A stretch of DNA of 58,715 nucleotides. It comes from an uncultured Thermoanaerobaculia bacterium (GTDB lineage Bacteria; Acidobacteriota; Thermoanaerobaculia; Gp7-AA8). This document shows positions 1 through 58,715 of this stretch, piece by piece; the first letter of the stretch is position 1, and each line of letters begins with the position of its first letter. Below the pieces are notes generated by a model that was not told where the DNA came from, searched no databases, and saw only the letters and a list, made by a program, of their open reading frames with translations. The stretch is from contig CAZYTO010000003.1 of assembly GCA_964650405.1 (NCBI GenBank), positions 1 to 58,715 of the forward strand, in the 5' to 3' direction. The position numbers and the translations under genes are program-made.

Positions 1-590
1 AGCGCCACCACCCAAACCGGCGTGGGCCGGCCGCGCGGGGGACGGGCGGCGATCCACAGCAGAGCGGGGTAGAACGCCGTCGCGTTCGTCACCGGCCAGA
101 GAAAGCGGACAGCGATCGGACCGGCGGAGGCGAAGAGGATCGCACCGACCGCGGCGCCGCGGCGGCCGAGGCGCTCTTCCCGCAGCCAGAGGTAGGCGAA
201 GAAGAACGCCACGTTCAGCTTCAGGAAGATGATGCCGCTGTATACCCACGTCAGGGGCAGCAAGAGCGACGGGAGGGCGATGAGCGGGGAGAGAACGGCG
301 GAGGCGGACGAGCCGAAGCCGGGGATGCCCGAGCCGACGAACGGGTTCCAGTGGAACGCGCCGGGCCGCGACTTCAGCAGGGACATGAGCGTGAGGTAGG
401 ACGTCGGCGGATCGTTGATCACCGAGTTCTGCACGTCCAGCGGCTTTACCGTCGTCCACGGATCGAAGTTCGCGAAGACGTCGTTCGGCGACACCACCCG
501 CCCCATGAACAGCGTCGGGAAGAAGAAGACGAAGTGCCAGACCACCAGCGCGGCCAGGGCGGTCTTGTGCTTACGGAGCGTTCGCTTCAC
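1..590 (-). CDS. YfhO-like multi-pass membrane protein (GT-C type), 3' end runs off the window
   Basis: Absent from the ORF track because it has no stop in the window. Manual translation from GTG at 590: MKRTLRKHKTALAALVVWHFVFFFPTLFMGRVVSPNDVF...FHWNPFVGSGIPGF...; hydrophobic helices and a WNP-x4-G-x-P motif typical of YfhO-family proteins. Confidence 0.6.
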   Translation of the reverse strand, partial: MKRTLRKHKTALAALVVWHFVFFFPTLFMGRVVSPNDVFANFDPWTTVKPLDVQNSVINDPPTSYLTLMSLLKSRPGAFHWNPFVGSGIPGFGSSASAVLSPLIALPSLLLPLTWVYSGIIFLKLNVAFFFAYLWLREERLGRRGAAVGAILFASAGPIAVRFLWPVTNATAFYPALLWIAARPPRGRPTPVWVVA

Positions 591-605
591 GCGATTGGAG
601 TTTAT

Positions 606-721
606 CCGTTGTTCGTTGGTCGTTGGTCGTTGTTCGTTGTCCGTTGGTCGGGTATGGAACCGATCTCGGAAACGAACAACGGCACGAACAACGAATACGA
701 ACAACGACCAACGAACAACGG
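606..721. repeat. Family A heptamer (AACGAAC/AACGGAC/AACGACC) inverted-repeat hairpin
   Basis: Left arm 606-650 (ccgttgttcgttggtcgttggtcg...), 20-nt spacer, right arm 671-721 (aacgaacaacgg...caacgaacaacg). Confidence 0.9.
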
Positions 722-722
722 C

Positions 723-1637
723 TCATTCGTAGAACGCGACGATCCGCGCGTACAGCTTCTCCCCGATCGCGCTCTTTGCCTCGTGAGTGCCGCCGCCGAT
801 GTGTGGGGTGAGGATGAGCCGCGGGTCGTCCGGGAACGTCGTCGCCGGCGGCTCAGGGTCGAAGACGTCGAGTGCCAGCCCGGCAAGATGATGCGCCGCC
901 AGGGCGTCCAGGGCGGCGCGCTGGTCGAGCGCTTCGCCGCGCGCGGCGTTCACGAGGAAGGAGCCTCGCTTCATCGCGGCCAGTTCGCGGGCGCCGATCA
1001 TGCCGCGTGTCTCGGCGGTGAGTGGAACGTGAAGCGTGACGATGTCGCATTCGAGGATTTCGCCGAGCGATCCTGCCCGCACCGCGCCCCGCTCGGCGAA
1101 GTCGCCCTCGGAGAGATAGGGATCGAAGGCGCAGGGACGCATGCCGAATGCACCCGCCAGCCGTGCCACGCGCCGGCCCACCTCCCCGAGACCGATGATC
1201 CCGAGCCGGTAGAAGGCAAGCTCGTGCCGGGTCGCGGAATCCGCGCGATGCCAGCCTCCGGCCGCCACCTCCCGCGTGTACTGTGGCACGGTACGGGTCA
1301 TGGCGATCATGCAGCCCAGGACCAGCTCCGCCACGGCATTCGCATTCGCGCCGGGGAGGTGGATCACGGCGACGCCGCGCTCCCGGGCGGCCTCGTGGTC
1401 GATGTTGTCGGTGCCGCTCGTCCCCTGCGCGATCAGCTTGAGCCGCGGCGCCGCTTCGATCACCCGCCGCGAGACCACGTTGTACGAGCGCGTGACGAGA
1501 ACCTCCGCGCCGCCGGCAATCGCCGCCAGCTCGTCCTCCGTCGTCACCGGACGGTCCACGACCTCGAATCGGCCGTCCCGCTCCGCCGCGGCGCGGAAGG
1601 AAGGATCGACGTCGGCGGCAATGAGCAGGGTTCTCAT
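723..1637 (-). CDS. D-isomer-specific 2-hydroxyacid dehydrogenase (SerA-like, no ACT domain)
   Basis: GIIGLGEVG Rossmann motif, VNAARG, LALDVFDPEP, TPHIGG; start moved to ATG 1637 because the upstream ORF extension is translated repeat. Confidence 0.9.
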   Translation of the reverse strand: MRTLLIAADVDPSFRAAAERDGRFEVVDRPVTTEDELAAIAGGAEVLVTRSYNVVSRRVIEAAPRLKLIAQGTSGTDNIDHEAARERGVAVIHLPGANANAVAELVLGCMIAMTRTVPQYTREVAAGGWHRADSATRHELAFYRLGIIGLGEVGRRVARLAGAFGMRPCAFDPYLSEGDFAERGAVRAGSLGEILECDIVTLHVPLTAETRGMIGARELAAMKRGSFLVNAARGEALDQRAALDALAAHHLAGLALDVFDPEPPATTFPDDPRLILTPHIGGGTHEAKSAIGEKLYARIVAFYE

Positions 1638-1659
1638 CGGGTGCCAGAGTACTCGACAC

Positions 1660-1729
1660 CCGTTGTTCGTTGTTCGTTGTTCGTAACTACCTTCGACACG
1701 AACAACGATCAACGAACAACGGACAACGA
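1660..1729. repeat. Family A heptamer inverted-repeat hairpin
   Basis: cgttgttcgttgttcgttgttcgt (1661-1684) and acgaacaacgatcaacgaacaacggacaacga (1698-1729); contains the hutI stop codon. Confidence 0.9.
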
Positions 1730-2983
1730 GACTGCCACTCCGCCGCGGACGACGAATCGCCCGCCGTGCAGGACGTCGCGGACGAGATTCACGCCGAAGT
1801 GGTAGACGAGGTGGAGGTAGGACGGAGCATCAAGCAGGACGAGATCGGCCCGTTTGCCGGCTTCGATGGAGCCCGTCTGGCCGGCCAGGCGCAGCGAATG
1901 CGCGCCGTTGAGCGTGGCGGCCGTGAGCGACTCCTCGACGGTCATCTTCATGCGCAGCGTGGCGAGCTGCAGGACCATGGGCATCGACTCCGTCATCGAG
2001 GATCCGGGGTTGCAGTCGGTGGAGAGGGACACGATCGCCCCCGCCTCGATCAGCCGCCGCGCCGGGGCGTAACGATCGGACATGAGGAAGAAGCTCGTGG
2101 CGGGCAGGAGATTGGCCACGGTGTCCGAGGCGGCCAGGGCGGCGATGCCGTCGTCGCTGATGTGCATGAGGTGATCGGCCGACGCCGCGTGTACCTCGGC
2201 AGCCAGCGATGCGCCGCGCGTATCGGAAAGCTCGTCGGCGTGCAGCCGCGGCACAAGGCCGGCCGCCGCGCCGGCCCGGAGCACGCGCTCTCCCTGTTCG
2301 TGCGAGAAAACACCACGCTCGACGAAGGCGTCGCAGAAGACAGCCAGCTTCTGATCGGCCACGGCCGGGAGAATCGACTCCACGATCTCGTCCACCCAGG
2401 CCCCGTCGCCGCGGCGCTCGGGCGGGAACTCATGCGCGGCCAGGCAGGTCGGGACGAGCGTCAGCGGAGCGCGGGATGCGGCCGCGCGCACGGCCCGCAA
2501 CTGCTTCAGCTCATCCTCCAGGGTCAGCCCGTAGCCGCTCTTGGCCTCGGCGGTAGTCGTGCCATGACGAACCATCGTTCGCGCCCGGGCCAGGACGTTC
2601 TCCGTGAGCTCATCTTCCGAAGCGGCCCGCGTGGCACGAACGGTCGAGGCGATGCCTCCGCCGCTCGCTGCGATCGTTTCGTAGCTCTCCCCCTGCAGGC
2701 GCCGGTTGAACTCCGACTCGCGGAAGCCTGCGAACGGGATGTGCGTATGCGTGTCGACGAAACCCGGAAGCGCCGTGGCCCCATGGGCATCGAAGTCCTC
2801 GGTGATGGCCGTACGCAGCCCGGCCGGGATGTCCCGTTCCTCCCCCACGAAGGCGAAGCGGCCCTCGCGAATGACGATCACCCCGCCGTCGATGACCAGC
2901 AATGTCCGCATGGCCGCACCCCGCACCGCGCCTGCGCCCCGAGGCGTGGCGATCTGCGACAGATTGCGGATGAGGAGGGCCAC
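1709..2983 (-). CDS. hutI: Imidazolonepropionase
   Basis: PGFVDTHTH, GTTTAEAKSGYGL, FCDAFVE, LHADEL and STDCNPGSS motifs of HutI amidohydrolases. Confidence 0.92.
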   Translation of the reverse strand: MALLIRNLSQIATPRGAGAVRGAAMRTLLVIDGGVIVIREGRFAFVGEERDIPAGLRTAITEDFDAHGATALPGFVDTHTHIPFAGFRESEFNRRLQGESYETIAASGGGIASTVRATRAASEDELTENVLARARTMVRHGTTTAEAKSGYGLTLEDELKQLRAVRAAASRAPLTLVPTCLAAHEFPPERRGDGAWVDEIVESILPAVADQKLAVFCDAFVERGVFSHEQGERVLRAGAAAGLVPRLHADELSDTRGASLAAEVHAASADHLMHISDDGIAALAASDTVANLLPATSFFLMSDRYAPARRLIEAGAIVSLSTDCNPGSSMTESMPMVLQLATLRMKMTVEESLTAATLNGAHSLRLAGQTGSIEAGKRADLVLLDAPSYLHLVYHFGVNLVRDVLHGGRFVVRGGVAVSLSVVR

Positions 2984-3026
2984 CGACCGCAGAGTCTACC
3001 GTGTTCGACGAAGCGGCCGTGCCGAC

Positions 3027-3083
3027 GTGCTGGGCGCCGAGTGCTGGGTGCCGAGTGCCGAGTCCTCCGCACTCGGCACTCAG
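3027..3083. repeat. Family B heptamer (GCTGAGT/GCCGAGT/GCTGGGT) hairpin
   Basis: gtgctgggcgccgagtgctgggtgccgagtgccgagt ... gcactcggcactcag. Confidence 0.85.
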
Positions 3084-3124
3084 ATCGGAATCGATGGGAA
3101 CACGCACGAGGCAGATCCCAAAAC

Positions 3125-3173
3125 CACTCATGCCTTGTCACTCATGACTCATGCCCGCGGCCCGCAGCACTCG
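3125..3173. repeat. Family C heptamer arm (ACTCATG), plus one family B unit
   Basis: cactcatgcc..cactcatgactcatgccc..cagcactcg; reverse complement of the array at 18101-18147. Confidence 0.7.
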
Positions 3174-3175
3174 CC

Positions 3176-3676
3176 TTACGAGTTATTGGCCCGGAACATC
3201 GCCGTGATGGGTTGTTCGCCGGCCTCTTCCTCGGCGTCGAGGACGAGGAGGTGCTGGACGGTGTCGAGCGTTCCCTGCAGTTTGTTGCGGGCGGCGCGGC
3301 GCTCGATCTTCAAGTCCTGGATGGCGCGCTCCAGGTCGTGCACCCGCTGCATGGCCTGGGCCACGACGCGCTCGGAGAGGAGCTCGGCGTCTTTCACGAT
3401 CAGCTCCGCCTCCTGCCGGGCGTTGGCCTTCAGCTCTTCGGACACGCGCTGTGCGGAGAGGAGCGTCTCCTTCAGGATGCGCTCGCGGGCCGTGTGCTCC
3501 CCGAGGTCCTCGCGCAGGGCATGATTCTCGCGCGTGACGCGGTCGACCTCGCGCAGCAGGTGCTCGATCTCTTCCGCGACGAGGTGCAGGTAGGCGCGGA
3601 CTTCATCGCCGTCGTAGCCTTTGAAACCGCGCGAGAAGGTCTGCTTCTGGATATCGAGTGGCGTGAGACCTTGCAT
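3176..3676 (-). CDS. divIVA: DivIVA-domain cell division/polarity protein
   Basis: N-terminal LTPLDIQKQTFSRGFKGYDGDEVRAYL signature followed by coiled coil; GGGAGGGG SD upstream; yggS-yggT-divIVA synteny. Confidence 0.93.
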   Translation of the reverse strand: MQGLTPLDIQKQTFSRGFKGYDGDEVRAYLHLVAEEIEHLLREVDRVTRENHALREDLGEHTARERILKETLLSAQRVSEELKANARQEAELIVKDAELLSERVVAQAMQRVHDLERAIQDLKIERRAARNKLQGTLDTVQHLLVLDAEEEAGEQPITAMFRANNS

Positions 3677-3701
3677 CGTCCCCTCCCAACACTTCCCAGC
3701 A

Positions 3702-4031
3702 CTACTTGTGAAGTATAGCGGAGGAGGCCACCAGAACCATTTCCTGCAGGAAGTAGACGAGCAGCAGCACGATCAGCGGCGACCAGTCGATCCCAGCCGT
3801 GTTGAAGCGCCGAAGGAAGAGCTGGAAGGGACGGACGAACGGCCTGGCGAAGCGGGAACAGATCTCGTTGAGCTGCTCCAGGACGACATATGCGCCGCGG
3901 TTGCGCCAGCGGAACGACGAGTGCGATGCGAAGAACAACAGCCAGGAGAGGACCACCCAGGTGATGACGATCCACTTCACCACGTCGAGGATCATGTAGA
4001 GGAGATGGAAGAACGGACCGAGGAACGCCAT
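3702..4031 (-). CDS. yggT: YggT family membrane protein
   Basis: MAFLGPFFHLL...GIDWSPLIVLLL motif; ATG overlaps the yggS stop (TGATG). Confidence 0.85.
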   Translation of the reverse strand: MAFLGPFFHLLYMILDVVKWIVITWVVLSWLLFFASHSSFRWRNRGAYVVLEQLNEICSRFARPFVRPFQLFLRRFNTAGIDWSPLIVLLLVYFLQEMVLVASSAILHK

Positions 4032-4690
4032 CAGACCCGGCTCCCGAAGATGGCCCGTCCGACGCGCACGTGCGTCGCGCCCTCTTCCACTGCCGCTTCG
4101 AAGTCTTCGCTCATCCCCATGGACAGATACTCCACGCCCAAACCGTCGCGCAGGGCCCGCAATTCGCGGAAGTAGCGCCGGGCGTCCTCCACCGTGCCGG
4201 CCGGAGGGATGGCCATGAGACCCCGCAGGTGCAGCGAGGGCATGTCCGCGACGGCCTTGGCCAGTGCCCCCAGCTCGTTCCGGGCCGCGCCGCTCTTCTG
4301 CGTCTCGTCGCCGATGTTCACCTGCACGAGCACCTCCTGCCGCTTCCCCGCGCCGTCGGCGGCGCGGGCGATCTTCCCGGCCAGGTCGGCCGAATCCACG
4401 GTCTGGATGACGTCGAAGAGCCGCACTGCGTCCTTGGCCTTGTTCGACTGGAGGTGTCCGATGAGATGCCACTGTGCACTGCCGGCCACCAGCGGCTTCT
4501 TCTCGCGCGCCTCCGGGACCCGGTTCTCGCCGATGTCGGTGACGCCCGCGGCGATGGCTTCCTCGACGTAGGCCGCCGGAAAGACCTTCGTCACGGCGAT
4601 GAGCGTGACCTCGTCCACGCTCCGTCCCGCGCGGGCGCAGGCGGCGGCGATGCGGGCGCGCACGCCGGCAACCCCGTCACGAATCGACAC
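4031..4690 (-). CDS. yggS: PLP homeostasis protein YggS/PLPBP
   Basis: LIAVTK, DIGENRV, WHLIGHLQSNKAK, LRGLMAIP, LSMGMSEDFEAAVEEGATHVRVGRAIFG; GTG start with GGAGAGG SD. Confidence 0.95.
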   Translation of the reverse strand: MSIRDGVAGVRARIAAACARAGRSVDEVTLIAVTKVFPAAYVEEAIAAGVTDIGENRVPEAREKKPLVAGSAQWHLIGHLQSNKAKDAVRLFDVIQTVDSADLAGKIARAADGAGKRQEVLVQVNIGDETQKSGAARNELGALAKAVADMPSLHLRGLMAIPPAGTVEDARRYFRELRALRDGLGVEYLSMGMSEDFEAAVEEGATHVRVGRAIFGSRV

Positions 4691-5108
4691 GGCGCCTCTC
4701 CACATGGCGGCCGTCGGCGCGGTCGACGGCCAGGTTCGCCAGCCGGTCCGCCTCCTTGTTTCCGGCGCGCAGGGTGTGGCGGATCGAAAAGCGGCGGAAG
4801 TGCCGGACCAGCATCTTGGCCCGCTGGAACAGGGGGATGAGGTTTGGATGCTTGACCCGGTACTTGCCGAGCATCTGCTGGACGAGCAGGAGCGAGTCGC
4901 TGACCACTTCCAGCTCCTCGGCTCCCTCTTTCTGCGCCGTGTCCAGGGCCTCCAGGAGGCCGGAGTACTCCGCGACGTTGTTGGTGGTCGTTCCGAGGTA
5001 GCCGGCAATCTCGATCACTTCCGAGTCGGAGCGAAGGACGACGCCATAGCCGGCCGGTCCGGGATTGCCGCGCGACGCTCCGTCGACGAATGCGGTGAAT
5101 TTCTTCAG
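4677..5108 (-). CDS. rnhA: Ribonuclease HI (archaeal/actinobacterial type), probable CTG start
   Basis: In-frame upstream of the ORF-track start lies LKKFTAFVDGASRGNPGPAGYG (catalytic Asp); also TNNVAEYSGL, SDSLL and NKEADRLAN. The only plausible start is CTG 5108, overlapping the upstream TGA. Confidence 0.88.
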   Translation of the reverse strand: MKKFTAFVDGASRGNPGPAGYGVVLRSDSEVIEIAGYLGTTTNNVAEYSGLLEALDTAQKEGAEELEVVSDSLLLVQQMLGKYRVKHPNLIPLFQRAKMLVRHFRRFSIRHTLRAGNKEADRLANLAVDRADGRHVERRRVDS

Positions 5109-5815
5109 GATGCGGGTTTCTCCAGGTAGAGGATTCGGTGACAGCCTTCGCAGTGTACGAGGTCCCCGCGCTTGAGTTGCTGGTGCAGGGCCGGACGGAT
5201 GCGCGTGCGGCAGGCGCTGCAGGAGTCGTTCAGCACGGGCGCCACGGCGCTGTTCTGCCGCTGTTTGAAGATGCGGTGGAACTCCCGCTTCAGCGCGTCG
5301 GGGATCCCTTCCTCGATGCCCGCCGCCTTCGTCCTCAGGGAGGCGACCTCCGCGCGCAGGTCCGCCAGCGAGTGTTGCCAGGCGTCGTGGGCTTCATCCC
5401 AGCGGGTCTTGAGGGCGTCGTGTCCGCTCTTCCGCTCGTCGAGCCGGCTCTGCAGCCCGTCGATCTCGCCGATCGTCTTGAGGGCCGAATCCTCCAGCTC
5501 CTTGACGTGCTTGCGCGTGGCGTCGATCTCCTTCCACGCCGCGGCGTACTGCTGTGGATTCTTCACCTGCATGAGCTGCCCCTGGTACTTCTTGAGCAGC
5601 TCCTCCTGGTCCGAGAGCTCGCCCTCCGCCCGGCGCCGCTCCTTGGACAGCGTCTCGATCTGCGCCGTCAGCTTCGTGGTCTCTTCCGCCGCGGCCTGCC
5701 ACTCGCGGTCGATGGCCGCGAACGACTCCGGTTTGGCGGCCAACTGCTTCTCCCGGTCCCCGATCTGGGTAAGGACCGTCTGGAGCTCCCACAGTTTCTC
5801 GACTTCCTGATTCAC
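5105..5815 (-). CDS. Coiled-coil protein with C4-type zinc ribbon (DUF164/CT398 family)
   Basis: LWELQ...long coiled coil...CSACRTRIRP...CEGCHRILY; GTG start with GGAGG SD. Confidence 0.9.
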   Translation of the reverse strand: MNQEVEKLWELQTVLTQIGDREKQLAAKPESFAAIDREWQAAAEETTKLTAQIETLSKERRRAEGELSDQEELLKKYQGQLMQVKNPQQYAAAWKEIDATRKHVKELEDSALKTIGEIDGLQSRLDERKSGHDALKTRWDEAHDAWQHSLADLRAEVASLRTKAAGIEEGIPDALKREFHRIFKQRQNSAVAPVLNDSCSACRTRIRPALHQQLKRGDLVHCEGCHRILYLEKPAS

Positions 5816-5931
5816 CTCGCCTCCATGAATGAAAAAGGCGTTCCGATCGTGGAACGCCTGTACGGGTGGCTGCCTGCCGTCGCCGCTCGCTTGGGATCGT
5901 GTGTCGTCATTGTCTGCAATGCGCCTCGCCA

Positions 5932-6007
5932 TGGTGGGTCCACCAGGATTCGAACCTGGGACCTGCCGGTTATGAGCCGGTAGCTCTAACCGCTGAGCTA
6001 TGGACCC
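5932..6007 (-). tRNA. tRNA with CAT anticodon, most likely tRNA-Ile2 (lysidine-modified); CCA encoded
   Basis: GGGTCCATAGCTCAGCGGTTAGAGCTACCGGCTCATAACCGGCAGGTCCCAGGTTCGAATCCTGGTGGACCCACCA, 76 nt cloverleaf; G1-C72 pair excludes fMet; the GGCTCATAACCG arm resembles Ile2 rather than elongator Met. Confidence 0.93.
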
Positions 6008-6060
6008 GTCCGGCGCGCGATTCTAACACCGGGTGCGAGCTCGCACGACGGAGGACTGTT

Positions 6061-6156
6061 TAGCGAGCGGAAGGTAGCGAGCGGCGAGCGGGGGTGAAGT
6101 TGTCGACACCCGACACCCCGGCTGCGATCAGCCACCAGCGACCAGCAATCAGCGAG
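6061..6156. repeat. Mosaic of heptamer arms (E: TAGCGAG/CGGCGAG; G: CGACACC; H: ATCAGCG/ACCAGCG)
   Basis: tagcgagcggaaggtagcgagcggcgagcgg, cgacacccgacacccc, atcagccaccagcgaccagcaatcagcg. Confidence 0.7.
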
Positions 6157-6158
6157 CC

Positions 6159-7337
6159 CTACTGCCGCTCGACGTGATCCCCGATGGTCATGTGGTAGCG
6201 CGTGCCGACGATCCTGGCGGTAGCGGTGTGCGCCTCGGTGGTGAGGATGCCGATTTCGCCGAGGACCTGGCGCGGCTGGCCGGGCTGCGGGCTCTCGCGC
6301 CAGACCGTCAGGAAGTCGCCCGGCTGCACCGAGTCGTCGCGGCCGAGATTGACCTCGATGAGCACGCCCGAGGCGAGTGCACCGCCCCAGCCGCCTTCGG
6401 CGTTGACGATGTAGCCCTGCGTCTTGCCGCTGGCAGGATCGCAGAAGGCGGGGATGTCGGGGATGCGCGCCAGGGGGATGGGGATCTGCGGCAGCGGCTT
6501 GAGGCGCGCTCCGGCGTGGATGTCCAAACACGACTCGGTGACGATTCCGCGCGCGAAGTGGTCGTCCGCGCAGAGGATGCGAATCTGCCCGCGGTACTCC
6601 CAATGCCGGCCCAGCGTCTGGCCCGTGACCGGGTGCGTGATCAATTGGCCCGGCTCGACCACGAGATACGTCTCGCCGGCCACCAGGCCGGTGGCCGTTC
6701 CGCCGTCGAGGTAAACGAGATCGCTGTTGGAGCCACCCAGTTCCTGATGGATGGCACCCTTCTCGTAAAACGCCTCCTGGTCTTCGTACGAACCGACGCG
6801 ATTCGGCATGGGCTCATTCGGATCGCCGATGTAGCCGAAGCAGTAAACGTCCGCTTCCGTCCCGAGCGGGACCGGCGCCGCCGTAGCCAATGCTCCGCCT
6901 GCGGCGACCACCTGTTCCTGATGCTCGGGCGTCGCCGCCGCCGCCGTCGTGCTTCCGACGATCGGCCCGGTCGTGCCTGTGGAGGACGTGCCGGCTGCGG
7001 CCTGGGCGGCCTCACCCTCGACGAGGAGCACGTCACCGGGATAGATCCAGTGGGCGTCGGTGATCCAGGTGTTCGACTCCCAGAGCTGCGGCCAGAGGTA
7101 GGCGTTGTTGTAGAACTGCTGGGCCAGGCCCCAGAGCGTGTCGCCCTGCTTGATGGTGTAGGTCTTGGCGGCCGCGCCGTACGAGGCGGGGTCGGGAGGG
7201 TTGTAGGCCGTCCAATGGTCACCCGCGCGGTGGAGCTCACGCGGCGGATGCGACGAGGAAGTCGCCTTCTTCGCGGCTCCGAGGAGCGGGACCGCGACCA
7301 ACAGGAGAATGGGAGCCACCCGACGCACACTGACCAT
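6159..7337 (-). CDS. LysM peptidoglycan-binding secreted protein (FlgT-C-like C-terminus possible)
   Basis: Signal peptide MVSVRRVAPILLLVAVPLLGA; LysM YTIKQGDTLWGLAQQFYNNAYLWPQLWESN...WIYPGDVL; AGGGAGGGG SD. Confidence 0.88.
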   Translation of the reverse strand: MVSVRRVAPILLLVAVPLLGAAKKATSSSHPPRELHRAGDHWTAYNPPDPASYGAAAKTYTIKQGDTLWGLAQQFYNNAYLWPQLWESNTWITDAHWIYPGDVLLVEGEAAQAAAGTSSTGTTGPIVGSTTAAAATPEHQEQVVAAGGALATAAPVPLGTEADVYCFGYIGDPNEPMPNRVGSYEDQEAFYEKGAIHQELGGSNSDLVYLDGGTATGLVAGETYLVVEPGQLITHPVTGQTLGRHWEYRGQIRILCADDHFARGIVTESCLDIHAGARLKPLPQIPIPLARIPDIPAFCDPASGKTQGYIVNAEGGWGGALASGVLIEVNLGRDDSVQPGDFLTVWRESPQPGQPRQVLGEIGILTTEAHTATARIVGTRYHMTIGDHVERQ

Positions 7338-7474
7338 CTGTCCCCTCCCTACGGGTTGTAAGGCGTTACGGGAAAAGTTATCGCAACGCAGGAAAGCGGT
7401 CAAGTTTCTGTGTTGGATAGGCTTACTGATTAACGTAGCGGCCGCGCACTTTGAGGGCCAGTACACCTCGTAGA

Positions 7475-7545
7475 GAAGGCTGAAAGGCGGGAAGGCTGAA
7501 AGGGAACGTCGCTCCGGTCAGGCCCTTCCAACCCTTCAGCCTTTC
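7475..7545. repeat. Family I octamer (AAGGCTGA/AAGGCGGG) hairpin
   Basis: gaaggctgaaaggcgggaaggctgaaaggg ... cccttccaacccttcagcctttc. Confidence 0.85.
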
Positions 7546-7578
7546 GTGAGGATCTGGACTGGGCGTTGAGGTAAAGAG

Positions 7579-8487
7579 CTATCGCCCCGTCAGCATGCCG
7601 TCGGCGACCACGGGGCGGCCCTGCGACTGCCGGTACTGCTTCAGCTCGTTGCTCCGCTGCTCGTAGCGCGAGAGCACCTTCTTCACGTACGAACGGGTCT
7701 CGCGGAAGGGGGGGATCCCGTTGTAGCGCTTCACATTGCCCTCCCCGCCGTTGTAGGCGGCGATGGCGTTCTTCAGGTTGCCGTCGAAGCGCTTCTGCAG
7801 GTACTTGAGGTACTTGGTCCCGGCCTCGACGTTCTGCTCCGGGTCGTCGAGATTGCGCGCGCCGAGCCACCGGCCGGTCCGCGGCATGAGTTGCATGAGC
7901 CCGCGCGCGCCGACCTGCGAGTGCGCCGTGGCGTGGAAGCGGGATTCGGTCTCGACGACGGCGGCCACCAGGGCCGGATCGACGTCGTACTTCTTCGCCT
8001 TGTCCTGGATGATGTCGCCGAACGGTACGGCGCTCTGGAAGAAGTCGCGCCGGATGGAGTCGTTGATCCGGGCCATCTCCTCATGGAAGACGTCGCGCTT
8101 CGCAGGGACCGCCGCGCCGGGCGCTCCCTGCGGCATCCACAGGGGCGTGAAGAGGTCGTTCTGTTGCGAGACGAGTCTCTGCGGGAGGGCGCGGGAGAGT
8201 TTGAAGAGGGAGCTGGCGGCAAAGCCGTCCGCGAGCGTGGCCACGACCTTGTCGCGGCCTCGATCGTTCTCCTCCACGACCCGGACGCCCTCGAGGTCGC
8301 GCCGCACTACGAAATGCACGTTGTCGAGCACCTCGGCGGCGCCGCCAACGGAAAGGGCCGCACCAAGCACGAGGGTAACCGCGGCCCGGCCTCCGAGGAA
8401 ACGGAAGAGCCGGTTGCGGTGAACGGCGCGCCGGACTCTCGCGTTACGGGCGACGGCAGAGTCAATGAGGGAGCGTTTCTTCTTCAT
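7579..8487 (-). CDS. Lytic transglycosylase, SLT domain
   Basis: VDPALVAAVVETESRF, GARGLMQLMP, NLKNAIAAYNGGEGNV, ETRSYVKKV; N-terminal membrane anchor. Confidence 0.92.
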   Translation of the reverse strand: MKKKRSLIDSAVARNARVRRAVHRNRLFRFLGGRAAVTLVLGAALSVGGAAEVLDNVHFVVRRDLEGVRVVEENDRGRDKVVATLADGFAASSLFKLSRALPQRLVSQQNDLFTPLWMPQGAPGAAVPAKRDVFHEEMARINDSIRRDFFQSAVPFGDIIQDKAKKYDVDPALVAAVVETESRFHATAHSQVGARGLMQLMPRTGRWLGARNLDDPEQNVEAGTKYLKYLQKRFDGNLKNAIAAYNGGEGNVKRYNGIPPFRETRSYVKKVLSRYEQRSNELKQYRQSQGRPVVADGMLTGR

Positions 8488-8594
8488 TGAGCGCGACCGA
8501 GAACCACGCTCGAACGAAGGTTATTCGCAGTATGCCGGACGCGGCCGGGGCCTTCCCGGCGACGTCATTTCGAAAGTTATTCGAACGGAGAGAG

Positions 8595-9143
8595 TTACTC
8601 CCCGAAGACTTCCGCTGAAAACTTTTCGATCCGCGTCTCGGGGTGCCGCCACGCTCCCGGCGCGAGCCCGGCCTTGACGCAAGTCTGGTCGAGAAAGGTC
8701 TCCCGGTCCCAGCCATATTCGCTGGCGACCTGAGGCAGGAGCAGGCCGGAACGCGTGCCGCGGCTGATAATCAGGCCGTCGCGTCCGCAGACGACGTCCT
8801 CGACGTCGGTGACCCGCTCGATCGGGCCCATGACGGAAATCTCCAGCTCGAGCTCGGGCAGCTCCTCGGCCATGACGGGATCGAAGCGAGGGTCGCGGAA
8901 GGCGGCGTTGACGGCACTGGTGACGACGGCATGGACAAGCGGCTCGCGGGCCACGATGGAGCCGATGCAGCCGCGCAGGTCGCCGTCGTGCGTGCGCAGG
9001 GTGACGAACGCACCGGCCGGCCGTCGCATCACGTCGCTGGCTTCGTCCTCCTGGCTCACGACCGGACGGCGTCCGGCCAGGACGCTTTCAATCGACTGCC
9101 GGGCGAGGGCGAGGAGTCTCTTCCGCTGGATCTCGTTGAGCAT
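8595..9143 (-). CDS. amrA: AMMECR1-domain protein (AmmeMemoRadiSam system protein A)
   Basis: GAFVTL...LRGCIG, AAFRDPRF, ELEISV, GLLLPQVA, TCVKAGL motifs. Confidence 0.93.
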   Translation of the reverse strand: MLNEIQRKRLLALARQSIESVLAGRRPVVSQEDEASDVMRRPAGAFVTLRTHDGDLRGCIGSIVAREPLVHAVVTSAVNAAFRDPRFDPVMAEELPELELEISVMGPIERVTDVEDVVCGRDGLIISRGTRSGLLLPQVASEYGWDRETFLDQTCVKAGLAPGAWRHPETRIEKFSAEVFGE

Positions 9144-9414
9144 GGCGATAGATGAGCATGAGGTTGCGGGCATAAACGACGAGCCCGGGCGCCTGACCGA
9201 GAATGATCACCGGGTCGCGGCGCAGCAGGCCGTACATCGTCATCAGCACCCCTCCCGCCAGCGACAGCCACCAGAACCCGACTGGGACATGGCTCTGGCG
9301 CCGGCGCTCCGACGCGATCCACTGAACGATGAACCGTGCCGCAAAAATCGCCTGGGCGATGAACCCGAACAGGGCGATGAGGTCCCAGTGCCAGGAGGCA
9401 GGGTTGAGATGCAT
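9088..9414 (-). CDS. Lipid A biosynthesis N-terminal domain (LAB_N) membrane protein
   Basis: FGFIAQAIFAARFIVQWIASERRRQSHVPVGFWWLSLAGG...DPVIILGQ...VYARNL. Confidence 0.9.
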   Translation of the reverse strand: MHLNPASWHWDLIALFGFIAQAIFAARFIVQWIASERRRQSHVPVGFWWLSLAGGVLMTMYGLLRRDPVIILGQAPGLVVYARNLMLIYRHAQRDPAEETPRPRPAVD

Positions 9415-9443
9415 GACCGTAGGAAGTATGCAGGAGGAGGAGG

Positions 9444-9549
9444 GAAAGGGCGAAGGATGAAGGGCGAAGGATGAAGGGCGAAGGGCGAAGGGCGAGGGAT
9501 GAAGGAGAGTCGACGTTCCTTCGCCCTTCATCCTTCGCCCTTCGCCCTT
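9444..9549. repeat. Family D heptamer (GAAGGGC/GAAGGAT) hairpin
   Basis: About 9 units 9444-9505, 12-nt loop, about 4.5 complementary units 9518-9549. Confidence 0.92.
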
Positions 9550-9561
9550 AAGAGTGCTCGC

Positions 9562-10305
9562 TTACTCGCGGCTGTCGGAGCCCTCTTCATGTACGTCGTA
9601 GCTAAGGAGCCGTTTCCCCATCCAGCGGACGGCGAGGCAGTCGGCCAGGCCGCGGAAGGCGCGATTCATGGCGCCGTACTTCGAGACGCCGAACTGCCGG
9701 GCGCGATGGTTGACCGGCATCTCCACGACCTTGTAGCCCTGCATGCGCACGAGGGTAGGGAGGAAGCGGTGCATGCCCGTGAAGAGCTTCACCTTCTCCA
9801 CTGCCTCACGCTTCACGAGCTTGAGCGAACAGCCGGTGTCGGTGACCTGGTCGTGGGTGAGCCAGTTGCGGACGCCGTTGCCGATCTTCGACTGCATGCG
9901 GCGCGACCAGGTGTCGTGGCGATTGACGCGGACGCCGATGACCATGTCCACGCCGCCATCTTCGAGCTTGCGCAGCATGCCCGGGATGTCGGCCGGGTCG
10001 TTCTGCAGGTCGGCGTCGAGGGAGACGACGTACGTCCCGCGCGCGGCGCGCCAGCCGGCGTCGAGCGCGGCCGTCTGCCCGCTGTTTCTGGCGAACGTGA
10101 GCACGCGCAGTTGCGGATACCTGGCCCGCAGTTGGTGCAGCGCCGCCAGGCTCCCGTCGCGCGAGCCGTCGTTGACGGCGATCACTTCATACGGCCGCCC
10201 CATCGGATCGAGCGCGCGCGCGATCTCCTCCATCAGGATGGGGAGGTTCTCCTCCTCGTTGTAGACCGGGAAGACGACGGAGAGATCGGGAGGGGCGGCG
10301 GGCAT
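9562..10305 (-). CDS. Glycosyltransferase family 2 (polyprenol-phosphate glycosyltransferase, DPM1/ArnC-like)
   Basis: SVVFPVYNEEEN, VNDGSRD, NSGQTAAL, SLDADLQNDPADIP, DTGCSLK, MHRFLP, VNHRARQFGVSKY. Confidence 0.92.
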   Translation of the reverse strand: MPAAPPDLSVVFPVYNEEENLPILMEEIARALDPMGRPYEVIAVNDGSRDGSLAALHQLRARYPQLRVLTFARNSGQTAALDAGWRAARGTYVVSLDADLQNDPADIPGMLRKLEDGGVDMVIGVRVNRHDTWSRRMQSKIGNGVRNWLTHDQVTDTGCSLKLVKREAVEKVKLFTGMHRFLPTLVRMQGYKVVEMPVNHRARQFGVSKYGAMNRAFRGLADCLAVRWMGKRLLSYDVHEEGSDSRE

Positions 10306-10343
10306 TGCCGGGTAGTCTAAGTCACGCGGCAGACAGTCGAGAA

Positions 10344-10427
10344 CTGAAGGCTGAAAGGCTGGTAGGCGTGGCACGCTCATGGGGCCCGGCCTTCAGCCCG
10401 CGAGCCTTTCCGCTTTCCAGCCTTTCT
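10344..10427. repeat. Family I octamer hairpin in the divergent GT2/tatD intergenic region
   Basis: ctgaaggctgaaaggctggtaggc ... gccttcagcc..gagcctttccgctttccagcctttc. Confidence 0.8.
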
Positions 10428-10453
10428 CCCCGCTGTCGTAAACTGCGCCGCCC

Positions 10454-11233
10454 ATGTCCATGCGTTTCACCGACTCCCACTGCCACCTCACCATGGCCGA
10501 TGCCGCGGCGACGCTGGCCCGGGCCCGGGCGGGAGGGGTGGCCGGTTTCGTCGTTCCGGGGACGAAACTCTCCGATGCACCGCAGGCGGTGGCCATCGCG
10601 GCGGCCAATGACGACGTGTGGGCGGCGGTGGGATTTCATCCGCACGAGGCGAAGGACTGCGACGACCGCGCCTTCGCCGAGATCGAGCGGCTGGCGCACG
10701 ACGCGCGGGTGGTAGCGGTCGGGGAGTGCGGGCTCGATTATCACTACATGCACTCGCCGCGGGAGACGCAGATCGCCGTCTTTGAACGGCACCTGGACCT
10801 GGCCAAACGCCTGGACAAGCCCATCATCGTCCACAACCGCGACTCGACCGGCGACATGGTGGCCGTGCTCACCCGCAGCGGCGCGCGCGGCATCCTCCAC
10901 TCGTACACGGAAGACGCCGGCGTGGCCCGCACCTTCATCGGCCTCGGCTACTACATCTCGTTCTCCGGCATCGTCACCTTCCGCAGCGCCGATGCCCTAA
11001 GAGAGTGTGCGCGCCAACTGCCGCACGACCGCGTCCTCATCGAGACCGACACCCCGTACCTCGCCCCCGTCCCCTACCGCGGCAAGGACAATGAGCCGGC
11101 CTTCGTCGTGAAAGTCGCGGAGCTGCTGGCCGGACTCTGGGGCCGGCCGCTGGAGGAAGTAGCCGCGCAGACCACGGCCAACTTCGAGCACGCGTTCGGC
11201 GTGACGCTGAAAACGCCGTCATCCCGAGCGTAG
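10454..11233 (+). CDS. tatD: TatD family metal-dependent deoxyribonuclease
   Basis: DSHCHL, GFHPH, VGECGLDY, PIIVHNR, ILHSY, LIETDTPYLAP. Confidence 0.95.
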   Translation: MSMRFTDSHCHLTMADAAATLARARAGGVAGFVVPGTKLSDAPQAVAIAAANDDVWAAVGFHPHEAKDCDDRAFAEIERLAHDARVVAVGECGLDYHYMHSPRETQIAVFERHLDLAKRLDKPIIVHNRDSTGDMVAVLTRSGARGILHSYTEDAGVARTFIGLGYYISFSGIVTFRSADALRECARQLPHDRVLIETDTPYLAPVPYRGKDNEPAFVVKVAELLAGLWGRPLEEVAAQTTANFEHAFGVTLKTPSSRA

Positions 11234-11589
11234 CGAGGGACCTGGGCGTGCGGGCGGTTCCGCACAATGCCGAAGACGCGTCAAAGCATCACGCGGAGAC
11301 GCGGAGAAGCGGAGGTCGCGGAGTCATCAGCTCTCCTCCGCGTCTCCGCGTAAACCATCAAGCCGACAATGCCCGCTTCGTTCGGAACCGCCCCACCCAC
11401 CCAGGTCCCTCGCTCGGCGCTTCCAAGAAAGTGCCAGTGTCATGCGTGTTTACAAGCCAACAAACCAATCACGAGGAGGATGCGGAGAAAAGCAAAACCT
11501 CCGCGATCTCCGCGTCTCCGCGTGACCCGTCCCTCGTCGTTTCTTCTCTCAGGCGCACCGTACCCGCGCCGTGTTGGGCTCGGGATGAC
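11218..11589. repeat. REP-like palindrome (GTCATCCCGAGC...GCTCGGGATGAC) interrupted by two CGCGGAG-type palindromes
   Basis: Left arm 11218-11261; complementary segments at 11384-11414 and 11578-11589; inner hairpins at 11291-11351 and 11470-11524. Confidence 0.8.
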
Positions 11590-11605
11590 GGGTGGGCGCG
11601 GCGGG

Positions 11606-12910
11606 TCAGTGCGCCACACCCCTCCGCTTCGACGGCGGCGGCGCGTACACGTAGCCGCGGACGGCGGTCACGGTCGTGCTACCAGCCGTCACGGCCACGT
11701 CGACGGCACCCGCGGCATGCGCGGGAACAGTGGCCTTCAGGGTCACGGCGTCGATGACCTGGACGTTCGTCGCGGCGACGCCGCCCACGGTCACGCTGGG
11801 GGTGGAACCGAACCCGGAGCCGATGATCTCGATGACGTTGCCGCCCGCGGGCGGGCCGGCAGAGGGCTCGATTCCCGCGATGGCCAGGACCGGCGCGGTG
11901 TAGGTGAAGCTGTTGAACGTGGCGTTCTGCGAATCGGGATTCGTCACGACTACGGCCGCATTGCCCGCGGCATGCGCGGGAGCGGTGGCGGTGAGGCTGG
12001 TGCTCGCGCCGAAGGTGACGCCCGTGGCCGGCGTGCCGCCGAAGGTGACCGTGGCTCCGCTTACGAAGTTCGTGCCGTGAATCGTGACGACAGTCCCCCC
12101 TGCCGTGGAGCCGCCGGCCGGATCGAGACTGGTGATCGCCGGCGTCGGGTTCTGGTAGGTGAAACCGTTGGCCAGAACGCCGCTCTGGGCATCGGGATTC
12201 GTCACGGCCACGGCCACCTGGCCGGCGCCATGCGCCGGCGTTTTGCAGGAGATGGCCGTACCGGAGGTGACCTGGACGTTCGTGGCCGCCGTGCCGCCGA
12301 ACGAGACGGTGGCGTTGTTGGCGAAGCCCGAACCGTTCACGGTCACGCTCGTACCCCCTGCCACCGGTCCAGTGGAGGGGTTGACGCTGCTCACCGACGG
12401 CGGCGGCTGCGTCACGGGAGTCACGGTCATCGTGCCGACCATGTTGGAGTGCGCGTTGCTGCACGACGGCACGCTGCAGACGTAGGAAAAGGTCCCCGCC
12501 GTCGTGGCCACGAACGAGATCGAGATCGAGTTCCCCCGGTTACAGTTCCGGGCGCTCTCGATGTACGTATCCATGAGGATGCCATGGCTGGTGGAGAAGT
12601 CGTTCGACGGCACGGTGAAGGTGATATTGACCGTGTCGCCCTGGTTCACGGTGAAGGGTGACGGCGAGACGGTGAACTGCGCCGAATTCGTGCTCACCGC
12701 GTGGGCGGTGATGGTGAACGACACCGACGCCGTCGGCTCGACCGTCGCCGGCGGCTGGGGAATGACATCTCCGTGTTTCGACAACGAAACCGCCAGTGCC
12801 CGGTAGTCGTCTTCGGTCATCGGGTGATGCCCGGCGTGCTGGGCGTAGAGGGCGGACGGGAGGAAGAGAAAGGCGAGAAGCGCGAGAACCGAGACTACCC
12901 GTTTGAGCAT
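11606..12910 (-). CDS. Secreted cupredoxin-domain protein with three IPT/TIG repeats
   Basis: Signal peptide; VNQGDTVNITF...SHGI...GTFSYVCSVPSCSNAHSNMVGTMTV; three P-x-GG-T-x-V-x-I-x-G-x-F IPT/TIG units; C-terminus KRRGVAH. Confidence 0.85.
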   Translation of the reverse strand: MLKRVVSVLALLAFLFLPSALYAQHAGHHPMTEDDYRALAVSLSKHGDVIPQPPATVEPTASVSFTITAHAVSTNSAQFTVSPSPFTVNQGDTVNITFTVPSNDFSTSHGILMDTYIESARNCNRGNSISISFVATTAGTFSYVCSVPSCSNAHSNMVGTMTVTPVTQPPPSVSSVNPSTGPVAGGTSVTVNGSGFANNATVSFGGTAATNVQVTSGTAISCKTPAHGAGQVAVAVTNPDAQSGVLANGFTYQNPTPAITSLDPAGGSTAGGTVVTIHGTNFVSGATVTFGGTPATGVTFGASTSLTATAPAHAAGNAAVVVTNPDSQNATFNSFTYTAPVLAIAGIEPSAGPPAGGNVIEIIGSGFGSTPSVTVGGVAATNVQVIDAVTLKATVPAHAAGAVDVAVTAGSTTVTAVRGYVYAPPPSKRRGVAH

Positions 12911-12941
12911 GGTGAACAGACGTCCCCGAGTTTTCTGTCGT

Positions 12942-14192
12942 TTACAAGCGGATGATGATGTTGCGGCGGTACAACAGCCAGAGGATTGCCAGCCACAGCG
13001 TCACGAAACTGAGAGCCCACAAAAGCGAAGCGAAGCGGTCCGAAAGATATCCAAGCTGGAACCAGGAAAATGTGAGCTGGTGCACAGAAATCAGCTTGCC
13101 GCCCACATTTACCTTCCACAGCGAATCGATGATGCGGGCCATCAGCCCCGAGCCGACGAATGCCACCAGCGGATTGACGCCGTAGATGACGAACGGCTTC
13201 GTCCAGCCGCGGTATCCCTCCACGTCGATGAGCCAGAGGCATGTGGCCAGGCAGACGCAGGCGAACCCGGCCGTAAAGACGACGTAGCTGCTCGTCCAGA
13301 GATTCTTGTTGATGGGAAAGACCCAGCTCCAGAACGAGCCGAGGACCATGCCCAGGCAGCCCACGCCGTAGAGGCCGGCAATGCGCTCGATGAGCGACCG
13401 CTTCTTGTCGCCGATCCAGCGCCCCGCGAAGACGCCGAGCATGGCCGTCGCCACGGCCGGGACCGTCGACAGCGGCCCCTCCGGGTCGTAGGTCTTGCTC
13501 GACGCCCAGATGTGGTTCGTGCCGAGGATGAGCCGGTCGGACCAGGCCGCGAGCGTGGCGCCCGGCTGGTTGAGCACATAGAAACCGATGGTCCCCGTGC
13601 CCGGCACAGGCACCAGCGTCATCACCACCCAGTAGCCGATGAGGATGGCCACGACGACGGCGATCTGCGTGCGCCGCGAGGTGCGCAGGGTCAGCAGTGC
13701 CGCGCAGACGTAGGCGATGCCGATGCGCTGCAGCACGCCGAGGTAGCGGAGGTGCTGGATGCGGTAGACGACGCGGTCGAGGAATGTCGGTGCCGCGATG
13801 TCGCCCACCTTTGCGCCCCACCAGAAGAAGGGGAACCAGGCCAGCAGCAGACCGGCCAGGAAGATGAGCAGCCCGCGCCGGAGGATCTTGCGCACCAGCG
13901 CGCCCGTGTCCGCCCCCTGCGCCGCGCGCGTACCGAGGGAGAGGTGCGTAGTGATGCCGACGATGAAGAGGAAGAAGGGAAAGATGAGGTCCGTGGGCGT
14001 CCAGCCGTTCCACTCCGCGTGCTCGAGCGGCGGGTAGATCGCGCTCCAGCTCCCCGGATTGTTGACCAGCAGCATCCCGGCGATGGTCATGCCGCGGAAG
14101 ACGTCGAGCGCCAGGAGCCGCTCCTTCACGGGAGCCAGCGGCGGCTCAACGGCAGGTTCGGTGAGCGGAGGAGCGTCGAGAACGGCGGTCAC
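12942..14192 (-). CDS. Heparan-alpha-glucosaminide N-acetyltransferase (HGSNAT/DUF5009)-like membrane acyltransferase
   Basis: RLLALDVFRG, LVNNPG, HAEWNGWTPTDLIFPFFLFIVG, GVLQRIG, DPEGPLST, PINKNLWTSSY. Confidence 0.9.
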   Translation of the reverse strand: MTAVLDAPPLTEPAVEPPLAPVKERLLALDVFRGMTIAGMLLVNNPGSWSAIYPPLEHAEWNGWTPTDLIFPFFLFIVGITTHLSLGTRAAQGADTGALVRKILRRGLLIFLAGLLLAWFPFFWWGAKVGDIAAPTFLDRVVYRIQHLRYLGVLQRIGIAYVCAALLTLRTSRRTQIAVVVAILIGYWVVMTLVPVPGTGTIGFYVLNQPGATLAAWSDRLILGTNHIWASSKTYDPEGPLSTVPAVATAMLGVFAGRWIGDKKRSLIERIAGLYGVGCLGMVLGSFWSWVFPINKNLWTSSYVVFTAGFACVCLATCLWLIDVEGYRGWTKPFVIYGVNPLVAFVGSGLMARIIDSLWKVNVGGKLISVHQLTFSWFQLGYLSDRFASLLWALSFVTLWLAILWLLYRRNIIIRL

Positions 14193-14201
14193 GCCGCAAG
14201 T

Positions 14202-14319
14202 ATGAAGGATGACGGGATGAAGGATGAAGGGATGTGCCGGTTCGGACGGCCATCATGGGCAGGAAGCGTGGAAGATGATCACGCGCCGGTTCCTCCTTCG
14301 CCCTTCCTCCTTCGCCCTT
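14202..14319. repeat. Family D heptamer hairpin (degenerate)
   Basis: atgaaggatgacgggatgaaggatgaaggg ... tcctccttcgcccttcctccttcgccctt. Confidence 0.8.
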
Positions 14320-14328
14320 TTTCTCGAG

Positions 14329-15138
14329 CTACCCCACCAGCTTCCGATACTCTTTCAGGTGCTGCACGGCGCTGGCCGTCTCGCCGCGCTTCTCGTACAG
14401 GCCGGCCAGGTTATAGTGAGCGTCCGCATTGTCGGGGTCGAGGGCCAGGGCACGGGCGTAGGCCTCGATGGCTTCGCGCACGCGGCCGAGGTCTTCCAGG
14501 GCCACGCCGAGATTGAAGGCGGCCGTGTCATGGGCCGGATCGGCGGCGAGGGCGGCGCGGTAGTGCTTCTCCGCCGCGGCGGGCGCGCCTTCCTCGTGCA
14601 GGAGGCGCCCGAGGTTCACGTGGGCGTCGGCATGCCGCGGGTCGAGAACGAGGGCCCGCTCGTAGGCGGCCTTCCCCTCCTCCGGCGACGACAGTTCCAG
14701 GTCGCACCCCAGTTCGTACCACCCCTCGGCATCGAGGTCGTCGCTCTTCCTGCCATGGAGGATAGGGATGGTCTGCTCGGCGATGATCTCGGCGACCGGG
14801 AAGTCGAACAGCTCCTGCCCCGACTCCGGGTTCCATACCGTCGTGCCGTCGCGCACGACGATGCGGTCGCCGTCCGTGGCGATGCGGATGCCGGCCAGCG
14901 AGCGCCCCGGCGGCAACTGCTCGCGCAGCTTCTCCAGCACGCGCTGCACCTTCCGCTGCGGGACGTCGGCGGCGATCAATTCGCTGGCCGTGCGGAGCAC
15001 GACGAGGTCGCGGAAGCCGAATTGCAGCTCGCCGCGCGGCCCACGCTCCGGAGAGAGGAATCCCTTCGCGGTGTACGACCGAATCTGCCCGGGTGTGATC
15101 CCGAGCATCGCCGCGACGTCGCGGACCGTGAAGGCCAT
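14329..15138 (-). CDS. MerR-type HTH plus TPR protein
   Basis: FTVRDVAAMLGITPGQIRSYTAKGFLSP HTH; C-terminal TPRs (AHVNLGRLL, AAFNLGVAL, AHYNLAGLY). Confidence 0.8.
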   Translation of the reverse strand: MAFTVRDVAAMLGITPGQIRSYTAKGFLSPERGPRGELQFGFRDLVVLRTASELIAADVPQRKVQRVLEKLREQLPPGRSLAGIRIATDGDRIVVRDGTTVWNPESGQELFDFPVAEIIAEQTIPILHGRKSDDLDAEGWYELGCDLELSSPEEGKAAYERALVLDPRHADAHVNLGRLLHEEGAPAAAEKHYRAALAADPAHDTAAFNLGVALEDLGRVREAIEAYARALALDPDNADAHYNLAGLYEKRGETASAVQHLKEYRKLVG

Positions 15139-15148
15139 CGCCGGAAGT

Positions 15149-15931
15149 CTACCCCCGGCTCTCCTGCAGCTTGCGGACGATGAAGGTCACGACGCGGCGG
15201 GGGGAGACGCGGACGGACTGGGCGAGGAGCTTGTTCTTCAGGCCGGCCACAACGACGCGGCGGCCGCGGAGCATGGCCCGGTAGCCGGTGCGGGCCACGC
15301 TCGCGGAGGAGGCGGGGCTGGCCAGGCGGAAGAGGCGGGTGGCGCCGGCGCCCGCGGCGGCGGCGAAGCCGGTCTCGGTCGGGCCGGGGCAGAGCGCCGT
15401 CACGGTCACGCCCGTGTCGCGCAGCTCGTCGGCGATGGCCTCGGAGAACGACAGGACGTACGCCTTCGTGGCGTAGTAGACGGCCATGAGCGGTCCGGGC
15501 TGGAAGGCGGCGGTGGAGGCGACGTTGAGGATGCGGCCCCGCTTGCGCGCGACCATGCCGGGGAGGAGGAGCTTGGTGAGCTGAGTGAGGGCGACGCAGT
15601 TGACCTGGATCATCTCCAGCTCGGCACGGCCGCCGGTGGCCACGAAGGCGCCGGCCACGCCGAAACCAGCGTTGTTCACCAGGGCGTCGACGGTCAGGCC
15701 TCGGTCCTCCAGGACGCTGGCGATCTCGCCGGCCGCATCGGGCCGGGCCAGGTCGACGGCGATCACCTCGGCGGAGATGCCGTGGTCTTTGGCCAGGGAA
15801 TCGGCGAGCTGGCGCAGCTTCCCCTCGCTGCGCGCGACCAGCACGAGGTCCCAGCCGTCACGCGCGAAGAGGCGCGCCAGCTCGAGACCGATGCCGCCCG
15901 AGGCGCCGGTGATGAGGGCTGTCTGTTTCAT
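15149..15931 (-). CDS. Short-chain dehydrogenase/reductase (DltE/YqjQ-like)
   Basis: TGASGGIG, LVNNAGFG, NVASTAA, YYATK. Confidence 0.92.
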   Translation of the reverse strand: MKQTALITGASGGIGLELARLFARDGWDLVLVARSEGKLRQLADSLAKDHGISAEVIAVDLARPDAAGEIASVLEDRGLTVDALVNNAGFGVAGAFVATGGRAELEMIQVNCVALTQLTKLLLPGMVARKRGRILNVASTAAFQPGPLMAVYYATKAYVLSFSEAIADELRDTGVTVTALCPGPTETGFAAAAGAGATRLFRLASPASSASVARTGYRAMLRGRRVVVAGLKNKLLAQSVRVSPRRVVTFIVRKLQESRG

Positions 15932-15940
15932 GATGGGCTT

Positions 15941-15950
15941 ACGTTACCAT
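15941..15950. promoter_or_regulatory. Overlapping divergent -10 boxes (TACCAT on +, TAACGT on -)
   Basis: 8 nt before the S9 peptidase ATG and 9 nt before the SDR ATG, in a 27-nt intergenic gap. Confidence 0.55.
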
Positions 15951-15958
15951 CACGCTCC

Positions 15959-18061
15959 ATGTACGCCATCCGTCTCGCCGCTCTCACCCTTCTCGCGACG
16001 GTCGTCTCGGCGCAGCCGTCGAAGATCCCCATCCCGGCCAAGAAGGCGCCGACGCACGAAGCGCTCTGGCTGATGAAGCGCGTCGGCAGTCCCGTGCCCA
16101 GCCCCGACGGGAAGTGGGTGATCGTTCCGGTAACGGAGCCGGCCTACGACGAGAAGGACCAGTCGTCCGATCTCTGGCTCATGCCCAGCGACGGCAGCGC
16201 CGCCCCGCGGCAGATCACCCACAACAAGCCGGCGGAAAGCGACGTGACGTGGTCACCCGACAGCCGGGCCATCGCCTTCTCGTCGAAGCGCGAGGGCGAC
16301 GAGGTGGCGCAGGTCTACATCCTCGACATCGCCGGCGGCGGCGAGGCACGGCGGGTGACGAGCCTCTCCACCGGGGCCCGCGGCCCGCAGTTCCGCCCCG
16401 ACGGCGGCGCCATCGCCGTGCAGTCGACCGTCTACCCCGGCGCGGTGGACGACGAGGCGAACAAGAAGATCGCCAAAGAGCGGAAGGAGCGGAAATACAA
16501 GGTCCGCACCTACGACACGTTCCCCATCCACCAGTGGGACCGCTGGCTGGACGACCAGCAGACGCACATCATCCTCATCACGCTCGACACGCCCAACGTC
16601 CCGCCGAACGACTTCCTCGCCCCGACGAAACTCGCCGCGACGCCCGGCTTCGGCGGCCACTTCGGCGAGGGCTCGCGCGAGGAGCTCGAATCGGCCTGGA
16701 CGCCCGACGGCCGGGCCATGGTGTTCTCCGCGACGACCGCCAGGAACACCAGCGCTTACGCGGAAGTGCCGTACGACCTCTACGTCGCCGACGGCAACGG
16801 CGAGCCGAAGGTCCTCACGGACGGCAAAGGACGCTACGAAGGGCCGCGCTTCTCGCCGGACGGCAAGACGCTCTTCGCCACGTACGAGCCAAACGAGAAG
16901 AAGCAGTACCACAACAACCGGATCGTCCGTTTCGACTGGCCGTCGATGGCGAACCGGAAGGTGGTGACGGACGCGCCCTTCGACCGCTCCGTGGCCTCGT
17001 GGACCATCACGCCCGACAGTGCGCTGATCTTCTTCAGCGCCGAGGATGCGGGGCAGGAGAAGATCTACGCGGTGCCGGCGGCGGGGGGCGAAGTGAAGCT
17101 CAGCTTCGCGCCGGAGCGCGGCGTCTTCACCGGGCTGCGCATCCCGGAGAAAGCGGCGGCGCCCATCCTCATCGGGCAGTGGAGCAGCTCCATCAACCCC
17201 ACTGAGGTCGTGCGCATCGATCCCGTGCGGCAGAAGATGACGAACCTCACCGAGTTCGACGTGGCCGCGGCGCAGCGCATCGACTGGCTGCCGCCGGAGC
17301 ACTTCTCCTTCACCAGCAAGCGCGGGAAGAAGATCCACAACATGATCGTGAAGCCGGCCGGCTTCGACGAGACGAAGAAGTACCCGCTCTTCGTCCTCAT
17401 CCACGGCGGCGCGGCCAGCCAGTGGCGTGACGCCATCTCGCTCCGCTGGAACTATCACCTGCTGGCCAAGCCGGGCTACGTCCTCCTCCTCACGGACTAC
17501 ACCGGCTCGACCGGCAACGGGGAGAAGTTCGCCCAGGACATCGAGCTCGATCCCCTGAAAGGCCCGGGCGAGGAGCTGAACGAGGCGGCCGACGAGGCCA
17601 TCAAGCGCTTCGCCTTCATCGACGGCACGCGCCAGGCGGCCGGCGGCGCGAGCTATGGCGGCCACCTCGCCTACTGGCTGGAGGCAACGACCACCCGCTA
17701 CAAGTGCATCATCGCCCACGCCGGCGAGTTCAACCTCGGCTCGCAGTGGGCCACGAGCGACGGGATCTACCACCGCGAGCTGATGAACGGCGGTCCGCCC
17801 TGGGAAGGGGGCAAGGTCTGGAAGGAGCAGAGCCCCATCACCTACGCGGCGAAGATGAAGACGCCCATCCTCCTCTCGGTCGGGGAGCACGACTTCCGCG
17901 TGCCGATGAACAACACCATCGAAGCCTGGTCGGTCCTCCAGCACCAGCGCGTGCCCTCACGCCTGCTGGTCTGGCCCGACGAGAACCACTGGATCCTCAA
18001 CGGCGAGAACAGCCGGCACTTCTACGAGGAGGTGTGGGCGTGGCTGGGGAAGTGGCTGTGA
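15959..18061 (+). CDS. Secreted S9 (prolyl oligopeptidase family) peptidase with PD40 propeller
   Basis: Signal peptide MYAIRLAALTLLATVVSA; SPDG repeats; IHGG; GASYGG nucleophile; GEHDFRVP; DENHWI. The ORF-track extension to 14768 is antisense shadow. Confidence 0.93.
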   Translation: MYAIRLAALTLLATVVSAQPSKIPIPAKKAPTHEALWLMKRVGSPVPSPDGKWVIVPVTEPAYDEKDQSSDLWLMPSDGSAAPRQITHNKPAESDVTWSPDSRAIAFSSKREGDEVAQVYILDIAGGGEARRVTSLSTGARGPQFRPDGGAIAVQSTVYPGAVDDEANKKIAKERKERKYKVRTYDTFPIHQWDRWLDDQQTHIILITLDTPNVPPNDFLAPTKLAATPGFGGHFGEGSREELESAWTPDGRAMVFSATTARNTSAYAEVPYDLYVADGNGEPKVLTDGKGRYEGPRFSPDGKTLFATYEPNEKKQYHNNRIVRFDWPSMANRKVVTDAPFDRSVASWTITPDSALIFFSAEDAGQEKIYAVPAAGGEVKLSFAPERGVFTGLRIPEKAAAPILIGQWSSSINPTEVVRIDPVRQKMTNLTEFDVAAAQRIDWLPPEHFSFTSKRGKKIHNMIVKPAGFDETKKYPLFVLIHGGAASQWRDAISLRWNYHLLAKPGYVLLLTDYTGSTGNGEKFAQDIELDPLKGPGEELNEAADEAIKRFAFIDGTRQAAGGASYGGHLAYWLEATTTRYKCIIAHAGEFNLGSQWATSDGIYHRELMNGGPPWEGGKVWKEQSPITYAAKMKTPILLSVGEHDFRVPMNNTIEAWSVLQHQRVPSRLLVWPDENHWILNGENSRHFYEEVWAWLGKWL

Positions 18062-18065
18062 AACG

Positions 18066-18147
18066 GAGTGCTGAGTGCCGAGTGCTGAGTGCCGAGTCTT
18101 TGAGCATGAGTCCTGAGGGCATGAGGCATGAGTAACGAGGCATGAGT
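18066..18147. repeat. Tandem family B then family C heptamer arms (one-sided)
   Basis: gagtgctgagtgccgagtgctgagtgccgagt then gagcatgagtcctgagggcatgaggcatgagt...catgagt. Confidence 0.85.
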
Positions 18148-18252
18148 GGCCTTTAGGCTGTGCCTCGGGCGATTACAACCTCGATCGCGGGATGTCCTCA
18201 CACCCTCTGGGTGCCGGGCGCCGAGGCTCTTGTTCCTGATCTCGAATTCCTG

Positions 18253-18483
18253 ATGAGCGACTACCCAACTTCCAAGGACGTCGTAGCGTTTCTCAACGAG
18301 CGCTTTGCCGCGCGCGGGCTGCCGTACCGGCTCGAGCACATCGCCGTGCTGCCGTACGTGAATCCGATGTGGATGGCGAACTGGGAGGCGCCGCAGCTCG
18401 CGGACGCGCCGGAGAAAGATGTGATCGAAGAAGAGATCCGCGAGGCGCGCTGGCGCTACCCGCAGGTGCTGGACGAGTTTTGA
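18253..18483 (+). CDS. Small hypothetical protein (76 aa)
   Basis: MSDYPTSKDVVAFLNERF...RWRYPQVLDEF; host-like GC3-rich codons and globular composition. Confidence 0.65.
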   Translation: MSDYPTSKDVVAFLNERFAARGLPYRLEHIAVLPYVNPMWMANWEAPQLADAPEKDVIEEEIREARWRYPQVLDEF

Positions 18484-18491
18484 TCATCCAC

Positions 18492-18520
18492 AAAAAAAGA
18501 GCCGGCCCCGAAGGGCCGGC
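18492..18520 (-). terminator. Rho-independent terminator of the CsgG-like gene
   Basis: gccggccc-cgaa-gggccggc stem-loop with an A7 tract (U7 on the minus strand), 26 nt after the stop. Confidence 0.85.
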
Positions 18521-18546
18521 CCAAGCTACCCCGGCAACCGGTACGG

Positions 18547-19248
18547 CTATTCGATCTTGATCGAGCTCTTGGTCTTGTCGCGGCGGGCCTTTTCCTTTGC
18601 CGCGTACTCCTTGAGGCAGTTGTCCTTGTCCACCATCGAGCAGGCCCGGTAGTCGCTGATCTCTGCCATGACGCCGAGGATGGCCTTGCCGGTCGGCGTC
18701 TTTTCGTAGCCGCCCAGCGATCCGCCGAAGCCGCCGCGATAGACGCTCACACCGAGGCCGTTGCTCGTGGAGCGGGCCTCCACCGTGCGGGTGAACTCGA
18801 CTTCGCCGGTGGTGGTATCGACGACGCGGAGGTCGACGGCGATGTAGGCCTCCTCGTGCTTACCGCCCACGCCGATGCCGTGGAAGCTGATGCCGCCGCC
18901 GCCACCCGAGACGTTGTTCTGGAACGAACTGACGGTGGCGATGACGACGTACTGGGCTCCGGTCAGCTTGCCGAGCTTCGCCCCGGTCGACTTCGACACG
19001 CGCCCCGAGGCGGCCAGGTCCTGCTCATCGAGGATCGAGCCGAGGTTGTGCCGTTCGACCATCTTGAACTTTTCCGTTCCGGCAAGTTCATTGGTCAGCA
19101 TGCTGGCCAGATCGGTGCCGGTGCTTCCGCTCCACCAGCCGGCGCTGGTCTCATTCCGGAATTCTGCGACGGCCAGCACCGGCTTGGCGGCGAAGGCCGA
19201 GGAAACGAAAAACAACAACGACGTAGCGAGCAAAACAATCTTGCGCAT
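18547..19248 (-). CDS. CsgG/HfaB family protein
   Basis: Signal peptide; LAVAEF, DLASMLTNELAGTEKFKMVER..L..IL.EQDL..SG, GKLTGAQY, AVDLRVVDTTTGEV. Confidence 0.85.
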   Translation of the reverse strand: MRKIVLLATSLLFFVSSAFAAKPVLAVAEFRNETSAGWWSGSTGTDLASMLTNELAGTEKFKMVERHNLGSILDEQDLAASGRVSKSTGAKLGKLTGAQYVVIATVSSFQNNVSGGGGGISFHGIGVGGKHEEAYIAVDLRVVDTTTGEVEFTRTVEARSTSNGLGVSVYRGGFGGSLGGYEKTPTGKAILGVMAEISDYRACSMVDKDNCLKEYAAKEKARRDKTKSSIKIE

Positions 19249-19423
19249 TCTTTCCCCCGAGTTTGTGTCCGCCAATCTTAGTTCGAAACGGCCTTTCTGC
19301 TGTGACCGGTCTCACGGGCCCCGCCTGAAAAAGGAAACATCCGCCGGCCGCCGGAGGTCGTAGAATCGCTGCCTGGGTTCCCGCCCGGACAAAAATAGAA
19401 CCGCTGCAGAGAGAGAGCTCAGC

Positions 19424-22400
19424 ATGCGTCCATTCCGCGTTGCCGCGATTTTTACCGTGTCGATCCTCCTTTTGCTCGGCGTCGCCTTCCGCGAGGCCCT
19501 GGCGGTCTGTATCCCGCAGATCTACAACGTCACCTCGTCCGCGCCTCCGCCGATAGGGTTCTGGACCGATACGAGCGGAGCGGTCTGGAACCCGCCGGGA
19601 GGCTTCCCCGGCTGCGCTCCCGGCGATACGGCCGCGGACCCGAACCCCACCCCGACGACGCTCATCATCAACAGCGCCATTCCGAATCCCATCACCGGCC
19701 TCATTCTGTCCTGCCCGGGATGTGCGATCGACATCCAATCCGGCGGAAGCCTTACGCTGGCGGGTTCCGCCTCCCTCAGCAGTTCCTCGACGATCATCGT
19801 GGAGCCGGGCGGCCAGCTCACCATCGCCAACGGCGGGACGCTCACGTTCAATCCGGGAACATCTCTCTCGGTAAACGGCGGGCTCGTCGACGTGCAGACC
19901 GGCGGCGCTCTCGTGCAAAACGGAGCGAGCACAGTCACGAACGGCGGCACTCTGCGGCTCAGCGGCGGCACCTGGACCGTCGGCGCGTTGTTTACCGTGC
20001 AGAGCACCGGAACCATCGAGCTCGACGGCGGCACGGTCAACGGCGGCAGCACCGTCAACAACAACGGAACCATCTTGCAGAACAGCGGCACGACCAGCTT
20101 TTCGCCGGTGCTCAACAACTCCTCCGGCGCCCATCTCAACATCAACGGCGGAACGCTCTCGCTTGGCGGCGGCGGAACCGGCGGCGCACCCGTTGTCATC
20201 ACGGCAGGCGCCACGCTCGACTTTCCCAGCAGCACCTACACTCTCACGACGAACGGCACCGTCTCCGGCGCAGGCGCACTCCAGGTCAGCGGCGGCACAT
20301 TGTCCATCGGCGGCGTGACCTCGCCGTCGAACTTCACCATGACCGGCGGTACTCTCACCGGCGCCGGATTCATGACCGTGACGGGGACGTTCGCCTGGAG
20401 CGGCGGCACGCTCACCGGCAACGGCGGCACGCAGATCGCCGGTACCGGCTCGGGGAATTTCAGCGGCGCGAACGGCTCGATGATTCTCGACGGTCGCCTC
20501 TTCGACGACTACGGCTCCGTCGACTACAACGCGACGACGAACCCGCTGAATCTCATCAACGGCGGAGCCCTGGCCGTCTACGGTACGTTCAACTTCTCCA
20601 ACGATGGGAACATCACCGGCGACACGCTCTCCTCACTGACCATCAGCCCCAACGGCGTGCTGTTCAAGAACGGCGGCAGCGGAACATCGAAGATCTCGCC
20701 GAAGACCTACAACAACGCCACGGTATGGGTGTTCAGCGGCACGCTGGAGTTCGCCGGCGACGGCACGCACAACGGCAGCTTCGAGGCCTTCGACAACACA
20801 ACGCTCGTCTTCAGCGCAACCTCCACGACGCTGGGCGTCAATTCCTCCATCAGCAGCTCGCCGCTCGGCACGGTCGCGTTCCGCGGCGGCAGCGTGGCGG
20901 GCAGCGGCAACTTCCAGGTCGACGGTCTGACGACCCTGACCGGCTCGCCGTCGGTCAGCCTGGCCAACGGCGGCTACACGCACGACCTGACCATGGACAG
21001 CGGCTTCCTCACGCTCGCCAATCCCTTCGATCTCAAACACAGCGGGACGTGGTCGGGCGGAAAGATCACCCTGAACACGCCGGGGACGTTCCTCGTCGAC
21101 GCCGGCGCCACGCTCACCAACGACGGCGCGGCAGGGCCGACTTTCCTCTCCACCGGCGAGCTGCGGAACAACGGCACGTTTGTCTACAAGCCCGCCGCGA
21201 ATCCGCTGGAGCTCGACAACAACGCCGACATCGACAACGAAGGCCTCTTCGACCTGCAGACGGACACGGCCATCAAGAACGGCGTCGTCATCATCGGCTT
21301 CGCCCGCAGGGAGGCGCAGGGGGCAGGCTCCGCCCCGGCCAGGCGCGGCACGCGGCGGCCGGTGCACAACTGGGCGTCGGGGCCCTTCATCTACAACGGC
21401 GGCACGATGCAGAAGTCGGCCGGCAGCGGCACCCAGGACATCCAGCCGGCACTCGAGAACGACGCCACGGTCCTGGCCCTGAGCGGCGCGATGCAGTTCG
21501 ACAACGGCTACATGCAGAGCGCCGGCAAGACGACGCTCGGTCCGGGCGGCATCAAGATGAACGGCGCGCCGATGACGCTCACCGGCGGCACGCTCGACGG
21601 CAGCGGCACGGTGACCGGCGACGTCGCGAACACGTCCGGCACCGTCGCGCCGGGCGGCAACGGCACCATCGGCACGATCAACGTCACCGGCAATTACACG
21701 CAGGGCGCGGCGGCGTTCCTCGACTTCGACATTTCGGCAGTCGGGACGAACGACGTGCTGGCCGCCGGCAACGCCGTCACGCTCGACGGGCAGCTCGCCG
21801 TCACGCTCCTGGGCGGTTTCCAGCCCGCGAACGGCAACGTCTTCATCCCGATGACGTTCGCGTCGCGGACCGGCGACTTCGCCGCGACGAGCTTCCCGAC
21901 CTGGGCCAGCGGCCACGGCTCGTTCAGCAAGAGCTACACCCCGACGGAGCTGGATCTCAGCGCCACCGTCACACCGCCGTCGGCCGATCTCGCGGCGAGC
22001 ACCAGCGGTCCCGCCGGCGTCAACACCGGCGCGCCGCTCAGCTACACCGTCACCATCACCAACAACGGCCCGGATTCGTCGAGCGGGACGATCTCCGTCG
22101 CCGATACGCTCCCGGCCGGCGTCACCGGCGCGAGCGGAGCCGGCACGGGTTGGTCGTGCGGCGCACCCTCCGGCGGCGTCATCACCTGCACCACTACCGC
22201 GGTGGTCGCGCAGTCGGGCACCTTCCCGACGCTGACGTTCTCCATGACCGCTCCGTCCAGCGACGGCAGCGTGTCCGACAGCGCCACCGTCTCGTCGTCG
22301 TTCGATTCGGTGCCCGGCAACAACACGTCGTCCGCAAGCACCAACGTCCTCGTGGCCCAGGCTGACCTCTCCATCACCAAGAGCGGTCCGCCCTCGGTGA

Positions 22401-25400
22401 ACGCCGGGCAGAACATCGTCTACACCATCGTCGTGACCAACAACGGACCGCAGCCGGCGACGGGCGTGGTCGTCAACGACTCCACGCCTTCAGGCCTGAC
22501 GTTCGTTTCGAACAGCGGTGGCTGCACGACGGCATTCCCCTGCGCGCTCGGCTCGCTCACCGCCGGCCAGATCGTGACGATCACGTCGACGTTCAGCATT
22601 CCGCCGGCCTACGCCAACCCGAGCATCACCAATACCGCCTCCGTCAGCGGCACGACGTCCGACCCGAGCCTCGCCAATAACAGCGCCATGGCCACGACCA
22701 CCGTCACCGGCGTGACCGCGGCGGACGTGAGCGTCTTCAAGCACGCGCCGGGCGCCGGAAATCCGGGCGGCACGGTCGATTTCGCCATCGACGTCTTCAA
22801 CAACGGCCCGTCGGCCGCGTCGAACGTGCTCGTGACTGATCCCACGCCGGCCGGCCTGCAGTTCGTGTCGAATACCGGCGCCTGCACGACGCCGTTCCCC
22901 TGCACCATTTCGTCGATCGCGCCGGGCGCGCTGCAGGTCGTCATCGCCCGCTACAAGGTCACGGCCGGCGTTGGCACGCCGATCACGAACACGGTCACGG
23001 TCTCCAGCGCCACGAGCGATCCGAATCCGGCGAACAACACGAGCCAGGCGTCGTTCACAGTCAGCGCGCCGCCTCCCTGCCCGGCCGGCAAGCCGGTGCT
23101 CGCGACTCCCGCAGAAGGCGCGGCCAGCGCCTCACCCGCGTCGTTGTCATGGAGCGGCGTGGCCAACGCGCTCACGTACACCGTCAACATCACGGGCGCG
23201 ACCTCGGCCACGTTCACCACCGACCAGCTCTCGGCTTTGCAGGTCCTGCCGAACGGCAGCTACACATGGACCGTGGCTGCGAACTTCGCATCGCCCTGCG
23301 CATCGCAGACGTCGGCCGGCGGCCACTTCAGCGTCTGCTCTGTCCCCGACGCGCCCGTGGCGAGCGTCGTCGGAGAGTCCACGACCGGCCAGACCTACGC
23401 CGTGAGCTGGACGCCCTCCGGCGACAGCGGCAGTTACGAGCTGCAGGAGGCGGGCGACTTCAACTTCACCAATCCCGCGAGCCTCATGGTCAGCGGCACG
23501 TCACGCTCCTTTACGAAGACGGCCACTGCGGCTACGCCGTTCTTCTACCGCGTGCGCGCCATTGCCTGCGGCAGCACGCCGTTCTCGCATCCCATCGGGG
23601 TCGTCGTCGTGCCCATTCCCGGGCCGCACGATCCGCGCTTCAACGTCACCGTGCCGGCCGGCAGCACGACTCCGGTCGTCTTCCAGGTCTTCATCCCCGG
23701 CCTGCCGGGCGGGCCGGCGGCGTTCCTGGCCACGGCCGACAAACCGTGGATCGGCGTCCTTCCGCAGGCCGGCATCGTGCCGCAGGACGGGACGACGCTC
23801 ACCATCTCGCTCGATCCGAGCGATCTCGTGAACGGTACATGGACCGGCACGATCCTCGTCGTCTACACGACGCCGGGCTCGGGCAAGATCGAGAGCGACG
23901 GCTCGACCACGTCGTCGATCCCCGTATCCATCAGCCTGGTCACACCGGTCACGCCGGGCAGGCAGCCGGCGCCGACGGCCAATACGCTGATCATCCCCAC
24001 GGTCGGCCACCTCTTCGGCGTCGATTCGCAGTGGCAGAGCGACATCCGCGTGGCGAACCTCACCACGGCCCGGGCCAACTACCTCGTCACCTTCACCTCG
24101 GGCGACCCGAACACGCCCGTCAAGCAGACCACGCTGGCGATCGACGCCGGCGCCACCACGGCCCTCGACGACATCGTGCGCAACTGGTTCGGCGTCGGCT
24201 CGCTCAGCGACTCGGCCAACGGCCTGCTCTACATCCAGGCCACGGACAGCACCGGCCACATCCTCTCCGCCCGGGCGGCGAACGACGTGAGCGTCAACAA
24301 GATCACGGCCGTCTCCAGCCGCACGTACAACACGCAGGCGTCAGCGAGCTCGCCGGGAACGCTCGGACAGTTCGTTCCGGCCACGGCCTTCGCGAGCTTC
24401 ATCGGCAGGGCCGGTGGCGCGGCGGCCGCATCGCTGCAGAGCATCCAGCAGATCGCGCAGAACGACGCCTACCGCACCAACGTCGGCCTCGTGGAGGCAT
24501 CCGGCAAGTCCGCAGCCGTGGCCCTCAGCGTCTTCGACGGCGGCGGCAGCAAGCTGCTTTCCCTCCCCGTGACGCTCAATGGCGGCGAACAGCGGCAGCT
24601 CAACGCCCTGCTGGCCCAGAACAACATCAGCCTGACCAACGGCCGCGTGCAGGTGGAGGTCACCGGCGGCGACGGCCGAGTGCAGGCCTACGCCTCGGTG
24701 ATCGACGCCCGAAGCGGCGACCCCTTCCTCATCTCCGGCTCGTCCATCGGCGCGGCGGCCAGCAACTTCGTCGTTCCCGCCGTCGGCGACCTGAACCTCG
24801 GCACGGCAAGCTGGCGCAGCGATGTACGCATCTTCAACGCCGGCCTCTCGCCCCAGACGGCCTCGCTCACCTACTTCCCGAACGGCGATCCGTCGCACAG
24901 TACGTCCCAGACGGTCTCGCCCAACCCCGGCACGATGACGTCCATGGACAGCGTCGTCCCGTCCCTCTTCGGCCTCTCCAACCCCTGCGCCGCCCTGCCC
25001 GTGCCGACACCGCCGAACACCCAGCTCGTCTTCACTCCGCGCACGTTCGACCAGACCGCCAACGGGACGCTCGGGCAGTTCCTCCCCGCCGTGACCAACA
25101 CCGATGCCGTCGGCCGCAACGATCGTTCCCTGCAGATCCTGCAGGCCGAGGAGTCGGTGCGCTACCGCACGAACGTCGGGATCGCGGAGGTGACCGGCAA
25201 GCCGGCCACCGTCGAGATCGCGGTCTTCCTCCCCGACTCCAAGGTCGTCCCGCACGTGACTCTGCAGCTCGGCGCCAACGAGTCCCGCCAGCTCGACGTC
25301 CTCGGCGGCCTCGGCATCGGCGCGGCCTACAACGCCCGCCTCGCCATCCGCGTCACCGACGGCGACGGAAGGGTCACGGCGTACGGCTCGGTGGTGGACA

Positions 25401-25438
25401 TGACCACTCAGGCACCGACGTACATTCCGGCGCAGTAG
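19424..25438 (+). CDS. Giant secreted adhesin-like protein (2004 aa): beta-helix-like passenger, 3x DUF11, FN3-like, BACON-like, duplicated C-terminal module
   Basis: Signal peptide; G/T/N-rich GGTL repeats; ADLSITKSGP...YTIVVTNNGP DUF11 units; two copies of W.SD.R..N...RT[YF]....GTLGQF.PA...YRTNVG..E..G...AY.SV.D. Confidence 0.85.
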   Translation: MRPFRVAAIFTVSILLLLGVAFREALAVCIPQIYNVTSSAPPPIGFWTDTSGAVWNPPGGFPGCAPGDTAADPNPTPTTLIINSAIPNPITGLILSCPGCAIDIQSGGSLTLAGSASLSSSSTIIVEPGGQLTIANGGTLTFNPGTSLSVNGGLVDVQTGGALVQNGASTVTNGGTLRLSGGTWTVGALFTVQSTGTIELDGGTVNGGSTVNNNGTILQNSGTTSFSPVLNNSSGAHLNINGGTLSLGGGGTGGAPVVITAGATLDFPSSTYTLTTNGTVSGAGALQVSGGTLSIGGVTSPSNFTMTGGTLTGAGFMTVTGTFAWSGGTLTGNGGTQIAGTGSGNFSGANGSMILDGRLFDDYGSVDYNATTNPLNLINGGALAVYGTFNFSNDGNITGDTLSSLTISPNGVLFKNGGSGTSKISPKTYNNATVWVFSGTLEFAGDGTHNGSFEAFDNTTLVFSATSTTLGVNSSISSSPLGTVAFRGGSVAGSGNFQVDGLTTLTGSPSVSLANGGYTHDLTMDSGFLTLANPFDLKHSGTWSGGKITLNTPGTFLVDAGATLTNDGAAGPTFLSTGELRNNGTFVYKPAANPLELDNNADIDNEGLFDLQTDTAIKNGVVIIGFARREAQGAGSAPARRGTRRPVHNWASGPFIYNGGTMQKSAGSGTQDIQPALENDATVLALSGAMQFDNGYMQSAGKTTLGPGGIKMNGAPMTLTGGTLDGSGTVTGDVANTSGTVAPGGNGTIGTINVTGNYTQGAAAFLDFDISAVGTNDVLAAGNAVTLDGQLAVTLLGGFQPANGNVFIPMTFASRTGDFAATSFPTWASGHGSFSKSYTPTELDLSATVTPPSADLAASTSGPAGVNTGAPLSYTVTITNNGPDSSSGTISVADTLPAGVTGASGAGTGWSCGAPSGGVITCTTTAVVAQSGTFPTLTFSMTAPSSDGSVSDSATVSSSFDSVPGNNTSSASTNVLVAQADLSITKSGPPSVNAGQNIVYTIVVTNNGPQPATGVVVNDSTPSGLTFVSNSGGCTTAFPCALGSLTAGQIVTITSTFSIPPAYANPSITNTASVSGTTSDPSLANNSAMATTTVTGVTAADVSVFKHAPGAGNPGGTVDFAIDVFNNGPSAASNVLVTDPTPAGLQFVSNTGACTTPFPCTISSIAPGALQVVIARYKVTAGVGTPITNTVTVSSATSDPNPANNTSQASFTVSAPPPCPAGKPVLATPAEGAASASPASLSWSGVANALTYTVNITGATSATFTTDQLSALQVLPNGSYTWTVAANFASPCASQTSAGGHFSVCSVPDAPVASVVGESTTGQTYAVSWTPSGDSGSYELQEAGDFNFTNPASLMVSGTSRSFTKTATAATPFFYRVRAIACGSTPFSHPIGVVVVPIPGPHDPRFNVTVPAGSTTPVVFQVFIPGLPGGPAAFLATADKPWIGVLPQAGIVPQDGTTLTISLDPSDLVNGTWTGTILVVYTTPGSGKIESDGSTTSSIPVSISLVTPVTPGRQPAPTANTLIIPTVGHLFGVDSQWQSDIRVANLTTARANYLVTFTSGDPNTPVKQTTLAIDAGATTALDDIVRNWFGVGSLSDSANGLLYIQATDSTGHILSARAANDVSVNKITAVSSRTYNTQASASSPGTLGQFVPATAFASFIGRAGGAAAASLQSIQQIAQNDAYRTNVGLVEASGKSAAVALSVFDGGGSKLLSLPVTLNGGEQRQLNALLAQNNISLTNGRVQVEVTGGDGRVQAYASVIDARSGDPFLISGSSIGAAASNFVVPAVGDLNLGTASWRSDVRIFNAGLSPQTASLTYFPNGDPSHSTSQTVSPNPGTMTSMDSVVPSLFGLSNPCAALPVPTPPNTQLVFTPRTFDQTANGTLGQFLPAVTNTDAVGRNDRSLQILQAEESVRYRTNVGIAEVTGKPATVEIAVFLPDSKVVPHVTLQLGANESRQLDVLGGLGIGAAYNARLAIRVTDGDGRVTAYGSVVDMTTQAPTYIPAQ

Positions 25439-25516
25439 TCGCTGATTCGCTTAGTCGCTTATTCGCTTAGTCGCTTATTCGCTGTTCGCTGTTCGGTGTT
25501 CGCCGTTCGCTGTTCG
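25436..25516. repeat. Family F arm (TTCGCTTA/GTCGCTTA octamers then TTCGCTG heptamers)
   Basis: tagtcgctgattcgcttagtcgcttattcgcttagtcgcttattcgctgttcgctgttcggtgttcgccgttcgctgttcg; inverse of 27754-27892. Confidence 0.92.
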
Positions 25517-25550
25517 TGACTCTGCCAACGCTCTACGCAATAATGCCGGC

Positions 25551-27713
25551 ATGCGACCGGTCCTCGCACTCCTCGTTCTTGTTGTCACCGGTGTCCTCGC
25601 CGCGGACGAGCATCCCGTGGCATCGCCTGCCGCCACAATTCCGCCGGGCACGCAACGCGCGGCGGCCGTTGCCACCGACGGTTCCGGGTTCCTGACCATC
25701 TGGAACGACCATCGCAGTTTCGGCAGCGATTTCCCTCGGATCTGGGCGGTCCAGACGAATGCCTCCGGCAAGCGTTCTTCCCCGATCCTCCTCCAGGATC
25801 AAACCATAGGCGCGACACCGGAGTGGCCCTGGGATCCGTATGACGACCAGATGACTGTCGTCTGGACCGGTGCGGTCTATCTCGCCGTCTGGTACGACTG
25901 GCCCGCAAGGAAGACCCATACGATGCGGCTCGACCGCACCGGCCATCAGCTCGACGCCGTCCCACGCGAGATCGCTACGAGGGGGCAGATCGTGGGAGCG
26001 GCCTCGGACGGCACGCGGACGATGGTGGCCGTCCTGCCAAACCTGAAGCCCGCGCAGCTCCTGTTCTTCGATGCGAACGGAGAGCCCGCACGCGATCCGC
26101 TCGACATGGCTTATGGCACCGTCCCCATTGCCTTCGCTTCGAACGGTCACGGCTTTCTGATGATCTACTCCATGATTACCACTGGTACGTCGAGCCAGTC
26201 GTACATGGGCCCCATCTCCGCCGACGGAGTGCTTGGAAGCAGCGTTCCCTTCGACTTCGGCCGCCTCTACTGCATCACAACGGACGGAACCGATTATCTG
26301 GTCGTCTACCGTGATCACGTGGGCTTCGTTGCGTACTATCGATACGACGCCACCGGAAGACTCGTCGGCGGTCGGCACGGCGTCGATGCGTCGACATCAG
26401 GTGCGAGCGCGACCCCCTATCTCAGCGGCTGGCTGGTGCAGACGGCCAGTCCCGCAGGCAGCCGTCTGCGTCATCTCGATCATGACGGGGTTTACCTCGA
26501 GGACGTACCGATGGCTGCCCCCGACGCCGGCGGCGTCCTGGCAACAAACGGAAGCCAGGTGCTTTACGCCCACGGACACCTGACGACGAGTGTGCTGTAC
26601 CAACAGATCCTGGGCAACGGCCCTGACGAGTTGCTGCAACCGGGACCGCCGACGCAAACGCAACCTCGCCTGACAGGCGGAGGTAAGGGCTATGCCGCGC
26701 TGTGGGACGAGGCGCGGGAGACGAAGGAATTGCGCGCGGCGCGTGTCGACGCGCACGGAGCGCCACTTGACGGCGAGGGCCTGGTCGTGACGCGGAGCTC
26801 GCACTACGACGGCTCGACGGCGATCGCCTTCGACGGCGCGAACTACATCGCCGCCTGGGGCGACAACAGCGCCGGCCAATGCAGCATCCACCTTGCGCGC
26901 ATCACACCCGAGGGAACACTCCCGGACGGCCTCAACGGCCATCTCGTCTACTACGCCTGCGTACCCCGCCTCGCGCTCGGTTCGGGCCCCGATCGCGTTC
27001 TGCTCGTCTGGACTCAGTTCGACGGAAATGCGTACGGAAGTTCCTGGGCATTGGTCATGGACCGGAACCAGATCCCGATCTCCAATCCGGTGCGATTGCC
27101 GGAGGCCTACAGAGACGCTGAAGTCGCGGTGGGATGGAACGGCACGAATTGGCTGGTCGCCTGGACCAGCTCGACCTTCGTCTATTACAACGGGTACCAC
27201 TACACCTATTACATCTACACCGCGCGGATCGCGGCGGATGGCTCGTTGGTCGGCCAGGCCGCTCGCGTCATTGCGCAATCATTCGATAACGAGAATGCGC
27301 TCTCCGTCGGTTCGAACGGTGCCGATTTCGTCGTCGCCTGGCAATCGTGGGACGCAACCGTCCTCAATCCTCCCTACTCGCTTCATGCCCTCAGGGTCTC
27401 CCCCGATGGGACGCCCGGCGCCTCCGTGAGTCTCGGCAGCGGCACAAGGCCGTCTGCCTCATGGACAGGCACTGATTATGTCGTCGGATTCCAGGACGGC
27501 GATGCTCTTTACACGACAACGCTCGGTCAGCCGTCCAAACGCCAACTCCTCGCCACGGCCGGTGGTTCAAACTCGACGGTCATGCTCGCCTTCGCTGCTT
27601 CCGGTTCACTGGCCAACCTCTACCTCCGCAACGCATGGGAGTGGCCCTACCTCACCACACTCACCGCCTTCCTCAACGCAAGTGCCGGACCCCACCGGCG
27701 CGCCGCACACTGA
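25551..27713 (+). CDS. Secreted hypothetical protein with about 12 'A.A.DG..FLVVW.D' repeats (probable double beta-propeller)
   Basis: Signal peptide; repeats such as VATDGSGFLTIWND, ITTDGTDYLVVYRD, AFDGANYIAAWGD, VGWNGTNWLVAWTS, VGSNGADFVVAWQS; more A/T-ending codons than its neighbours; C-terminus HRRAAH. Confidence 0.75.
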   Translation: MRPVLALLVLVVTGVLAADEHPVASPAATIPPGTQRAAAVATDGSGFLTIWNDHRSFGSDFPRIWAVQTNASGKRSSPILLQDQTIGATPEWPWDPYDDQMTVVWTGAVYLAVWYDWPARKTHTMRLDRTGHQLDAVPREIATRGQIVGAASDGTRTMVAVLPNLKPAQLLFFDANGEPARDPLDMAYGTVPIAFASNGHGFLMIYSMITTGTSSQSYMGPISADGVLGSSVPFDFGRLYCITTDGTDYLVVYRDHVGFVAYYRYDATGRLVGGRHGVDASTSGASATPYLSGWLVQTASPAGSRLRHLDHDGVYLEDVPMAAPDAGGVLATNGSQVLYAHGHLTTSVLYQQILGNGPDELLQPGPPTQTQPRLTGGGKGYAALWDEARETKELRAARVDAHGAPLDGEGLVVTRSSHYDGSTAIAFDGANYIAAWGDNSAGQCSIHLARITPEGTLPDGLNGHLVYYACVPRLALGSGPDRVLLVWTQFDGNAYGSSWALVMDRNQIPISNPVRLPEAYRDAEVAVGWNGTNWLVAWTSSTFVYYNGYHYTYYIYTARIAADGSLVGQAARVIAQSFDNENALSVGSNGADFVVAWQSWDATVLNPPYSLHALRVSPDGTPGASVSLGSGTRPSASWTGTDYVVGFQDGDALYTTTLGQPSKRQLLATAGGSNSTVMLAFAASGSLANLYLRNAWEWPYLTTLTAFLNASAGPHRRAAH

Positions 27714-27753
27714 GCACGCGAAACGCTGTGCACCGCGAATCACGCAGCACGAA

Positions 27754-27892
27754 AAGCGAATAGCGGATAAGCGACTTCGCCGATAAGCGAACAGCGAATA
27801 AGCGAATAAGCGATTAAGCGATTAAGCGATTAAGCGAATAAGCGAATAAGCGAATAAGCGAATAAGCGAATAAGCGAATAGGCGAATAAGCG
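27754..27892. repeat. Family F arm: tandem AGCGAATA/AGCGATTA octamer array
   Basis: About 14 near-perfect units ending directly at the arnT-like stop codon. Confidence 0.95.
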
Positions 27893-29392
27893 TCACTCCA
27901 ACTTCTTCATCTTCGGCCACGCTTTCCGCAGGTCCCAGCCGCGCGGATGCTGGACGAGGAAGAGGGTGAAGTGTTCCTGGTCCATGGCGTAGGGGTGGCC
28001 GATCTCGGCCATCGGTTTCACCACGGCGAACTTGCGCTCCAGGGTCTCCCGGTCGTCGCCGAGGACGAGGAGGCTGTCACCGGTGTACTGGCGAGGACCC
28101 CAGGTCCAGTTGGAGACGTGCGTACCGATCGATTTCGGCAGACCGTAGCGCGGTCCGTAGAAGTCGATCGCGCCTGACTGTCCGTAGTCATTGCCGAAGA
28201 TGGCCGTCTGCGCGCGCTGGTCGGGAGGAAGGCTGTACCAGGCATGGGCCACGGTGGCGACCATCTCCGGCCAGCCGAAGCGGTCGGCGAAGAGCTGCGG
28301 CATGGACGTCGTCTTGCGATGTTCGAAGCGCGGCTGCTGCAGGTGGGTGAGCTGCGTGTAGCGCTCGTAGGCCGCAGGCGGGAGCACGGGCACGAGAATC
28401 GGCGCGATGAGCGCGCCACCGATGGCGATGAGCGCGGCATAGGCGACCCCGAGCCAGCGGCGCTGCTCCGTGGCGCGCTCGAGAGTGACAGCGCCGGCGG
28501 CGATGAGCATGACGAAGGCCGGGAAGAGGTAGTAGAAGCGCCCGTTCGCCGCAAGCAGCACCGCGAAGGCAATGAGCCAGGTAAGACCGAGGACGCGGAA
28601 GCGCTTCTGCGCGCCGAAGAGGAGCGACACGAGGCCGGCGATCCACACCGGCGCCGCCACCGGGCTGGCCATCAAGCCGTCGAAAAGCAGGAAGACCAGA
28701 GGGTTCATCTGTACATCGCGGCCGTTGCGCTTGATGTTGGCCAGCATCTCCACGTGCGGAAAGTGATTGCGGATCTCCCACAAAAGGTTCGGCAGGAAGA
28801 TGGTGAAGGCGATCACGCCGGCCAGCACGAACCAGCGGTTGAACATGAGCTTCCGATCCGCAGTGAGCAGCAACGCCATGACGATCGAGAACCCGAAGAC
28901 GAGCATCGTGTGCTTGTTCAAAAGCCCGACGCCCGACAGCAGACCGAAGACTAGCCACCAGCGCGGATCGCCGCCTTTCAGGATGCGCACGACGACGATG
29001 GCGCAGCCGGTCCAGATCAGCGGCTCGATGGCATTCATCGACAGGTAACTGCAGAACACGAGGTATCCGGGCGCCACCGCGACGACCAGCGCCGCCACGA
29101 TCTGCGCGAACCGCCCCCCGCCCAGCTCGCGCACCAGCACTCCCGCCAGCAGCACCAGCCCCGCCCCCGCCAGCGAGGGGAAGAGGCGGATGGAGTACGG
29201 CGAGTCGCCGAAGAGATGCCGGGTCAGCCAGGCCTGGAAGGCCGTAAGCGGCGGCATGTCGATGAACCCCCAAGCCAGGTGCTGCCCGCAGGCCAGGAAG
29301 TACAGCTCGTCGATGAAGAAGCCGTAGAGCGTCGCCGTGGCCATGTGGAAGGCGAGGGTGAGCGTGGCGAGCAGGGCAACGATTCTGTTCAT
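27893..29392 (-). CDS. ArnT/PMT-like (GT39/GT83) membrane glycosyltransferase
   Basis: FIDELYFLACGQHLAWGFIDMPPL, IRLFP, SMNAIEP, GLLNKHTM, FLPNLLW. Confidence 0.87.
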   Translation of the reverse strand: MNRIVALLATLTLAFHMATATLYGFFIDELYFLACGQHLAWGFIDMPPLTAFQAWLTRHLFGDSPYSIRLFPSLAGAGLVLLAGVLVRELGGGRFAQIVAALVVAVAPGYLVFCSYLSMNAIEPLIWTGCAIVVVRILKGGDPRWWLVFGLLSGVGLLNKHTMLVFGFSIVMALLLTADRKLMFNRWFVLAGVIAFTIFLPNLLWEIRNHFPHVEMLANIKRNGRDVQMNPLVFLLFDGLMASPVAAPVWIAGLVSLLFGAQKRFRVLGLTWLIAFAVLLAANGRFYYLFPAFVMLIAAGAVTLERATEQRRWLGVAYAALIAIGGALIAPILVPVLPPAAYERYTQLTHLQQPRFEHRKTTSMPQLFADRFGWPEMVATVAHAWYSLPPDQRAQTAIFGNDYGQSGAIDFYGPRYGLPKSIGTHVSNWTWGPRQYTGDSLLVLGDDRETLERKFAVVKPMAEIGHPYAMDQEHFTLFLVQHPRGWDLRKAWPKMKKLE

Positions 29393-29453
29393 GCGCGGCA
29401 AGATCGGCTCGCGCCGCAGCCGGGGCCACGAGTTTGGGACGGGCGGAGGGGAA

Positions 29454-29576
29454 GGGGGATGAGCGGCTTGAAGTGAGGAGTGGTTAGAAGGTGAGTGGCT
29501 AGGCTTCTTCGGCCTGCCCTGGTACACCTAACCACTCACCTTCGAACCACTCCTCACTTCAAGCCGCTCATCCCCC
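29454..29576. repeat. 50-bp near-perfect inverted repeat (2 mismatches, 23-nt loop)
   Basis: 29454-29503 gggggatgagcggcttgaagtgaggagtggttagaaggtgagtggctagg versus the reverse complement of 29527-29576. Confidence 0.93.
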
Positions 29577-29637
29577 CATCCCTCCTTTCATCCCACAGGA
29601 GAAGCGCGCGGCCGCCGGTCGCGTTACTCTCCTCACC

Positions 29638-30678
29638 GTGCGCGTCAAGCCCGCAATTCTCATCTTCCTGGCCTTCACCTTCATCGGGCTGCTGAACTTC
29701 AGCATCGTCGAGGCGAGCTGGCTGGCGGAGGAAAACAGCCGCGCGGCGAAGTATCCGTTCGTCTGGGAGATCACCGGTGCCTACGGCGTGCTTCTGCTCC
29801 TTCCCGCGCTGCTCTTCGTCTTTCGCCGGTGGCCGATCGACCGGCTCTCGCGCGTGCCCCTGCACGTGGCCGTCTTCGTGACCTTCGCGGTCTCGCACAC
29901 GCTGCTGATGTGGGGCAGCCGTGAGGTGATTTACCGCCTCCTTGGATGGGGAACGTACGACTACGGCGCGATGCGTTACCGCTTCCTCATGGAGGGGCAG
30001 AAGCAGATCATCATCTACGTCGCCCTCTACGGCCTCCTCCGTTTCCTGGCCTACCTGCGCGTCAACCGGGAGCGCGACGCCCAGCTCACCGAGGCGCGGC
30101 TGGCGGCGCTGAAGATGCAGTTGCAGCCGCACTTCCTCTTCAACGCCCTGAACATGATCGCCTCGCACGTCCGCGACGATCCGGAGACGGCCGCGGCGAT
30201 GATCGAGCACCTCTCCAGCTTCCTCCGGGCGACGCTGCGCAGCTCCGCGGCACAGGAAGTACCGCTGCGGGAGGAGATCGACTTCCTCGACAGTTACCTG
30301 GCCATCATGAAAGCGCGCTTCGAGGAGCGTCTGCGCGTAGACGTCACCCTTCCTGCCGACGTGCGGGAAACGCTCGTGCCCCACCTGCTGCTGCAGCCGG
30401 TCGTCGAGAACTCGATCACGCACTCGCTGAAGGACCACGCCCGCCGCGCCGAGATCCGCATCGCCGCCGAGCACCGCGGCGACCGCCTGCGGCTGACGAT
30501 CGAAGACAACGGCCCCGGCCTCCGTGAGGACGCCGCCGTCTCCGGCAACGGCATCGGCCTGGCCAATACGCAGGCCCGGCTCCGTCACCTGTACGGCGAC
30601 CGGCAGCAGCTCACGCTCGCCAACCGCGACGAGGGCGGTCTGCGCTTGACCATCGAACTGCCGTGGAGAACGGCGTGA
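29638..30678 (+). CDS. LytS/YehU-type membrane sensor histidine kinase
   Basis: Four TM helices; LAALKMQLQPHFLFNALN; EVPLREEIDFLDSYL; LQPVVENSI; DNGPG; GIGLAN. Confidence 0.93.
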   Translation: MRVKPAILIFLAFTFIGLLNFSIVEASWLAEENSRAAKYPFVWEITGAYGVLLLLPALLFVFRRWPIDRLSRVPLHVAVFVTFAVSHTLLMWGSREVIYRLLGWGTYDYGAMRYRFLMEGQKQIIIYVALYGLLRFLAYLRVNRERDAQLTEARLAALKMQLQPHFLFNALNMIASHVRDDPETAAAMIEHLSSFLRATLRSSAAQEVPLREEIDFLDSYLAIMKARFEERLRVDVTLPADVRETLVPHLLLQPVVENSITHSLKDHARRAEIRIAAEHRGDRLRLTIEDNGPGLREDAAVSGNGIGLANTQARLRHLYGDRQQLTLANRDEGGLRLTIELPWRTA

Positions 30679-31424
30679 CGGCGCAGGTCAGCACGCGGGT
30701 CCTCATTGCCGACGACGAGGCTCCCGCCCGCCGCCTGGTGCGCTCGTACCTCGGCGGCCGCGAGCACGTCGAAGTGATCGGCGAGGCGGAGAACGGCCTG
30801 GAGGTCGTCGATGCCGTCCGCTCGCTCGAGCCGCAACTGGTCATCCTCGACATCCAGATGCCCGGCATGACCGGCTTCGAGGCCATCGAAGCCATCGGCG
30901 CCGAGCACATGCCGGCCGTCATCTTCGCCACCGCCTACGACGAGTTCGCCCTCCGCGCCTTCGACGTCCACGCCGTCGACTACCTGCTCAAGCCCTTCTC
31001 GCGCGACCGCTTCGACCGGGCCTTCGACCGCGCCCTCACCCAGATCGGGAGTGACCGGCAGAACATCACCCGCCTCATCGCCTCGCTGCCGCAGACACCG
31101 GCGCACCTCGAGCGCCTCGTCGTGCGTCACGGCGAGCGGCTCTTCTTCGTCGCCGCGCGCGACATCCTCCACCTCACCGCCGAAGGCAACTACGTCCGCG
31201 TCCACACCGCCGGCGGCGCGCATCTGATCCGCGGCACGCTGGCCGACCTCGAGACGCGTCTCGACCCGGGCCGCTTCGCCCGCATCCACCGCTCCGGCGT
31301 CGTCAACATCGACGCCATCCAGGAGGTGCGTGCCCACGCTCACGGCGACTACCTCATCGTGCTGAACACCGGGGCCGTCCTCCGACTCTCGCGGCGCTAT
31401 CGGGAACGGCTGCTGGGCGAGTGA
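30675..31424 (+). CDS. LytTR family response regulator
   Basis: IADDE, LDIQMPG, FATAYDEFAL, DYLLKP; LytTR AEGNYV...FARIHRSGVVN; GTGA overlap with the kinase stop. Confidence 0.93.
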   Translation: MTAQVSTRVLIADDEAPARRLVRSYLGGREHVEVIGEAENGLEVVDAVRSLEPQLVILDIQMPGMTGFEAIEAIGAEHMPAVIFATAYDEFALRAFDVHAVDYLLKPFSRDRFDRAFDRALTQIGSDRQNITRLIASLPQTPAHLERLVVRHGERLFFVAARDILHLTAEGNYVRVHTAGGAHLIRGTLADLETRLDPGRFARIHRSGVVNIDAIQEVRAHAHGDYLIVLNTGAVLRLSRRYRERLLGE

Positions 31425-31632
31425 TCTACCTCGTCTCACCTTCGCGAGCGGTGGTTATTCGCATCTTCGTGTCCCGTCATGGAAAGCGCCCGGTGCAAGC
31501 TCCTCCAGCACGCCCATCGTTTTCATGACGCGCAAACAACGCCTTCATCCTCAAATGGTTGAGGCTGTTCCCTTCTTTTGGGAAACGTGACCCACATCAC
31601 GCGCGGGGCCACTGCACAGCCGAAGATGGAGG

Positions 31633-32604
31633 GTGATGACAGCTCCTCCGCGCCGCCGTTGGAACGACGATCGTCAGTCCAAGGCCGGCGAACCGGTGGC
31701 CCTCGTCGTCGAGCACGACGGGGCGTATCGCGACTACCTCGCTTCGCTGGCACGGCGCATCGGTTTTGCCGCCGAAGAGGCAAGCGACGGCGACACCGCC
31801 ATGGCTTCGCTGGCCCGAACGCCCGCGGACTTCATCATGGTCGACCAGGACGTGCCGCGCCTGAGCGGTGTGGACCTCATCTCGCGCGTGCGGTCGGACG
31901 AAGAAGTGAAGGACGTCTATGCGGTGATGCTCACCGGCCGCGATGACGTGAACATGAAGCTCTCGGCCCTCGCCGCCGGCTTCGACGACCTGGTGCCCAA
32001 GAGCTCCGCCGAGGAAGAGCTGCTGGCCAAGATCACCGCGGCGCGGCGCATCGTGGCCCGGCAGCGGGCGCTCGCCGAGAAGATGCACGAGATGTACGGC
32101 CTGGCCATGCACGACGAGCTGACCGGGGTCTTCAACCGCCGCTTTCTCCTCGCCGAGCTCACCCGCCTGCTCAACAACGGCGCCAGCGTCGGCCTCGTGC
32201 TGTTCGACCTCGACGACTTCAAGGTGGTCAACGACACGTTCGGCCACCTGGCGGGCGACCGCGTGCTCCGCGACCTCGGTGCGCTGTTCCACGGCACCAC
32301 CCGCCCCGACGATCTGATCGCCCGCTACGGCGGCGACGAGTTCGTGCTCATCACCCGCGACGTTCCCGCAAACGAGCTCACCCGCATCGCCGACCGCATC
32401 GCCGGCGAGATCCGCAGCCTGAAGTGGTCCACCGGCGAATCGACCTTCGGCATCAACGTCACGTCCGGCGTGGCCGCCTCGGCAAGCGCCGCCTCCCCTC
32501 TCGAGCTGCTCGAAGCCGTCGACCGCGCCCTCTACCGCAGCAAGGGCGCGCGCAAGAGACCGGAGAGAGGCCCGGAACCGGCAAAGATCGAATTGATCCG
32601 CTGA
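31633..32604 (+). CDS. Receiver-GGDEF diguanylate cyclase
   Basis: Receiver (IMVDQDVP, DDLVPK); HDELTGVFNRR, DLDDFKVVNDTFGHLAGD, I-site RPDD, RYGGDEF. Confidence 0.92.
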   Translation: MMTAPPRRRWNDDRQSKAGEPVALVVEHDGAYRDYLASLARRIGFAAEEASDGDTAMASLARTPADFIMVDQDVPRLSGVDLISRVRSDEEVKDVYAVMLTGRDDVNMKLSALAAGFDDLVPKSSAEEELLAKITAARRIVARQRALAEKMHEMYGLAMHDELTGVFNRRFLLAELTRLLNNGASVGLVLFDLDDFKVVNDTFGHLAGDRVLRDLGALFHGTTRPDDLIARYGGDEFVLITRDVPANELTRIADRIAGEIRSLKWSTGESTFGINVTSGVAASASAASPLELLEAVDRALYRSKGARKRPERGPEPAKIELIR

Positions 32605-32649
32605 CGCGGGTACGGCGTTGCGGGGTAACCCTGTCACCCCAGCACCCGC
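32605..32649. repeat. Short degenerate family J hairpin between convergent genes
   Basis: gcgggtacggcgttgcgggg/taaccctgtcaccccagcacccgc. Confidence 0.5.
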
Positions 32650-32652
32650 TTC

Positions 32653-33630
32653 TCACTTCTGCCCGAAGAAGAACTGGAATGGCAGGTGGCTGCGCATGGC
32701 CCAGAAGCGCTCGTTGTGCAGGTCGTGCGGGAAGGCGAAGTAGAGCAGGTCGCGGCCGAACGTGTAGCCGCGGCGGACAAGGAGGTCGCGCATGCTGCGG
32801 GTCACCTCGTAGTTGTCGCCCGGCCAGCCGCTGTCCAGGTAGAAGCGGACGTCGCGCTTCGGCTCGTTCGCCACGCGCTCGAGCAGGTCGTCGTTGTAGG
32901 TGAACGTGCTGGACATGCACGCGGCATTGCCGAAGACGTCCGGCCACTGCCAGCCGAGGTAGAACGAGACCACGCCTCCCAGCGAGGAGCCCATCACCGC
33001 AGTGTTCTTCGCATCCGGCAGCGTGCGGTAGTCACGGTCGATCGACGGTTTAACCCCCCCCACGGGGAACCGGCCGTAGTCGACGTAGCCGTCGGGCGTG
33101 TATTCGTGCATCCGGCCCCGCGAGTAGATGCCGACGACGAGGACCTCGTCGATGATGTTCATGGCGTCGAGCGTGTTCATCGTCTCGTCCACCCGCCACT
33201 CGTTCCCGCCGTACGCCTCCTCCGGAAAGAAGAGGTTCTGCCCGTCGTGCATGTAGAGCACGGGATAGCGCTTGAGCGGGTTCTCGTCATAGCCGGGCGG
33301 ATGGAAGACGCGGAAGCGGTGGCCGTCCAGCTCCGTCAGCGCGCAGGCGTTGCAGTGCGGCTCGGCCGTGAAGTGCGGATAGACCTCCTTCGCCGCCGCA
33401 TCCGTGGTGATGACGAGATAGTTGTCACCCTGCGACCAGGTGACGGTGTCTCCGTCGCGGAGGAGGGGCTTGAAGTAGACGAACGGCCGCTCGGCGGGAA
33501 GGACGAACTCGAAACGGCCGGTAGCGACGGCGTCCGGCTCGACGTCGCGCTCCCAGTCGTCGTCGGTACGAAGGATCAGCGCGCCGTCCTGGAGCGGGTA
33601 ATGAACGACGATCCGTACATCAGCAGCCAT
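32653..33630 (-). CDS. Alpha/beta-hydrolase (putative esterase family) with an N-terminal beta-sandwich
   Basis: YPVLYMHDGQNLF, GSSLGG nucleophile, YLDSG, HNERFW. Confidence 0.85.
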   Translation of the reverse strand: MAADVRIVVHYPLQDGALILRTDDDWERDVEPDAVATGRFEFVLPAERPFVYFKPLLRDGDTVTWSQGDNYLVITTDAAAKEVYPHFTAEPHCNACALTELDGHRFRVFHPPGYDENPLKRYPVLYMHDGQNLFFPEEAYGGNEWRVDETMNTLDAMNIIDEVLVVGIYSRGRMHEYTPDGYVDYGRFPVGGVKPSIDRDYRTLPDAKNTAVMGSSLGGVVSFYLGWQWPDVFGNAACMSSTFTYNDDLLERVANEPKRDVRFYLDSGWPGDNYEVTRSMRDLLVRRGYTFGRDLLYFAFPHDLHNERFWAMRSHLPFQFFFGQK

Positions 33631-33845
33631 GCCAGAAGCCCCCAGAAGGAGACGTTGACCATCATGAGCGCGACCACGACGGCGCTCCGCGCGCGGAGGG
33701 AGAGGTCGCCGAAGCCGCCCTGCGGAAACACGATGTGCAGCACCGTGAAGGCCGGCCAGGCCGGCCACTCCCACGACCCGAACCACGCTCCGAGCGTGAC
33801 CCCGAGGCCGATGAGAGCGGCGGTGAACCCCCGGCTGATTCTCAT
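33576..33845 (-). CDS. Small two-TM hypothetical protein (89 aa)
   Basis: MRISRGFTAALIGLGVTLGAW...VNVSFWGLLAWLL; ATGA-coupled to the upstream SDR; overlaps the esterase start by 55 nt. Confidence 0.55.
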   Translation of the reverse strand: MRISRGFTAALIGLGVTLGAWFGSWEWPAWPAFTVLHIVFPQGGFGDLSLRARSAVVVALMMVNVSFWGLLAWLLMYGSSFITRSRTAR

Positions 33846-34480
33846 GCCGGCAGCGGAATGAGGGCGCCATGGACCTTGGCGGCCTCCTCGGACAGAAGAA
33901 AGGCGATCGTCTCCGCGACCGACGCCAGCGGAACGCGGCGTGCGTCGGGCATCGCCTTGCGGGACGCCGGCGTGTCGAGCGTGTCCGGCAATAGGGCGTT
34001 CGCGGTGATGGGCGTTCCGGCCAGTTCCGCGGCCGCGACCTGAATGAGCGTGTTCAGCCCGCCCTTGGCGATCTGGTAGGCCGCGGAGCCCGCGGACCGC
34101 GACAACGTGGCGATGGAGCTGATGGCCACGATCCGTCCAGGCGCATCCCGCCGCATCGCCTGCATGGCCTCCCGAAGGATGAAGAACGAGCTGGTGAGAT
34201 TGAGGCCGATCATCGACTGCCAGGCGTCCGTCGCCGTCTGCGAGAGTACACCTCCGGCGTAGCCGCCGGCCATGTGCACGAGGCCGTAGGGCGCACCGAA
34301 CCGCGACACCGCCGCCGCGACCACAGCGCGGACGCTCGCCTCGTCGCTCAGGTCGGCCTGGATCGAATGTTCCCCGACCGGCTCGCGCGTCAGCAGAACG
34401 CAGCGATAGTCGCGGGACAGGCGCCCCACCACCGTCGTTCCCAGGCCGCCCGTGCCTCCGGTCACCAACAGAGTTTTCAT
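33842..34480 (-). CDS. Short-chain dehydrogenase/reductase
   Basis: TGGTGGLG, YQIAK, ANALLPDTLDTP. Confidence 0.88.
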   Translation of the reverse strand: MKTLLVTGGTGGLGTTVVGRLSRDYRCVLLTREPVGEHSIQADLSDEASVRAVVAAAVSRFGAPYGLVHMAGGYAGGVLSQTATDAWQSMIGLNLTSSFFILREAMQAMRRDAPGRIVAISSIATLSRSAGSAAYQIAKGGLNTLIQVAAAELAGTPITANALLPDTLDTPASRKAMPDARRVPLASVAETIAFLLSEEAAKVHGALIPLPA

Positions 34481-34535
34481 CGCTCCACTGCCTCCTGCAC
34501 GTGTCGTTGCATGCTACACGCCTCGCACGTGGCCG

Positions 34536-34584
34536 GGGGTCGGGTTGGTTTGGCGGGTTGCGAGGTTGCGGGGTTGCGGCTTGC
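34536..34584. repeat. Family J octamer (GGGTTGCG) arm
   Basis: gcgggttgcgaggttgcggggttgcggc. Confidence 0.7.
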
Positions 34585-34637
34585 TCTGCCAATCCGTTCA
34601 CCATCTCCCTTCGTACATCGGGCAAAGGAGAGACGAG

Positions 34638-34922
34638 ATGGCCACCATCATGCTCATGCACTGGCCCGAGGTGACGGAAGGGCAGTACCAGGAAGCGCGA
34701 AAGCTCGTGAACTGGGAAGGCAATGTCCCCAAGGGCGCGAAGTTCCACACCTCCTGGTTCGCCGGCGACGGGTTTCATGTCTTCGACCTCTGGGACACCC
34801 AGGACGACTTCGACGCGTTCCTCCGCGAGCGCCTCGGCCCCGCCATCGCCCAGATCGGCATCCAGGGACAGCCGAACGTCCAGTTCGAAACGTCCCTGGC
34901 GATCTTTGCGCCGAATCCATAG
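34638..34922 (+). CDS. Small dimeric alpha+beta barrel (ABM-like) hypothetical protein
   Basis: AAAGGAG SD; MATIMLMHWPEV...FHVFDLWDTQDDFDAF...LGP pattern. Confidence 0.75.
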   Translation: MATIMLMHWPEVTEGQYQEARKLVNWEGNVPKGAKFHTSWFAGDGFHVFDLWDTQDDFDAFLRERLGPAIAQIGIQGQPNVQFETSLAIFAPNP

Positions 34923-34930
34923 CAAGAAAA

Positions 34931-35016
34931 GAGTGCCGAGTGCTGAGTGCCGAGGGCGGTACGAAGGCACTCGGCACCCCTCAGCACTCAGTACCCGGCA
35001 CTCAGCACTCGGCACT
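34931..35016. repeat. Family B heptamer hairpin
   Basis: gagtgccgagtgctgagtgccgag ... gcactcggcacccctcagcactcagtacccggcactcagcactcggcact. Confidence 0.88.
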
Positions 35017-35043
35017 TGCTCCCGCGTGTACCATGCGCGCGCG

Positions 35044-36237
35044 ATGAAGCTCCGTGCGCTTTCTCTCCTCGCTCTCGCCGAGCTGCTGGCCATGGGACTC
35101 TGGTTCGGGGTCTCGGCGGTGGCGCCGCAGATTGCGAAGGAGTGGCATCTCGACGACGGAACGACGGCGTGGCTGACGCTTTCCGTGCAGCTCGGGTTCG
35201 TGGCGGGGACGCTCCTGAGCGCGCTGTTCAATCTCGCCGACGTCATCCGCGCCCGGCACCTCTTCGCCCTCAGCGCGTCTCTTGGCGCCGCGGCGAACGC
35301 CGTGCTGGCATGGCAGGTCCACACCGTCGCGCCGGCCATCGCTCTGCGCTTCGTCACCGGCGCCTGCCTGGCCGGCGTCTACCCGCCGGGCATGAAGCTC
35401 GTGGCCACCTGGTACCGGGAAGGACGCGGCTTCGCGCTCGGCGTCATCGTCGGCGCACTCACGCTCGGCAAGGCATCGCCCTATCTCGTCAACGCTTTCG
35501 GTTCGTCGAACTGGCGGACCAACGTCGGCCTGGCTTCCGTCATCGCCTCGGCCGGCGCGCTCGTCGTCGTCTTCTTCGTGCGCGAAGGCCCGTTCGCCCT
35601 GCCCAATCAGCCGTTCGACCTGGCCCAGGTGGCGCAGGTCGTCCGCAACCGCGGCGTACGGCTGGCCAACCTCGGCTACTTCGGCCACATGTGGGAGTTG
35701 TACGCGATGTGGACGTGGACGCCGGTGATGATCCGGGCCAGCCTCGCCGCCACGGGCGACAAGCCGGTCTATGCCGAGGCGGCGTCGTTTCTCGTCATTG
35801 GCAGCGGCGCGCTCGGTTGCATCGCGGCCGGCCGCCTCGCCGATCGCATCGGGCGGACCATCGTGGCCTCGGCGGCCATGGCCGTGAGCGGCGCCTGCTG
35901 CATCGCCATCGGATTCCTCTACGGCGGCGCCCCCATCCCGCTCCTGATCGTCGCCGCGATCTGGGGAGCGACCGTCGTGGCCGACTCGGCGCAGTTCTCC
36001 GCCTGCGTGACTGAGCTCGGCGATCCCCGCTACATCGGCACGGCGCTGACCATGCAGACGTGTATCGGCTTCCTCATCACCACCGCCTCCATCCGCATGA
36101 TGCCGCCCCTCGTGGCCCGCATCGGCTGGCACTATGCCTTTGCCGCCCTGGCCATCGGGCCGTTCCTCGGAATCATCGCCATGCTGCGGCTTCGGGCCGT
36201 CCCGGAGTCGGTGAGGATCGCCCAGGGGCGGAGGTGA
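35044..36237 (+). CDS. MFS transporter
   Basis: About 12 TM helices; LAGVYPPGMK; GYFGHMWELYAMW; AGRLADRIGR motif A; VADSAQFSA. Confidence 0.92.
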   Translation: MKLRALSLLALAELLAMGLWFGVSAVAPQIAKEWHLDDGTTAWLTLSVQLGFVAGTLLSALFNLADVIRARHLFALSASLGAAANAVLAWQVHTVAPAIALRFVTGACLAGVYPPGMKLVATWYREGRGFALGVIVGALTLGKASPYLVNAFGSSNWRTNVGLASVIASAGALVVVFFVREGPFALPNQPFDLAQVAQVVRNRGVRLANLGYFGHMWELYAMWTWTPVMIRASLAATGDKPVYAEAASFLVIGSGALGCIAAGRLADRIGRTIVASAAMAVSGACCIAIGFLYGGAPIPLLIVAAIWGATVVADSAQFSACVTELGDPRYIGTALTMQTCIGFLITTASIRMMPPLVARIGWHYAFAALAIGPFLGIIAMLRLRAVPESVRIAQGRR

Positions 36238-36290
36238 CGTTTCGGGGCCTCCCGCGATCTCGGGACTGATTACATCGTGTGATTGCAAAG

Positions 36291-38447
36291 TCAGTCGTTT
36301 GAACCGACGACCGGAAACAGCTCCAACACGCGATCGTAGAGACTTTTCGCGTCCGGTGTGGAACGTTTGAGGGCAATCTCCGCCAAGCGGATCATGGCAC
36401 GCGCGATATCCTCGGTGATACCGTGCTCGAGCGCCTGCTCGAGGATTTCTCGCAACAGGCTTGTCGAGCCCAGCCCGCTGGTGTCCATAAGTTCGATCCA
36501 ACTCTGGATGGCCTCCTTCCTTGGACGGCGGCGAATGCCCGAGCTGCGAACGAACGTCGCCTCGATATTGGCCACCTCCGGCGCCAGACGCTCGATCGCC
36601 TCCGCGCCCGTACCGGCGCTCTTGTTTAACAACTCCATGTAGTGGGCGTCAGCGCGCAGCTTGTCCTCTGTCGCTGGCGCATGTTGCTGCGAGACGTACT
36701 CACGCAGCGGAACAACCATGCGAACGCGCCTCCCCTCGTCCATGACAAGCGAGCGCCCGCGCAACTCGTCGGCCGCATCGTCGGGCTTCAAGAAAACACT
36801 CGGCAAGTCGCGGTGCGCCACTCCCTCAGGGAAGAGCGCCAGAACCGAGAGTAAGCGACGCGCATCGATCGTCAGGGCGCCAATCGACAGCTCATAGAAG
36901 GCCGCACGATCGTCGATCGTCGTGGAGCGCATCACCTTCCAGCGATTCCACACCGTCTCCAGGGAAGAGTATCGCTCCGCGAACGGTGCCATCAGAGTGA
37001 TTTCCAACGGTATACCGTCGAGAAGTCCGAGAATGCGCGGGAGATACGGATCTTTCGCAAATTCTTTCTTCGATCCGGCCAGGAACGCATAGCGCGCCGC
37101 CGTGTCGGACAGTCTCTTCGGTTCGATCCGGCCCCCCCATGCCACTTTGCGCGGCCGCTGCGAGCCGCGGAGGGTCACGACTAACGCAAGCGACTCTATG
37201 TTTGCGAGATCGACGAGCAGTTGCTCAACGTTGTCGCGATCCCAGTCCAGCGGCGTTTCGGCGTTGTCGAGGACGAGCGCGGCGGGCCCCTTCTTCATCA
37301 GGGCGAGAACATCGCGCTCCGTCTCGCCGGTGACGGCGACGCCGGCGGCCTGGGCGATCGCTGCCACCACTTCCGCCCGACTCTTCGCGCCATGGCATCG
37401 CACGAACCACCGGCGGCCGCGAAAGGGGCGCGCAACCGCCTTGTTCTTAATTGCCTTCTTTGCGATGGGTGTTTTCCCGATGCCAGGGGCCCCTTGAATC
37501 AACATCGTCTGGGGACAGTTCTTCGACAGCCCCCTGACCACTCGGCTCACTTCCCTGGAGCGCCCAAAGCAGTAACCGACGGGCGGTAGAGCCTCGGCCG
37601 GGATCCGCCGATCCGCGAACGTCTTGCGCAGAAACGGCGTGAGATCGTGGTAGCCGTCGCCGTACGAGATGAACGCCAGACAGGAGCCCGGATAACGCTG
37701 TCGAAGCGGCTCCTTCTCACTCGTACGACAGAGGCAGTAGTGACGATACCCGGACCTTCTGAAGAGTCTGTCGATCCACTCGATCAGGGGACCTAAATTC
37801 GGATCGCTCAGGCCATCGCCGCAACCGATGAAGAGCAACGTGTCGTGGATGGAGATCGCTTTCTGGATGGCTTGTGCATGCTCGCTGTGTTGCAGCGCCT
37901 CGTAAGAGCGGATGCCGAGGATCACCGACTCGGGACGATCAAAATAGCCGTGCAGATGCAGGACGCCTTTGCGGTCGCCGTGGACGAATTCGGAGACGGC
38001 TGCCACATCGGTCCAGTCGATGTCTTGGAGACCGTCGCGGCCGCGGCTGAGCAAATCGTCGTAATTCGTCGTGGCGATGCGAGCGCCGAGGTCGTGGATC
38101 GCATCGATGAGCGTGCGGTCGCGCAGTTCCAGCTTGCCGAGGCTGCGGTTCAGCCAGACGCGGAATTCGCCGCCGCCCGACCCGCCGAGCGCTTCCGTCA
38201 GGCGCTCGGCGACCTCGATGCGACGCGCGGGATCGTTTTCGTCCAGTTGCCCAAGGAGCCTCTCGCCTTCCGCGTCGGTGAGCCGGCTCGTCCCAGCGCA
38301 ATGGCTGATTCCAGCGCGAATCAGGCCGTCCCACGAGGCGCAAAAATCTCCCGTGGCTTGAATCGACGCGCCGCTCCCGACGACGATCAGCACCCTGTCG
38401 GCCGACAGGTCCTTCCGCAGGTCATCGATGAGAACCCCCTGACCCAT
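36291..38447 (-). CDS. SIR2-like (SIR2_2) domain + STAND/NB-ARC-like NTPase + truncated TPR region
   Basis: VVGSGAS, ATTNYDDLL, VLHLHG, TLLFIGCG..LSDPN; Walker A GAPGIGKT; Walker B LVLDNAE; GIPLEI (GxP); about 1.5 TPR-like units before TGA. Confidence 0.8.
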   Translation of the reverse strand: MGQGVLIDDLRKDLSADRVLIVVGSGASIQATGDFCASWDGLIRAGISHCAGTSRLTDAEGERLLGQLDENDPARRIEVAERLTEALGGSGGGEFRVWLNRSLGKLELRDRTLIDAIHDLGARIATTNYDDLLSRGRDGLQDIDWTDVAAVSEFVHGDRKGVLHLHGYFDRPESVILGIRSYEALQHSEHAQAIQKAISIHDTLLFIGCGDGLSDPNLGPLIEWIDRLFRRSGYRHYCLCRTSEKEPLRQRYPGSCLAFISYGDGYHDLTPFLRKTFADRRIPAEALPPVGYCFGRSREVSRVVRGLSKNCPQTMLIQGAPGIGKTPIAKKAIKNKAVARPFRGRRWFVRCHGAKSRAEVVAAIAQAAGVAVTGETERDVLALMKKGPAALVLDNAETPLDWDRDNVEQLLVDLANIESLALVVTLRGSQRPRKVAWGGRIEPKRLSDTAARYAFLAGSKKEFAKDPYLPRILGLLDGIPLEITLMAPFAERYSSLETVWNRWKVMRSTTIDDRAAFYELSIGALTIDARRLLSVLALFPEGVAHRDLPSVFLKPDDAADELRGRSLVMDEGRRVRMVVPLREYVSQQHAPATEDKLRADAHYMELLNKSAGTGAEAIERLAPEVANIEATFVRSSGIRRRPRKEAIQSWIELMDTSGLGSTSLLREILEQALEHGITEDIARAMIRLAEIALKRSTPDAKSLYDRVLELFPVVGSND

Positions 38448-38640
38448 TGATGGAATTATGCTCGTGAGCTAGCGAGCGGCGTAGGGATACTCGCACGAAA
38501 TGCTATCTCCCGTGACGAGAGCAATTGAGGTTGACGTGTGGTTGCACAGGGCGAAGACCATTATTGCGATGTGTGCGCGCGAATCGCGTTGGGTGCCAGC
38601 TTCAATAAGCCGAAAACATTATCGCGTGCGCCCGCGTCGC

Positions 38641-40479
38641 TCACTCCGCGAGCGGTAAGTGCGCGCGGACGCGCGTGCCGCGGCCCGGCGCGGAGTCAAT
38701 CTCGAGGTCTCCTCCGGCAAGGGTGACGCGCTCCTGCATGCTGAGCAGGCCCTGGCTTCCCGCCTCGATGGCGCGCTTGCGCGCGGCCGGCACATCGAAG
38801 CCGCGACCGTCGTCGCGCACCACCAGTTGAAGCGTGCCATCGGCTTTGCTGAGCTCCAGCTCGACAAGGTGCGCCTGCGCGTGACGAACGACATTGGTCA
38901 GCGCCTCCTGCACGACGCGGAAGCAGGTCATCTCCACGGCCGCCGGCGGCCGGCGGGCGAGGGGAGCGATCGCCAGGCGGAACTCGAGTCCAGCGCGTTT
39001 CGCCTCGTGCTCCACGTGCCACCGTAACGCCTCTTCCAGCCCGAGCTCGTCGAGAAGCGCCGGGCGGAGGGCCTGGGCCAGATCACGCATGCGCGCGATG
39101 GCGCCGTCGACCAGTTCGATGCTCTCGGAGCCATCGCCCTCCAGTCGCTGAAGGTTGAGCTTGAGGGCGAACAGCACCTGCCCGAAGTCATCGTGAAGCT
39201 CGCGGGCAACCGCGCGGCGCTCCGCCTCCTGGGCCTCGATCAGCTTGCGCGACAGTGCCTCCATCTCCTGCGCCCGGAGCCCCAGCTCCTCCTCGGCGTG
39301 TTTGCGCTCGGTGACGTCGGCATTGGTTCCGTACGCGCGCAGGGGCCGGCCGGCCGGGTCGCGGACGATCGTGGCCCGGCCGAAGATCCAATGCACGCTG
39401 CCGTCGGGCCAGAGGACGCGGAACTCGATGCTGTCCGGCCCCGTACCGTCATGCAACTGTTCGCGGCGGCGCATGACCCAACCACGGTCGTCAGGATGGA
39501 CAGCCTCGACGTAGTCCTCCATCGTACCCTTGCCGAGGTCGTCGCCGAAGAAGAGACGCCGGTTCGCTTCCGTGTTGAGAATCTCGCCGCTGACCAGGTC
39601 CTGCTCCCAGCTTCCGGTCCGCCCCAGCTTCTCCGCCTCGACCAGCAGCCTCTCGGTGTTGCGCAACGCCTCCTCGGCACGCACGCGCTCGGTCACATCC
39701 TCGTTGACCACGACCGCGCCGGTGATGACGCCATCCGCGTCGTGAATGGGTGCCGCGTAGTTCTCGATGGTCCTGCGCTCTCCGTCGAATGTCTCGATGT
39801 CGATCAGCTCGTCGCGGGTGGTTTGACCCTCGTCGAGCGCACGGTGCGAAGCCCAGTCGCCAGCGGCGATGGGCTGTCCCGTGCCGTGCCGGAACCCCTT
39901 GCTCCTTGCCCACCGCTCCTCCCCGGAGGCAATCAGCACACCCCAGATGCGGTTGGAGGCCGGATTGTGCAGCACGACGTCTCCGGCCCGATTCAGCACC
40001 ACCACACCCACCGGGAGGGTGTCGAGAACTCGTCGCAACCGCGTTTCGGCATCCTTCATCTGGCTGATGTCAATCATGGCGCCGACGGCGTGGCGAGCCC
40101 GCCCGCCGGCGTCGCGCGCGATCGCGCACCTCGAGGCCACCCATGCCCAGGAGCCATCCCTGCGCCGGAAGCGGTACTCGTTCGACCAGCCGGAAGCGCC
40201 GCTCTGGATTGCCTGGGAGGCGATTTGTTCGACCTGCTCGAGGTCGTCCGGATGGACGCGCTCGCGCCACCAACTGATGTGGTTCACCACCTCGTCGCCG
40301 TGGTAGCCGAAAATCGATTCGAGGTTCCGGTCCCAGCTCAACGTGTCGCTTTGAAGATCTCGCTCCCACACCGCCTCGAAAGCGACGTCAGCGAGCAACC
40401 GGTCCCGCGCCTCGCTGCGTCTGCGTGAAGCCCTCGTAACGGACATGTGCGGCGGCATCGTGTTTCCGGATCGATTCAT
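38641..40479 (-). CDS. Cytoplasmic 3xPAS HisKA_3-type histidine kinase
   Basis: PAS/PAC motifs (RVHPDD, EYRFRRRDGSWAWV, EFRVLWPDGSVHW); ARELHDDFGQ; FRVVQEALTNVVRHA; DDGRGF; GLLSMQERV. Confidence 0.92.
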   Translation of the reverse strand: MNRSGNTMPPHMSVTRASRRRSEARDRLLADVAFEAVWERDLQSDTLSWDRNLESIFGYHGDEVVNHISWWRERVHPDDLEQVEQIASQAIQSGASGWSNEYRFRRRDGSWAWVASRCAIARDAGGRARHAVGAMIDISQMKDAETRLRRVLDTLPVGVVVLNRAGDVVLHNPASNRIWGVLIASGEERWARSKGFRHGTGQPIAAGDWASHRALDEGQTTRDELIDIETFDGERRTIENYAAPIHDADGVITGAVVVNEDVTERVRAEEALRNTERLLVEAEKLGRTGSWEQDLVSGEILNTEANRRLFFGDDLGKGTMEDYVEAVHPDDRGWVMRRREQLHDGTGPDSIEFRVLWPDGSVHWIFGRATIVRDPAGRPLRAYGTNADVTERKHAEEELGLRAQEMEALSRKLIEAQEAERRAVARELHDDFGQVLFALKLNLQRLEGDGSESIELVDGAIARMRDLAQALRPALLDELGLEEALRWHVEHEAKRAGLEFRLAIAPLARRPPAAVEMTCFRVVQEALTNVVRHAQAHLVELELSKADGTLQLVVRDDGRGFDVPAARKRAIEAGSQGLLSMQERVTLAGGDLEIDSAPGRGTRVRAHLPLAE

Positions 40480-42461
40480 TATGGCCTGGATATGCCCAGG
40501 TCCTCGGCGGCGGCGCGGAGGAGCTCGCCGACGCTCCAGGCCTGGGCGATGCAGCCGCGCGGCGTGTGGGGCGGGTTGCCGTCGAAGATCTCGGAGATGC
40601 TGCCGGCACAGGCCTCGGCGAGGTGGGGCTCGAAGTCCGCGAGGATGCGCCGCCCCTCGGCGATGCCTGCTTCGCCGCGGATGCGCACCAGCGCCGTGAG
40701 GTAGGGGCCCAGCAGCCAGGACCAGACCGTGCCCTGGTGATAGGCGCCGTCGCGCTCGCGCGGGCCGCCGGCGTACGTGCCGATGAAGCGCGGATCATCG
40801 GGAGCCAGCGAGCGGAGGCCGCGGGGCGTGAGCAGCTCGCGCCCGACCGTCGCCAGCACCCGCTCCGCATACGGGCTCTCCAGGATGGGATGGGGCAGGC
40901 TGATGGCGAAGAGCTGGTTCGGGCGGATGGCGGCGTCGGATTCCGTATGGTCGTTGCGATAGCGCACGACGTCGTAGAGCGCGTCCGTGTGCTCGTTCCA
41001 GAACAGCTTCTGGAAGCGGATACGCACCCGGGCGGCGGCCACGAGGAGGCGCCGCATCTCGACCTCCGTCCCCCACCGGCGCTCGAAGTCCGCCAGGATC
41101 AGGAGCGCGTTGTACCAGAGCGCGTTGATCTCGACCGGCTTGCCGTCGCGCGGCGTGACGACCCAGTCGCCGACCTTCGCGTCCATCCAGGTCAACTGAT
41201 CGCCGGCGTTTCCGGCCATGAGCAGGCCGTCCTCATCGACGTGAATGCCGTGCCGCGTGCCCCGCTCGTGCCAGGCCACGACGTCCCGCAGCACGGGCAG
41301 AAGGTGCTCCTGCACGAACGCTTCGTCGCCCGTGTAGTCGAGGTACTTCTGCGCGGCCACGAAGAACCATAGCGTTGCGTCGACTGTGTTGTACTCCGGC
41401 GCTTCGCCGCCGTCGGGGAAGCGATTCGGCAGCATCCCCTCGCTCACGCTCTCTGCGAATGCCGTAAGGATCCGCCGCGCGTCGTCGAAGCGGCCGGTGG
41501 TGAGGCAGAGGCCGGGCAGGGCGATCATCGTGTCGCGGCCCCAGTCGGTGAACCAGTGATAGCCGGCGATCACCGTCCTGTTGTCAGTACCGCGGCGAAC
41601 GATGAACTGATCGGCAGCCAGCGTGAGCGTGCGGATCATCGCTCCCTCCACGCCGCGCACGAGCGCCTCGCGCCGCCGGCGCTCTGCGTCGAACAGCACC
41701 AGCCCGTCGCGGCCGCGAGGATCGTCCGTCGAGGCGATCACCGCGAAACGTTCGCCCGGCGACAGCTTCCGCAGCATCGTCCCCGGCGTGAAGAGGTCTT
41801 CCTCCGCGTCGAGGCCCCGCTCCTTTTCGACGGCGTACTCGAAGCGATACCACCAGTCGGGAGCGGCTTGAAACGTCGCCCCCGGAGCGGAGAGAAAGAG
41901 CGAGGGCAACGCCAGAATGCCGTCCTCGAAGCGCACTTCGTGCGGCCCGCCGGCGTGCCCGAGGCTGTGGTAGTCGCGCTGCGTGACGAAAGGCCGCAGC
42001 TCGAGCTCGACCTCGCCCGCCGACGCGTCACCCGGCGCGACCAGGCCAGGCGCGACCATACCTCCCGCTGCGAGGACTTCGTAGACGATGACCGTCGTGT
42101 TCTCGCCGTGGATGGCGGCCACCGTCTTGCGAAGGCGCGCCCCGCCGGCGGCGAGCTCGAACGAAGGGAAGAGATCGCGCTCGAATGCGACGAGTAGCTC
42201 GAAGCCGCGCGGATGGATCGCTCCCGGGAACTGGTTCGTGGCCAGGTCGGTCCAGGTGCCGCCGGCGCCGAGGCGCTCATCGAGCTTCGACAGCAGGACT
42301 ACGCGCCCGACGGGCGGATGCAGGGCCGCGACGAGCAGACCGTGATACCGCCGCGTATTCGCGCCGCAGGCCGTCGAGCCGGCGTATCCGCCGAGTCCGT
42401 TGGCCTCGAGCCATTCGAGACGGGTGGCACGCTCGAAGTCGGAGCCCGGAGTAATCCTCAT
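40479..42461 (-). CDS. Glycogen debranching enzyme family (GDE_N + amylo-alpha-1,6-glucosidase GDE_C)
   Basis: EWLEANGLGGYA, NTRRYHGLL, IAGYHWFTDWGRDTMI, LTWMDAK, GKPVEINALWYNAL, IRPNQ, YHQGTVWSWL, QAWSVGE. Confidence 0.93.
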   Translation of the reverse strand: MRITPGSDFERATRLEWLEANGLGGYAGSTACGANTRRYHGLLVAALHPPVGRVVLLSKLDERLGAGGTWTDLATNQFPGAIHPRGFELLVAFERDLFPSFELAAGGARLRKTVAAIHGENTTVIVYEVLAAGGMVAPGLVAPGDASAGEVELELRPFVTQRDYHSLGHAGGPHEVRFEDGILALPSLFLSAPGATFQAAPDWWYRFEYAVEKERGLDAEEDLFTPGTMLRKLSPGERFAVIASTDDPRGRDGLVLFDAERRRREALVRGVEGAMIRTLTLAADQFIVRRGTDNRTVIAGYHWFTDWGRDTMIALPGLCLTTGRFDDARRILTAFAESVSEGMLPNRFPDGGEAPEYNTVDATLWFFVAAQKYLDYTGDEAFVQEHLLPVLRDVVAWHERGTRHGIHVDEDGLLMAGNAGDQLTWMDAKVGDWVVTPRDGKPVEINALWYNALLILADFERRWGTEVEMRRLLVAAARVRIRFQKLFWNEHTDALYDVVRYRNDHTESDAAIRPNQLFAISLPHPILESPYAERVLATVGRELLTPRGLRSLAPDDPRFIGTYAGGPRERDGAYHQGTVWSWLLGPYLTALVRIRGEAGIAEGRRILADFEPHLAEACAGSISEIFDGNPPHTPRGCIAQAWSVGELLRAAAEDLGISRP

Positions 42462-42501
42462 GCCCCGTCGATGCCAACACGCCCAAGGCGCTTCACGCCG
42501 C

Positions 42502-43398
42502 TCACAGCTTCCCCAGCCGCTCCTTCCATCGCGCCCACGCCTCATCGCGCGCCTTCTTGTTGCCTGCGTAGGCGTCCTTCGTTTTCTGGTCGGCGTCGGC
42601 AGGCGGAGGCGGAGCATCGCCGGCGCGCATGAAGCCGTGACCGGCGCCTTCGTACGTCACCACCTCGTAGCTCTTCTTTGCCGCCGTCATCAGCTCCTGC
42701 GTCTTCGGCACGGTTGCGCCGACGCGCGCGTCGTTACCGCCGTAGAAGCCGTACACCGGCGCCTTGATCGCGGCGATGGCATCCGCCGACTCCGGCCCCG
42801 TACCGTAGAAGACGAATGCCGCAGCGAGGCTGGGGCGGTTCGTGGCGAAGCGAAAGGCCTGCCCGCCACCCCAGCAGAAACCGGCCACGGCCACCTTGCC
42901 GTTGGCGGCGGGCAGTTTGGCCACGTAATCGGCGGAGGCGTTGAGGTCGGACGTGATCTGGTCGGGCGGAAGGTCGCGGATGGCCTTTCCCACCGCGCCG
43001 GCGTCCAGCGAGCTCGTGCCGCCGCCGTTCGGTCCCATGCCGGAGAGCAGGTCCGGCGCGATGGCGATGTAGCCCGCCGCCGCCAGTTCGTCGGCCTCCA
43101 TCTGCACCCAGTCGCTCATGCCGAAGATCTCGTGAATGACCACCACGGCTGTGGCCTTGTGGCTCACCTCGGGATAGACGACGAAGGCGCTCACTGTGCG
43201 GCTGCCGCTCTTCAGATTCACCCATTCGCCGTGGCGCGACGACTTGTCGAGTGCCTGCCGCGCCCAGTTCACCGCCGGCGCAGGCTGTGCCGCGGCGGCG
43301 GCCGCATGCTCGGCATGTGCAGCGGTACTGGTGCCCTGCGCAAAGGCGCAGACGGCGACGGACAGAAAAAAGGTCACGGCGATGATGCAGCGTTTCAT
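42502..43398 (-). CDS. Dienelactone hydrolase family protein, secreted
   Basis: Signal peptide; VIHEIFG, GFCWGG (Cys nucleophile), YEGAGHGF. Confidence 0.9.
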   Translation of the reverse strand: MKRCIIAVTFFLSVAVCAFAQGTSTAAHAEHAAAAAAQPAPAVNWARQALDKSSRHGEWVNLKSGSRTVSAFVVYPEVSHKATAVVVIHEIFGMSDWVQMEADELAAAGYIAIAPDLLSGMGPNGGGTSSLDAGAVGKAIRDLPPDQITSDLNASADYVAKLPAANGKVAVAGFCWGGGQAFRFATNRPSLAAAFVFYGTGPESADAIAAIKAPVYGFYGGNDARVGATVPKTQELMTAAKKSYEVVTYEGAGHGFMRAGDAPPPPADADQKTKDAYAGNKKARDEAWARWKERLGKL

Positions 43399-43462
43399 TC
43401 GTTCCTCCCCAGATCGCATGAATTGAGCGTGACAGCTTACGCTCTCACACGGGGCCTGAGCG

Positions 43463-43565
43463 CGATACCTGATACCCGATACCGCTGTACCCGACACCCG
43501 CCACCCGGCACCCGTCACCCGCGACCCGCCACCCGGCACCCGGCACCCGGTACCCGGCACCCGGC
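43463..43565. repeat. Family G heptamer array (NNNACCC)n, one-sided
   Basis: gatacct gataccc ... gacaccc gccaccc ggcaccc gtcaccc gcgaccc gccaccc ggcaccc ggcaccc ggtaccc ggcaccc. Confidence 0.9.
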
Positions 43566-43572
43566 GCGCCCT

Positions 43573-44721
43573 TCACATCGCCGCGCGCACCGAAGCCACC
43601 TCCGGTGTCCGCCAGGGCGTAGCGGCCAGCCGGTCCATGACAGCGTGCGCCTCGGGGCGGTGGTTCGCCTTCAGGTACGCGCGCGCCAGGAGCAGCGCCG
43701 CTTCGCCGTTGGGGCGGAGGGCGTAGTTACGCTCGGCGAGCGACACGAGGTCGGGACGCGCCTCACGCCAGAGGAGCGCGTCGCGGATGAGGTGGCCGAT
43801 GGCGGCGTCGGGGTAGAGCGCGAAGCGCTCGGCGTTGCGGCGATCCGCCTCGGCATACAGCTTCGCCGCGGCGGCGCGATCCGTGCGCTCGACAATCCGG
43901 CCGAGGGCGTTGAGGTATTCGGGATTGTGTGTATCGCGGATGACCTTCTCGTACAGCGCGATGGCTTCGCGCGTCTTTCCGCTCGCGGCGAGCGCTTCGG
44001 CAATGTGCTCCTCGACCAGCCAGTAGCCGGAATAGGCGCGATCGGCGCGGCGGTAGTGCACGAGCGCCGCGTCGTACTGCCGCCGCTCGAATTCCAGCAG
44101 CCCGAGTTGCAGCTCGATCCAGGCGAATGACCTCATCTCCTTGATGGAAATCGAATCCTCCGCCTTCGAGTACGCCGCCATGGCCCCCGCCACGTCCCCC
44201 GTGCGCGACTGCAGGTACGCCAGGCGCGCCGTATCGTCCCAATGTCCGTCGTCCGCGATGGCCGCGTCGTACTCGCGCCGGGCCGCCGTGTAATCGCCGC
44301 GCTGGAAGGCCAGATCGCCGCGCAACGCGGCCACGCCGCGCATCTCCGGATCGAGCACGGCCAGGTCGCTCTCCGCCTCACGCAACTGGTGCAGCTTGAA
44401 ACGGAACTGGGCCCGCAACAGCACGAGATCGGGGATGGCCCCGGCCCGCGCGAAGGCTTCATCCATGGCATGTTCGGCGGCCTTGAAATCGCCGAAATCC
44501 GCCGTCAGCGACGCGCGCGTGTAGAGCAGCCCCGCCCGATGGAGCGTCCGGTCGGGCTCCGCTGGATACTTCTTCGGCAGCGCCGCCAGCGACGCGTCGA
44601 CCGTCTGCAGCTCGCGCTGATAGTCGGGAGGCCCCGCCTTCTTCGCCGGAAAGACCGGGAGGAATCCGGCCACGACGATGACGGCGGCGGCAAGGGTCCA
44701 GAGCACGTGACGGGTTCGCAT
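43573..44721 (-). CDS. Membrane-anchored or secreted TPR protein (DUF4331 partner)
   Basis: N-terminal hydrophobic anchor; helical TPR-like repeats (LAFQRGDY, FERRQYDAA, IALYEKV); start moved to ATG 44721 because the extension is translated repeat. Confidence 0.8.
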   Translation of the reverse strand: MRTRHVLWTLAAAVIVVAGFLPVFPAKKAGPPDYQRELQTVDASLAALPKKYPAEPDRTLHRAGLLYTRASLTADFGDFKAAEHAMDEAFARAGAIPDLVLLRAQFRFKLHQLREAESDLAVLDPEMRGVAALRGDLAFQRGDYTAARREYDAAIADDGHWDDTARLAYLQSRTGDVAGAMAAYSKAEDSISIKEMRSFAWIELQLGLLEFERRQYDAALVHYRRADRAYSGYWLVEEHIAEALAASGKTREAIALYEKVIRDTHNPEYLNALGRIVERTDRAAAAKLYAEADRRNAERFALYPDAAIGHLIRDALLWREARPDLVSLAERNYALRPNGEAALLLARAYLKANHRPEAHAVMDRLAATPWRTPEVASVRAAM

Positions 44722-44843
44722 GTTCGTTGTCCGTTGTCCGTTGTCCGTTGTCCGTTGGTCGTTGTCGTTATTGGTTAGTCGTTGTTGTTGTTCGTTGCCG
44801 TTCAGTGTCACGAACAACGGACAACGAAGGACGGACAACGAAC
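44722..44843. repeat. Family A heptamer hairpin inside the DUF4331-TPR operon
   Basis: gttcgttgtccgttgtccgttgtccgttgtccgttggtcg ... acgaacaacggacaacgaaggacggacaacgaac; abuts both the TPR ATG and the DUF4331 stop. Confidence 0.9.
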
Positions 44844-44844
44844 C

Positions 44845-46497
44845 TCACCAGGGCTCCGCAAGGTAGGGGAACTCCTTGAGGAACGGCTTGTCGTTGTGCA
44901 GCGGATTGGGAGGCGTGTGCGGCTCGATGTTCACGGCGTCCCAGAGCTCCTGGCTGCCGAGCGTTTCGAGAGTGCAGGGCTTGCCGGCGCACGTCTTCGA
45001 ATGGTCGAGGAAGATGCCGAGGAAGCGCGTGGCCACCTGGTCCTCCAGCCGCCGGCCGAAGGGCCACGTGCCGGTGGTGTCCATGTCGACCGCTTCGACG
45101 TTCGGGATGAAGATCTCGTAGGGCTTCTTCAACGGAATGTCGAGGTGCTTCGGGTTCCACGAGTCGTCGGGCATGTTCAGCGTCTGGAAGAAGCACTTCT
45201 TCACGCGGGGGAAAGCCTCAATGGCCAGCGAATAGGTCCGGTAGACGGAGACCGGGGAGTTGTCGTGATCGAAGCAGGTCGGGAGGCCGAGGGCGCTGAC
45301 GGACGGACCGAAGCCCCATCCGAGGTGGCCGAAACGCGTCACGAAGTGGCGGGCCAGCGAGATGTTGTTCGCGCCGAGCTGGCGGCTGTCCCACCGTTCG
45401 CTGAGCGCCGCGTCGGCGAACGGCACGCCGTCGGTGTCCACGACCTTGTACTGCTCCAGCTCCCGGGAGGCGTCTGTCGGCCTGGTGAAGAGGCGCCGGA
45501 ACCAGCCGGCGATTCGGCCGAAGAACGAGCGCGGCGGCGTATCGGAAACCGTCTGGAGCTTGGTCGACGCCTTCAGCACGTAGCTCTCGCCCCAGGAATT
45601 CACGATGCGGTCGCGCTGCGGATTGTTGGTGACGTAGTCGAGCGGCATCTCCACGATGATCGTGTTGACGTTGCGGCCCGCCTGGGCGTCCTTCCCGCTG
45701 TACACGAAGCGGTAGTTGCCGTTGGCGTCCTTGGCGAACTTGTTCCCCTTCCACGTATACGGCCCTGGCGGCAGGTCCTTCTTGCTGCCGCCCGGCCGGC
45801 CCCAGTTCGGGTTGGCCGGGTCGTAGTTGAAGAGCGTATTGCCGTCCAGCTCCAGGAGGGTCTTCGGGATCTTCAGCTCGCGCAGGTCCATGGACGCCGT
45901 CATCGGCACCTTGTAGTACTGCGGGCCGTAGTTGATCGACCGGAAGAAGCCGGGCAGGTCGTTGAAGAACGCGTCGTCGCGCCCGCCGATGTAGATCTTG
46001 ATCTGCTTCCCGCCCGGCGCCGTGAGCGTCAGCGACTGGTTCATCGCCACGACCTGCGAGAAGTCGCCGCCAGGGAAGCCCATGAAACGGATGCTGGCCT
46101 TGTCGTCGGGCGTGGTCGTGACCCGCACCTCGGCCGGATTCCACTGGGCGTACTTGTGCGCGAAGGCGTCCGCGTACTGCAGGAAGTCCTCGAGGGCGTT
46201 GAGGTTCCCTTCGTGCGCCACCCGTGGATCGGCGTGAACGCGGATGCGGTAGAGCATGTCGTGATCGAACACGCCGGCCTTGGGAACCGAGGCGAAGGTG
46301 AGCGCCAGCACCACCCGTTCACCGTTCGTCTTGTCGTCGGCCGGCCAGCCGAACATGTCGTACAGGTCGGCCGCGCTGACCGGCACGTCGGAGAAGATGG
46401 AGTTCACCGAGTTCGGGTCGTTGTGATCGGCCGCGACCAGGGGCAGAGAGAGAGTGCAGAGGACTGCACACGCGAGCAGAGAGAGAGTGCGCCGCAT
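44845..46497 (-). CDS. DUF4331-like secreted protein
   Basis: Signal peptide then AADHNDP...ADLYDMFGW; GGRDDAFFNDL; FSGKDAQAGRNV-type segment; WPFGRRLEDQV; FPYLAEPW ending; AGGAGG SD. Confidence 0.75.
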   Translation of the reverse strand: MRRTLSLLACAVLCTLSLPLVAADHNDPNSVNSIFSDVPVSAADLYDMFGWPADDKTNGERVVLALTFASVPKAGVFDHDMLYRIRVHADPRVAHEGNLNALEDFLQYADAFAHKYAQWNPAEVRVTTTPDDKASIRFMGFPGGDFSQVVAMNQSLTLTAPGGKQIKIYIGGRDDAFFNDLPGFFRSINYGPQYYKVPMTASMDLRELKIPKTLLELDGNTLFNYDPANPNWGRPGGSKKDLPPGPYTWKGNKFAKDANGNYRFVYSGKDAQAGRNVNTIIVEMPLDYVTNNPQRDRIVNSWGESYVLKASTKLQTVSDTPPRSFFGRIAGWFRRLFTRPTDASRELEQYKVVDTDGVPFADAALSERWDSRQLGANNISLARHFVTRFGHLGWGFGPSVSALGLPTCFDHDNSPVSVYRTYSLAIEAFPRVKKCFFQTLNMPDDSWNPKHLDIPLKKPYEIFIPNVEAVDMDTTGTWPFGRRLEDQVATRFLGIFLDHSKTCAGKPCTLETLGSQELWDAVNIEPHTPPNPLHNDKPFLKEFPYLAEPW

Positions 46498-46560
46498 GAG
46501 GATCTCCTCCTAGATCACTAGAGGAGAGGCGTTTGGGCGGCATTCCCCTACCCTGCGGTG

Positions 46561-46647
46561 CGGGGTTACGAGGTTGCGGGGTTGCGGGGTTGCGGGGTTG
46601 CGGGGTTGCGACGAGCCCGGCAACTCTGTAACCCTGCAACCCGGCAA
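46561..46647. repeat. Family J octamer (GGGGTTGC) hairpin
   Basis: Six units 46561-46610; complementary gcaactctgtaaccctgcaacccggcaa 46620-46647. Confidence 0.9.
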
Positions 46648-46651
46648 TCGC

Positions 46652-47395
46652 ATGACGGACCTCACCTCCCAATATGCCACGAGCGCGAATCTCGCCGCGC
46701 GGATCGCGCTGCACCGGCGCTGCAGCGCGAACGCGTATGGCTTCCAGCGCTGGGTGTTCGACCGCCTGGGGCTCGCACCGGGCGTGAAGGTGCTGGAAAT
46801 TGCCTGCGGGACGGGGAGTCTCTGGCGGGAGAACGCTGATCGGATGCCGTCGCTGGGGCTGGTGCTGTCGGACTTTGCCATGGCCATGCTCCGGACGACG
46901 GCCGAGGGGGTTTGCGGTGCACGGTTCGTGAACTGCGCGCTGCCCGACCTCCCCTTCGAGGCCGGAAGCTTCGACGTCGTGATCGCCAATCACATGCTCT
47001 ACCACGTCGCGGAGCGTGAGCGCGCGCTGGGCGAGATCCGGCGCGTGCTGCGCCACGGCGGCTCGCTCTTCGCCACGACGAACGGCATCGATCACCTTCG
47101 CGAGCTCAAGATCCTCATGCAACGCTTCGGCATCGAAGCCAGCGACATCTCCGCCGGCTTCACGCTCGAGAACGGGAAGGCCCAGTTGCGCCGCGTCTTC
47201 GACGACGTTCGCTGCGAGGAGTACCCCGACAGCCTGCACGTGACGGAGCCGGCACTGGTACTCGACTACCTGGCTTCGATGAGCGCGAGGTCCGCGGAGG
47301 TCGTTCGTGCACGGCGCGACGAGATTCTGGCGGCCATCCAGTTGCCGTTCGAAATCAGTAAATCGAGCGGATTGTTCGTAGTGCGTGGAACGTAG
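46652..47395 (+). CDS. Class I SAM-dependent methyltransferase
   Basis: VLEIACGTGSLW, LPFEAGSFDVVIANHMLYHV. Confidence 0.88.
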   Translation: MTDLTSQYATSANLAARIALHRRCSANAYGFQRWVFDRLGLAPGVKVLEIACGTGSLWRENADRMPSLGLVLSDFAMAMLRTTAEGVCGARFVNCALPDLPFEAGSFDVVIANHMLYHVAERERALGEIRRVLRHGGSLFATTNGIDHLRELKILMQRFGIEASDISAGFTLENGKAQLRRVFDDVRCEEYPDSLHVTEPALVLDYLASMSARSAEVVRARRDEILAAIQLPFEISKSSGLFVVRGT

Positions 47396-47424
47396 CGCCA
47401 AAAGCTCGCGGCTCACGGCGGCAG

Positions 47425-47430
47425 TAGAAT
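47425..47430 (+). promoter_or_regulatory. Putative -10 box (TAGAAT) of a leaderless TA transcript
   Basis: TAGAAT 6 nt before the DUF433 ATG, no SD in between. Confidence 0.65.
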
Positions 47431-47436
47431 AAGGTT

Positions 47437-47661
47437 ATGAACTATTTGGACATCATCACGGTCGAGCCTGACAAGCGTGGCGGACAGCCATGCATTCGGG
47501 GACTGCGGATCACCGTGTCCGACGTCCTGTCATATCTTGCGTCGGGCATGTCCGAGGACGAGATCATTTCCGACTTCCCGGATCTCACACGTGAAGACAT
47601 TCGCGCAGCGCTCAGCTACGCAGCCGACCGTGAACGCAAGGTCGTGTTTTCACGCGCGTGA
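47437..47661 (+). CDS. DUF433 family antitoxin (VapB45-like)
   Basis: GGQPCIRGLRITVSDVL...GMSEDEIISDFPDLTREDIRAALSYA. Confidence 0.92.
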   Translation: MNYLDIITVEPDKRGGQPCIRGLRITVSDVLSYLASGMSEDEIISDFPDLTREDIRAALSYAADRERKVVFSRA

Positions 47662-47993
47662 AACTGCTCCTGGACCACAACCTCTCACACCGGCTCGTGA
47701 ACCGCCTGGAAGACTTGTACCCGGAGAGCACGCAGACTCGACTTCTGGGTTTCGGACGTACTGGAGACACGGAGCTTTGGTTTTACGCGAGAACGCATGG
47801 CTACATTCTCGTCACCAAAGACAGCGACATCGCCGAGCGTGCAGTATCGCGAGGCGCTCCCCCCAAGGTGATCTGGCTTCGCATCGGCAACTGCACCGTG
47901 AATGTCATCGAAGCCGTTCTTCGCCGGAACTTCGATGCGATCCAGAAGTTAAGCGAGGCTCAGGATCAGGTCGTGCTCGAACTGATCGAGTGA
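47658..47993 (+). CDS. DUF5615 PIN-like toxin (VapC45-like)
   Basis: MKLLLDHNLS, GDTELW, LVTKDSD, PPKVIWLRIGN; GTGA overlap with DUF433. Confidence 0.88.
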   Translation: MKLLLDHNLSHRLVNRLEDLYPESTQTRLLGFGRTGDTELWFYARTHGYILVTKDSDIAERAVSRGAPPKVIWLRIGNCTVNVIEAVLRRNFDAIQKLSEAQDQVVLELIE

Positions 47994-48026
47994 CAGAGGG
48001 TCTGCGACAGCTTCAGAGGCCGGGAG

Positions 48027-49181
48027 CTACGCCCGCTTGGCCTGCCGCGACGCGGCGGCCGTGTGCCGCGCCCGGCCCTGGCGGCGGGCGACCAGCGGGA
48101 GCTGTTTGCGGACGAGGGAGGCGAAGGTCGGCTCGGCGATGGCGATCTCTTCGAGCACCGCTTCCCGTTTCGTGGCCGGCAGTTTGAGGAGCATCGCTTC
48201 GAGACGGAGGGCGCTGATCTCGTCGGCGCCCTGCTCGCCGGCGTGCACGAAGGCGGCGTGGTGGTTGAGGTCGTGACGGCCGGTACGGTCGGCCTTGGCG
48301 AAGAGCGTGGTCAGGCCGCCCGGCCCGAGACGCTCGATCAGGTCGCCGACCTCGGGGAGCCAGTTCACGAACGACCCCAGACGGTGCATCAGCTCCAGTT
48401 CCACGCCGGAGTGGTCGTCGTGCAGGAGCTTGACGATGGTGCGGACGCGGACGAAGCGGTCGCCGCGGTCCCATCCCAGCAGAATGGCGGCGCGGAGGGG
48501 ATCGGCCAGATCGGCGTTCAGCTCGGTGATGTGGAGCTTGTTCACGCAGGTGCGGATGATGCGGATGGCGCACTCGATGGGCGAGGCGTGGATGGCGTTC
48601 CAGGCCACGATGGAGGGCGAGCGATTCGTCCAGGCCTGGTAGCCGCCGGAGGAGTCGTAGATCAGTCCTGTTTCCAGCGCGCATGGCCCACAACCCGCCG
48701 TCAACATGCGCGCCGCGATCTCCTTGAGGGTCATCCCCGGCGGCAGCGGGATGAGCATGCGGTCGACGTTCATCAGGCCGTTCAGTTGCAGGGCCGATTC
48801 GTCGTGAAAGACGGAGAGGTCGACTTCCATGCCGTGCACGTCCCACAGGACGCCCCATCCCGCCTCCCACAGCGGCTCGTCGGGATTGCGCGAGCGGCGC
48901 CGGGGGTAGATGTACTTGGGGAGGAAGCGCATGTCGGGCGAGTCGAGGGCCAGGCCGATGGTGCGTACCAGGTCCTGCCCGACTGGCCGGTCGGCGGCCA
49001 GGACAAGATCGAAGTCGCGCATGCGCAACGCGCTGCCGGTGAAGAGATGGTCGAGCAGCGCGGGCGCGCTTCCGCCGCCGATGGCCAGTTTGGTCAGGCC
49101 GAACCGATCTCGGAGCTCGTTCGCCACGAGCTCTAGGATCGCCGACAGACGTCGGACTGGAAGCGCTTTCATTTTGTGCAT
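48027..49181 (-). CDS. Divergent class II (CCA-adding/poly(A) polymerase fold) nucleotidyltransferase; start 49181 or 49172
   Basis: LAIGGG...RDFDL (GG + DxD), EVDL third acid, LIYDSSGG, AIRIIR, RTIVKLL...ELMHRLG...LPEV align by eye with PolyA_pol and RNA-binding helices. Confidence 0.65.
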   Translation of the reverse strand: MHKMKALPVRRLSAILELVANELRDRFGLTKLAIGGGSAPALLDHLFTGSALRMRDFDLVLAADRPVGQDLVRTIGLALDSPDMRFLPKYIYPRRRSRNPDEPLWEAGWGVLWDVHGMEVDLSVFHDESALQLNGLMNVDRMLIPLPPGMTLKEIAARMLTAGCGPCALETGLIYDSSGGYQAWTNRSPSIVAWNAIHASPIECAIRIIRTCVNKLHITELNADLADPLRAAILLGWDRGDRFVRVRTIVKLLHDDHSGVELELMHRLGSFVNWLPEVGDLIERLGPGGLTTLFAKADRTGRHDLNHHAAFVHAGEQGADEISALRLEAMLLKLPATKREAVLEEIAIAEPTFASLVRKQLPLVARRQGRARHTAAASRQAKRA

Positions 49182-49272
49182 CTGGATCCGATTTTTTACT
49201 GCAGGGCAAACCGAGCGGGACGGCGAATGATACACATTTCCAGCCCGGATGGAAGGGGGGCCTCGATCTTTT

Positions 49273-50190
49273 TCAGGACTTCCGAAGAACCAGTTGCCAG
49301 TCCTTCCGGAGAATGGACACTTCCGGCCCGAGCAGCGAGACGAAGGCGTCCAGGGCGCGGCCCGGCGCGCGGGCCAGCAGGCCCCTGGCTACGTCGTCGA
49401 CCAGATCGTAGTCGTCGAAGATCACCGTGCCGCCCCTGCGCAATAGCGTCCAGGCCAGAACGGCGTCCTGCAATACGTCGCCCACGCGGTGCGAGCCGTC
49501 GATGTAGACGAAATCGAACTGCCCCGGCGGCAGCGTGCGTAGCACCACCTGCGAGCTGCCGGTGAGCTTCATCACCCGGTCGCCCGCGCCCGACGCAGCC
49601 ACGTTGTGGTCGAAGTAGCGCTCGAAGTAGCGCAGCAGCGTGCTGTCCATGGGAATGGCGAAGGGATCGACGCAGACGAGGCGGCTGGTGGGATGGGTGA
49701 AGACGTTGTCCAGAAACCAGCAGGCCGACTGCCCTTCGAAACAGCCGACCTCCAGCCCCTGCAGGCCGGGCTTCCCGGTCAGGTGCGCGAGGTCGCGCTT
49801 CCAGGCCTGGGCATGCGGCGCAACCCAGTCGAAAGTGAATCGGTACTTTGGATGCGGCAGCGGCGGGCTGTCGGCGAAGAGGTCGTGCATCTGGCGCGCG
49901 AGCACACGCGAAGCGCGCTCCTCGCCTCCCGTGTCGATCAGCCGGCGCATGGCCATGACCATGACGAACCGCCCGTCGTTGTGCTCCTCGGTGGAGATCT
50001 TCTCTTTCTCCAGGGCCGCACGCAGCACGGCACATCGCGCCTCGATGTCGCGCACGGCGTGCACCGCTCCTTCCGCCGTCACGGGCCCGTCGCTGGTGGC
50101 CCTCACCCATTCCTCATGAAGCACGCGCGCCTGGCGCGCAAGCTCCTGCTGTTTCGCGGTGGGCGTGAGGGCGGCGGAAGTACTGGTCAT
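49273..50190 (-). CDS. Class I SAM-dependent methyltransferase (Methyltransf_24-like) with an N-terminal helical extension
   Basis: FTFDW, LEVGCFEGQSACW, CVDPF, FDFVYIDGSH, LRRGGTVIFDDY. Confidence 0.85.
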   Translation of the reverse strand: MTSTSAALTPTAKQQELARQARVLHEEWVRATSDGPVTAEGAVHAVRDIEARCAVLRAALEKEKISTEEHNDGRFVMVMAMRRLIDTGGEERASRVLARQMHDLFADSPPLPHPKYRFTFDWVAPHAQAWKRDLAHLTGKPGLQGLEVGCFEGQSACWFLDNVFTHPTSRLVCVDPFAIPMDSTLLRYFERYFDHNVAASGAGDRVMKLTGSSQVVLRTLPPGQFDFVYIDGSHRVGDVLQDAVLAWTLLRRGGTVIFDDYDLVDDVARGLLARAPGRALDAFVSLLGPEVSILRKDWQLVLRKS

Positions 50191-50295
50191 CGGATGCCTT
50201 TCGGGAAGAAGTGCTGAAGGACTGCGGACGGGAGCGGGAACAGTTCCGTCCGTTGAAGCGCGACATCATCGCAGAAATCCGCGATGCCGGAACCG

Positions 50296-50454
50296 CGATA
50301 TCCGAAACCCGATTCCCAATCCGGATGCCGGACACTGAAACCCGATACCCGGTTCTGCACCTCGAGCATGAAGATACTCGGCACCCGGTACCCGTCACCC
50401 CGTTACGCCGTTACCCCGTTACCGGGTACCCGTTACCCGTCACCCGGTACCCGT
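50296..50454. repeat. Family G heptamer arrays (GATACCC/GAAACCC, GGTACCC/GTCACCC/CGTTACC), one-sided
   Basis: cgaaacccgattccc..gaaacccgatacccgg..ggcacccggtacccgtcaccccgttacgccgttaccccgttaccgggtacccgttacccgtcacccggtacccg. Confidence 0.8.
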
Positions 50455-53676
<3,222 letters not shown>

Positions 53677-53779
53677 GGGCACGGGGCGTCGCACATTCAA
53701 CTCGTGGCTCAGACCTCGTCCGGAACGACCGATCTCGTCGCTGAGGCGGACGGAAGTATGGTAACGCAGGGAGCGCGAG

Positions 53780-54116
53780 GAAGGGGCGAAGGGCGAAGGA
53801 TGAAGGGCGAAGAGGGGGAACCGCCACCTTCAGCCCTTCATCTCCTCCTGAACTGTTTCATTGCGTGGGCGCCAATCTACCGGTAGGGAATCCTCGACGA
53901 GGAACCTGGCACGCGGAGATCACGGAGCCGAGGAGGCCGCGGGATCTCGAGATCTTCTCCGTGTCCTCCGCGCCTCCGCGTGAGACGATTCACGCGCCGC
54001 CGCTAGCCGCTCTCCAGATACCGCGCGCCGTCTTCTCCTTCGCCCTTCATCCTTCGCCCTTCGCCCTTTAACGCCCTCCCGCGTCGCCGCTCGCCGCTCG
54101 CCGCGGGCCGCTCGCC
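53780..54116. repeat. Composite intergenic repeat mosaic (family D arms, CACGCGGAG palindrome, family E arms)
   Basis: D 53780-53812, D' 53827-53841 and 54037-54068; CACGCGGAG 53910-53918...CTCCGCGTG 53974-53982; tcgccgc arrays 54084-54116. Confidence 0.8.
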
Positions 54117-54184
54117 CCGAGTGCGATCCCGCTCACAGCGCCTTTCCGGACGGGGCGCTATGATGCAGTCCGTCCAGAAACGCC

Positions 54185-54796
54185 ATGCCGGCCACGATTT
54201 ACGCGTTGAAGTCGACGTTCCAGGGAGTCCTGCGGCCACTGGTGCGGCGGCTCTTCGCCCTCGGCGTCACGGCCAATCAGGTCACCCTGACCGCCTGTCT
54301 TGCTTCCCTCGCCATCGGCGCGTTGCTCGTCCACGCCCCGGCCGTCTGGTTCGCGGCCGTGCCGGTGTGGATGTTCGTCCGCATGGCCCTCAACGCCATC
54401 GACGGCATGCTGGCCCGCGAGTTCGGCCAGAAGTCGGTCATGGGGGGCTATCTCAACGAGCTGACTGACGTCGTCTCCGACGCGGCACTCTACCTGCCGT
54501 TTGCGTTCGTACGGCCGTTCGGGTGGGAAGCGGTCTGCGCGGTGATCTTCCTGGCGGCGCTGACCGAAATGGCGGGCGTGCTCGGCGCTGTCGGCGTGGC
54601 CTCGCGACGGTACGACGGGCCGATGGGCAAGAGCGACCGCGCGTTCGTCTTCTCGCTGCTGGCCATCTGGATCGCCGCCGCGCCGGCGTTGCCCGGCTGG
54701 TCGGTCTGGATCCTGTGGAGCATCGCGGCACTCTGCGCGGCGACGGTGGCCAACCGGGTGCGCGCGGGCCTGCGGCTCGCGGAGGGAACGACATGA
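54185..54796 (+). CDS. ynbA: CDP-alcohol phosphatidyltransferase family (YnbA-like)
   Basis: IYALKSTFQGVLRP, ANQVT, RMALNAIDGMLARE, LNELTDVVSD, GPMGKSDRA. Confidence 0.88.
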   Translation: MPATIYALKSTFQGVLRPLVRRLFALGVTANQVTLTACLASLAIGALLVHAPAVWFAAVPVWMFVRMALNAIDGMLAREFGQKSVMGGYLNELTDVVSDAALYLPFAFVRPFGWEAVCAVIFLAALTEMAGVLGAVGVASRRYDGPMGKSDRAFVFSLLAIWIAAAPALPGWSVWILWSIAALCAATVANRVRAGLRLAEGTT

Positions 54797-56541
54797 GGGA
54801 ATCGATCGAGCGGACGTTCCGCACGTCCGACGGAACGGAGCTCTTCTACCGGCATTGGCCCGTCGCCGGAGCGTCGACGGGAGCCATCGTGCTGTTCCAT
54901 CGCGGACATGAGCACTCCGGGCGGATGGCCCATCTCGTCGACGAGCTGGGTCTGGACGACTTCGAGTTCTACGCCTGGGACGCGCGTGGACACGGCCGCT
55001 CGCCGGGAGTGCGCGGCTACAGCCCGAGCCTGGCCACCTCCATCCGGGACGTGAACGAGTTCGTGGCCGAGGCCGGGCGGGAGTCGGGGCATCGCTCCGA
55101 GGACGTCGCCGTCATCGCCCAGAGCGTCGGCGCCGTGCTTGTGGCGGCCTGGCTGCACGACTACGCCCCGCACATCCGCTGCGCCGTGCTCGCCTCCCCG
55201 GCATTCAAGGTCAAGCTGTACGTTCCCTTCGCCCGCCCGGGCCTGGCCCTCATGCAGAAAGTGCGCGGGAACTTCTTCGTGAAGAGCTACGTCAAGTCGA
55301 AGTTCCTCACCCACGACGAAGAGCGGATGTCGTCGTTCGACGACGACCCGCTCATCAGCCGGGCCATCTCGTCGAACATCCTCCTCGACCTCTACTCCAC
55401 GGCCGAACGGGTCGTCGCCGACGCCCAGGCCATCACGGTACCCCTCCAGCTCCTCATCTCCGGCTCCGATTGGGTCGTCCACCACAAGCCGCAGCACGAC
55501 TTCTTCGACCGGCTGGGCAGCACGGTCAAAGAGCGCCACGTGCTCTATGGATTCCACCACGACACGCTCGGCGAACGCGATCGGGAGAAGGCCAACGCGC
55601 TCATCCGCGACTTCGTACACGATCGCTTCGCGGCGCCGGCGGCGGAGCCGGACCTCACGAAAGCACACAAGCACGGCCCCACCCGCGAAGAGGCCGACCG
55701 GCTGGCGGCGCCCCTGCCGAAGTGGTCGCCGCGCGGCCTCTACTGGGCCGCTACGCGCGCGGCCATGCGCGTCGGCAGCAAACTCTCCGAGGGGCTGAAA
55801 CTCGGGGAGGACACCGGATTCGACTCGGGCGCCACGCTCGACTACGTCTATCGCAACACGCCCGGCAGCCCCACGCCCCTGGGCCGTCTCATCGACCGCA
55901 ACTACCTCGGCTCCATCGGCTGGAAGGGCATCCGCCAGCGCAAGGTGCACGTCGAGGAGCTGATCCGCGAGGCCATGAAACGCCTGCGCGACGACGGGCA
56001 GCCGATCCACGTCATGGACATCGCCGCCGGTCACGGCCGCTACGTGCTCGAAGCGCTGGAGACGGGGAACGGACGGCCCGATTCGATCCTGCTGCGCGAT
56101 TACAGCGACCTCAATGTGCGCGAGGGATCCGCGCTCATCGAGTCGAAAGGACTCGGCGCCATCGCCCGTTTCGTCAAGGGCGATGCCTTCGACCGCGAGA
56201 GCCTGGCCGCCGTCGCGCCGCGGCCGACCCTGGCCATCGTCTCCGGCCTCTACGAGCTCTTCCCCGACAACGACATGGTCCAGCGCTCGCTGGCCGGCGT
56301 CGCCGACGCCGTGGCGCCGGGCGGGTATCTCATCTACACGGGACAGCCGTGGCATCCGCAGCTCGAGCTGATCGCCCGCGCGCTGACGAGCCATCGCGGA
56401 GGGCAAGCCTGGGTGATGCGCCGCCGCACGCAGGGAGAGATGGATCAACTGGTGGACCATGCCGGGTTTGAGAAGCTCGCCCAGCGCATCGACCGATGGG
56501 GCATCTTCACGGTCTCGCTGGCGGTGAGGCGGGCGGAGTGA
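54793..56541 (+). CDS. ynbC: Bifunctional alpha/beta hydrolase + class I methyltransferase (YnbC-like)
   Basis: HRGHEHSGR, WDARGHGRSPG, AQSVG, GFHHDTLGE; GFDSGATLDYVYRN, DIAAGHGRY, SGLYELF, TGQPWHPQ, MRRRTQ; ATGA coupling. Confidence 0.9.
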   Translation: MRESIERTFRTSDGTELFYRHWPVAGASTGAIVLFHRGHEHSGRMAHLVDELGLDDFEFYAWDARGHGRSPGVRGYSPSLATSIRDVNEFVAEAGRESGHRSEDVAVIAQSVGAVLVAAWLHDYAPHIRCAVLASPAFKVKLYVPFARPGLALMQKVRGNFFVKSYVKSKFLTHDEERMSSFDDDPLISRAISSNILLDLYSTAERVVADAQAITVPLQLLISGSDWVVHHKPQHDFFDRLGSTVKERHVLYGFHHDTLGERDREKANALIRDFVHDRFAAPAAEPDLTKAHKHGPTREEADRLAAPLPKWSPRGLYWAATRAAMRVGSKLSEGLKLGEDTGFDSGATLDYVYRNTPGSPTPLGRLIDRNYLGSIGWKGIRQRKVHVEELIREAMKRLRDDGQPIHVMDIAAGHGRYVLEALETGNGRPDSILLRDYSDLNVREGSALIESKGLGAIARFVKGDAFDRESLAAVAPRPTLAIVSGLYELFPDNDMVQRSLAGVADAVAPGGYLIYTGQPWHPQLELIARALTSHRGGQAWVMRRRTQGEMDQLVDHAGFEKLAQRIDRWGIFTVSLAVRRAE

Positions 56542-56545
56542 CGGA

Positions 56546-56644
56546 GAAAGGCTGGAAGGCGGGAAGGCTGAAAGGCTGAAAGGATCGAAAAGAGCTGTGG
56601 TGCCGCCGTCGTCCCTTCCAGCCTCTCAGCCTTCCAGCCTTTCC
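56546..56644. repeat. Family I octamer hairpin between ynbC and ynbD
   Basis: gaaaggctggaaggcgggaaggctgaaaggctgaaagg ... cccttccagcctctcagccttccagcctttc. Confidence 0.88.
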
Positions 56645-56664
56645 TCAGTGCACGCATTCGAACG

Positions 56665-58011
56665 ATGACCACCATACCCCCACCTCCCACCCGTCCCTGG
56701 CTGCGCGCGTGTGTCTGGCTCGCCTTCCTCGGGCCGTTCTTCTTCGCCAGCTACGGATTCGCGAACTGGCTGGCCAGCCGCCGCAGCGGGGTGCCGTCGA
56801 TCGTCTATCCGTGGGAGCACTCCATTCCGTTCCTGCCCTGGACCATCGTTCCCTACTGGTCGATCGACCTGCTCTACGCCATCTCGCCGTTCCTCTGCAC
56901 GACGCGGCGGGAGATCGACCGCCATGCCCAGCGCCTGCTGTTCGTGCAATGCGTCTCCGTGACGTGCTTCCTCGCCTTCCCCCTGCGGTTCTCCTTCCCG
57001 CGGCCGGCGGCGCACGGCTTCTTCGGCTCGCTCTTCACGGCCCTCCGCGGCTTCGACCAGCCGTTCAACCAGGCGCCGTCGCTGCACATCGCCATCCTCG
57101 TCGTGCTGTGGGTGCTGTACGCCCGGCACGTCCCGCCGCGCTGGCACTGGCTCCTGCACGGGTGGATGGCGCTCATCGGCGTCTCGATTCTCACCACCTG
57201 GCAGCATCACTTCATCGACCTCCCCACCGGCGCTGGCGCCGGGTTGCTTGCGTTGTGGGTGTTGCCGGATGCGGCGGCACTCCCCCAGCCGCCCACGGGG
57301 GTTCGGCACGACGCAGTCGTGCCCTACAGCCTGGGGCTAACTCGTGATCCCGTCCGGCGGCGTATTGCGGTGATCTACGCGGCGGGCGCGATCGTGTTCG
57401 GCGTCGTCGCGTGCCGCGGCGGGGCGTGGCTGTGGCTGGCCTGGGTGGCCACGGCGCTGGCGATCGTGGCGTGGAACTACGCCTTCGCCGGCGCGGCGGG
57501 CTTTCAGAAGCAGAGCGACGGCCGGCTGAGCCCCGGGGCGTACGGGCTGCTCGTTCCGTACCTGGCCGGAGCGTGGCTCAACTCGCGCCTCTGGACCTGG
57601 CGCGGCGCGTCCGCGGCCGAGATCGCGGACGGCGTTTCCATCGGCCGCATCCCCACCTGGCGCGAGTTCGCGGCGACGCCGTTTCGCGCCGTCGTGGACG
57701 TCGTGGCCGAGCTTCCCTGCCGCGTCCGCGGCGCACGCTTCTACCGCGTCCTTCCGGTCCTCGACCTCACCGTCCCGTTACCGGAGACGCTCAAGGCCGC
57801 CGCGCAGGCCATCGAAGAGGCGCGCTCCCACGGGCCGGTCCTCGTCTGCTGTGCCCTCGGCTATTCGCGCAGCGCGGCCGTGGTCGTGGCCTGGCTGGTC
57901 CTCACCGGGCGCGCGGCGTCCGTCGAGGCGGCGGTGGAACTGCTGCGCCGGGCGCGGCCGGCCGTGGTGCTCAAGCCCGCCCATCGCGTGGCCCTGGAGG
58001 GAATCGTATGA
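56665..58011 (+). CDS. ynbD: PAP2-like + dual-specificity phosphatase fusion (YnbD-like)
   Basis: PYWSID, FNQAPSLH, TTWQHHFID; CX5R loop VCCALGYSRSA. Confidence 0.88.
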   Translation: MTTIPPPPTRPWLRACVWLAFLGPFFFASYGFANWLASRRSGVPSIVYPWEHSIPFLPWTIVPYWSIDLLYAISPFLCTTRREIDRHAQRLLFVQCVSVTCFLAFPLRFSFPRPAAHGFFGSLFTALRGFDQPFNQAPSLHIAILVVLWVLYARHVPPRWHWLLHGWMALIGVSILTTWQHHFIDLPTGAGAGLLALWVLPDAAALPQPPTGVRHDAVVPYSLGLTRDPVRRRIAVIYAAGAIVFGVVACRGGAWLWLAWVATALAIVAWNYAFAGAAGFQKQSDGRLSPGAYGLLVPYLAGAWLNSRLWTWRGASAAEIADGVSIGRIPTWREFAATPFRAVVDVVAELPCRVRGARFYRVLPVLDLTVPLPETLKAAAQAIEEARSHGPVLVCCALGYSRSAAVVVAWLVLTGRAASVEAAVELLRRARPAVVLKPAHRVALEGIV

Positions 58012-58421
58012 CGGCAACGGAACGGGCCCAGGTCGTCGTGGCGGCGCGGCTGCTGCGCGCCACGTCGAAGCTGGACTGGCTCTCGACGGGGCTCACCCTC
58101 TTCACCGCCCTGGCGCTCCTCACGAGCACCGGCCCGCGCCCGATGGAGATCGTGGTGGTGGCCCTGGGCGCTCTGGCGCGGTGGTACGCGTTGCGGATCG
58201 ACTTCGACGCGCGGCTGCTGGAAGACGTGGCCGCCGACGTGCTGACCCGTGAGGATCTCGACGAAGCCTTCCTGGCCCTGTCCCTGGCCTCCCGCGAAAA
58301 GCTGGGACGCGACTGGAGCCAGCGCTGCCGCGGCGTGCGCGGCCTGGTCACGGTGTACGCAGCGCTCTTCGTCCTCCAGGTGGTCGCGTACCTCGCCGCC
58401 GCTATGATGATCGCCAAATGA
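58008..58421 (+). CDS. Hypothetical membrane protein of the ynb-type operon (137 aa)
   Basis: MTATERAQ...WYALRIDFDARLL...R.W..R..G...L; ATGA-coupled on both sides. Confidence 0.75.
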   Translation: MTATERAQVVVAARLLRATSKLDWLSTGLTLFTALALLTSTGPRPMEIVVVALGALARWYALRIDFDARLLEDVAADVLTREDLDEAFLALSLASREKLGRDWSQRCRGVRGLVTVYAALFVLQVVAYLAAAMMIAK

Positions 58422-58715
58422 CCGGCGCGCTGCAGAACCCCGTCTTCCGCACGTACCTTTTCGTGCTCCTGGGCCTGCTCGTCTTTGCCGGAGCGGCGCT
58501 GCTGGTGTTCAAATTCGTCTTCCACCGGAACATCACCCACGCCTGGAAGGCCTACCGCGGCTGGCTGATCATGATCCCGCTCGTGTTCGTGGCCCTCCTC
58601 TTCGGCCGCACCACGACGATCGTCTTCTTCACGCTCGTGGCCATCGGTGCCTTCACCGAGTTCGCCCGCGCCACGGGCCTCTACCGCGACTGGTGGATGA
58701 CCGGAGTGGTCGTGG
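58418..58715 (+). CDS. Phosphatidate cytidylyltransferase family (YnbB-like), partial
   Basis: Manual translation MTGALQNPVFRTY...AWKAYRGWLIMIP...AFTEFARATG; hydrophobic; operon context; runs off the window. Confidence 0.6.
   Translation, partial: MTGALQNPVFRTYLFVLLGLLVFAGAALLVFKFVFHRNITHAWKAYRGWLIMIPLVFVALLFGRTTTIVFFTLVAIGAFTEFARATGLYRDWWMTGVVV

Follow-up and report, generated by a model that had tools for sequence, protein, structure and literature searches.

Families of heptamer and octamer repeat arrays and hairpins at gene boundaries in an uncultured Thermoanaerobaculia bacterium

Introduction

The closest described counterparts of the repeats reported here are the STRR hairpins of cyanobacteria, for which roles in transcript stabilisation or translation coupling have been proposed (PMC2670836), and the GGGAATC pairs of Xanthomonas, which are described as always convergent (PMC4692102). 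An excess of heptamer SSRs has been ascribed to polymerase slippage (PMC4679880), and the same article cites binding of CspB to heptamer repeats, one protein per heptamer. Here, we analysed a 58,715-nt stretch of DNA (the window) from an uncultured member of the Thermoanaerobaculia (Acidobacteriota), obtained from a rock metagenome. The initial annotation likened its repeats both to STRRs and to REP/BIME elements. The former likeness is apt; the latter is not. The elements have no GTAG or CGTC head of the kind that defines REPs in PMC3733652. REP and CRISPR identity were both rejected.

Results

Arrays and hairpins in the window

Degenerate arrays with a 7- or 8-nt period had been proposed at about 22 loci, and TRF detected one at each: family A at 606, 1660 and 44722; B at 3027, 18066 and 34931; C at 3125 and 18101; D at 9444, 14202 and 53780; E at 6061 and 54084; F at 25436 and 27754; G at 6104, 43463 and 50296; H at 6127; I at 7475, 10344 and 56546; and J at 34553 and 46561. 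Two further features had been overlooked: an eleventh family, K (ACGCGGAG; TRF arrays at 11291, 11336, 11499 and 53965), and, at 54032-54068, a D arm. The window holds 30 TRF rows of period 7, 14 of period 8 and 8 of period 14, compared with means of 2.5, 2.05 and 0.7 in 20 second-order Markov shuffles of the window, an excess that rules out chance. Assembly artefacts they are not, and independent contigs from public runs span several of the arrays: X1 Logan contigs match with 0 differences over 1723-4209, 6002-7053, 13717-14670, 50312-51130 and 55378-57318, and an X2 contig agrees with the window over 2749-3391. The features are as follows, with a strand where one applies.

606..721: family A hairpin (fold -48.4 kcal/mol, z = -11.1); 5' arm CGTTGKT x6 (606-650), loop of ~20 nt, 3' arm of AACGAAC type (671-721); occupies the spacer from the 2-hydroxyacid dehydrogenase stop (723) to the next gene
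1660..1729: family A hairpin (z = -8.3), 25-nt arms, 13-nt loop; the final codons and stop (1709-1711) of the amidohydrolase come from its 3' arm
3019..3090: family B (GAGTGCY) array, its 3' part a hairpin (3044-3083, z = -5.3); covered by a contig of each run, X1 and X2
3125..3155: family C array with one arm, ACTCATG, which is CATGAGT on the other strand; the divIVA stop (3176) is ~20 nt away
6061..6155: composite of E (GCGAGCG), G (CGACACC) and H (GCGACCA), no hairpin, between tRNA-Met (5932-6007) and the LysM gene stop (6159); X1 contig 6002-7053
7476..7546: imperfect family I (AAGGCTGA) hairpin (z = -2.0)
9446..9549: family D hairpin (z = -9.1) with a 43x depth spike; 5' arm AAGGGCG/AAGGATG x8.7, 3' arm CCTTCGC x4.6; 12 nt from the glycosyltransferase stop (9562)
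10345..10425: weak family I hairpin (z = -1.5) in the divergent glycosyltransferase/tatD spacer
11235..11523: family K (ACGCGGAG, 8-mer) in a convergent spacer (z = -6.5); hairpin 11291-11351 nested in an outer non-periodic stem (11235-11265 with 11390-11420), and an additional CTCCGCGT arm at 11499-11523
14198..14319: D-related hairpin (ATGAAGG ... CCTTCGCCCTTCCT; z = -1.9), 55-nt loop, ending 9 nt from the MerR-TPR gene stop (14329); X1 contig 13717-14670
18066..18146, + strand: B array then C array on one strand, beginning 4 nt past the S9 peptidase stop and G/T-rich in that gene's sense
25436..25516, + strand: family F array, 8-mers TAGTCGCT/TATTCGCT giving way to 7-mers GTTCGCT within the run; the TAG stop of a 2004-aa DUF11 protein lies inside the first unit
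27750..27892: family F array AGCGAATA x18, the window's longest, abutting the PMT-family gene stop (27893); complementary to 25436-25516, 2.2 kb apart, with gene 25551-27713 between
29423..29607: long hairpin, arms of 69-81 nt that are 80-87% complementary, 23-nt loop; periodicity decayed, G-rich arm leading; probably an old member of the class
34555..34584, + strand: short family J (GGGTTGCG) array, one arm (TRF)
34931..35016: family B hairpin (GAGTGCC/GAGTGCT ... CTCAGCA; z = -7.2) upstream of an MFS transporter gene
43463..43565, - strand: family G arrays, NNNACCC x13 (+ strand), 7 nt from the TPR gene stop (43573); G-rich and predicted to be G-quadruplex-capable in the gene sense
44721..44843: family A hairpin (TGTCCGT x6.6 ... 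ACGAACA x4.9; z = -5.0), 1 nt from the DUF4331 gene stop (44845)
46559..46647: family J hairpin (z = -6.0) in a divergent spacer; 5' arm TGCGGGGT x6.5, 3' arm CCCGGCAA x4, one fixed position per unit distinguishing the arms
50274..50455, - strand: family G arrays, ACCCGTT x10 and degenerate GAAACCCGAT; the final unit holds the stop of a 1081-aa sensor kinase gene; X1 contig 50312-51130
53780..54116: divergent spacer with four elements and a 28x depth spike, with contigs of other D hairpins whose loops differ; D hairpin 53780-53850, K units 53965-53980, D 3' arm 54032-54068 (mirroring 53780-53812 across 224 nt) and E array 54079-54116
56546..56643: family I hairpin (GAAAGGCT x4.8 ... CCTTCCAG x3.5; z = -4.5), beginning 4 nt past the stop at 56541; X1 contig 55378-57318, 0 differences

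These arrays are best read as non-coding, microsatellite-like palindromes, in which arrays of 7- or 8-nt units are usually paired as inverted arms on either side of a short unique loop. Thirteen loci are hairpins. Folded as single-stranded DNA, nine of these reach z = -4.5 to -11.1, none of 200 shuffles being equally stable, and four (at 7473, 10343, 14196 and 53778) are weak (z = -1.5 to -2.2). Two arms, given as usual in the initial annotation, are thus the form of 13 loci, against 8-9 with single-arm or composite arrays (6061-6155, 18066-18146, 25436-25516, 27750-27892, 34555, 43463-43565, 50274-50455 and 54032-54116). Likewise, filled spacers make up about half (18-20 of the ~38 spacers of at least 30 nt) rather than most of the intergenic spaces. 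To call the families unrelated was also a slight overstatement, as one substitution separates the consensus units of A, F and H, and likewise those of B and G, and a single F array switches from 8-mers to 7-mers.

Distribution and turnover

The same kind of element is found in ~145 related loci and is absent from the outgroups apart from 1 and 1 arrays in 175 kb. In 1.58 Mb of ingroup sequence, base periods of 7, 8, 10 and 11 account for 216, 87, 9 and 4 arrays, respectively. Nor are the arrays rare elsewhere in the genome of origin, where loose ends and depth spikes of 28-43x, against ~5x, indicate further copies of the same families.

Orthologous spacers differ among relatives, and so the elements are not fixed in place. 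For example, the gt2-LAB_N spacer holds GAAGGGC units in the window and AATGTTG, GGTTGTC, GGTTGCT, CGGATAA, GTTTTTG, 8-mers or nothing in relatives, and three genomes that are ~90% identical (L005, L006 and L008) have three different inserts there. A 75-nt hairpin in L060 occupies the exact site of an ATGA stop/start overlap in L049, and the divIVA-amidohydrolase spacer, home of the 3019..3090 element, is just 0-5 bp long in many relatives. Turnover is therefore rapid, the same spacer holding other families or nothing in related species. At least seven species retain one hairpin by the gt2 stop, and across species that are ~75-85% identical a hairpin stays at the same spacer, its apex (GTTGTCTGYG...) being conserved in L019, L021, L022, L024, L035 and L069; this persistence is a hint of constraint or function. 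The variant unit in L022 and L019 lies at the outer positions of each arm, and the apex unit is ancestral. The 10345..10425 hairpin marks the point of a tatD inversion relative to more than 60 relatives.

Recurrence of the families, both at loci far apart and in the remainder of the genome, filled and empty sites between ~90% identical genomes, and hairpins in virus-like contigs (L166 has four in 8.7 kb, L173 three) would all suit non-autonomous mobile elements of the REPIN/MITE type, moved whole and in trans by a single-strand transposase (HUH/Y1, RAYT-like) or another one that is encoded elsewhere and is either specific to one family or structure-specific. Insertion into the loops of other hairpins also recalls REP-targeting IS elements. 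However, loops all differ among copies of one family (they measure 26 and 38 nt in other D hairpins of the metagenome), an element's two arms are unequal in copy number and consensus, and close relatives have different families in the same spacer. The compared copies have no terminal tags, distinct terminal inverted repeats or target-site duplications, nor the REP head mentioned above. Pfam searches found no RAYT, Y1 transposase, reverse transcriptase or any other transposase in the 58.7 kb that hold ~22 loci, and 1.8 Mb of related loci contained no IS200/IS605-like TnpA. Such mobility is, in our judgement, rather unlikely. MITE identity was rejected, given unrelated loops and the lack of terminal tags or target duplications, and the earlier view that these are not ten separate MITEs is borne out, since arm units and unit order are shared: one 32-nt string of variant units is identical between 9518-9549 and 54037-54068 (family D), and the rare variant order AAGGCGGGAAGGCTGAAAGG is common to the 7476 and 56546 loci (family I).

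Arm independence and polarity

Within itself, each arm of a hairpin is 85-100% homogeneous, yet in 50 of 107 hairpins the two arms have consensus units that are 1-2 nt apart. The numbers of copies in the two arms show no correlation (r = 0.14), and in 51 of 107 they are at least one unit apart. Arms thus vary independently in both copy number and consensus, as slippage predicts. Contigs were identical in four samples, with no copy-number variation seen within the population at a depth of 2-6x and in Logan contigs, which omit rare variants. The slippage suggested in the initial annotation receives indirect support from arms that are homogeneous yet different and uncorrelated in copy number, but it leaves unexplained the inverted pairing, the polarity and the unit order shared by loci 44-49 kb apart. 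As to a shared mechanism, one process or constraint does seem common to all families, given their 7/8-nt period, architecture and polarity.

The G-rich arm is the 5' arm in 68 of 78 unit families, in every gene context, and comes first in 125 of 143 hairpins. By context, G/T-first hairpins outnumber the reverse by 73:6 in co-directional, 16:3 in divergent and 5:0 in convergent spacers. Long hairpins without periodicity share this polarity (92:40); short generic inverted repeats do not (154:138). Slippage and template switching do not alone predict it, as both polarities would be expected. The initial annotation had missed the polarity.

Perhaps, then, each hairpin is a scar left when a break or gap was repaired. 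An activity would have added G/T-rich tandem units to both 3' ends of the break, copying either a short template over and over or another array up to its apex, before the ends were joined. Two syntheses meeting at a junction would place the G/T arm first on both strands around a unique loop, so that the polarity in all contexts follows directly from the geometry, as would unequal arms, and nesting when a hairpin is cut at its apex. Consistent with such scars are the polarity of non-periodic long hairpins and its absence from short generic ones, unique loops beside shared arm strings, the uncorrelated arms, nested hairpins of the same polarity (L005 13509-13662, L008 3726-3878 and window 11235-11420), the possibility of clean insertion at a gene junction (L060 versus L049) and the always convergent Xanthomonas pairs (PMC4692102). 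Nevertheless, Pfam revealed no RT, PrimPol, Ku or LigD in the window, ~ten unit families in one genome would need many templates or self-templating, and the outer variant units and ancestral apex of L022 and L019 do not fit growth from the centre outwards. Moreover, because half of the arm pairs have fixed substitutions, later slippage would be required in any case. We regard repair scars as unlikely.

Position relative to genes

Coding sequence contains only 24 of 338 arrays, and in 60 of 109 hairpins an arm edge is no more than 15 nt from a stop codon (median 6 nt). This proximity would be expected if the elements served operon transcripts at the level of RNA or translation, either as hairpins that protect or process 3' ends, like E. 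coli REPs, or as stems whose base draws a stop codon close to the start codon that follows; selection would then favour a G/U-rich arm past the stop and an A/C-rich, start-codon-poor arm ahead of the next start. By symmetry, the polarity sets the G/T-rich arm by stops and the A/C-rich arm by starts, the 3' arm may adjoin the next ATG (L060 and the viral contig L167), and single arrays touching a stop are G/T-rich in that gene's sense in 30 of 38 cases. The hairpin retained at the gt2 stop and the roles proposed for STRRs (PMC2670836) point the same way. Yet in 52 of 79 cases it is the antisense transcript that folds better, against 26 in which the sense does (p = 0.003), the reverse of what selection on mRNA predicts, and the same spacer is empty, or the genes overlap, in many relatives. 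Divergent spacers hold 29 of 143 hairpins, 5' arms are not enriched in stop codons (54 of 109 are free of them), no sense bias is seen among true single arrays of co-directional spacers (28 versus 26), and no Rfam family matched. The hairpins also have no T-runs, although a canonical terminator is present at 18499-18522, and arrays are not enriched in convergent spacers (6.5% versus 13% background); terminator identity was rejected. An RNA-level function thus appears doubtful.

The strict 7-8 nt period, and units made of a conserved core with 2-3 variable positions (e.g., NNNACCC, GAGTGCY and AAGGNNG), might instead reflect the footprint of a protein, be it a cold-shock/OB-fold reader of single-stranded heptads, in the manner of CspB (cited in PMC4679880), or a nucleoid or regulatory protein. 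We consider this very improbable, as at least 78 unit families in the lineage, ~11 of them in one genome, have no common core, presence, absence and family all vary at the same spacer, and the elements in the window are not associated with particular gene classes.

Discussion

We postulate, with moderate confidence, that the arrays are self-expanding microsatellite palindromes that act at the DNA level and are tolerated only at gene boundaries. Each arm would expand, contract and homogenise independently, in unit steps, through replication slippage. The partner arm may arise by inverted copying, when synthesis switches template or folds back at a palindromic seed. Strings of units, though not entire elements, may occasionally be copied from locus to locus, a putative step suggested by the shared strings. 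Long palindromes would also be lost by deletion. Selection would purge elements that harm genes or their signals, and the survivors would sit at exact gene boundaries, often providing the stop codon.

Repeats of the cyanobacterial and Xanthomonas type in this many-family form are new. So are the differences between orthologous spacers, the independent arms, the unique loops with shared unit order, the nesting, the proximity to stop codons and the G-rich 5' arm polarity. The trait is lineage-wide in soil and rock Thermoanaerobaculia, and the elements most likely act and evolve as DNA rather than as RNA or protein-binding elements. Effects on expression, such as the separation of genes that overlap and are translationally coupled or the presence of strong hairpins in operon transcripts, are probably side effects.

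Genomic setting and extent of the arrays

The window (G+C content 67%) is chromosomal on composition and Pfam content and carries housekeeping, envelope and signalling genes. Pfam matches include DivIVA, a LysM protein, an SLT transglycosylase, AMMECR1, a GT2 glycosyltransferase, TatD and an S9 peptidase, together with CsgG, a 2004-aa DUF11 protein, histidine kinases and a glycogen debranching enzyme; by this measure, the window lacks genes for a transposase, RAYT, reverse transcriptase or integrase. In a one-genome-per-species collection, the closest relatives of TatD, sharing at most 82% amino acid identity, belong to uncultured Thermoanaerobaculia (Acidobacteriota), and a scan of metagenomes with AMMECR1 found no relatives above 75%. 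A search for the identical TatD protein retrieved no recorded contig. The public runs in which window sequence was found are rock metagenomes, and no public RNA runs containing it were found. Three further features lie among the genes:

5932-6007, minus strand: tRNA-Met (CAT), between a CT398-like gene and a composite array of families E, G and H
36291-38447: SIR2-like and AAA/NB-ARC-like NTPase gene, 718 aa, with a weak Dsr2-like match, in a lower-G+C stretch
47437-47993: DUF433/DUF5615 (PIN-like) pair, toxin-antitoxin-like in appearance

The last two may be defence-related islands. The CT398-like gene probably starts further downstream than its long open reading frame (5105-5932), because that frame touches the tRNA.

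Tandem Repeats Finder (TRF) recovered period-7 or period-8 arrays at every coordinate at which the initial annotation had placed one, and added to its ten unit families (A to J) an eleventh, K, with the unit ACGCGGAG (11291, 11336, 11499 and 53965). Measured against 20 second-order Markov shuffles of the window as the chance baseline, TRF returned 30 rows of period 7 (2.5 expected), 14 of period 8 (2.05) and 8 of period 14 (0.7); a stricter detector of periodicity proved overly conservative (7 and 4 matches), and TRF against shuffles was adopted instead. As in LSSRs and STRRs, 7-nt units (class range 5-11 nt) stand head to tail in at least three copies and in excess over chance. Array density is about 5 per 10 kb, 88% of array bases lie in spacers, and within the F family 8-mers turn into 7-mers inside one run.

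Three earlier descriptions of the arrays can now be made more precise. The arrays are indeed widespread, but they occupy about half of the intergenic spaces rather than most of them (about 18-20 of approximately 38 spacers of at least 30 nt, a spacer count that is approximate because coding-score start-codon refinement truncates some genes and missed one). The two-armed architecture holds for about 60% of loci, with 13 long hairpins with periodic arms recovered by inverted-repeat search and folding, whereas 8-9 loci are single arms or multi-family runs that have no local partner. Finally, families that had been called unrelated are mostly as distinct as random heptamers, but A/F/H and B/G lie one substitution apart. 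When folded as single-stranded DNA, 9 of the 13 hairpins reached z scores of -4.5 to -11.1, with 0 of 200 shuffles equally stable; the weak folders are those at 7473, 10343, 14196 and 53778.

Three layouts in the window deserve mention in their own right:

29423-29607: nearly aperiodic hairpin between a PMT-family gene and a LytS-type histidine kinase gene; arms of 69-81 nt, 80-87% complementary, 23-nt loop, G/T-rich arm 5' (G-first)
25436-27892: complementary F-family arrays, 2.2 kb apart, bracketing the gene at 25551-27713 in a giant hairpin-like layout
10454-11233: tatD, inverted relative to gt2 and flanked by hairpin arrays (10345-10425 and 11235-11523)

The first resembles a decayed representative of this class. 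The bracketed gene lies in a stretch of lower G+C (0.62) and encodes a 720-aa product with a signal peptide; we considered it as a mobiliser and rejected it, as neither Pfam nor NCBIfam gives a match and it shows no features of a nuclease or transposase. In more than 60 relatives, tatD and gt2 run in one direction with an overlap of about 30 nt, and synteny between the window and its relatives stops at tatD.

Assembly support and further copies

The arrays are not assembly artefacts, since independent contigs from public metagenome runs cross several of them with 0 differences. Contigs of one run (X1) are identical to the window over 1723-4209, 6002-7053, 13717-14670, 50312-51130 and 55378-57318, and a contig of a second (X2) over 2749-3391; other contigs terminate within arrays, which is the expected behaviour of repeats. 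Across the D and B/C arrays the depth climbs from about 5x to 28-43x, with many mutually discordant loose ends, and contigs from outside the window link G-rich and C-rich D-type arms through loops of 26 or 38 nt. The arrays are therefore not rare elsewhere in the genome, and the depth spikes, discordant ends and differing D loops show the same families at further loci, each copy with its own loop. No within-population length variation was seen at the contig depth of 2-6x.

X1 word depth also reaches about 100x at 50609-51232 (a sensor kinase) and about 25x at 56849-57472 (a phosphatase-domain gene), against about 4x elsewhere. Both stretches are coding and array-free, and one possibility is that an abundant relative contributed a short contig of high depth.

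Distribution and turnover across the lineage

We drew on 160 related loci, whose non-redundant ingroup sequence (1.58 Mb) contains 216 period-7 and 87 period-8 arrays, counted by base period, as well as 72 of period 9, 20 of period 6, 9 of period 10 and 4 of period 11; the period-9 arrays are presumably mostly coding repeats, since nine is a multiple of three. The outgroup (11 loci, 175 kb) contained one period-7 and one period-8 array. Of 338 lineage arrays, just 24 lie inside coding sequence, and the sample comprises 143 hairpins against 84 single arrays. One pair of loci, L021 and L129, comes from a single genome (2 mismatches) and is uninformative.

The elements also populate the phage or prophage DNA of high-G+C hosts, as virus-like contigs of comparable G+C hold several such hairpins apiece. 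Two IMG/VR contigs, L166 (8.7 kb) and L173 (13 kb), with G+C of 0.63-0.67, have 3-4 AGTTGTC-family hairpins each, all of them G-first. Two viral contigs of low G+C (L162 and L171, 0.40-0.41) have long runs on one strand along which the heptamer family shifts stepwise (TGGTAAT, TTGTCAG, GGTTGTC, TTCCCTG, GTTTCTG), resembling both the STRR runs of cyanobacteria and the composite array of the window at 6061-6155.

Along the gene order that relatives keep (tatD, gt2, LAB_N, AMMECR1, slt, lysM ... divIVA, amidohydrolase), the arrays are not fixed at orthologous positions: one spacer holds different units, or none, depending on the species. After the gt2 stop, relatives have AATGTTG, GGTTGTC, GGTTGCT, CGGATAA, GTTTTTG or 8-mer families, and the window has GAAGGGC. 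The spacer between divIVA and the amidohydrolase gene measures 0-5 bp in many relatives versus 192 bp, with a hairpin, in the window. Genomes that are about 90% identical provide filled and empty sites. In L060, a 75-nt AGTCCTG/CAGGACT hairpin sits precisely at the ATGA stop/start overlap of L049, its first unit supplying a new stop and an ATG standing directly 3' of its last unit; in L005, a 150-nt insert that is absent from L006 lies immediately 3' of a TGA. Neither pair shows a target-site duplication, and a conserved core, likewise expected of MITEs, is absent too. L005, L006 and L008, also about 90% identical, hold three unrelated inserts in one spacer.

Orthologous arrays vary between species, and there is persistence as well, in that at least seven species have a GGTTGTC-type hairpin with a conserved apex 3' of the gt2 stop. 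Elements may be nested: in L005 and L008, an inner 7-mer family lies within the loop of an outer 8/16-mer family, and the K hairpin of the window sits within an outer non-periodic stem. Remnants such as GAGACCCC occur at otherwise empty sites of L006 and L004. Where relatives have heptamer hairpins, L006 (11460-11760) instead has tandem repeats of about 49 nt in inverted copies (GATCTCCGGTGAAGTCGCGCTGAGGTTCATCCTGCGGCGGAGCGTGCAG...).

Independent arms and probable copying between loci

Individual arms are 85-100% homogeneous, yet 50 of 107 hairpins show 1-2 positions of mismatch between the 5' arm consensus and the complement of the 3' arm consensus, as in this example:

46559-46647: window hairpin with differing arm consensus units

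Copy numbers of the two arms are uncorrelated (r = 0.14), with a difference of at least one unit in 51 of the 107. By these consensus mismatches and uncorrelated copy numbers, the arms behave as independent microsatellites, as would be expected under slippage. Slippage alone is insufficient to account for higher-order strings shared by distant loci, such as the 32-nt string of variant units that is identical at 9518-9549 and 54037-54068 and mirrored at 53780-53812, or the rare unit order AAGGCGGG-AAGGCTGA-AAGG common to loci 7476 and 56556. The loops of A, B, D and I family copies are mutually unrelated, so it appears to be arm sequence, and not whole elements, that is copied between loci, which speaks against transposition of the REPIN or MITE kind.

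Trans mobilisation by a RAYT-like enzyme is unlikely. REP and REPIN elements do share general traits with the arrays, being also extragenic, multi-copy hairpins of about 100 nt made of two inverted halves, in several families per genome and often within operons. The anatomy does not fit, however. REPs are described as 20-40-nt imperfect palindromes with a conserved GTAG or CGTC head (PMC3733652), whereas the arms here are arrays of 25-60 nt that vary independently, no GTAG/CGTC head is present, and the outer ends (CCGTTG, GAGTGC, AAGGGC, AAGGCT, GGGGTT and others) have no common tag. The near-identity of whole elements, loop included, that characterizes REPs and REPINs was not seen among A, B, D and I copies, target duplication is lacking, no RAYT was found in the window, and 1.8 Mb of related loci yielded no IS200-like match.

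A polarity rule

The 5' arm contains more G than C in 125 of 143 hairpins, a regularity absent from the initial annotation. The composition of the 5' arm is A 0.19, C 0.16, G 0.36 and T 0.29, and the arm is hence T-rich too. Counted by unit family, which lessens the effect of shared ancestry, 68 of 78 families are G-first and 9 have the reverse polarity (C-first). Because a palindrome is identical on both strands, this polarity is intrinsic to the element. G-first to C-first ratios are 73:6 between co-directional genes, 16:3 between divergent genes and 5:0 between convergent genes, and G-first hairpins make up 9 of 9 scored in the window and 9 of 9 in virus-like contigs. Short ordinary inverted repeats of the same sequences are unbiased (154:138); long hairpins whose periodicity is slight or undetectable show a bias of 92:40, and include the one at 29423-29607 in the window (81-nt arm). 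Paired arrays were absent from the first 50 kb of Nostoc pCC7120alpha, which holds three heptamer arrays only, and no hairpins were found in viral contigs with GGGAATC (3) or ACTGGGG (5) arrays.

Selection acting through translation or Rho could in principle impose such a rule, by favouring back-up stop codons in the 5' arm or by avoiding C-rich sense RNA on which Rho loads. Both versions are weakened by the data. Stop codons are not enriched, with 54 of 109 5' arms stop-free and stops below the expectation from composition, and we reject the back-up role; true single arrays between co-directional genes have no sense bias (28 G-rich to 26 C-rich), which leaves avoidance of Rho loading unsupported.

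Alternatively, the polarity may record how the hairpins are manufactured. Two DNA syntheses converging on a break or gap would each extend a 3' end with the same G/T-rich 7-8-nt repeats and then be joined, a geometry that would be telomere-like by analogy. Such repair would yield polarity, unique loops, unequal arms and nesting in a single step. It has no enzyme to its name, however, it would require many templates, and the replacement of outer units in L022 and L019 does not fit it, and we consider it improbable. If true, it would mean an undescribed repeat-adding repair activity in bacteria, one that might span Acidobacteriota, Xanthomonas and cyanobacteria and might explain the excess of heptanucleotide repeats.

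Position at gene ends and RNA-level tests

Hairpins crowd against the ends of genes: 60 of 109 have an arm edge no farther than 15 nt from a stop codon, with a median distance of 6 nt. The stops concerned in the window are:

Stops inside an array or 0-12 nt from one: 723, 1709, 6159, 9562, 14329, 18061, 25438, 27893, 43573, 44845, 50455, 56541

The stops of four genes fall within array units (1709-1722, 25436-25438, 27893-27895 and 50455-50457), and the present C-termini of these four proteins are therefore partly repeat-encoded. Automatic long open reading frames that cross arrays, for example 351-1805, 42502-43560, 43573-44838 and 34723-36237, imply wrong starts. The stop-adjacent position would reflect a selective filter, in that only the exact gene junction tolerates an insert in a gene-dense genome, and an insert that folds back would hold the stop and the next start close together.

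We rejected a role as Rho-independent terminators. None of the periodic hairpins has a T-run, and a terminator scan caught none of them, yet found a canonical terminator at 18499-18522; convergent spacers are not enriched (6.5% of arrays against 13% of spacers), and the sense RNA is the less stable. Among 79 co-directional hairpins of the window and L001-L160, many of which share ancestry and are not fully independent, the antisense RNA folded better in 52 and the sense RNA in 26 (Wilcoxon p = 0.003), the opposite of what selection on an mRNA hairpin predicts. This could stem from a transcription-linked mutation bias or from selection that weakens the hairpin in mRNA. Arm mismatches are often A·C on one strand and G·T on the other. 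At the gathering score, Rfam 15 matched no array in the window, the tRNA-Met (5935-6007) being its sole match. We found no support for an RNA role.

Relation to known repeats

The arrays are not a CRISPR, a possibility we rejected because units are 7-8 nt, contiguous and set in inverted arms, as opposed to direct repeats of 24-48 nt parted by unique, similarly long spacers. Long simple sequence repeats of 5-11-nt units (LSSRs) are a closer match, with heptanucleotides the most over-represented, an intergenic location and polymerase slippage as the proposed origin, as summarized in later papers (Mrazek et al. 2007, via PMC4679880, PMC4692102). That class consists of direct repeats only, and leaves the inverted pairing, the polarity and the shared unit order unexplained.

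Cyanobacterial STRRs are likewise tandem, intergenic 7-bp units, with several families per genome and some hairpins in operons (hupS/hupL). Roles in stabilising transcripts and in coupling translation have been suggested for them (PMC2670836, PMC4692102). The present elements differ in occurring in Acidobacteriota at 67% G+C, in their unit sequences, in having 8-mers among the 7-mers, in the dominance of hairpins and in being denser. We know of no description of a polarity rule, nesting or turnover for STRRs.

The GGGAATC repeats of Xanthomonas and GGGGAYT of Nostoc are also intergenic heptamers near open reading frames whose length and sequence vary among close relatives. In Xanthomonas, 70-75 pairs per genome, one array per strand and with stem-loop potential, are always in 'convergent orientation' (Rehm et al. 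2015, PMC4692102), which is the same G-first polarity if the G-rich strand is taken as the arrow. Families D (GAAGGGC), G (GGGTNNC, minus strand) and J (GGGGTTGC) have the run of at least three G per unit and the four or more units of a G-quadruplex sequence, and judged by sequence they could form such structures as the Xanthomonas repeats do; A, B, C, E, F, H, I and K do not. Xanthomonas has essentially one family at positions reported as conserved and stable, whereas here about eleven families share a genome, most of them are G4-incapable, and both presence and family change between relatives.

The TAACTGA arrays of marine Beggiatoaceae and the heptanucleotide elements of Geobacter metallireducens resemble ours as intergenic heptamer arrays, often just 5' of start codons, with a patchy phylogeny (PMC4679880, PMC2700814). 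They differ in being nearly always direct, of a single unit and in 2-6 copies, with 169 direct sets against 1 indirect in the Beggiatoa genome. Full-text literature searches found no comparable elements in Acidobacteria. Thus, hairpin-forming intergenic heptamers were already known in heterocystous cyanobacteria and Xanthomonas, and direct repeats in Beggiatoaceae and Geobacter; new are the lineage, the dense coexistence of many families with 7- and 8-nt units, the signs from comparison that elements are rapidly gained, lost and replaced, and the quantified polarity rule.

Proposed mechanism and significance

We propose that the elements are DNA-level, self-expanding microsatellite palindromes of the STRR or long-SSR kind, a reading to which we give an even chance, and no better, because it does not predict the polarity. 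Slippage would alter each arm, inverted copying at a palindromic seed would make or correct the partner arm, and arm strings would now and then be copied from locus to locus. Palindromes would also be deleted, with which the GAGACCCC-type remnants of L006 and L004 are consistent.

In many bacteria, no long simple repeats are more over-represented than heptanucleotides, and to our knowledge their origin has been ascribed to polymerase slippage without a test. This lineage is a dense, many-family natural experiment, with hundreds of independent hairpins and with filled and empty sites among close relatives. The G/T-first rule, followed by 68 of 78 families and not by ordinary inverted repeats, is a constraint on any model. 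The elements break short-read assemblies, as contigs stop within arrays, they shift predicted gene starts and stops, and they occur together with local rearrangement, the inversion of tatD being one case; they therefore matter for the annotation and binning of soil Acidobacteriota.

Follow-up and report, generated by a model that had tools for sequence, protein, structure and literature searches.

Two genes in the window (the whole stretch of DNA analysed, 58.7 kb) encode unrelated exported proteins that end in a similar short cluster of basic residues. The shared ending raises the question of whether the C-terminal tail is a sorting signal. New envelope machinery (sortase, exosortase, rhombosortase, myxosortase and T9SS) has been discovered repeatedly by following C-terminal sorting signals, and the short sorting signals described so far all consist of a motif, a membrane helix and an Arg cluster. 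The tail is a basic cluster alone, yet it shows the comparative behavior of sorting signals. In the literature that we found, such a tail is nowhere described. Thermoanaerobaculia is an abundant class of soil and sediment Acidobacteriota of which hardly any member has been cultured, and its secretion biology is unstudied. The preliminary description of this DNA put the tail forward as a candidate tag for sorting, anchoring or processing; this is the level of claim that the evidence supports.

Results

Two unrelated exported proteins in the window share a basic tail

The positions of the two genes, their signal peptides and their tails are given in Table 1. The preliminary description gave one span for both. 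That span is not a single locus: the genes are 12.6 kb apart and unrelated genes lie between them. Its main observation, that unrelated signal-peptide proteins share a basic tail, is borne out by both window proteins and by the recurrence of the tail on further families. Other exported proteins of the window end without the tail (a 2004-aa DUF11 protein, a DUF4331 protein and a CsgG-like protein).

Table 1. Positions of the two tail carriers in the window and of their terminal features.
Feature	Position	Strand	Description
Family 1 gene	11606..12910	(-)	434 aa, exported, CuA-like cupredoxin and three IPT/TIG domains; tail carrier
Family 1 signal peptide MLKRVVSVLALLAFLFLPSALYA	12842..12910	(-)	Sec-type; next residue Q
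Family 1 Pro linker and basic tail PPPS-KRRGVAH	11609..11641	(-)	stop codon 11606-11608
Family 2 gene	25551..27713	(+)	720 aa, exported tandem beta-propeller; tail carrier
Family 2 signal peptide MRPVLALLVLVVTGVLA	25551..25601	(+)	Sec-type; next residue A
Family 2 basic tail P-HRRAAH	27690..27710	(+)	stop codon 27711-27713; one residue shorter than the consensus

The family 1 protein ends ...YAPPPSKRRGVAH*. Its N-terminal helix spans residues 4-16 in the AF2 model, and the signal peptide is conserved across orthologues. Pfam and NCBIfam searches gave three TIG matches and weak matches to the NosZ C-terminal domain. The protein also scores 93.9 bits (cut-off 30) with NF058597, the "choice-of-anchor Z repeating domain", a name that NCBIfam gives to domains seen with alternative sorting signals. 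Thus, family 1 is a choice-of-anchor carrier by a model match above the cut-off. The AF2 model has a pLDDT of 87.9, and its last beta-strand ends at residue 422. In the family 1 alignment, R430 never varies, and conservation at K428 and H434 is at least 90%.

The family 2 protein ends ...SAGPHRRAAH*, and its N-terminal helix comprises residues 2-16 (AF2 model). The window protein itself has no Pfam or NCBIfam match; TIGR04275, a beta-propeller repeat, matches 34 of the 52 aligned members of the family, the window protein counted in. The model (pLDDT 86.1) retrieves double propellers with Foldseek, and its last beta-strand ends at residue 711. Family 2 behaves empirically as a choice-of-anchor family, though no such NCBIfam model exists for it. 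In both models the tail is a low-confidence coil (pLDDT approximately 48 in family 1 and 55 in family 2) and a C-terminal helix is absent; from the sequence, the preliminary description had stated that there is no C-terminal TM helix.

Form and position of the tail

The tail consensus is P(-8) [KR](-7) [RH](-6) R(-5) [AGS](-4) [VA](-3) [KR](-2) H(-1), followed by the stop codon. Arg at -5 is invariant. One or two further basic residues stand at -6/-7, and Pro stands at -8/-9. Position -4 is a small residue, -3 is Val or Ala, and -2 is usually Lys or Arg, with Arg as frequent as Lys; the last residue is His, sometimes Arg, Lys or Pro. The information content is highest at -7 to -5 and at -1, and the linker immediately upstream is variable. 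The last seven residues contain three to five Lys, Arg or His. The tail begins 1-4 residues past the last beta-strand. The preliminary description had written the motif as RR-x2-3-H: the shared basic ending stands, and that form has to be replaced by the consensus built on the invariant R(-5).

The register is not completely fixed. RRRAVR and RRRATK lack the final His, PKRRAVGRR has one extra residue, and in one subclade of family 1 the tail ends K-P or K-S. HRRAAH in the window is itself an atypical copy, one residue shorter than the HRRAATR of its closest relative. The variable register weakens a strict model in which the terminal carboxylate is read. The small residue at -4, Val or Ala at -3 and the fixed distance from the C-terminus suggest a protein reader over charge alone.

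The tail is conserved in orthologues

Orthologues were collected via the protein body, not via the tail. In family 1, the tail was found at the extreme C-terminus of 33 of 33 orthologous proteins and at 22 of 22 complete genome loci. In family 2, it is kept in the nine closest relatives at 18-49% identity; endings in this family include PPHRRAATR, RRGRAVRK, PRGRAVRK, PRGRAVRH, ARGRAAR, VRGRVVRR, KSRGVRH and GRRRAVR. A third family, represented by a 437-aa HExxH protein, carries it in 102 of 110 full-length members (50-95% identity). More than 150 orthologues terminate at the same point, directly after the modelled beta-strand.

The codons of the tail vary: Arg appears as CGN or AGR and His as CAC or CAT, and all three stop codons are used. 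The DNA 3' of the carrier genes is unconserved. Because the codon variation is synonymous, it indicates that selection acts on the peptide. The codons, the downstream DNA and the AlphaFold models led us to reject a frameshift or stop-codon readthrough, the idea that the tail is what is left of a T9SS CTD or of a tripartite signal, and a conserved terminator.

The tail occurs on many unrelated secreted families

We scanned metagenomes for DNA encoding P-R-[RG]-R-A-V-x-H-stop. This pattern requires Arg at -7, so the usual family 1 form, K-R-R-A-V-K-H, escapes it. In 17 of the 120 loci returned, the pattern closes a long, codon-biased ORF; the remaining 103 matches lie in short or non-coding-frame ORFs and are easily distinguished. 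The 17 loci represent at least 11 further unrelated secreted families, including BNR/Sortilin, M10/M12 peptidase with Ig_7, Kelch, Kelch with Calx-beta, beta-helix and subtilase proteins. Genes adjoining carriers add an esterase, an Lcl_C protein, a lipoprotein and tandem paralogues. When the identical DNA pattern was applied to viral contigs as a control, none of nine matches was a real gene end. Altogether, the tail stands on at least 14 families that differ in Pfam content, and an all-against-all BLAST of the carriers gave links only within a family.

Every carrier with a complete N-terminus has a signal peptide, as judged by eye and with a hydropathy heuristic. Applied automatically to all ORFs, the heuristic scored 48% of genes as positive and is too permissive for a background rate. 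Therefore, the signal peptides of the carriers were judged individually. Carriers also occur together: there are two in the window, three unrelated ones in approximately 39 kb sampled from the MAG DATHRD01, and tandem pairs in loci L175, L204 and L023. All named carriers belong to Thermoanaerobaculia or Acidobacteriota, and the suggestion in the preliminary description of similar tails in Thermoanaerobaculia was correct; the tail is lineage-specific, with its extreme C-terminal position conserved across orthologues. Taken together, these comparisons indicate that the tail is confined to proteins with signal peptides, which come from many unrelated families within a single lineage.

The regular expression of the preliminary description matches exactly two of the 306 window ORFs of at least 60 aa, and these are the two carriers, whereas approximately 0.002 would be expected by chance in the 39 likely genes. 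Because this expression was picked post hoc, the weight rests on the independent tests. Control loci from other phyla (L026-L072) gave no tails, which is weak evidence, since the GC3-based gene picker (220 genes in 716 kb) performs poorly on low-GC DNA.

Homologues elsewhere carry known sorting signals in place of the tail

Neither window protein, nor the isolated tails, matched any NCBIfam or Pfam sorting-signal model, in agreement with the preliminary description, which stated that the tail matches none of LPXTG, PEP-CTERM, GlyGly-CTERM or the T9SS CTD. The T9SS CTD models TIGR04183, PF18962 and TIGR04131 likewise leave the window proteins and tails unmatched and match distant homologues. 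A T9SS type A sorting domain was found in 17 of the 52 family 2 sequences scanned. More than ten family 2 sequences end in a Cys, a TM segment and an Arg cluster; JGI names four of these MYXO-CTERM, and MYXO-CTERM models match two to three. Among remote relatives of family 3, some have T9SS-like domains at the end, some other domains and some none. The few named relatives with a T9SS CTD are from candidate division WOR-3 and Eisenbacteria. These endings indicate that the tail occupies the place that known surface-sorting signals take in homologues elsewhere.

Haft (10.1101/2023.06.07.544157, section 5) lists eight attributes of C-terminal sorting signals, and the tail shows six of them (1, 2, 5, 6, 7 and 8). 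It is always the last 7-9 residues (attribute 1); several carriers occur per sampled genome stretch, as in the window, DATHRD01 and the tandem pairs (2); three to five of the last seven residues are Lys, Arg or His, where the list asks for a terminal cluster of 2-5 basic residues, mostly Arg (5); most carriers should have an N-terminal signal peptide, and all complete N-termini do (6); pairs are dissimilar outside the signal, over at least 14 families (7); and homologues elsewhere lack the signal or have another, in family 2 and the family 3 superfamily (8). The signature motif (3) is matched in part at best: Pro -8/-9, Arg -5 and His -1 are conserved, but they belong to the basic cluster itself, and no distinct motif precedes a helix. 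The hydrophobic TM-helix segment (4) is absent from the sequences and the AF2 models.

Gene neighborhoods of the carriers

In the neighborhoods of 23 loci, we found no candidate receptor, peptidase or translocon common to them. Except for two-component kinases, no gene recurs beside carriers of different families; other recurrence is family-internal synteny. The CsgG-like lipoprotein of the window (18547-19275) was seen once, as were a rhomboid close to L204 and, beside L210, TonB_C and T2SSE.

Discussion

We propose, with a probability of about 0.55, that in Thermoanaerobaculia (Acidobacteriota) the tail serves as a C-terminal tag for sorting or recognition that is specific to this lineage. 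The form of the tag is P-[KR]-[RH]-R-[AGS]-[VA]-[KR]-H-COOH, which matches no described tag. According to this proposal, Sec would export the carrier via its N-terminal signal peptide and the carrier would fold in the periplasm. The unstructured basic tail of 7-9 residues would then protrude from the last beta-strand, where a dedicated protein factor may read it via its fixed register to the free C-terminus. The step after Sec would be directed by this factor and would most probably move the carrier to the cell surface or keep it there. The existence of a receptor, the outer-membrane or cell-surface destination and the fate of the tail (cleavage) are parts of the proposal that we infer. A more specific version is tentative, at somewhat less than even odds: the tail may address proteins to an undescribed pathway of Thermoanaerobaculia for post-Sec export or surface display, in which a periplasmic or outer-membrane receptor reads a TM-less C-terminal tag of approximately eight residues, in the role that T9SS, exosortase or myxosortase has elsewhere. 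One carrier is a predicted lipoprotein, and simple release to the medium is thus not the sole role.

A polycationic tail might also hold exported proteins on anionic envelope polymers (LPS core phosphates, exopolysaccharide, peptidoglycan or eDNA) without dedicated machinery. The 4-5 positive charges in 7-8 residues, the unstructured and exposed state of the tail in the AlphaFold models, the tolerance of one-residue register shifts and of replacement of the last His, the absence of a partner gene nearby and the predicted lipid anchor of one carrier are all compatible with such retention. However, charge leaves R(-5), the small residue at -4, Val/Ala at -3, His at -1 and Pro at -8/-9 unexplained across at least 14 families, as well as the extreme C-terminal position and the confinement to one lineage. 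Nor does it explain how the outer membrane is crossed, for which homologues use T9SS or MYXO-CTERM. We consider electrostatic retention unlikely. Processing or stability is another conceivable role, and we rate it as quite unlikely: the tail would be a C-terminal pro-peptide or degron, or a basic cap against proteases, and a periplasmic dibasic endopeptidase, a carboxypeptidase or a PDZ-type tail-specific protease would act on it in maturation or timed degradation. K/R-R-R and R-x-x-[KR] look like dibasic or furin-type sites, the tail is disordered in the models, and its extreme C-terminal position and near-fixed register recall the ligands of tail-specific proteases. But a single maturation step would then have to serve proteins as unrelated as enzymes, propellers, adhesin-like proteins and a redox protein, homologues in other phyla have surface-sorting signals at this place and not pro-peptides, and linkage to a protease gene was not found in the carrier neighborhoods.

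That the tail is no peptide signal at all is very improbable. It would then be a chance product of Arg-rich DNA, a by-product of a 3' DNA or RNA element, or a mis-called C-terminus in which a frameshift hides a normal tripartite signal. The genome has 66% G+C, its out-of-frame ORFs are rich in Arg (16%), and intergenic tandem repeats lie just 3' of some carriers. Against this stand the expectation of approximately 0.002 matches in the window genes, the use of synonymous codons and all three stops with unrelated downstream DNA, and the common stop point of more than 150 orthologues after the modelled strand. We regard this explanation as refuted by the viral control, the sorting of ORFs in the scan, the codon variation and the conservation of the tail in orthologues.

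If the tail is a sorting or recognition tag, known membrane-embedded enzymes would be unable to handle it, which indicates a different reader. A regular expression for the tail is an inexpensive way to pick out the exported or surface proteins of Thermoanaerobaculia, among which are, by this mark, peptidases, esterases, propellers, adhesin-like proteins and a CuA-type redox protein. The tail can also serve as a phylogenetic-profiling handle on the partner.

The closest known systems are the tripartite signals: LPXTG/sortase, PEP-CTERM/exosortase, GlyGly-CTERM/rhombosortase, MYXO-CTERM/myxosortase and PGF-CTERM/archaeosortase. Like the tail, these stand at the extreme C-terminus of signal-peptide proteins, have many unrelated carriers per lineage and several per genome, are lineage-restricted and swapped in homologues, and end in an Arg-rich cluster. 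In contrast, they are 20-35 residues long, against 7-9 for the tail, and possess a membrane-spanning segment and a separate upstream signature motif, both absent from the tail. It follows that an enzyme of the sortase type, intramembrane or membrane-bound, cannot take the tail as a substrate if it acts in the usual way. The T9SS CTD (type A, TIGR04183 / PF18962) is, like the tail, a TM-less C-terminal signal of Sec-exported proteins of diderms, and it takes the same position in relatives of family 2 and of the family 3 superfamily. However, it is a folded beta-sandwich of 70-100 residues, whereas the tail is a disordered peptide of eight residues without sequence match to it. To our knowledge, T9SS is known from the FCB group and not from Acidobacteriota.

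Short tags at a free C-terminus, namely PTS1 (-SKL), KDEL, PDZ ligands (OMP YxF for DegS) and the substrates of tail-specific proteases, share with the tail a very short length, a near-fixed C-terminal register and position-specific residue preferences. They serve eukaryotic organelles or stress sensing and proteolysis, and we know of none that is basic in this form or stands on a broad set of exported bacterial proteins. Braun's lipoprotein also has a short basic C-terminus (...YRK-COOH) on an exported protein, and L,D-transpeptidases cross-link its C-terminal Lys to peptidoglycan, which attaches it to the envelope. This reaction requires the side chain of the terminal Lys, whereas the last residue of the tail is mostly His; moreover, homologues of the tail carriers are surface or extracellular proteins. 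Finally, VirB/VirD4 type IV secretion signals resemble the tail as unstructured, positively charged, Arg-rich C-termini, but their substrates are cytoplasmic proteins without signal peptides, whereas the tail carriers have Sec signal peptides.

Two genes of the window encode a basic C-terminal tail

The window, an entire contig of 58,715 bp with a G+C content of 66%, contains two separate genes, A and B, 12.6 kb apart, whose products end in a short basic peptide of the approximate form P-[KR]-[RH]-R-[AGS]-[VA]-[KR]-H (the tail; the last residue is -1, and proteins ending in it are called carriers). The regular expression of the preliminary description matched these two genes only among 306 ORFs of at least 60 aa, where about 0.002 matches are expected by chance in the 39 likely genes; the remaining exported proteins of the window lack the tail. 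The gene A product ends in APPPSKRRGVAH. In its cupredoxin domain, which weakly matches the NosZ C-terminal domain, H109, C145, C150, H154 and M157 are invariant and form a CuA-like C-x4-C-x3-H-x2-M pattern. The protein matched NCBIfam NF058597 ('choice-of-anchor Z repeating domain') with 93.9 bits (cut-off, 30); NCBI uses 'choice-of-anchor' for domains that occur with alternative C-terminal anchors. The gene B product itself has no family match and was modeled by AlphaFold as two beta-propellers (pLDDT 86). In both AlphaFold models, the tail is a low-confidence coil directly after the last beta-strand and a C-terminal helix is absent. The sequences and the models bear out the earlier statement that both proteins possess a signal peptide and no C-terminal transmembrane helix.

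Features of the window and of one comparison locus
Feature	Location	Position	Strand	Description
Gene A (family 1)	window	11606-12910	minus	434 aa; Sec signal peptide, cupredoxin domain, three IPT/TIG domains
Gene B (family 2)	window	25551-27713	plus	720 aa; signal peptide; ends SAGPHRRAAH
NagX/HGSNAT-like acetyltransferase	window	12942-14192		within segment 11606-15138
MerR-HTH and TPR regulator	window	14329-15138		near cupredoxin-TIG gene (segment 11606-15138; also loci L016, L023, L025)
CsgG-family lipoprotein and 2004-aa protein genes	window	18547-25438		divergent, adjoining; lipoprotein 173 bits, PF03783
718-aa ORF	window	36291-38447	minus	GC3 0.76, below its surroundings
Tandem array	window	607-720
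Tandem array	window	9446-9549
Tandem array	window	25436-25516
Tandem array	window	27750-27892
Tandem array	window	43489-43565
Tandem array	window	46559-46610
Tandem array	window	50383-50455
BNR/Sortilin carrier	L207 (same as L206)	3595-5895		766 aa; lipoprotein signal peptide (…VLAAC); ends ...PPSRRRAVR

Between genes A and B are ordinary genes, for a NagX-like acetyltransferase, a MerR-TPR regulator, an SDR, an S9 peptidase, a CsgG-like lipoprotein and a 2004-aa DUF11 protein. In the window and three comparison loci (L016, L023 and L025), the cupredoxin-TIG gene is always directly downstream of the transmembrane acetyltransferase gene. The pairing of this enzyme with a predicted exported binuclear-copper protein on Ig-like stalks has no obvious explanation. 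The 2004-aa protein has a signal peptide, three DUF11 repeats and the end ...TYIPAQ, without the tail; together with the CsgG-family lipoprotein it may constitute a dedicated outer-membrane channel/giant adhesin pair. The codon bias of gene B is weaker than that of its neighbours (GC3 0.76 versus 0.85-0.92), and GC3 decreases to about 0.6-0.7 across the final 400 nt. Gene B may be a recent acquisition or under relaxed selection.

Tandem arrays of 7-8-nt units are present in many intergenic regions of the window. An array of CGAATAAG (18 copies) lies immediately downstream of gene B and a TAGTCGCT/TTCGCTG array lies upstream. In related loci, G-rich arrays (GGGGTGT..., AGCAGGGACGAGGGA) immediately follow carrier genes, just past the stop codon in L025, L156 and L184. 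These organisms seem to have such arrays throughout their genomes.

The tail is conserved within three families

Because homologues were gathered via their protein bodies, their C-termini provide an unbiased test. P-P-[SP]-K-[RKH]-R-[AGS]-[VA]-[KRA]-H closes all 33 family 1 (cupredoxin-TIG) orthologues retrieved from the protein database, and the tail is likewise present at each of the 22 genome loci whose 3' end is complete. In the alignment, Arg -5 is invariant and Lys -7 and His -1 are conserved at 90% or more. In a family 1 subclade (L010, L012, L014, L019, L024 and L025), ...R-[AS]-S-K-P or K-S replaces ...R-A-V-K-H; another carrier at L025 retains ...RRRAARH. Therefore, the terminal His is preferred but not required. 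The nine closest relatives of the gene B product (18-49% identity) have ends such as PPHRRAATR, RRGRAVRK, PRGRAVRK, PRGRAVRH, ARGRAAR, VRGRVVRR, KSRGVRH and GRRRAVR; HRRAAH of gene B, an atypical variant, is one residue shorter than in the nearest relative. Family 3, a 437-aa HExxH protein, was first met in the DNA-pattern scan described below; P-P-R-R-R-[AS]-[VA]-[RK]-H closes 102 of its 110 full-length homologues (50-95% identity). The information content of the tail is maximal at -7 to -5 and -1, and falls in the linker immediately upstream.

Unrelated exported proteins carry the tail

A search of public metagenome contigs for the coding DNA of P-R-[RG]-R-A-V-x-H-stop yielded at least 120 loci. 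Among the 120 matches listed, 17 terminate long, codon-biased ORFs and 103 are plainly fortuitous: the frame is open for 8-100 codons and shows no codon bias, TGG stands in place of the stop, or a long frame has no coding features or runs antisense to a genuine gene. On compositional grounds, fortuitous matches should coincide with a genuine gene end about 1000 times less often than with a random frame; the listed matches gave a ratio of 17:103. On viral contigs, none of nine matches to the same pattern was at a real gene end. The 17 gene ends represent at least 11 families (BNR/Sortilin propeller, family 3, M10/M12-like peptidase with Ig_7 repeats, unknown 453-aa protein, Kelch, Kelch plus Calx-beta, two kinds of beta-helix, subtilase and two fragments). 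A BD-FAE esterase (...PKRRRAAGR) and an Lcl_C protein (...QRRRAARH) adjoin other carriers, and tandem paralogues occur (PRGRAVRH with PRMRAVRH; KSRGVRH twice). A signal peptide is present at the start of each carrier whose N-terminus is complete. Because the BNR/Sortilin carrier at L207, likewise encoded next to another carrier, has a lipoprotein signal peptide, the tag extends beyond soluble exported proteins. The metagenome-assembled genome DATHRD01 has three unrelated carriers within about 39 kb sampled; extrapolation from about 0.5 Mb of Thermoanaerobaculia-type DNA gives a rough estimate, not a count, of a few tens per genome.

A survey of 185,579 species genomes gave 24 family 1 loci, all in MAGs labelled Thermoanaerobaculia, Acidobacteriota or Acidobacteria gp7, and the named tail-bearing proteins of families 1 and 3 come from Thermoanaerobaculia without exception. 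Thus, the statement in the preliminary description that such tails recur in this lineage proved correct, and its observation on two unrelated exported proteins generalises to many.

Function of the tail

Among carriers, tail Arg is encoded by CGG, CGC, CGT, CGA, AGG or AGA and His by CAC or CAT; each of the three stop codons is used and the DNA beyond the stop is unrelated. Thus, the tail is selected as a peptide. For practical purposes, its origin as an artefact, by chance or from a nucleic-acid element can be excluded. We propose, with a probability of roughly 0.55, that a carrier would be exported by Sec and fold in the periplasm, whereupon a dedicated protein would recognise the exposed basic tail and direct a post-Sec step, probably towards the cell surface. 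A protein reader is favoured because the tail residues are position-specific. The same specificity speaks against retention by non-specific electrostatic attraction to anionic polymers of the envelope, which we regard as unlikely; register shifts of one residue, the subclade with Pro in place of the terminal His and the carrier with a lipoprotein signal peptide keep this explanation alive. These three observations also sustain a processing or stability signal, which seems more doubtful still, and they disfavour a secretion signal read strictly at the carboxylate. The neighbourhoods of 23 carrier loci yielded no partner gene, as expected for a one-to-many system.

Comparison with known sorting signals

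In the family 2 superfamily, 17 of 52 sequences scanned possess a T9SS type A sorting domain, and more than 10 others end in a Cys motif, a transmembrane segment and an Arg cluster; four of these are MYXO-CTERM proteins by JGI name and two to three match MYXO-CTERM models. Remote family 3 relatives have a T9SS-like domain, an Ig-like domain or no addition at the C-terminus. Thus, the tail occupies the place of the surface-sorting signals of other phyla. The T9SS CTD was considered as its identity and rejected, there being no model match. The tail has no match among NCBIfam (June 2026) or Pfam models, and we found no description of a comparable tail in the literature; as far as model libraries and literature show, the tag is undescribed.

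Haft listed eight attributes of short C-terminal sorting signals (bioRxiv 10.1101/2023.06.07.544157, section 5). The tail shows six: C-terminal position (1), several per genome (2), a basic cluster (5), signal peptides (6), unrelated carriers (7) and a signal absent or different in homologues of other lineages (8). The earlier proposal of a candidate sorting tag belonging to no known class is supported. A separate signature motif (3) is seen in part only and a transmembrane segment (4) is lacking. The tail is therefore outside the tripartite class, and the usual cutting by a membrane-embedded sortase-type enzyme is impossible. It is best filed as a minimal C-terminal protein-sorting signal without a transmembrane segment, and the probability that a new pathway is marked by it is considerable. 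In comparative behaviour, the tail resembles a sorting signal, but its architecture appears closer, by analogy, to that of PTS1, KDEL and PDZ ligands, tags that are read at the free C-terminus.

Follow-up and report, generated by a model that had tools for sequence, protein, structure and literature searches.

How a complete 2.2-kb gene comes to lie between two mirror-image arrays of short repeats is the question raised by this locus of a soil Thermoanaerobaculia genome in which tandem-unit palindromes fill many intergenic spacers. The host genome is known here from one contig, and the whole 58.7-kb stretch of DNA that was analysed is referred to as the window. The sequence-only reading of this DNA had suggested that a foreign gene was captured by the repeats themselves; we tentatively favour a more modest reading, in which a single palindrome was split by inserted DNA. 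The features on which the argument turns are the following.

18547-19251, minus strand: CsgG-like lipoprotein gene ("gene Z"; Pfam CsgG, E 4e-51)
19424-25438, plus strand: "adhesin" gene, encoding a 2004-aa DUF11 repeat surface protein (Pfam DUF11, E 2.5e-56)
25436-25516, plus strand: left arm ("T-array"), six 8-mers (TKAKTCGC) then five 7-mers (TGTTCGC type)
25516-25544, plus strand: promoter-like site (GTGACT, 17 nt, AATAAT)
25551-27713, plus strand: gX, the gene between the arms, an accessory gene encoding a predicted 720-aa secreted tandem beta-propeller protein
27714-27790, no strand: irregular inner block of degenerate 7/8-mers plus GTGCACC, part of the conserved GT39 flank
27750-27892, plus strand: right arm ("G-array"), about 18 units AAGCGAAT / AAGCGATT, regular from 27791, adjoining the GT39 stop
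27893-29392, minus strand: gene for a GT39 / PMT_2 family membrane glycosyltransferase ("arnT-like"; Pfam PMT_2), here called GT39

Two inverted arms of one repeat family

The two arms, 81 and 143 nt long and separated by 2233 nt, are inverted arrays of one family of 7/8-nt units, as the sequence-only reading had recognized. The left arm consists of (TAGTCGCT/TATTCGCT)x3 followed by five GTTCGCT-type 7-mers, and the mirror symmetry spans all 81 nt of it, with the 8-mers outside and the 7-mers inside. Arm-to-arm complementarity is 87-92% over 48-61 nt; the longest exact stretch common to both arms is 20 nt (TCGCTTATTCGCTGTTCGCT) and includes the junction quoted in that first reading. The description of the arm ends was likewise accurate, in that the first bases of the left arm fall on the TAG stop of the adhesin gene and the right arm ends one base short of the TCA (TGA) of the convergent GT39 gene. 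Read along the gene whose stop it adjoins, each array has the form (CGCTTATT)n(CGCTGTT)n. The unit pattern has 18 matches in the window, all within the two arms, against 0.18 expected; across the window and about 2.5 Mb of fetched loci the family was seen at this locus only, and Rfam 15 gave no match at E <= 1 on either strand of 25200-28100. Single arms fold weakly (-0.24 kcal/mol per nt each), whereas the predicted inter-arm duplex reaches -115 kcal/mol, compared to -47 +/- 6 for shuffles, and the product of virtual excision folds at -0.5 kcal/mol per nt, like other palindromes of the window. Judged by their sequence, the arms are copies of one element, related by descent, rather than a chance pair. 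An assembly artefact is unlikely, because the longest exact inter-arm match is so short and because the adjacency and orientation of gX and GT39 recur in an independent assembly (L081, below).

Loops elsewhere in the window are short, as had been noted: nine other tandem-unit palindromes have loops of 7-55 nt, with a single exception of 219 nt, at 53780-54069, where a palindrome is nested within the "loop" of another. The 2233-nt "loop" of the gX site thus falls outside the short-loop type of this genome (about 60 nt or less), to which the related contig L083 conforms. Solo arrays are also common: the window has at least 8, and they make up about 157 of the 214 arrays in 1.37 Mb of related sequence. 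We found no description in the literature of tandem-unit palindromes for soil Acidobacteriota of this group.

The enclosed gene and its neighbors

The sole ORF between the arms is complete, and the observation that it carries its own putative -10 box holds: AATAAT lies 6 nt before the ATG, with GTGACT 17 nt further upstream, and L081 shares the box (ATAATGCC...ATG). The ATG is not preceded by a Shine-Dalgarno sequence, which together with the position of the -10 box suggests that the gX mRNA is leaderless. The protein has no match in Pfam or NCBIfam and comprises about 12 repeats of about 55 aa each; its AlphaFold2 model (pLDDT 85) is all-beta, the best Foldseek matches are multi-blade propellers, and on this model the product is a beta-propeller. 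The excess of A/T-ending codons reported for gX is confirmed by its GC3 of 0.757, the lowest in the set ranked (about 35 GC3-selected long window ORFs, of which the others range over 0.79-0.93, the adhesin at 0.909).

A search among 5.8 billion proteins returned a single close relative of gX (P0001, 48% identity), and a scan of a metagenome collection with a gX alignment found only relatives of 22-31%, in other phyla and too distant for synteny; 40 distant homologues have no flanking inverted arrays and no adhesin or GT39 neighbors. The gene is fast-evolving. A 718-aa low-GC ORF at 36291-38447, considered as a paralog of gX, was rejected, being a SIR2-STAND protein.

The adhesin has a natural C-terminus (...PTYIPAQ), and this C-terminus and its GCGCAGTAG ending are kept in homologues. 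A search with the C-terminus found only relatives of 50-56%, and the two contexts that were read are unrelated. The true start of GT39 is M46 of the long ORF, the resulting 499-aa form being the recorded product of the contig (P0055). Its orthologues are 68-90% identical, and GT39 is the conserved anchor of the locus.

The same site in related contigs

We compared eight related contigs with an orthologous GT39 gene; the sources were JGI 3300047312 (L082), 3300035170 (L172), 3300048898 (L168), 3300082034 (L083) and 3300036803 (L165), and Logan SRR28401841 (L081) and SRR31724276 (L167), the loci of these seven being known from short contigs. The DNA beyond the GT39 stop or array differs in content in all eight, and gX is absent from L165, L172, L167, L083 and L001-L015. 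Shorter orthologous arrays occupy the right-arm position in L082, L165, L172 and L083, while in L168 only the first array unit is visible before the contig ends. In L165 and L172 the GT39-side array stands alone, with unrelated DNA beyond it. In L165 the inner block of the window aligns with the DNA separating the array from the start of a PALP gene, which places the window/L165 breakpoint within about 10 nt of the gX stop; three window/relative breakpoints in all fall at array edges. The L172 array matches the left arm of the window at 56 of 61 positions (92%), ungapped and in inverted orientation. In L082 there is a 118-nt tail with a possible ..SAGRRGRRPPH* C-terminus, too short to call as gX.

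In L083 (GT39 82% identical), an intact short-loop palindrome of the arms' family directly follows the GT39 stop, in the order T-arm - GGTGCACC - G-arm (-58.8 kcal/mol, z = -5.4). Its loop, GGTGCACC, of about 8 nt, also sits in the inner block of the window, which just past the gX stop keeps CGCTG-TGCACC, matching this loop together with the inner end of the palindrome. The L083 palindrome is roughly colinear with the left arm of the window, and its distal arm matches that arm at 38 of 44 positions, the rare unit TTCGGTG being common to both; the match needs three 1-nt gaps and scores 52, against 43 for the reverse-complemented right arm. On the far side of the L083 palindrome lies the CsgG-like gene, which in the window is found left of the adhesin: the start of gene Z (MRKIVLL) and its upstream DNA to window position 19319 align with DNA beside the palindrome, and gene Z marks the far edge of the stretch missing in L083. 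The window therefore differs from L083 by 8.4 kb and not by gX alone; this stretch comprises the adhesin, gX and, midway, the left arm. The empty site that had been predicted, an adhesin stop, a hairpin and the GT39 stop, was not found, the L083 palindrome bordering the CsgG-like gene instead.

A different layout is seen in L081. Here an orthologue of gX, in the same orientation as in the window, is convergent to GT39 with the stops 3 nt apart and no right arm, so that gX lies between a palindrome arm and the GT39 stop, outside the local palindrome. A gene kept at this place without the arm is what the sequence-only reading had itself named as speaking against insertion into a hairpin. L167, a close relative of L081, has a different palindrome and no gX, and the difference between the two is a clean indel of about 11 nt, the ORF and then 3 nt, bounded by the array end and the GT39 stop. 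Across these contigs, then, the site is variable and gX is accessory, the arms are homologous, and an intact palindrome is present at the site in a relative; gX is compositionally odd, and the spot that it occupies, with the array as its boundary, is hypervariable. A GT39 protein search extended the comparison to 80 species-level genomes, which keep synteny on the far side of GT39 and have no gX, adhesin or array family downstream, but are too distant to inform on the site.

A palindrome possibly split by inserted DNA

Of the explanations considered, the one that we put first, though with less than full conviction, is that one palindrome was split by inserted DNA. Both arms would be halves of a single palindromic array of 7/8-nt units, tied to this locus and lying within the 3' flank of GT39; the DNA just beyond the GT39-side arm is a hypervariable spot, different in every close relative; and in the lineage of the window, DNA with gX would have been placed between the arms, near the old loop. 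The probable cause would be the host's ordinary recombination or repair, acting on a hairpin that breaks easily, with the repeats not acting as a mobile element. Two points here are inferred: that DNA was inserted between the arms, as opposed to an arm being copied at a later stage, and that repair of a break was the mechanism.

Several observations argue for such a split. The ungapped 92% match of the left arm to the opposite strand of the L172 GT39-side array is what would be expected if the left arm were the distal arm of the palindrome, and L083 provides the palindrome itself at the GT39 stop, with the match to the left arm and with the remnant that the window retains after the gX stop. 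The mirror relation over 81 nt and the confinement of the unit family to this locus in the data examined point the same way, as do the low GC3 of gX, its absence from the relatives named above and the turnover of content in all eight contigs.

Other observations count against it. In L081, gX adjoins GT39 without a right arm, between palindrome arm and GT39 stop and not in a loop, and if gX is older than the split between the window and L081, the arms cannot be a freshly split hairpin. The comparison with L083 calls for two separate differences, one on either side of the T-arm (adhesin on the left, gX on the right). The solo GT39-side arrays of L165 and L172 mean that a solo array may be ancestral. 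The L083 match is gapped and only modestly better than that of the reverse-complemented right arm, the window clade, L081/L167 and L083 branch almost as a trichotomy in the GT39 tree, and no clear target-site duplication was seen. The proposal of an insertion into a repeat hairpin thus survives in part: the homologous arms, the L083 palindrome and the accessory nature of gX uphold it, whereas the L081 layout, the missing empty site and the 8.4-kb difference do not.

Alternative explanations

Nearly as good, and ranking just behind the split palindrome, is the serious possibility that gX was resident, or arrived independently of the repeats, and that the arrays are two separate elements after the adhesin and GT39 stops, one having arisen later from the other by inverted copying or conversion. 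The arrays would then be inverted only through the convergence of the two genes, being T-type in the sense of each, and the L083 palindrome would represent the two copies side by side. This is consistent with the window and L081, on different branches, each having gX convergent to GT39 and preceded by an array, and with the lack of a right arm in L081; with the solo GT39-side arrays of L165 and L172 and the frequency of solo arrays in general; and with each window array reading in the sense of the gene it adjoins. Because array units are more conserved than the neighboring coding DNA (92% vs 88%), the resemblance of the two arms says little about their age and may stem from function. Against an inverted copy, a longest exact match of 20 nt is short for RecA-driven conversion, we know of no mechanism for the inverted copying of an 80-nt array into a spacer 2.2 kb away, and the loop-like inner-arm remnant CGCTGTGCACC right after the gX stop is left unexplained. 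Other solo arrays of the window (for example, 3019-3065 and 7476-7503) also break any rule that ties the reading sense of such an array to the gene it follows; judged by eye the rule is inconsistent across the window, and it was dropped as a general one. A general tendency of array families to spread locally argues neither way: about 12 far same-family pairs were seen among about 150 neighboring pairs, which is uninformative because about 10 dispersed families per genome would give roughly as many by chance.

Active capture, with the array or hairpin as a mobile or recombinogenic module that moves genes as cargo in the manner of a REPIN or a cassette, is very unlikely. The clean gX indel between L081 and L167, with its edges at the array end and the GT39 stop, the breakpoints at array edges and the nested palindrome at 53780-54069, by which things do land between arms, are compatible with it. 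No such machinery, however, was found in the window: as had been stated, there is no transposase or integrase nearby, and no Y1 (RAYT-type) or invertase/recombinase domain either, in the 36 window ORFs scanned. The array family is seen at this locus only, the 40 distant gX homologues lack inverted arms, and the position of gX relative to the palindrome differs between the two lineages that carry it. The scan that had been proposed for other genes within inverted same-family arms was negative: over 1.37 Mb of sequence from relatives, solo arrays of one family that lie far apart are paired directly about as often as inversely, and the enclosed genes have native rather than low GC3. The locus does not resemble an IS, composite transposon or MITE, there being no transposase and the gX flanks CCGTTCGCTG / CGCGAAACGCTG being only about 9/13 alike, within repeat units. 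Repeat-guided capture or mobilization, the central claim of the sequence-only reading, finds no support.

Most improbable is a long-range inverted repeat that is functional as it stands, either as an invertible on/off segment for gX or as a 5'-3' RNA clamp on an adhesin-gX co-transcript: the strong predicted inter-arm pairing would suit it, but no invertase or recombinase gene was found in the window, the promoter-like site lies inside the segment so that flipping would not switch gX, the window and L081 show one and the same gX orientation, and the arrangement is not conserved, L081 having no right arm.

Comparison with known systems

Palindromes are fragile because SbcCD / Mre11-Rad50 can cleave the hairpins or cruciforms that they form and the subsequent repair is error-prone, a process known mainly for deletions and inversions of the palindrome itself. 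Such fragility would explain a clustering of breakpoints at the array or loop in the absence of a dedicated recombinase; to our knowledge there is no documented case of gene capture at a palindrome break in a natural bacterial genome. It is doubtful that the tandem-unit palindromes of Thermoanaerobaculia intergenic DNA are in general break-prone sites at which the genome acquires or sheds entire genes, almost exactly to the ORF and with no dedicated recombinase, which would amount to palindrome-guided turnover of accessory genes. The related proposition, that one element is seen intact in L083, as the GT39-side arm alone in L165 and L172, and split around a gene in the window, we also consider unlikely when taken as an instance of such a process.

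IS1397, ISPpu9/10 and other IS elements insert preferentially at REP and BIME palindromes (PMC1525189, PMC12288879). If DNA was inserted at the gX locus, intergenic palindromic repeats would flank it as they do there, with the insertion in or beside a hairpin; but the IS elements bring their own transposase and target a 20-40-nt REP, whereas here a secreted-protein gene without a transposase lies between tandem 7/8-mer arms of 80-140 nt. REPINs, the analogy drawn in the sequence-only reading, are multi-copy intergenic elements mobilized by RAYT transposases (PMC3116915, PMC2817692), and share with this locus two inverted arms forming a hairpin. Their arms, however, are single 20-40-nt REPs with a short spacer, in hundreds of dispersed copies, whereas each gX arm is a tandem array (81 nt on the left, 143 nt on the right), the two stand 2233 nt from each other, and their family is confined to one locus in the data examined, with no RAYT among the 36 window ORFs scanned. 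No cargo-carrying REPIN is on record in the REPIN literature cited here (PMC3116915, PMC2817692). Integron cassettes, consisting of an ORF plus an attC hairpin, resemble the locus in having a near-exact ORF unit, a hairpin-forming repeat at the end and presence/absence variation, but neither IntI nor an attI/attC architecture was found in the window, and gX is flanked by arms on both sides and carries a promoter-like site of its own.

Cyanobacterial STRR are tandem heptanucleotide/octanucleotide-type intergenic repeats. The "paired sites" of Geobacter metallireducens consist of three TCTCCGTS[Y] repeats on opposite strands at variable distance (PMC2700814), and TAACTGA repeats occur in Beggiatoaceae and cyanobacteria (PMC4679880). 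The gX arrays are similar to all of these in their intergenic tandem units of 7-9 nt, and to those of Geobacter in their inverted, variably spaced pairs, the function of these repeats being unknown or presumed regulatory; unlike the gX arrays, they are not reported to enclose whole genes or to mark breakpoints of gene content, and their unit sequences are unrelated.

The conservation of palindrome units between species, exceeding that of the neighboring coding DNA, points to a function. If a palindrome was split here, the locus provides a natural series in which a hairpin-forming repeat is the breakpoint of gene gain and loss without transposase or integrase, which would add passive, structure-driven turnover of accessory genes to the known element-driven routes and help to explain the abundance of tandem-unit palindromes in poorly studied soil Acidobacteriota. 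If one array is instead an inverted copy of the other, the locus is simply a pair of repeat arrays flanking a variable surface-protein locus.

Inverted Arrays Enclose an Accessory Gene

The window, 58.7 kb of chromosomal DNA at ~66% G+C, is a contig from the metagenome-assembled genome of a member of the Thermoanaerobaculia (Acidobacteriota). In it a gene, gX, lies between two arrays of short tandem units:

18547-19251, minus strand, CsgG-like gene
19424-25438, plus strand, DUF11 repeat surface protein (adhesin), 2004 aa
25436-25516, left arm, six 8-mers (TAGTCGCT / TATTCGCT) then five 7-mers of GTTCGCT type
25551-27713, gX open reading frame, between the two arms
27750-27892, right arm, ~18 units, AAGCGAAT / AAGCGATT
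27893-29392, minus strand, GT39, a PMT_2-family membrane glycosyltransferase (true start M46, at 29392)

The arms are inverted copies, with 87-92% complementarity over 48-61 nt and a common 20-nt exact stretch that covers the switch from 8-mers to 7-mers. The unit pattern has 18 matches in the window, every one inside the two arms (0.18 expected). The enclosure of gX by inverted arms of one family, as described in the sequence-only reading, holds up and is not random: common descent, rather than chance pairing, relates the two arms. The predicted inter-arm duplex has an energy of -115 kcal/mol (shuffles, -47 +/- 6), and when the interval is excised in silico the joined arms fold as the other palindromes of the window do. 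No T-run was seen 3' of the arrays in the gX region. The placement of the arms at the two stop codons was also borne out: the left arm begins on the TAG of the adhesin, whose ...PTYIPAQ-TAG is a conserved natural end in its family, and the right arm stops 1 base short of the stop of the convergent GT39 gene.

Upstream of gX is a sigma-70-like site (GTGACT, 17 nt, AATAAT), including the putative -10 box already noticed 6 nt from the ATG, and no Shine-Dalgarno sequence; given both of these, it is reasonable to infer that the mRNA would be leaderless. By reading of the sequence the product has a signal peptide, and it comprises ~12 repeats of ~55 residues each. No family in Pfam or NCBIfam matched it; the AlphaFold2 model is all-beta (pLDDT 85), and among PDB structures it most resembles multi-blade and tandem beta-propellers. 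The compositional distinctness claimed for gX holds, its GC3 of 0.757 being the lowest among ~35 long window ORFs selected for GC3 (0.79 to 0.93 in the others). A search of 5.8 billion proteins returned one close relative (P0001, 48% identity), the remaining relatives being from other phyla and at most 31% identical, and the 40 distant homologues with both flanks available showed neither flanking inverted arrays nor an adhesin or GT39 neighbor. gX is an accessory, fast-diverging gene.

Tandem-Unit Palindromes are Abundant

Besides at least 8 solo arrays, the window holds ~10 complete palindromes, in which tandem 7/8-nt units surround loops of 7-55 nt; the density in the contig is roughly one palindrome or solo array per 3 kb.

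Palindromes: 595-729; 1658-1729; 9446-9550; 11289-11351; 14198-14319; 34930-35016; 44719-44843; 46559-46647; 56546-56641
Solo arrays: 3019-3065; 6124-6155; 7476-7503; 18064-18146; 34554-34584; 43463-43569; 50383-50455; 54079-54116

They fall into ~10 unit families (CGTTGTT, AAGGGCG, GAGTGCC, AAGGCTG, ACGCGGAG, GGGTTGCG, ACCCGGY and others), each of fixed polarity, which reappear far from one another and also in the genomes of relatives (L083 847-1036; L172 1578-1650). An AAGGGCG-family palindrome at 53780-54069 has a "loop" of 219 nt, inside which sits a nested ACGCGGAG/CTCCGCGT palindrome (~53913-53980).

Over 25456-25516, the left arm matches an array of the related contig L172 (1472-1532) at 56/61 positions (92%), ungapped, which exceeds the 54/61 between the window's own two arms, whereas the last 600 nt of GT39 are only 88% identical; the two compared arrays differ in position and run in opposite orientation. 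That array sequence is kept better between genomes than the adjoining coding DNA suggests selection on the unit sequence, which might be, for example, a protein-binding site.

An array scan of 1.37 Mb (the window and 88 related loci) yielded 214 arrays, along with 29 palindromes of short loop. Among solo arrays, same-family pairs lying far apart were about as often direct (~5) as inverted (5-6), and among such pairs the one flanking gX shares the most 8-mers (17). Other arm-enclosed genes of odd GC3, for which the sequence-only reading had thought a scan worthwhile, did not emerge: genes enclosed by same-family arrays elsewhere have a GC3 at or above the locus median, gX being the exception.

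For the insertion of DNA into a palindrome between genes, the closest parallels are the IS elements that target REP/BIME sequences (PMC1525189; PMC12288879), but these carry a transposase and the gX locus is without one: as had been noted for transposases and integrases, neither these nor invertase domains were found in the 36 window ORFs scanned, and no RAYT was seen among them. REPINs (PMC3116915; PMC2817692) differ from the gX arms in arm structure, spacing and copy number. Closest in architecture are the tandem hepta-/octanucleotide intergenic repeats (PMC2700814; also PMC4679880), the best match being the paired sites of Geobacter metallireducens, in which three tandem repeats lie on opposite strands at variable distance (PMC2700814). 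We found no description of tandem-unit palindromes for Thermoanaerobaculia in the literature.

The Locus in Related Genomes

Gene order at the GT39 locus in the window and related contigs, in the orientation of the window (GT39 stop at right; L165 and L172 are listed from GT39). T, left-arm-like array; G, right-arm-like array; percentages, GT39 identity.
Window: CsgG-like gene, adhesin, T, gX, G, GT39
L083 (82%): CsgG-like gene, T-arm of 46 nt, GGTGCACC, G-arm of 33 nt, GT39
L165 (91%): GT39, three copies of an 86-nt element, solo G-array, unrelated co-directional PALP gene
L172 (same 90% cluster): GT39, solo array of (CGCTTATT)x3 and five 7-mers, palindrome of another family, repeats
L082 (90%): orthologous G-array of 5.5 units, including the junction singled out by the sequence-only reading, then 118 nt
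L081 (84%): T'-array of AATCGCC-type 7-mers, ATAATGCC..ATG, gX orthologue, TGA, 3 nt, GT39 stop
L167 (same 90% cluster as L081): G'-arm, 16-nt loop, T'-arm, GT39 stop; no gX

The L083 palindrome forms a strong hairpin (-58.8 kcal/mol, z = -5.4), and the DNA flanking it on the left shares homology with window 19226-19319; relative to L083 the window therefore carries 8.4 kb of extra DNA (19320 to ~27716), within which the T-array falls. On the far side of GT39, more than 17 kb of L165 is syntenic with the window, and the irregular block 27716-27790 aligns with L165 up to the PALP start, which places the breakpoint at most ~10 nt from the gX stop. gX is absent from L172, and the 118-nt tail of L082 may or may not encode a gX-like C-terminus. 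The 86-nt element lies between GT39 stop and array, in three tandem copies in L165 (11501-11755) and one in L082 (2186-2311), where it is followed by a repeated copy, 24 nt long, of the GT39 3' end; this resembles a short inserted element that has left a long target duplication.

L081 and L167 are 93% identical over the last 600 nt of GT39, and the T'-arm of L167 is colinear with the L081 array. The gX indel between them is clean (~11 nt, the ORF and 3 nt) and lies between palindrome arm and GT39 stop, not in the loop; the right arm is absent from L081. The palindromes of L167 (G-loop-T) and L083 have opposite polarities and are not interconvertible by inversion. More distant relatives (L001-L015, 68-79%) lack gX, the adhesin and the gX-arm array family. 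A neighbor-joining tree of GT39 gave (((window, L082 group), L081 group), L083), its three deep branches being almost a trichotomy.

The array family is tied to the GT39 3' flank in at least six related contigs, and since no two relatives have the same DNA just past the GT39-side array, this spot is a gene-content hotspot of which the array is the fixed edge.

Origin of the Second Arm

The interpretation that inserted DNA parted one palindrome, leaving its second arm beyond gX, is partly supported, and we consider it quite possible while short of probable. It is favored by the intact element in L083, by a remnant, resembling the loop, just past the gX stop, by the mirror match between the left arm and the array of L172 and by the low GC3 of the enclosed gene, but the adhesin needs a second event, L165 and L172 have solo arrays, and in the L081/L167 lineage gX has no right arm and sits outside the palindrome. 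For the proposal of a foreign gene in a hairpin, L083 and GC3 are points in favor and L081/L167 a point against; gX kept here without the arms is what the sequence-only reading had itself counted against insertion, and L081 keeps it without the right arm. These three contigs, L081, L165 and L172, are easily accommodated if gX was already in place and one of the arrays was later copied, in inverted form, from the other, an alternative only slightly less likely, for which a copying mechanism is missing and which leaves the loop remnant unexplained. Active repeat-guided capture of gX, also put forward earlier, is improbable: its one positive point is the breakpoints at array edges, which are expected anyway because arrays fill most spacers. 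A functional long-range clamp or invertible switch is more improbable still.

Palindrome fragility is an established process, and would in our view best account for breakpoints at the loop. The tandem-unit palindromes, abundant, conserved and undescribed in this clade and coinciding with gene-content breakpoints, may be the more useful lead.

Other Features

The divergent spacer between GT39 and a LytS-type histidine kinase gene contains a 69-nt inverted repeat (29435-29503 / 29527-29595, 87% complementary, 23-nt spacer); at the equivalent spot in L083, arrays of three families are clustered. Minus-strand ORFs at 29554-30588, 30585-31439 and 31597-32637 were rejected as shadows of plus-strand genes, since identity in relatives is 70-80% on the plus strand versus ~50% on the minus. 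The genes supported by this identity, and those of a low-GC island (36291-40479) missing from the otherwise syntenic L165, are:

29638-30678, plus strand, His_kinase
30663-31424, plus strand, LytTR response regulator
31633-32604, plus strand, GGDEF response regulator
36291-38447, minus strand, SIR2_2 and NB-ARC/AAA protein (STAND-type, defence-like), low-GC island
38641-40479, minus strand, PAS histidine kinase, low-GC island

Two further genes not in L165 (43573-46513; a TPR protein and a DUF4331 protein) are bounded in the window by arrays of different families (43463-43569 and 46559-46647). In L172, an AT-richer stretch with ~40-nt tandem repeats (gaaagctgccggtttacaaagaaagccgggagcctgccaga) at 1830-1950 lies downstream of the GT39-side array and the second palindrome.
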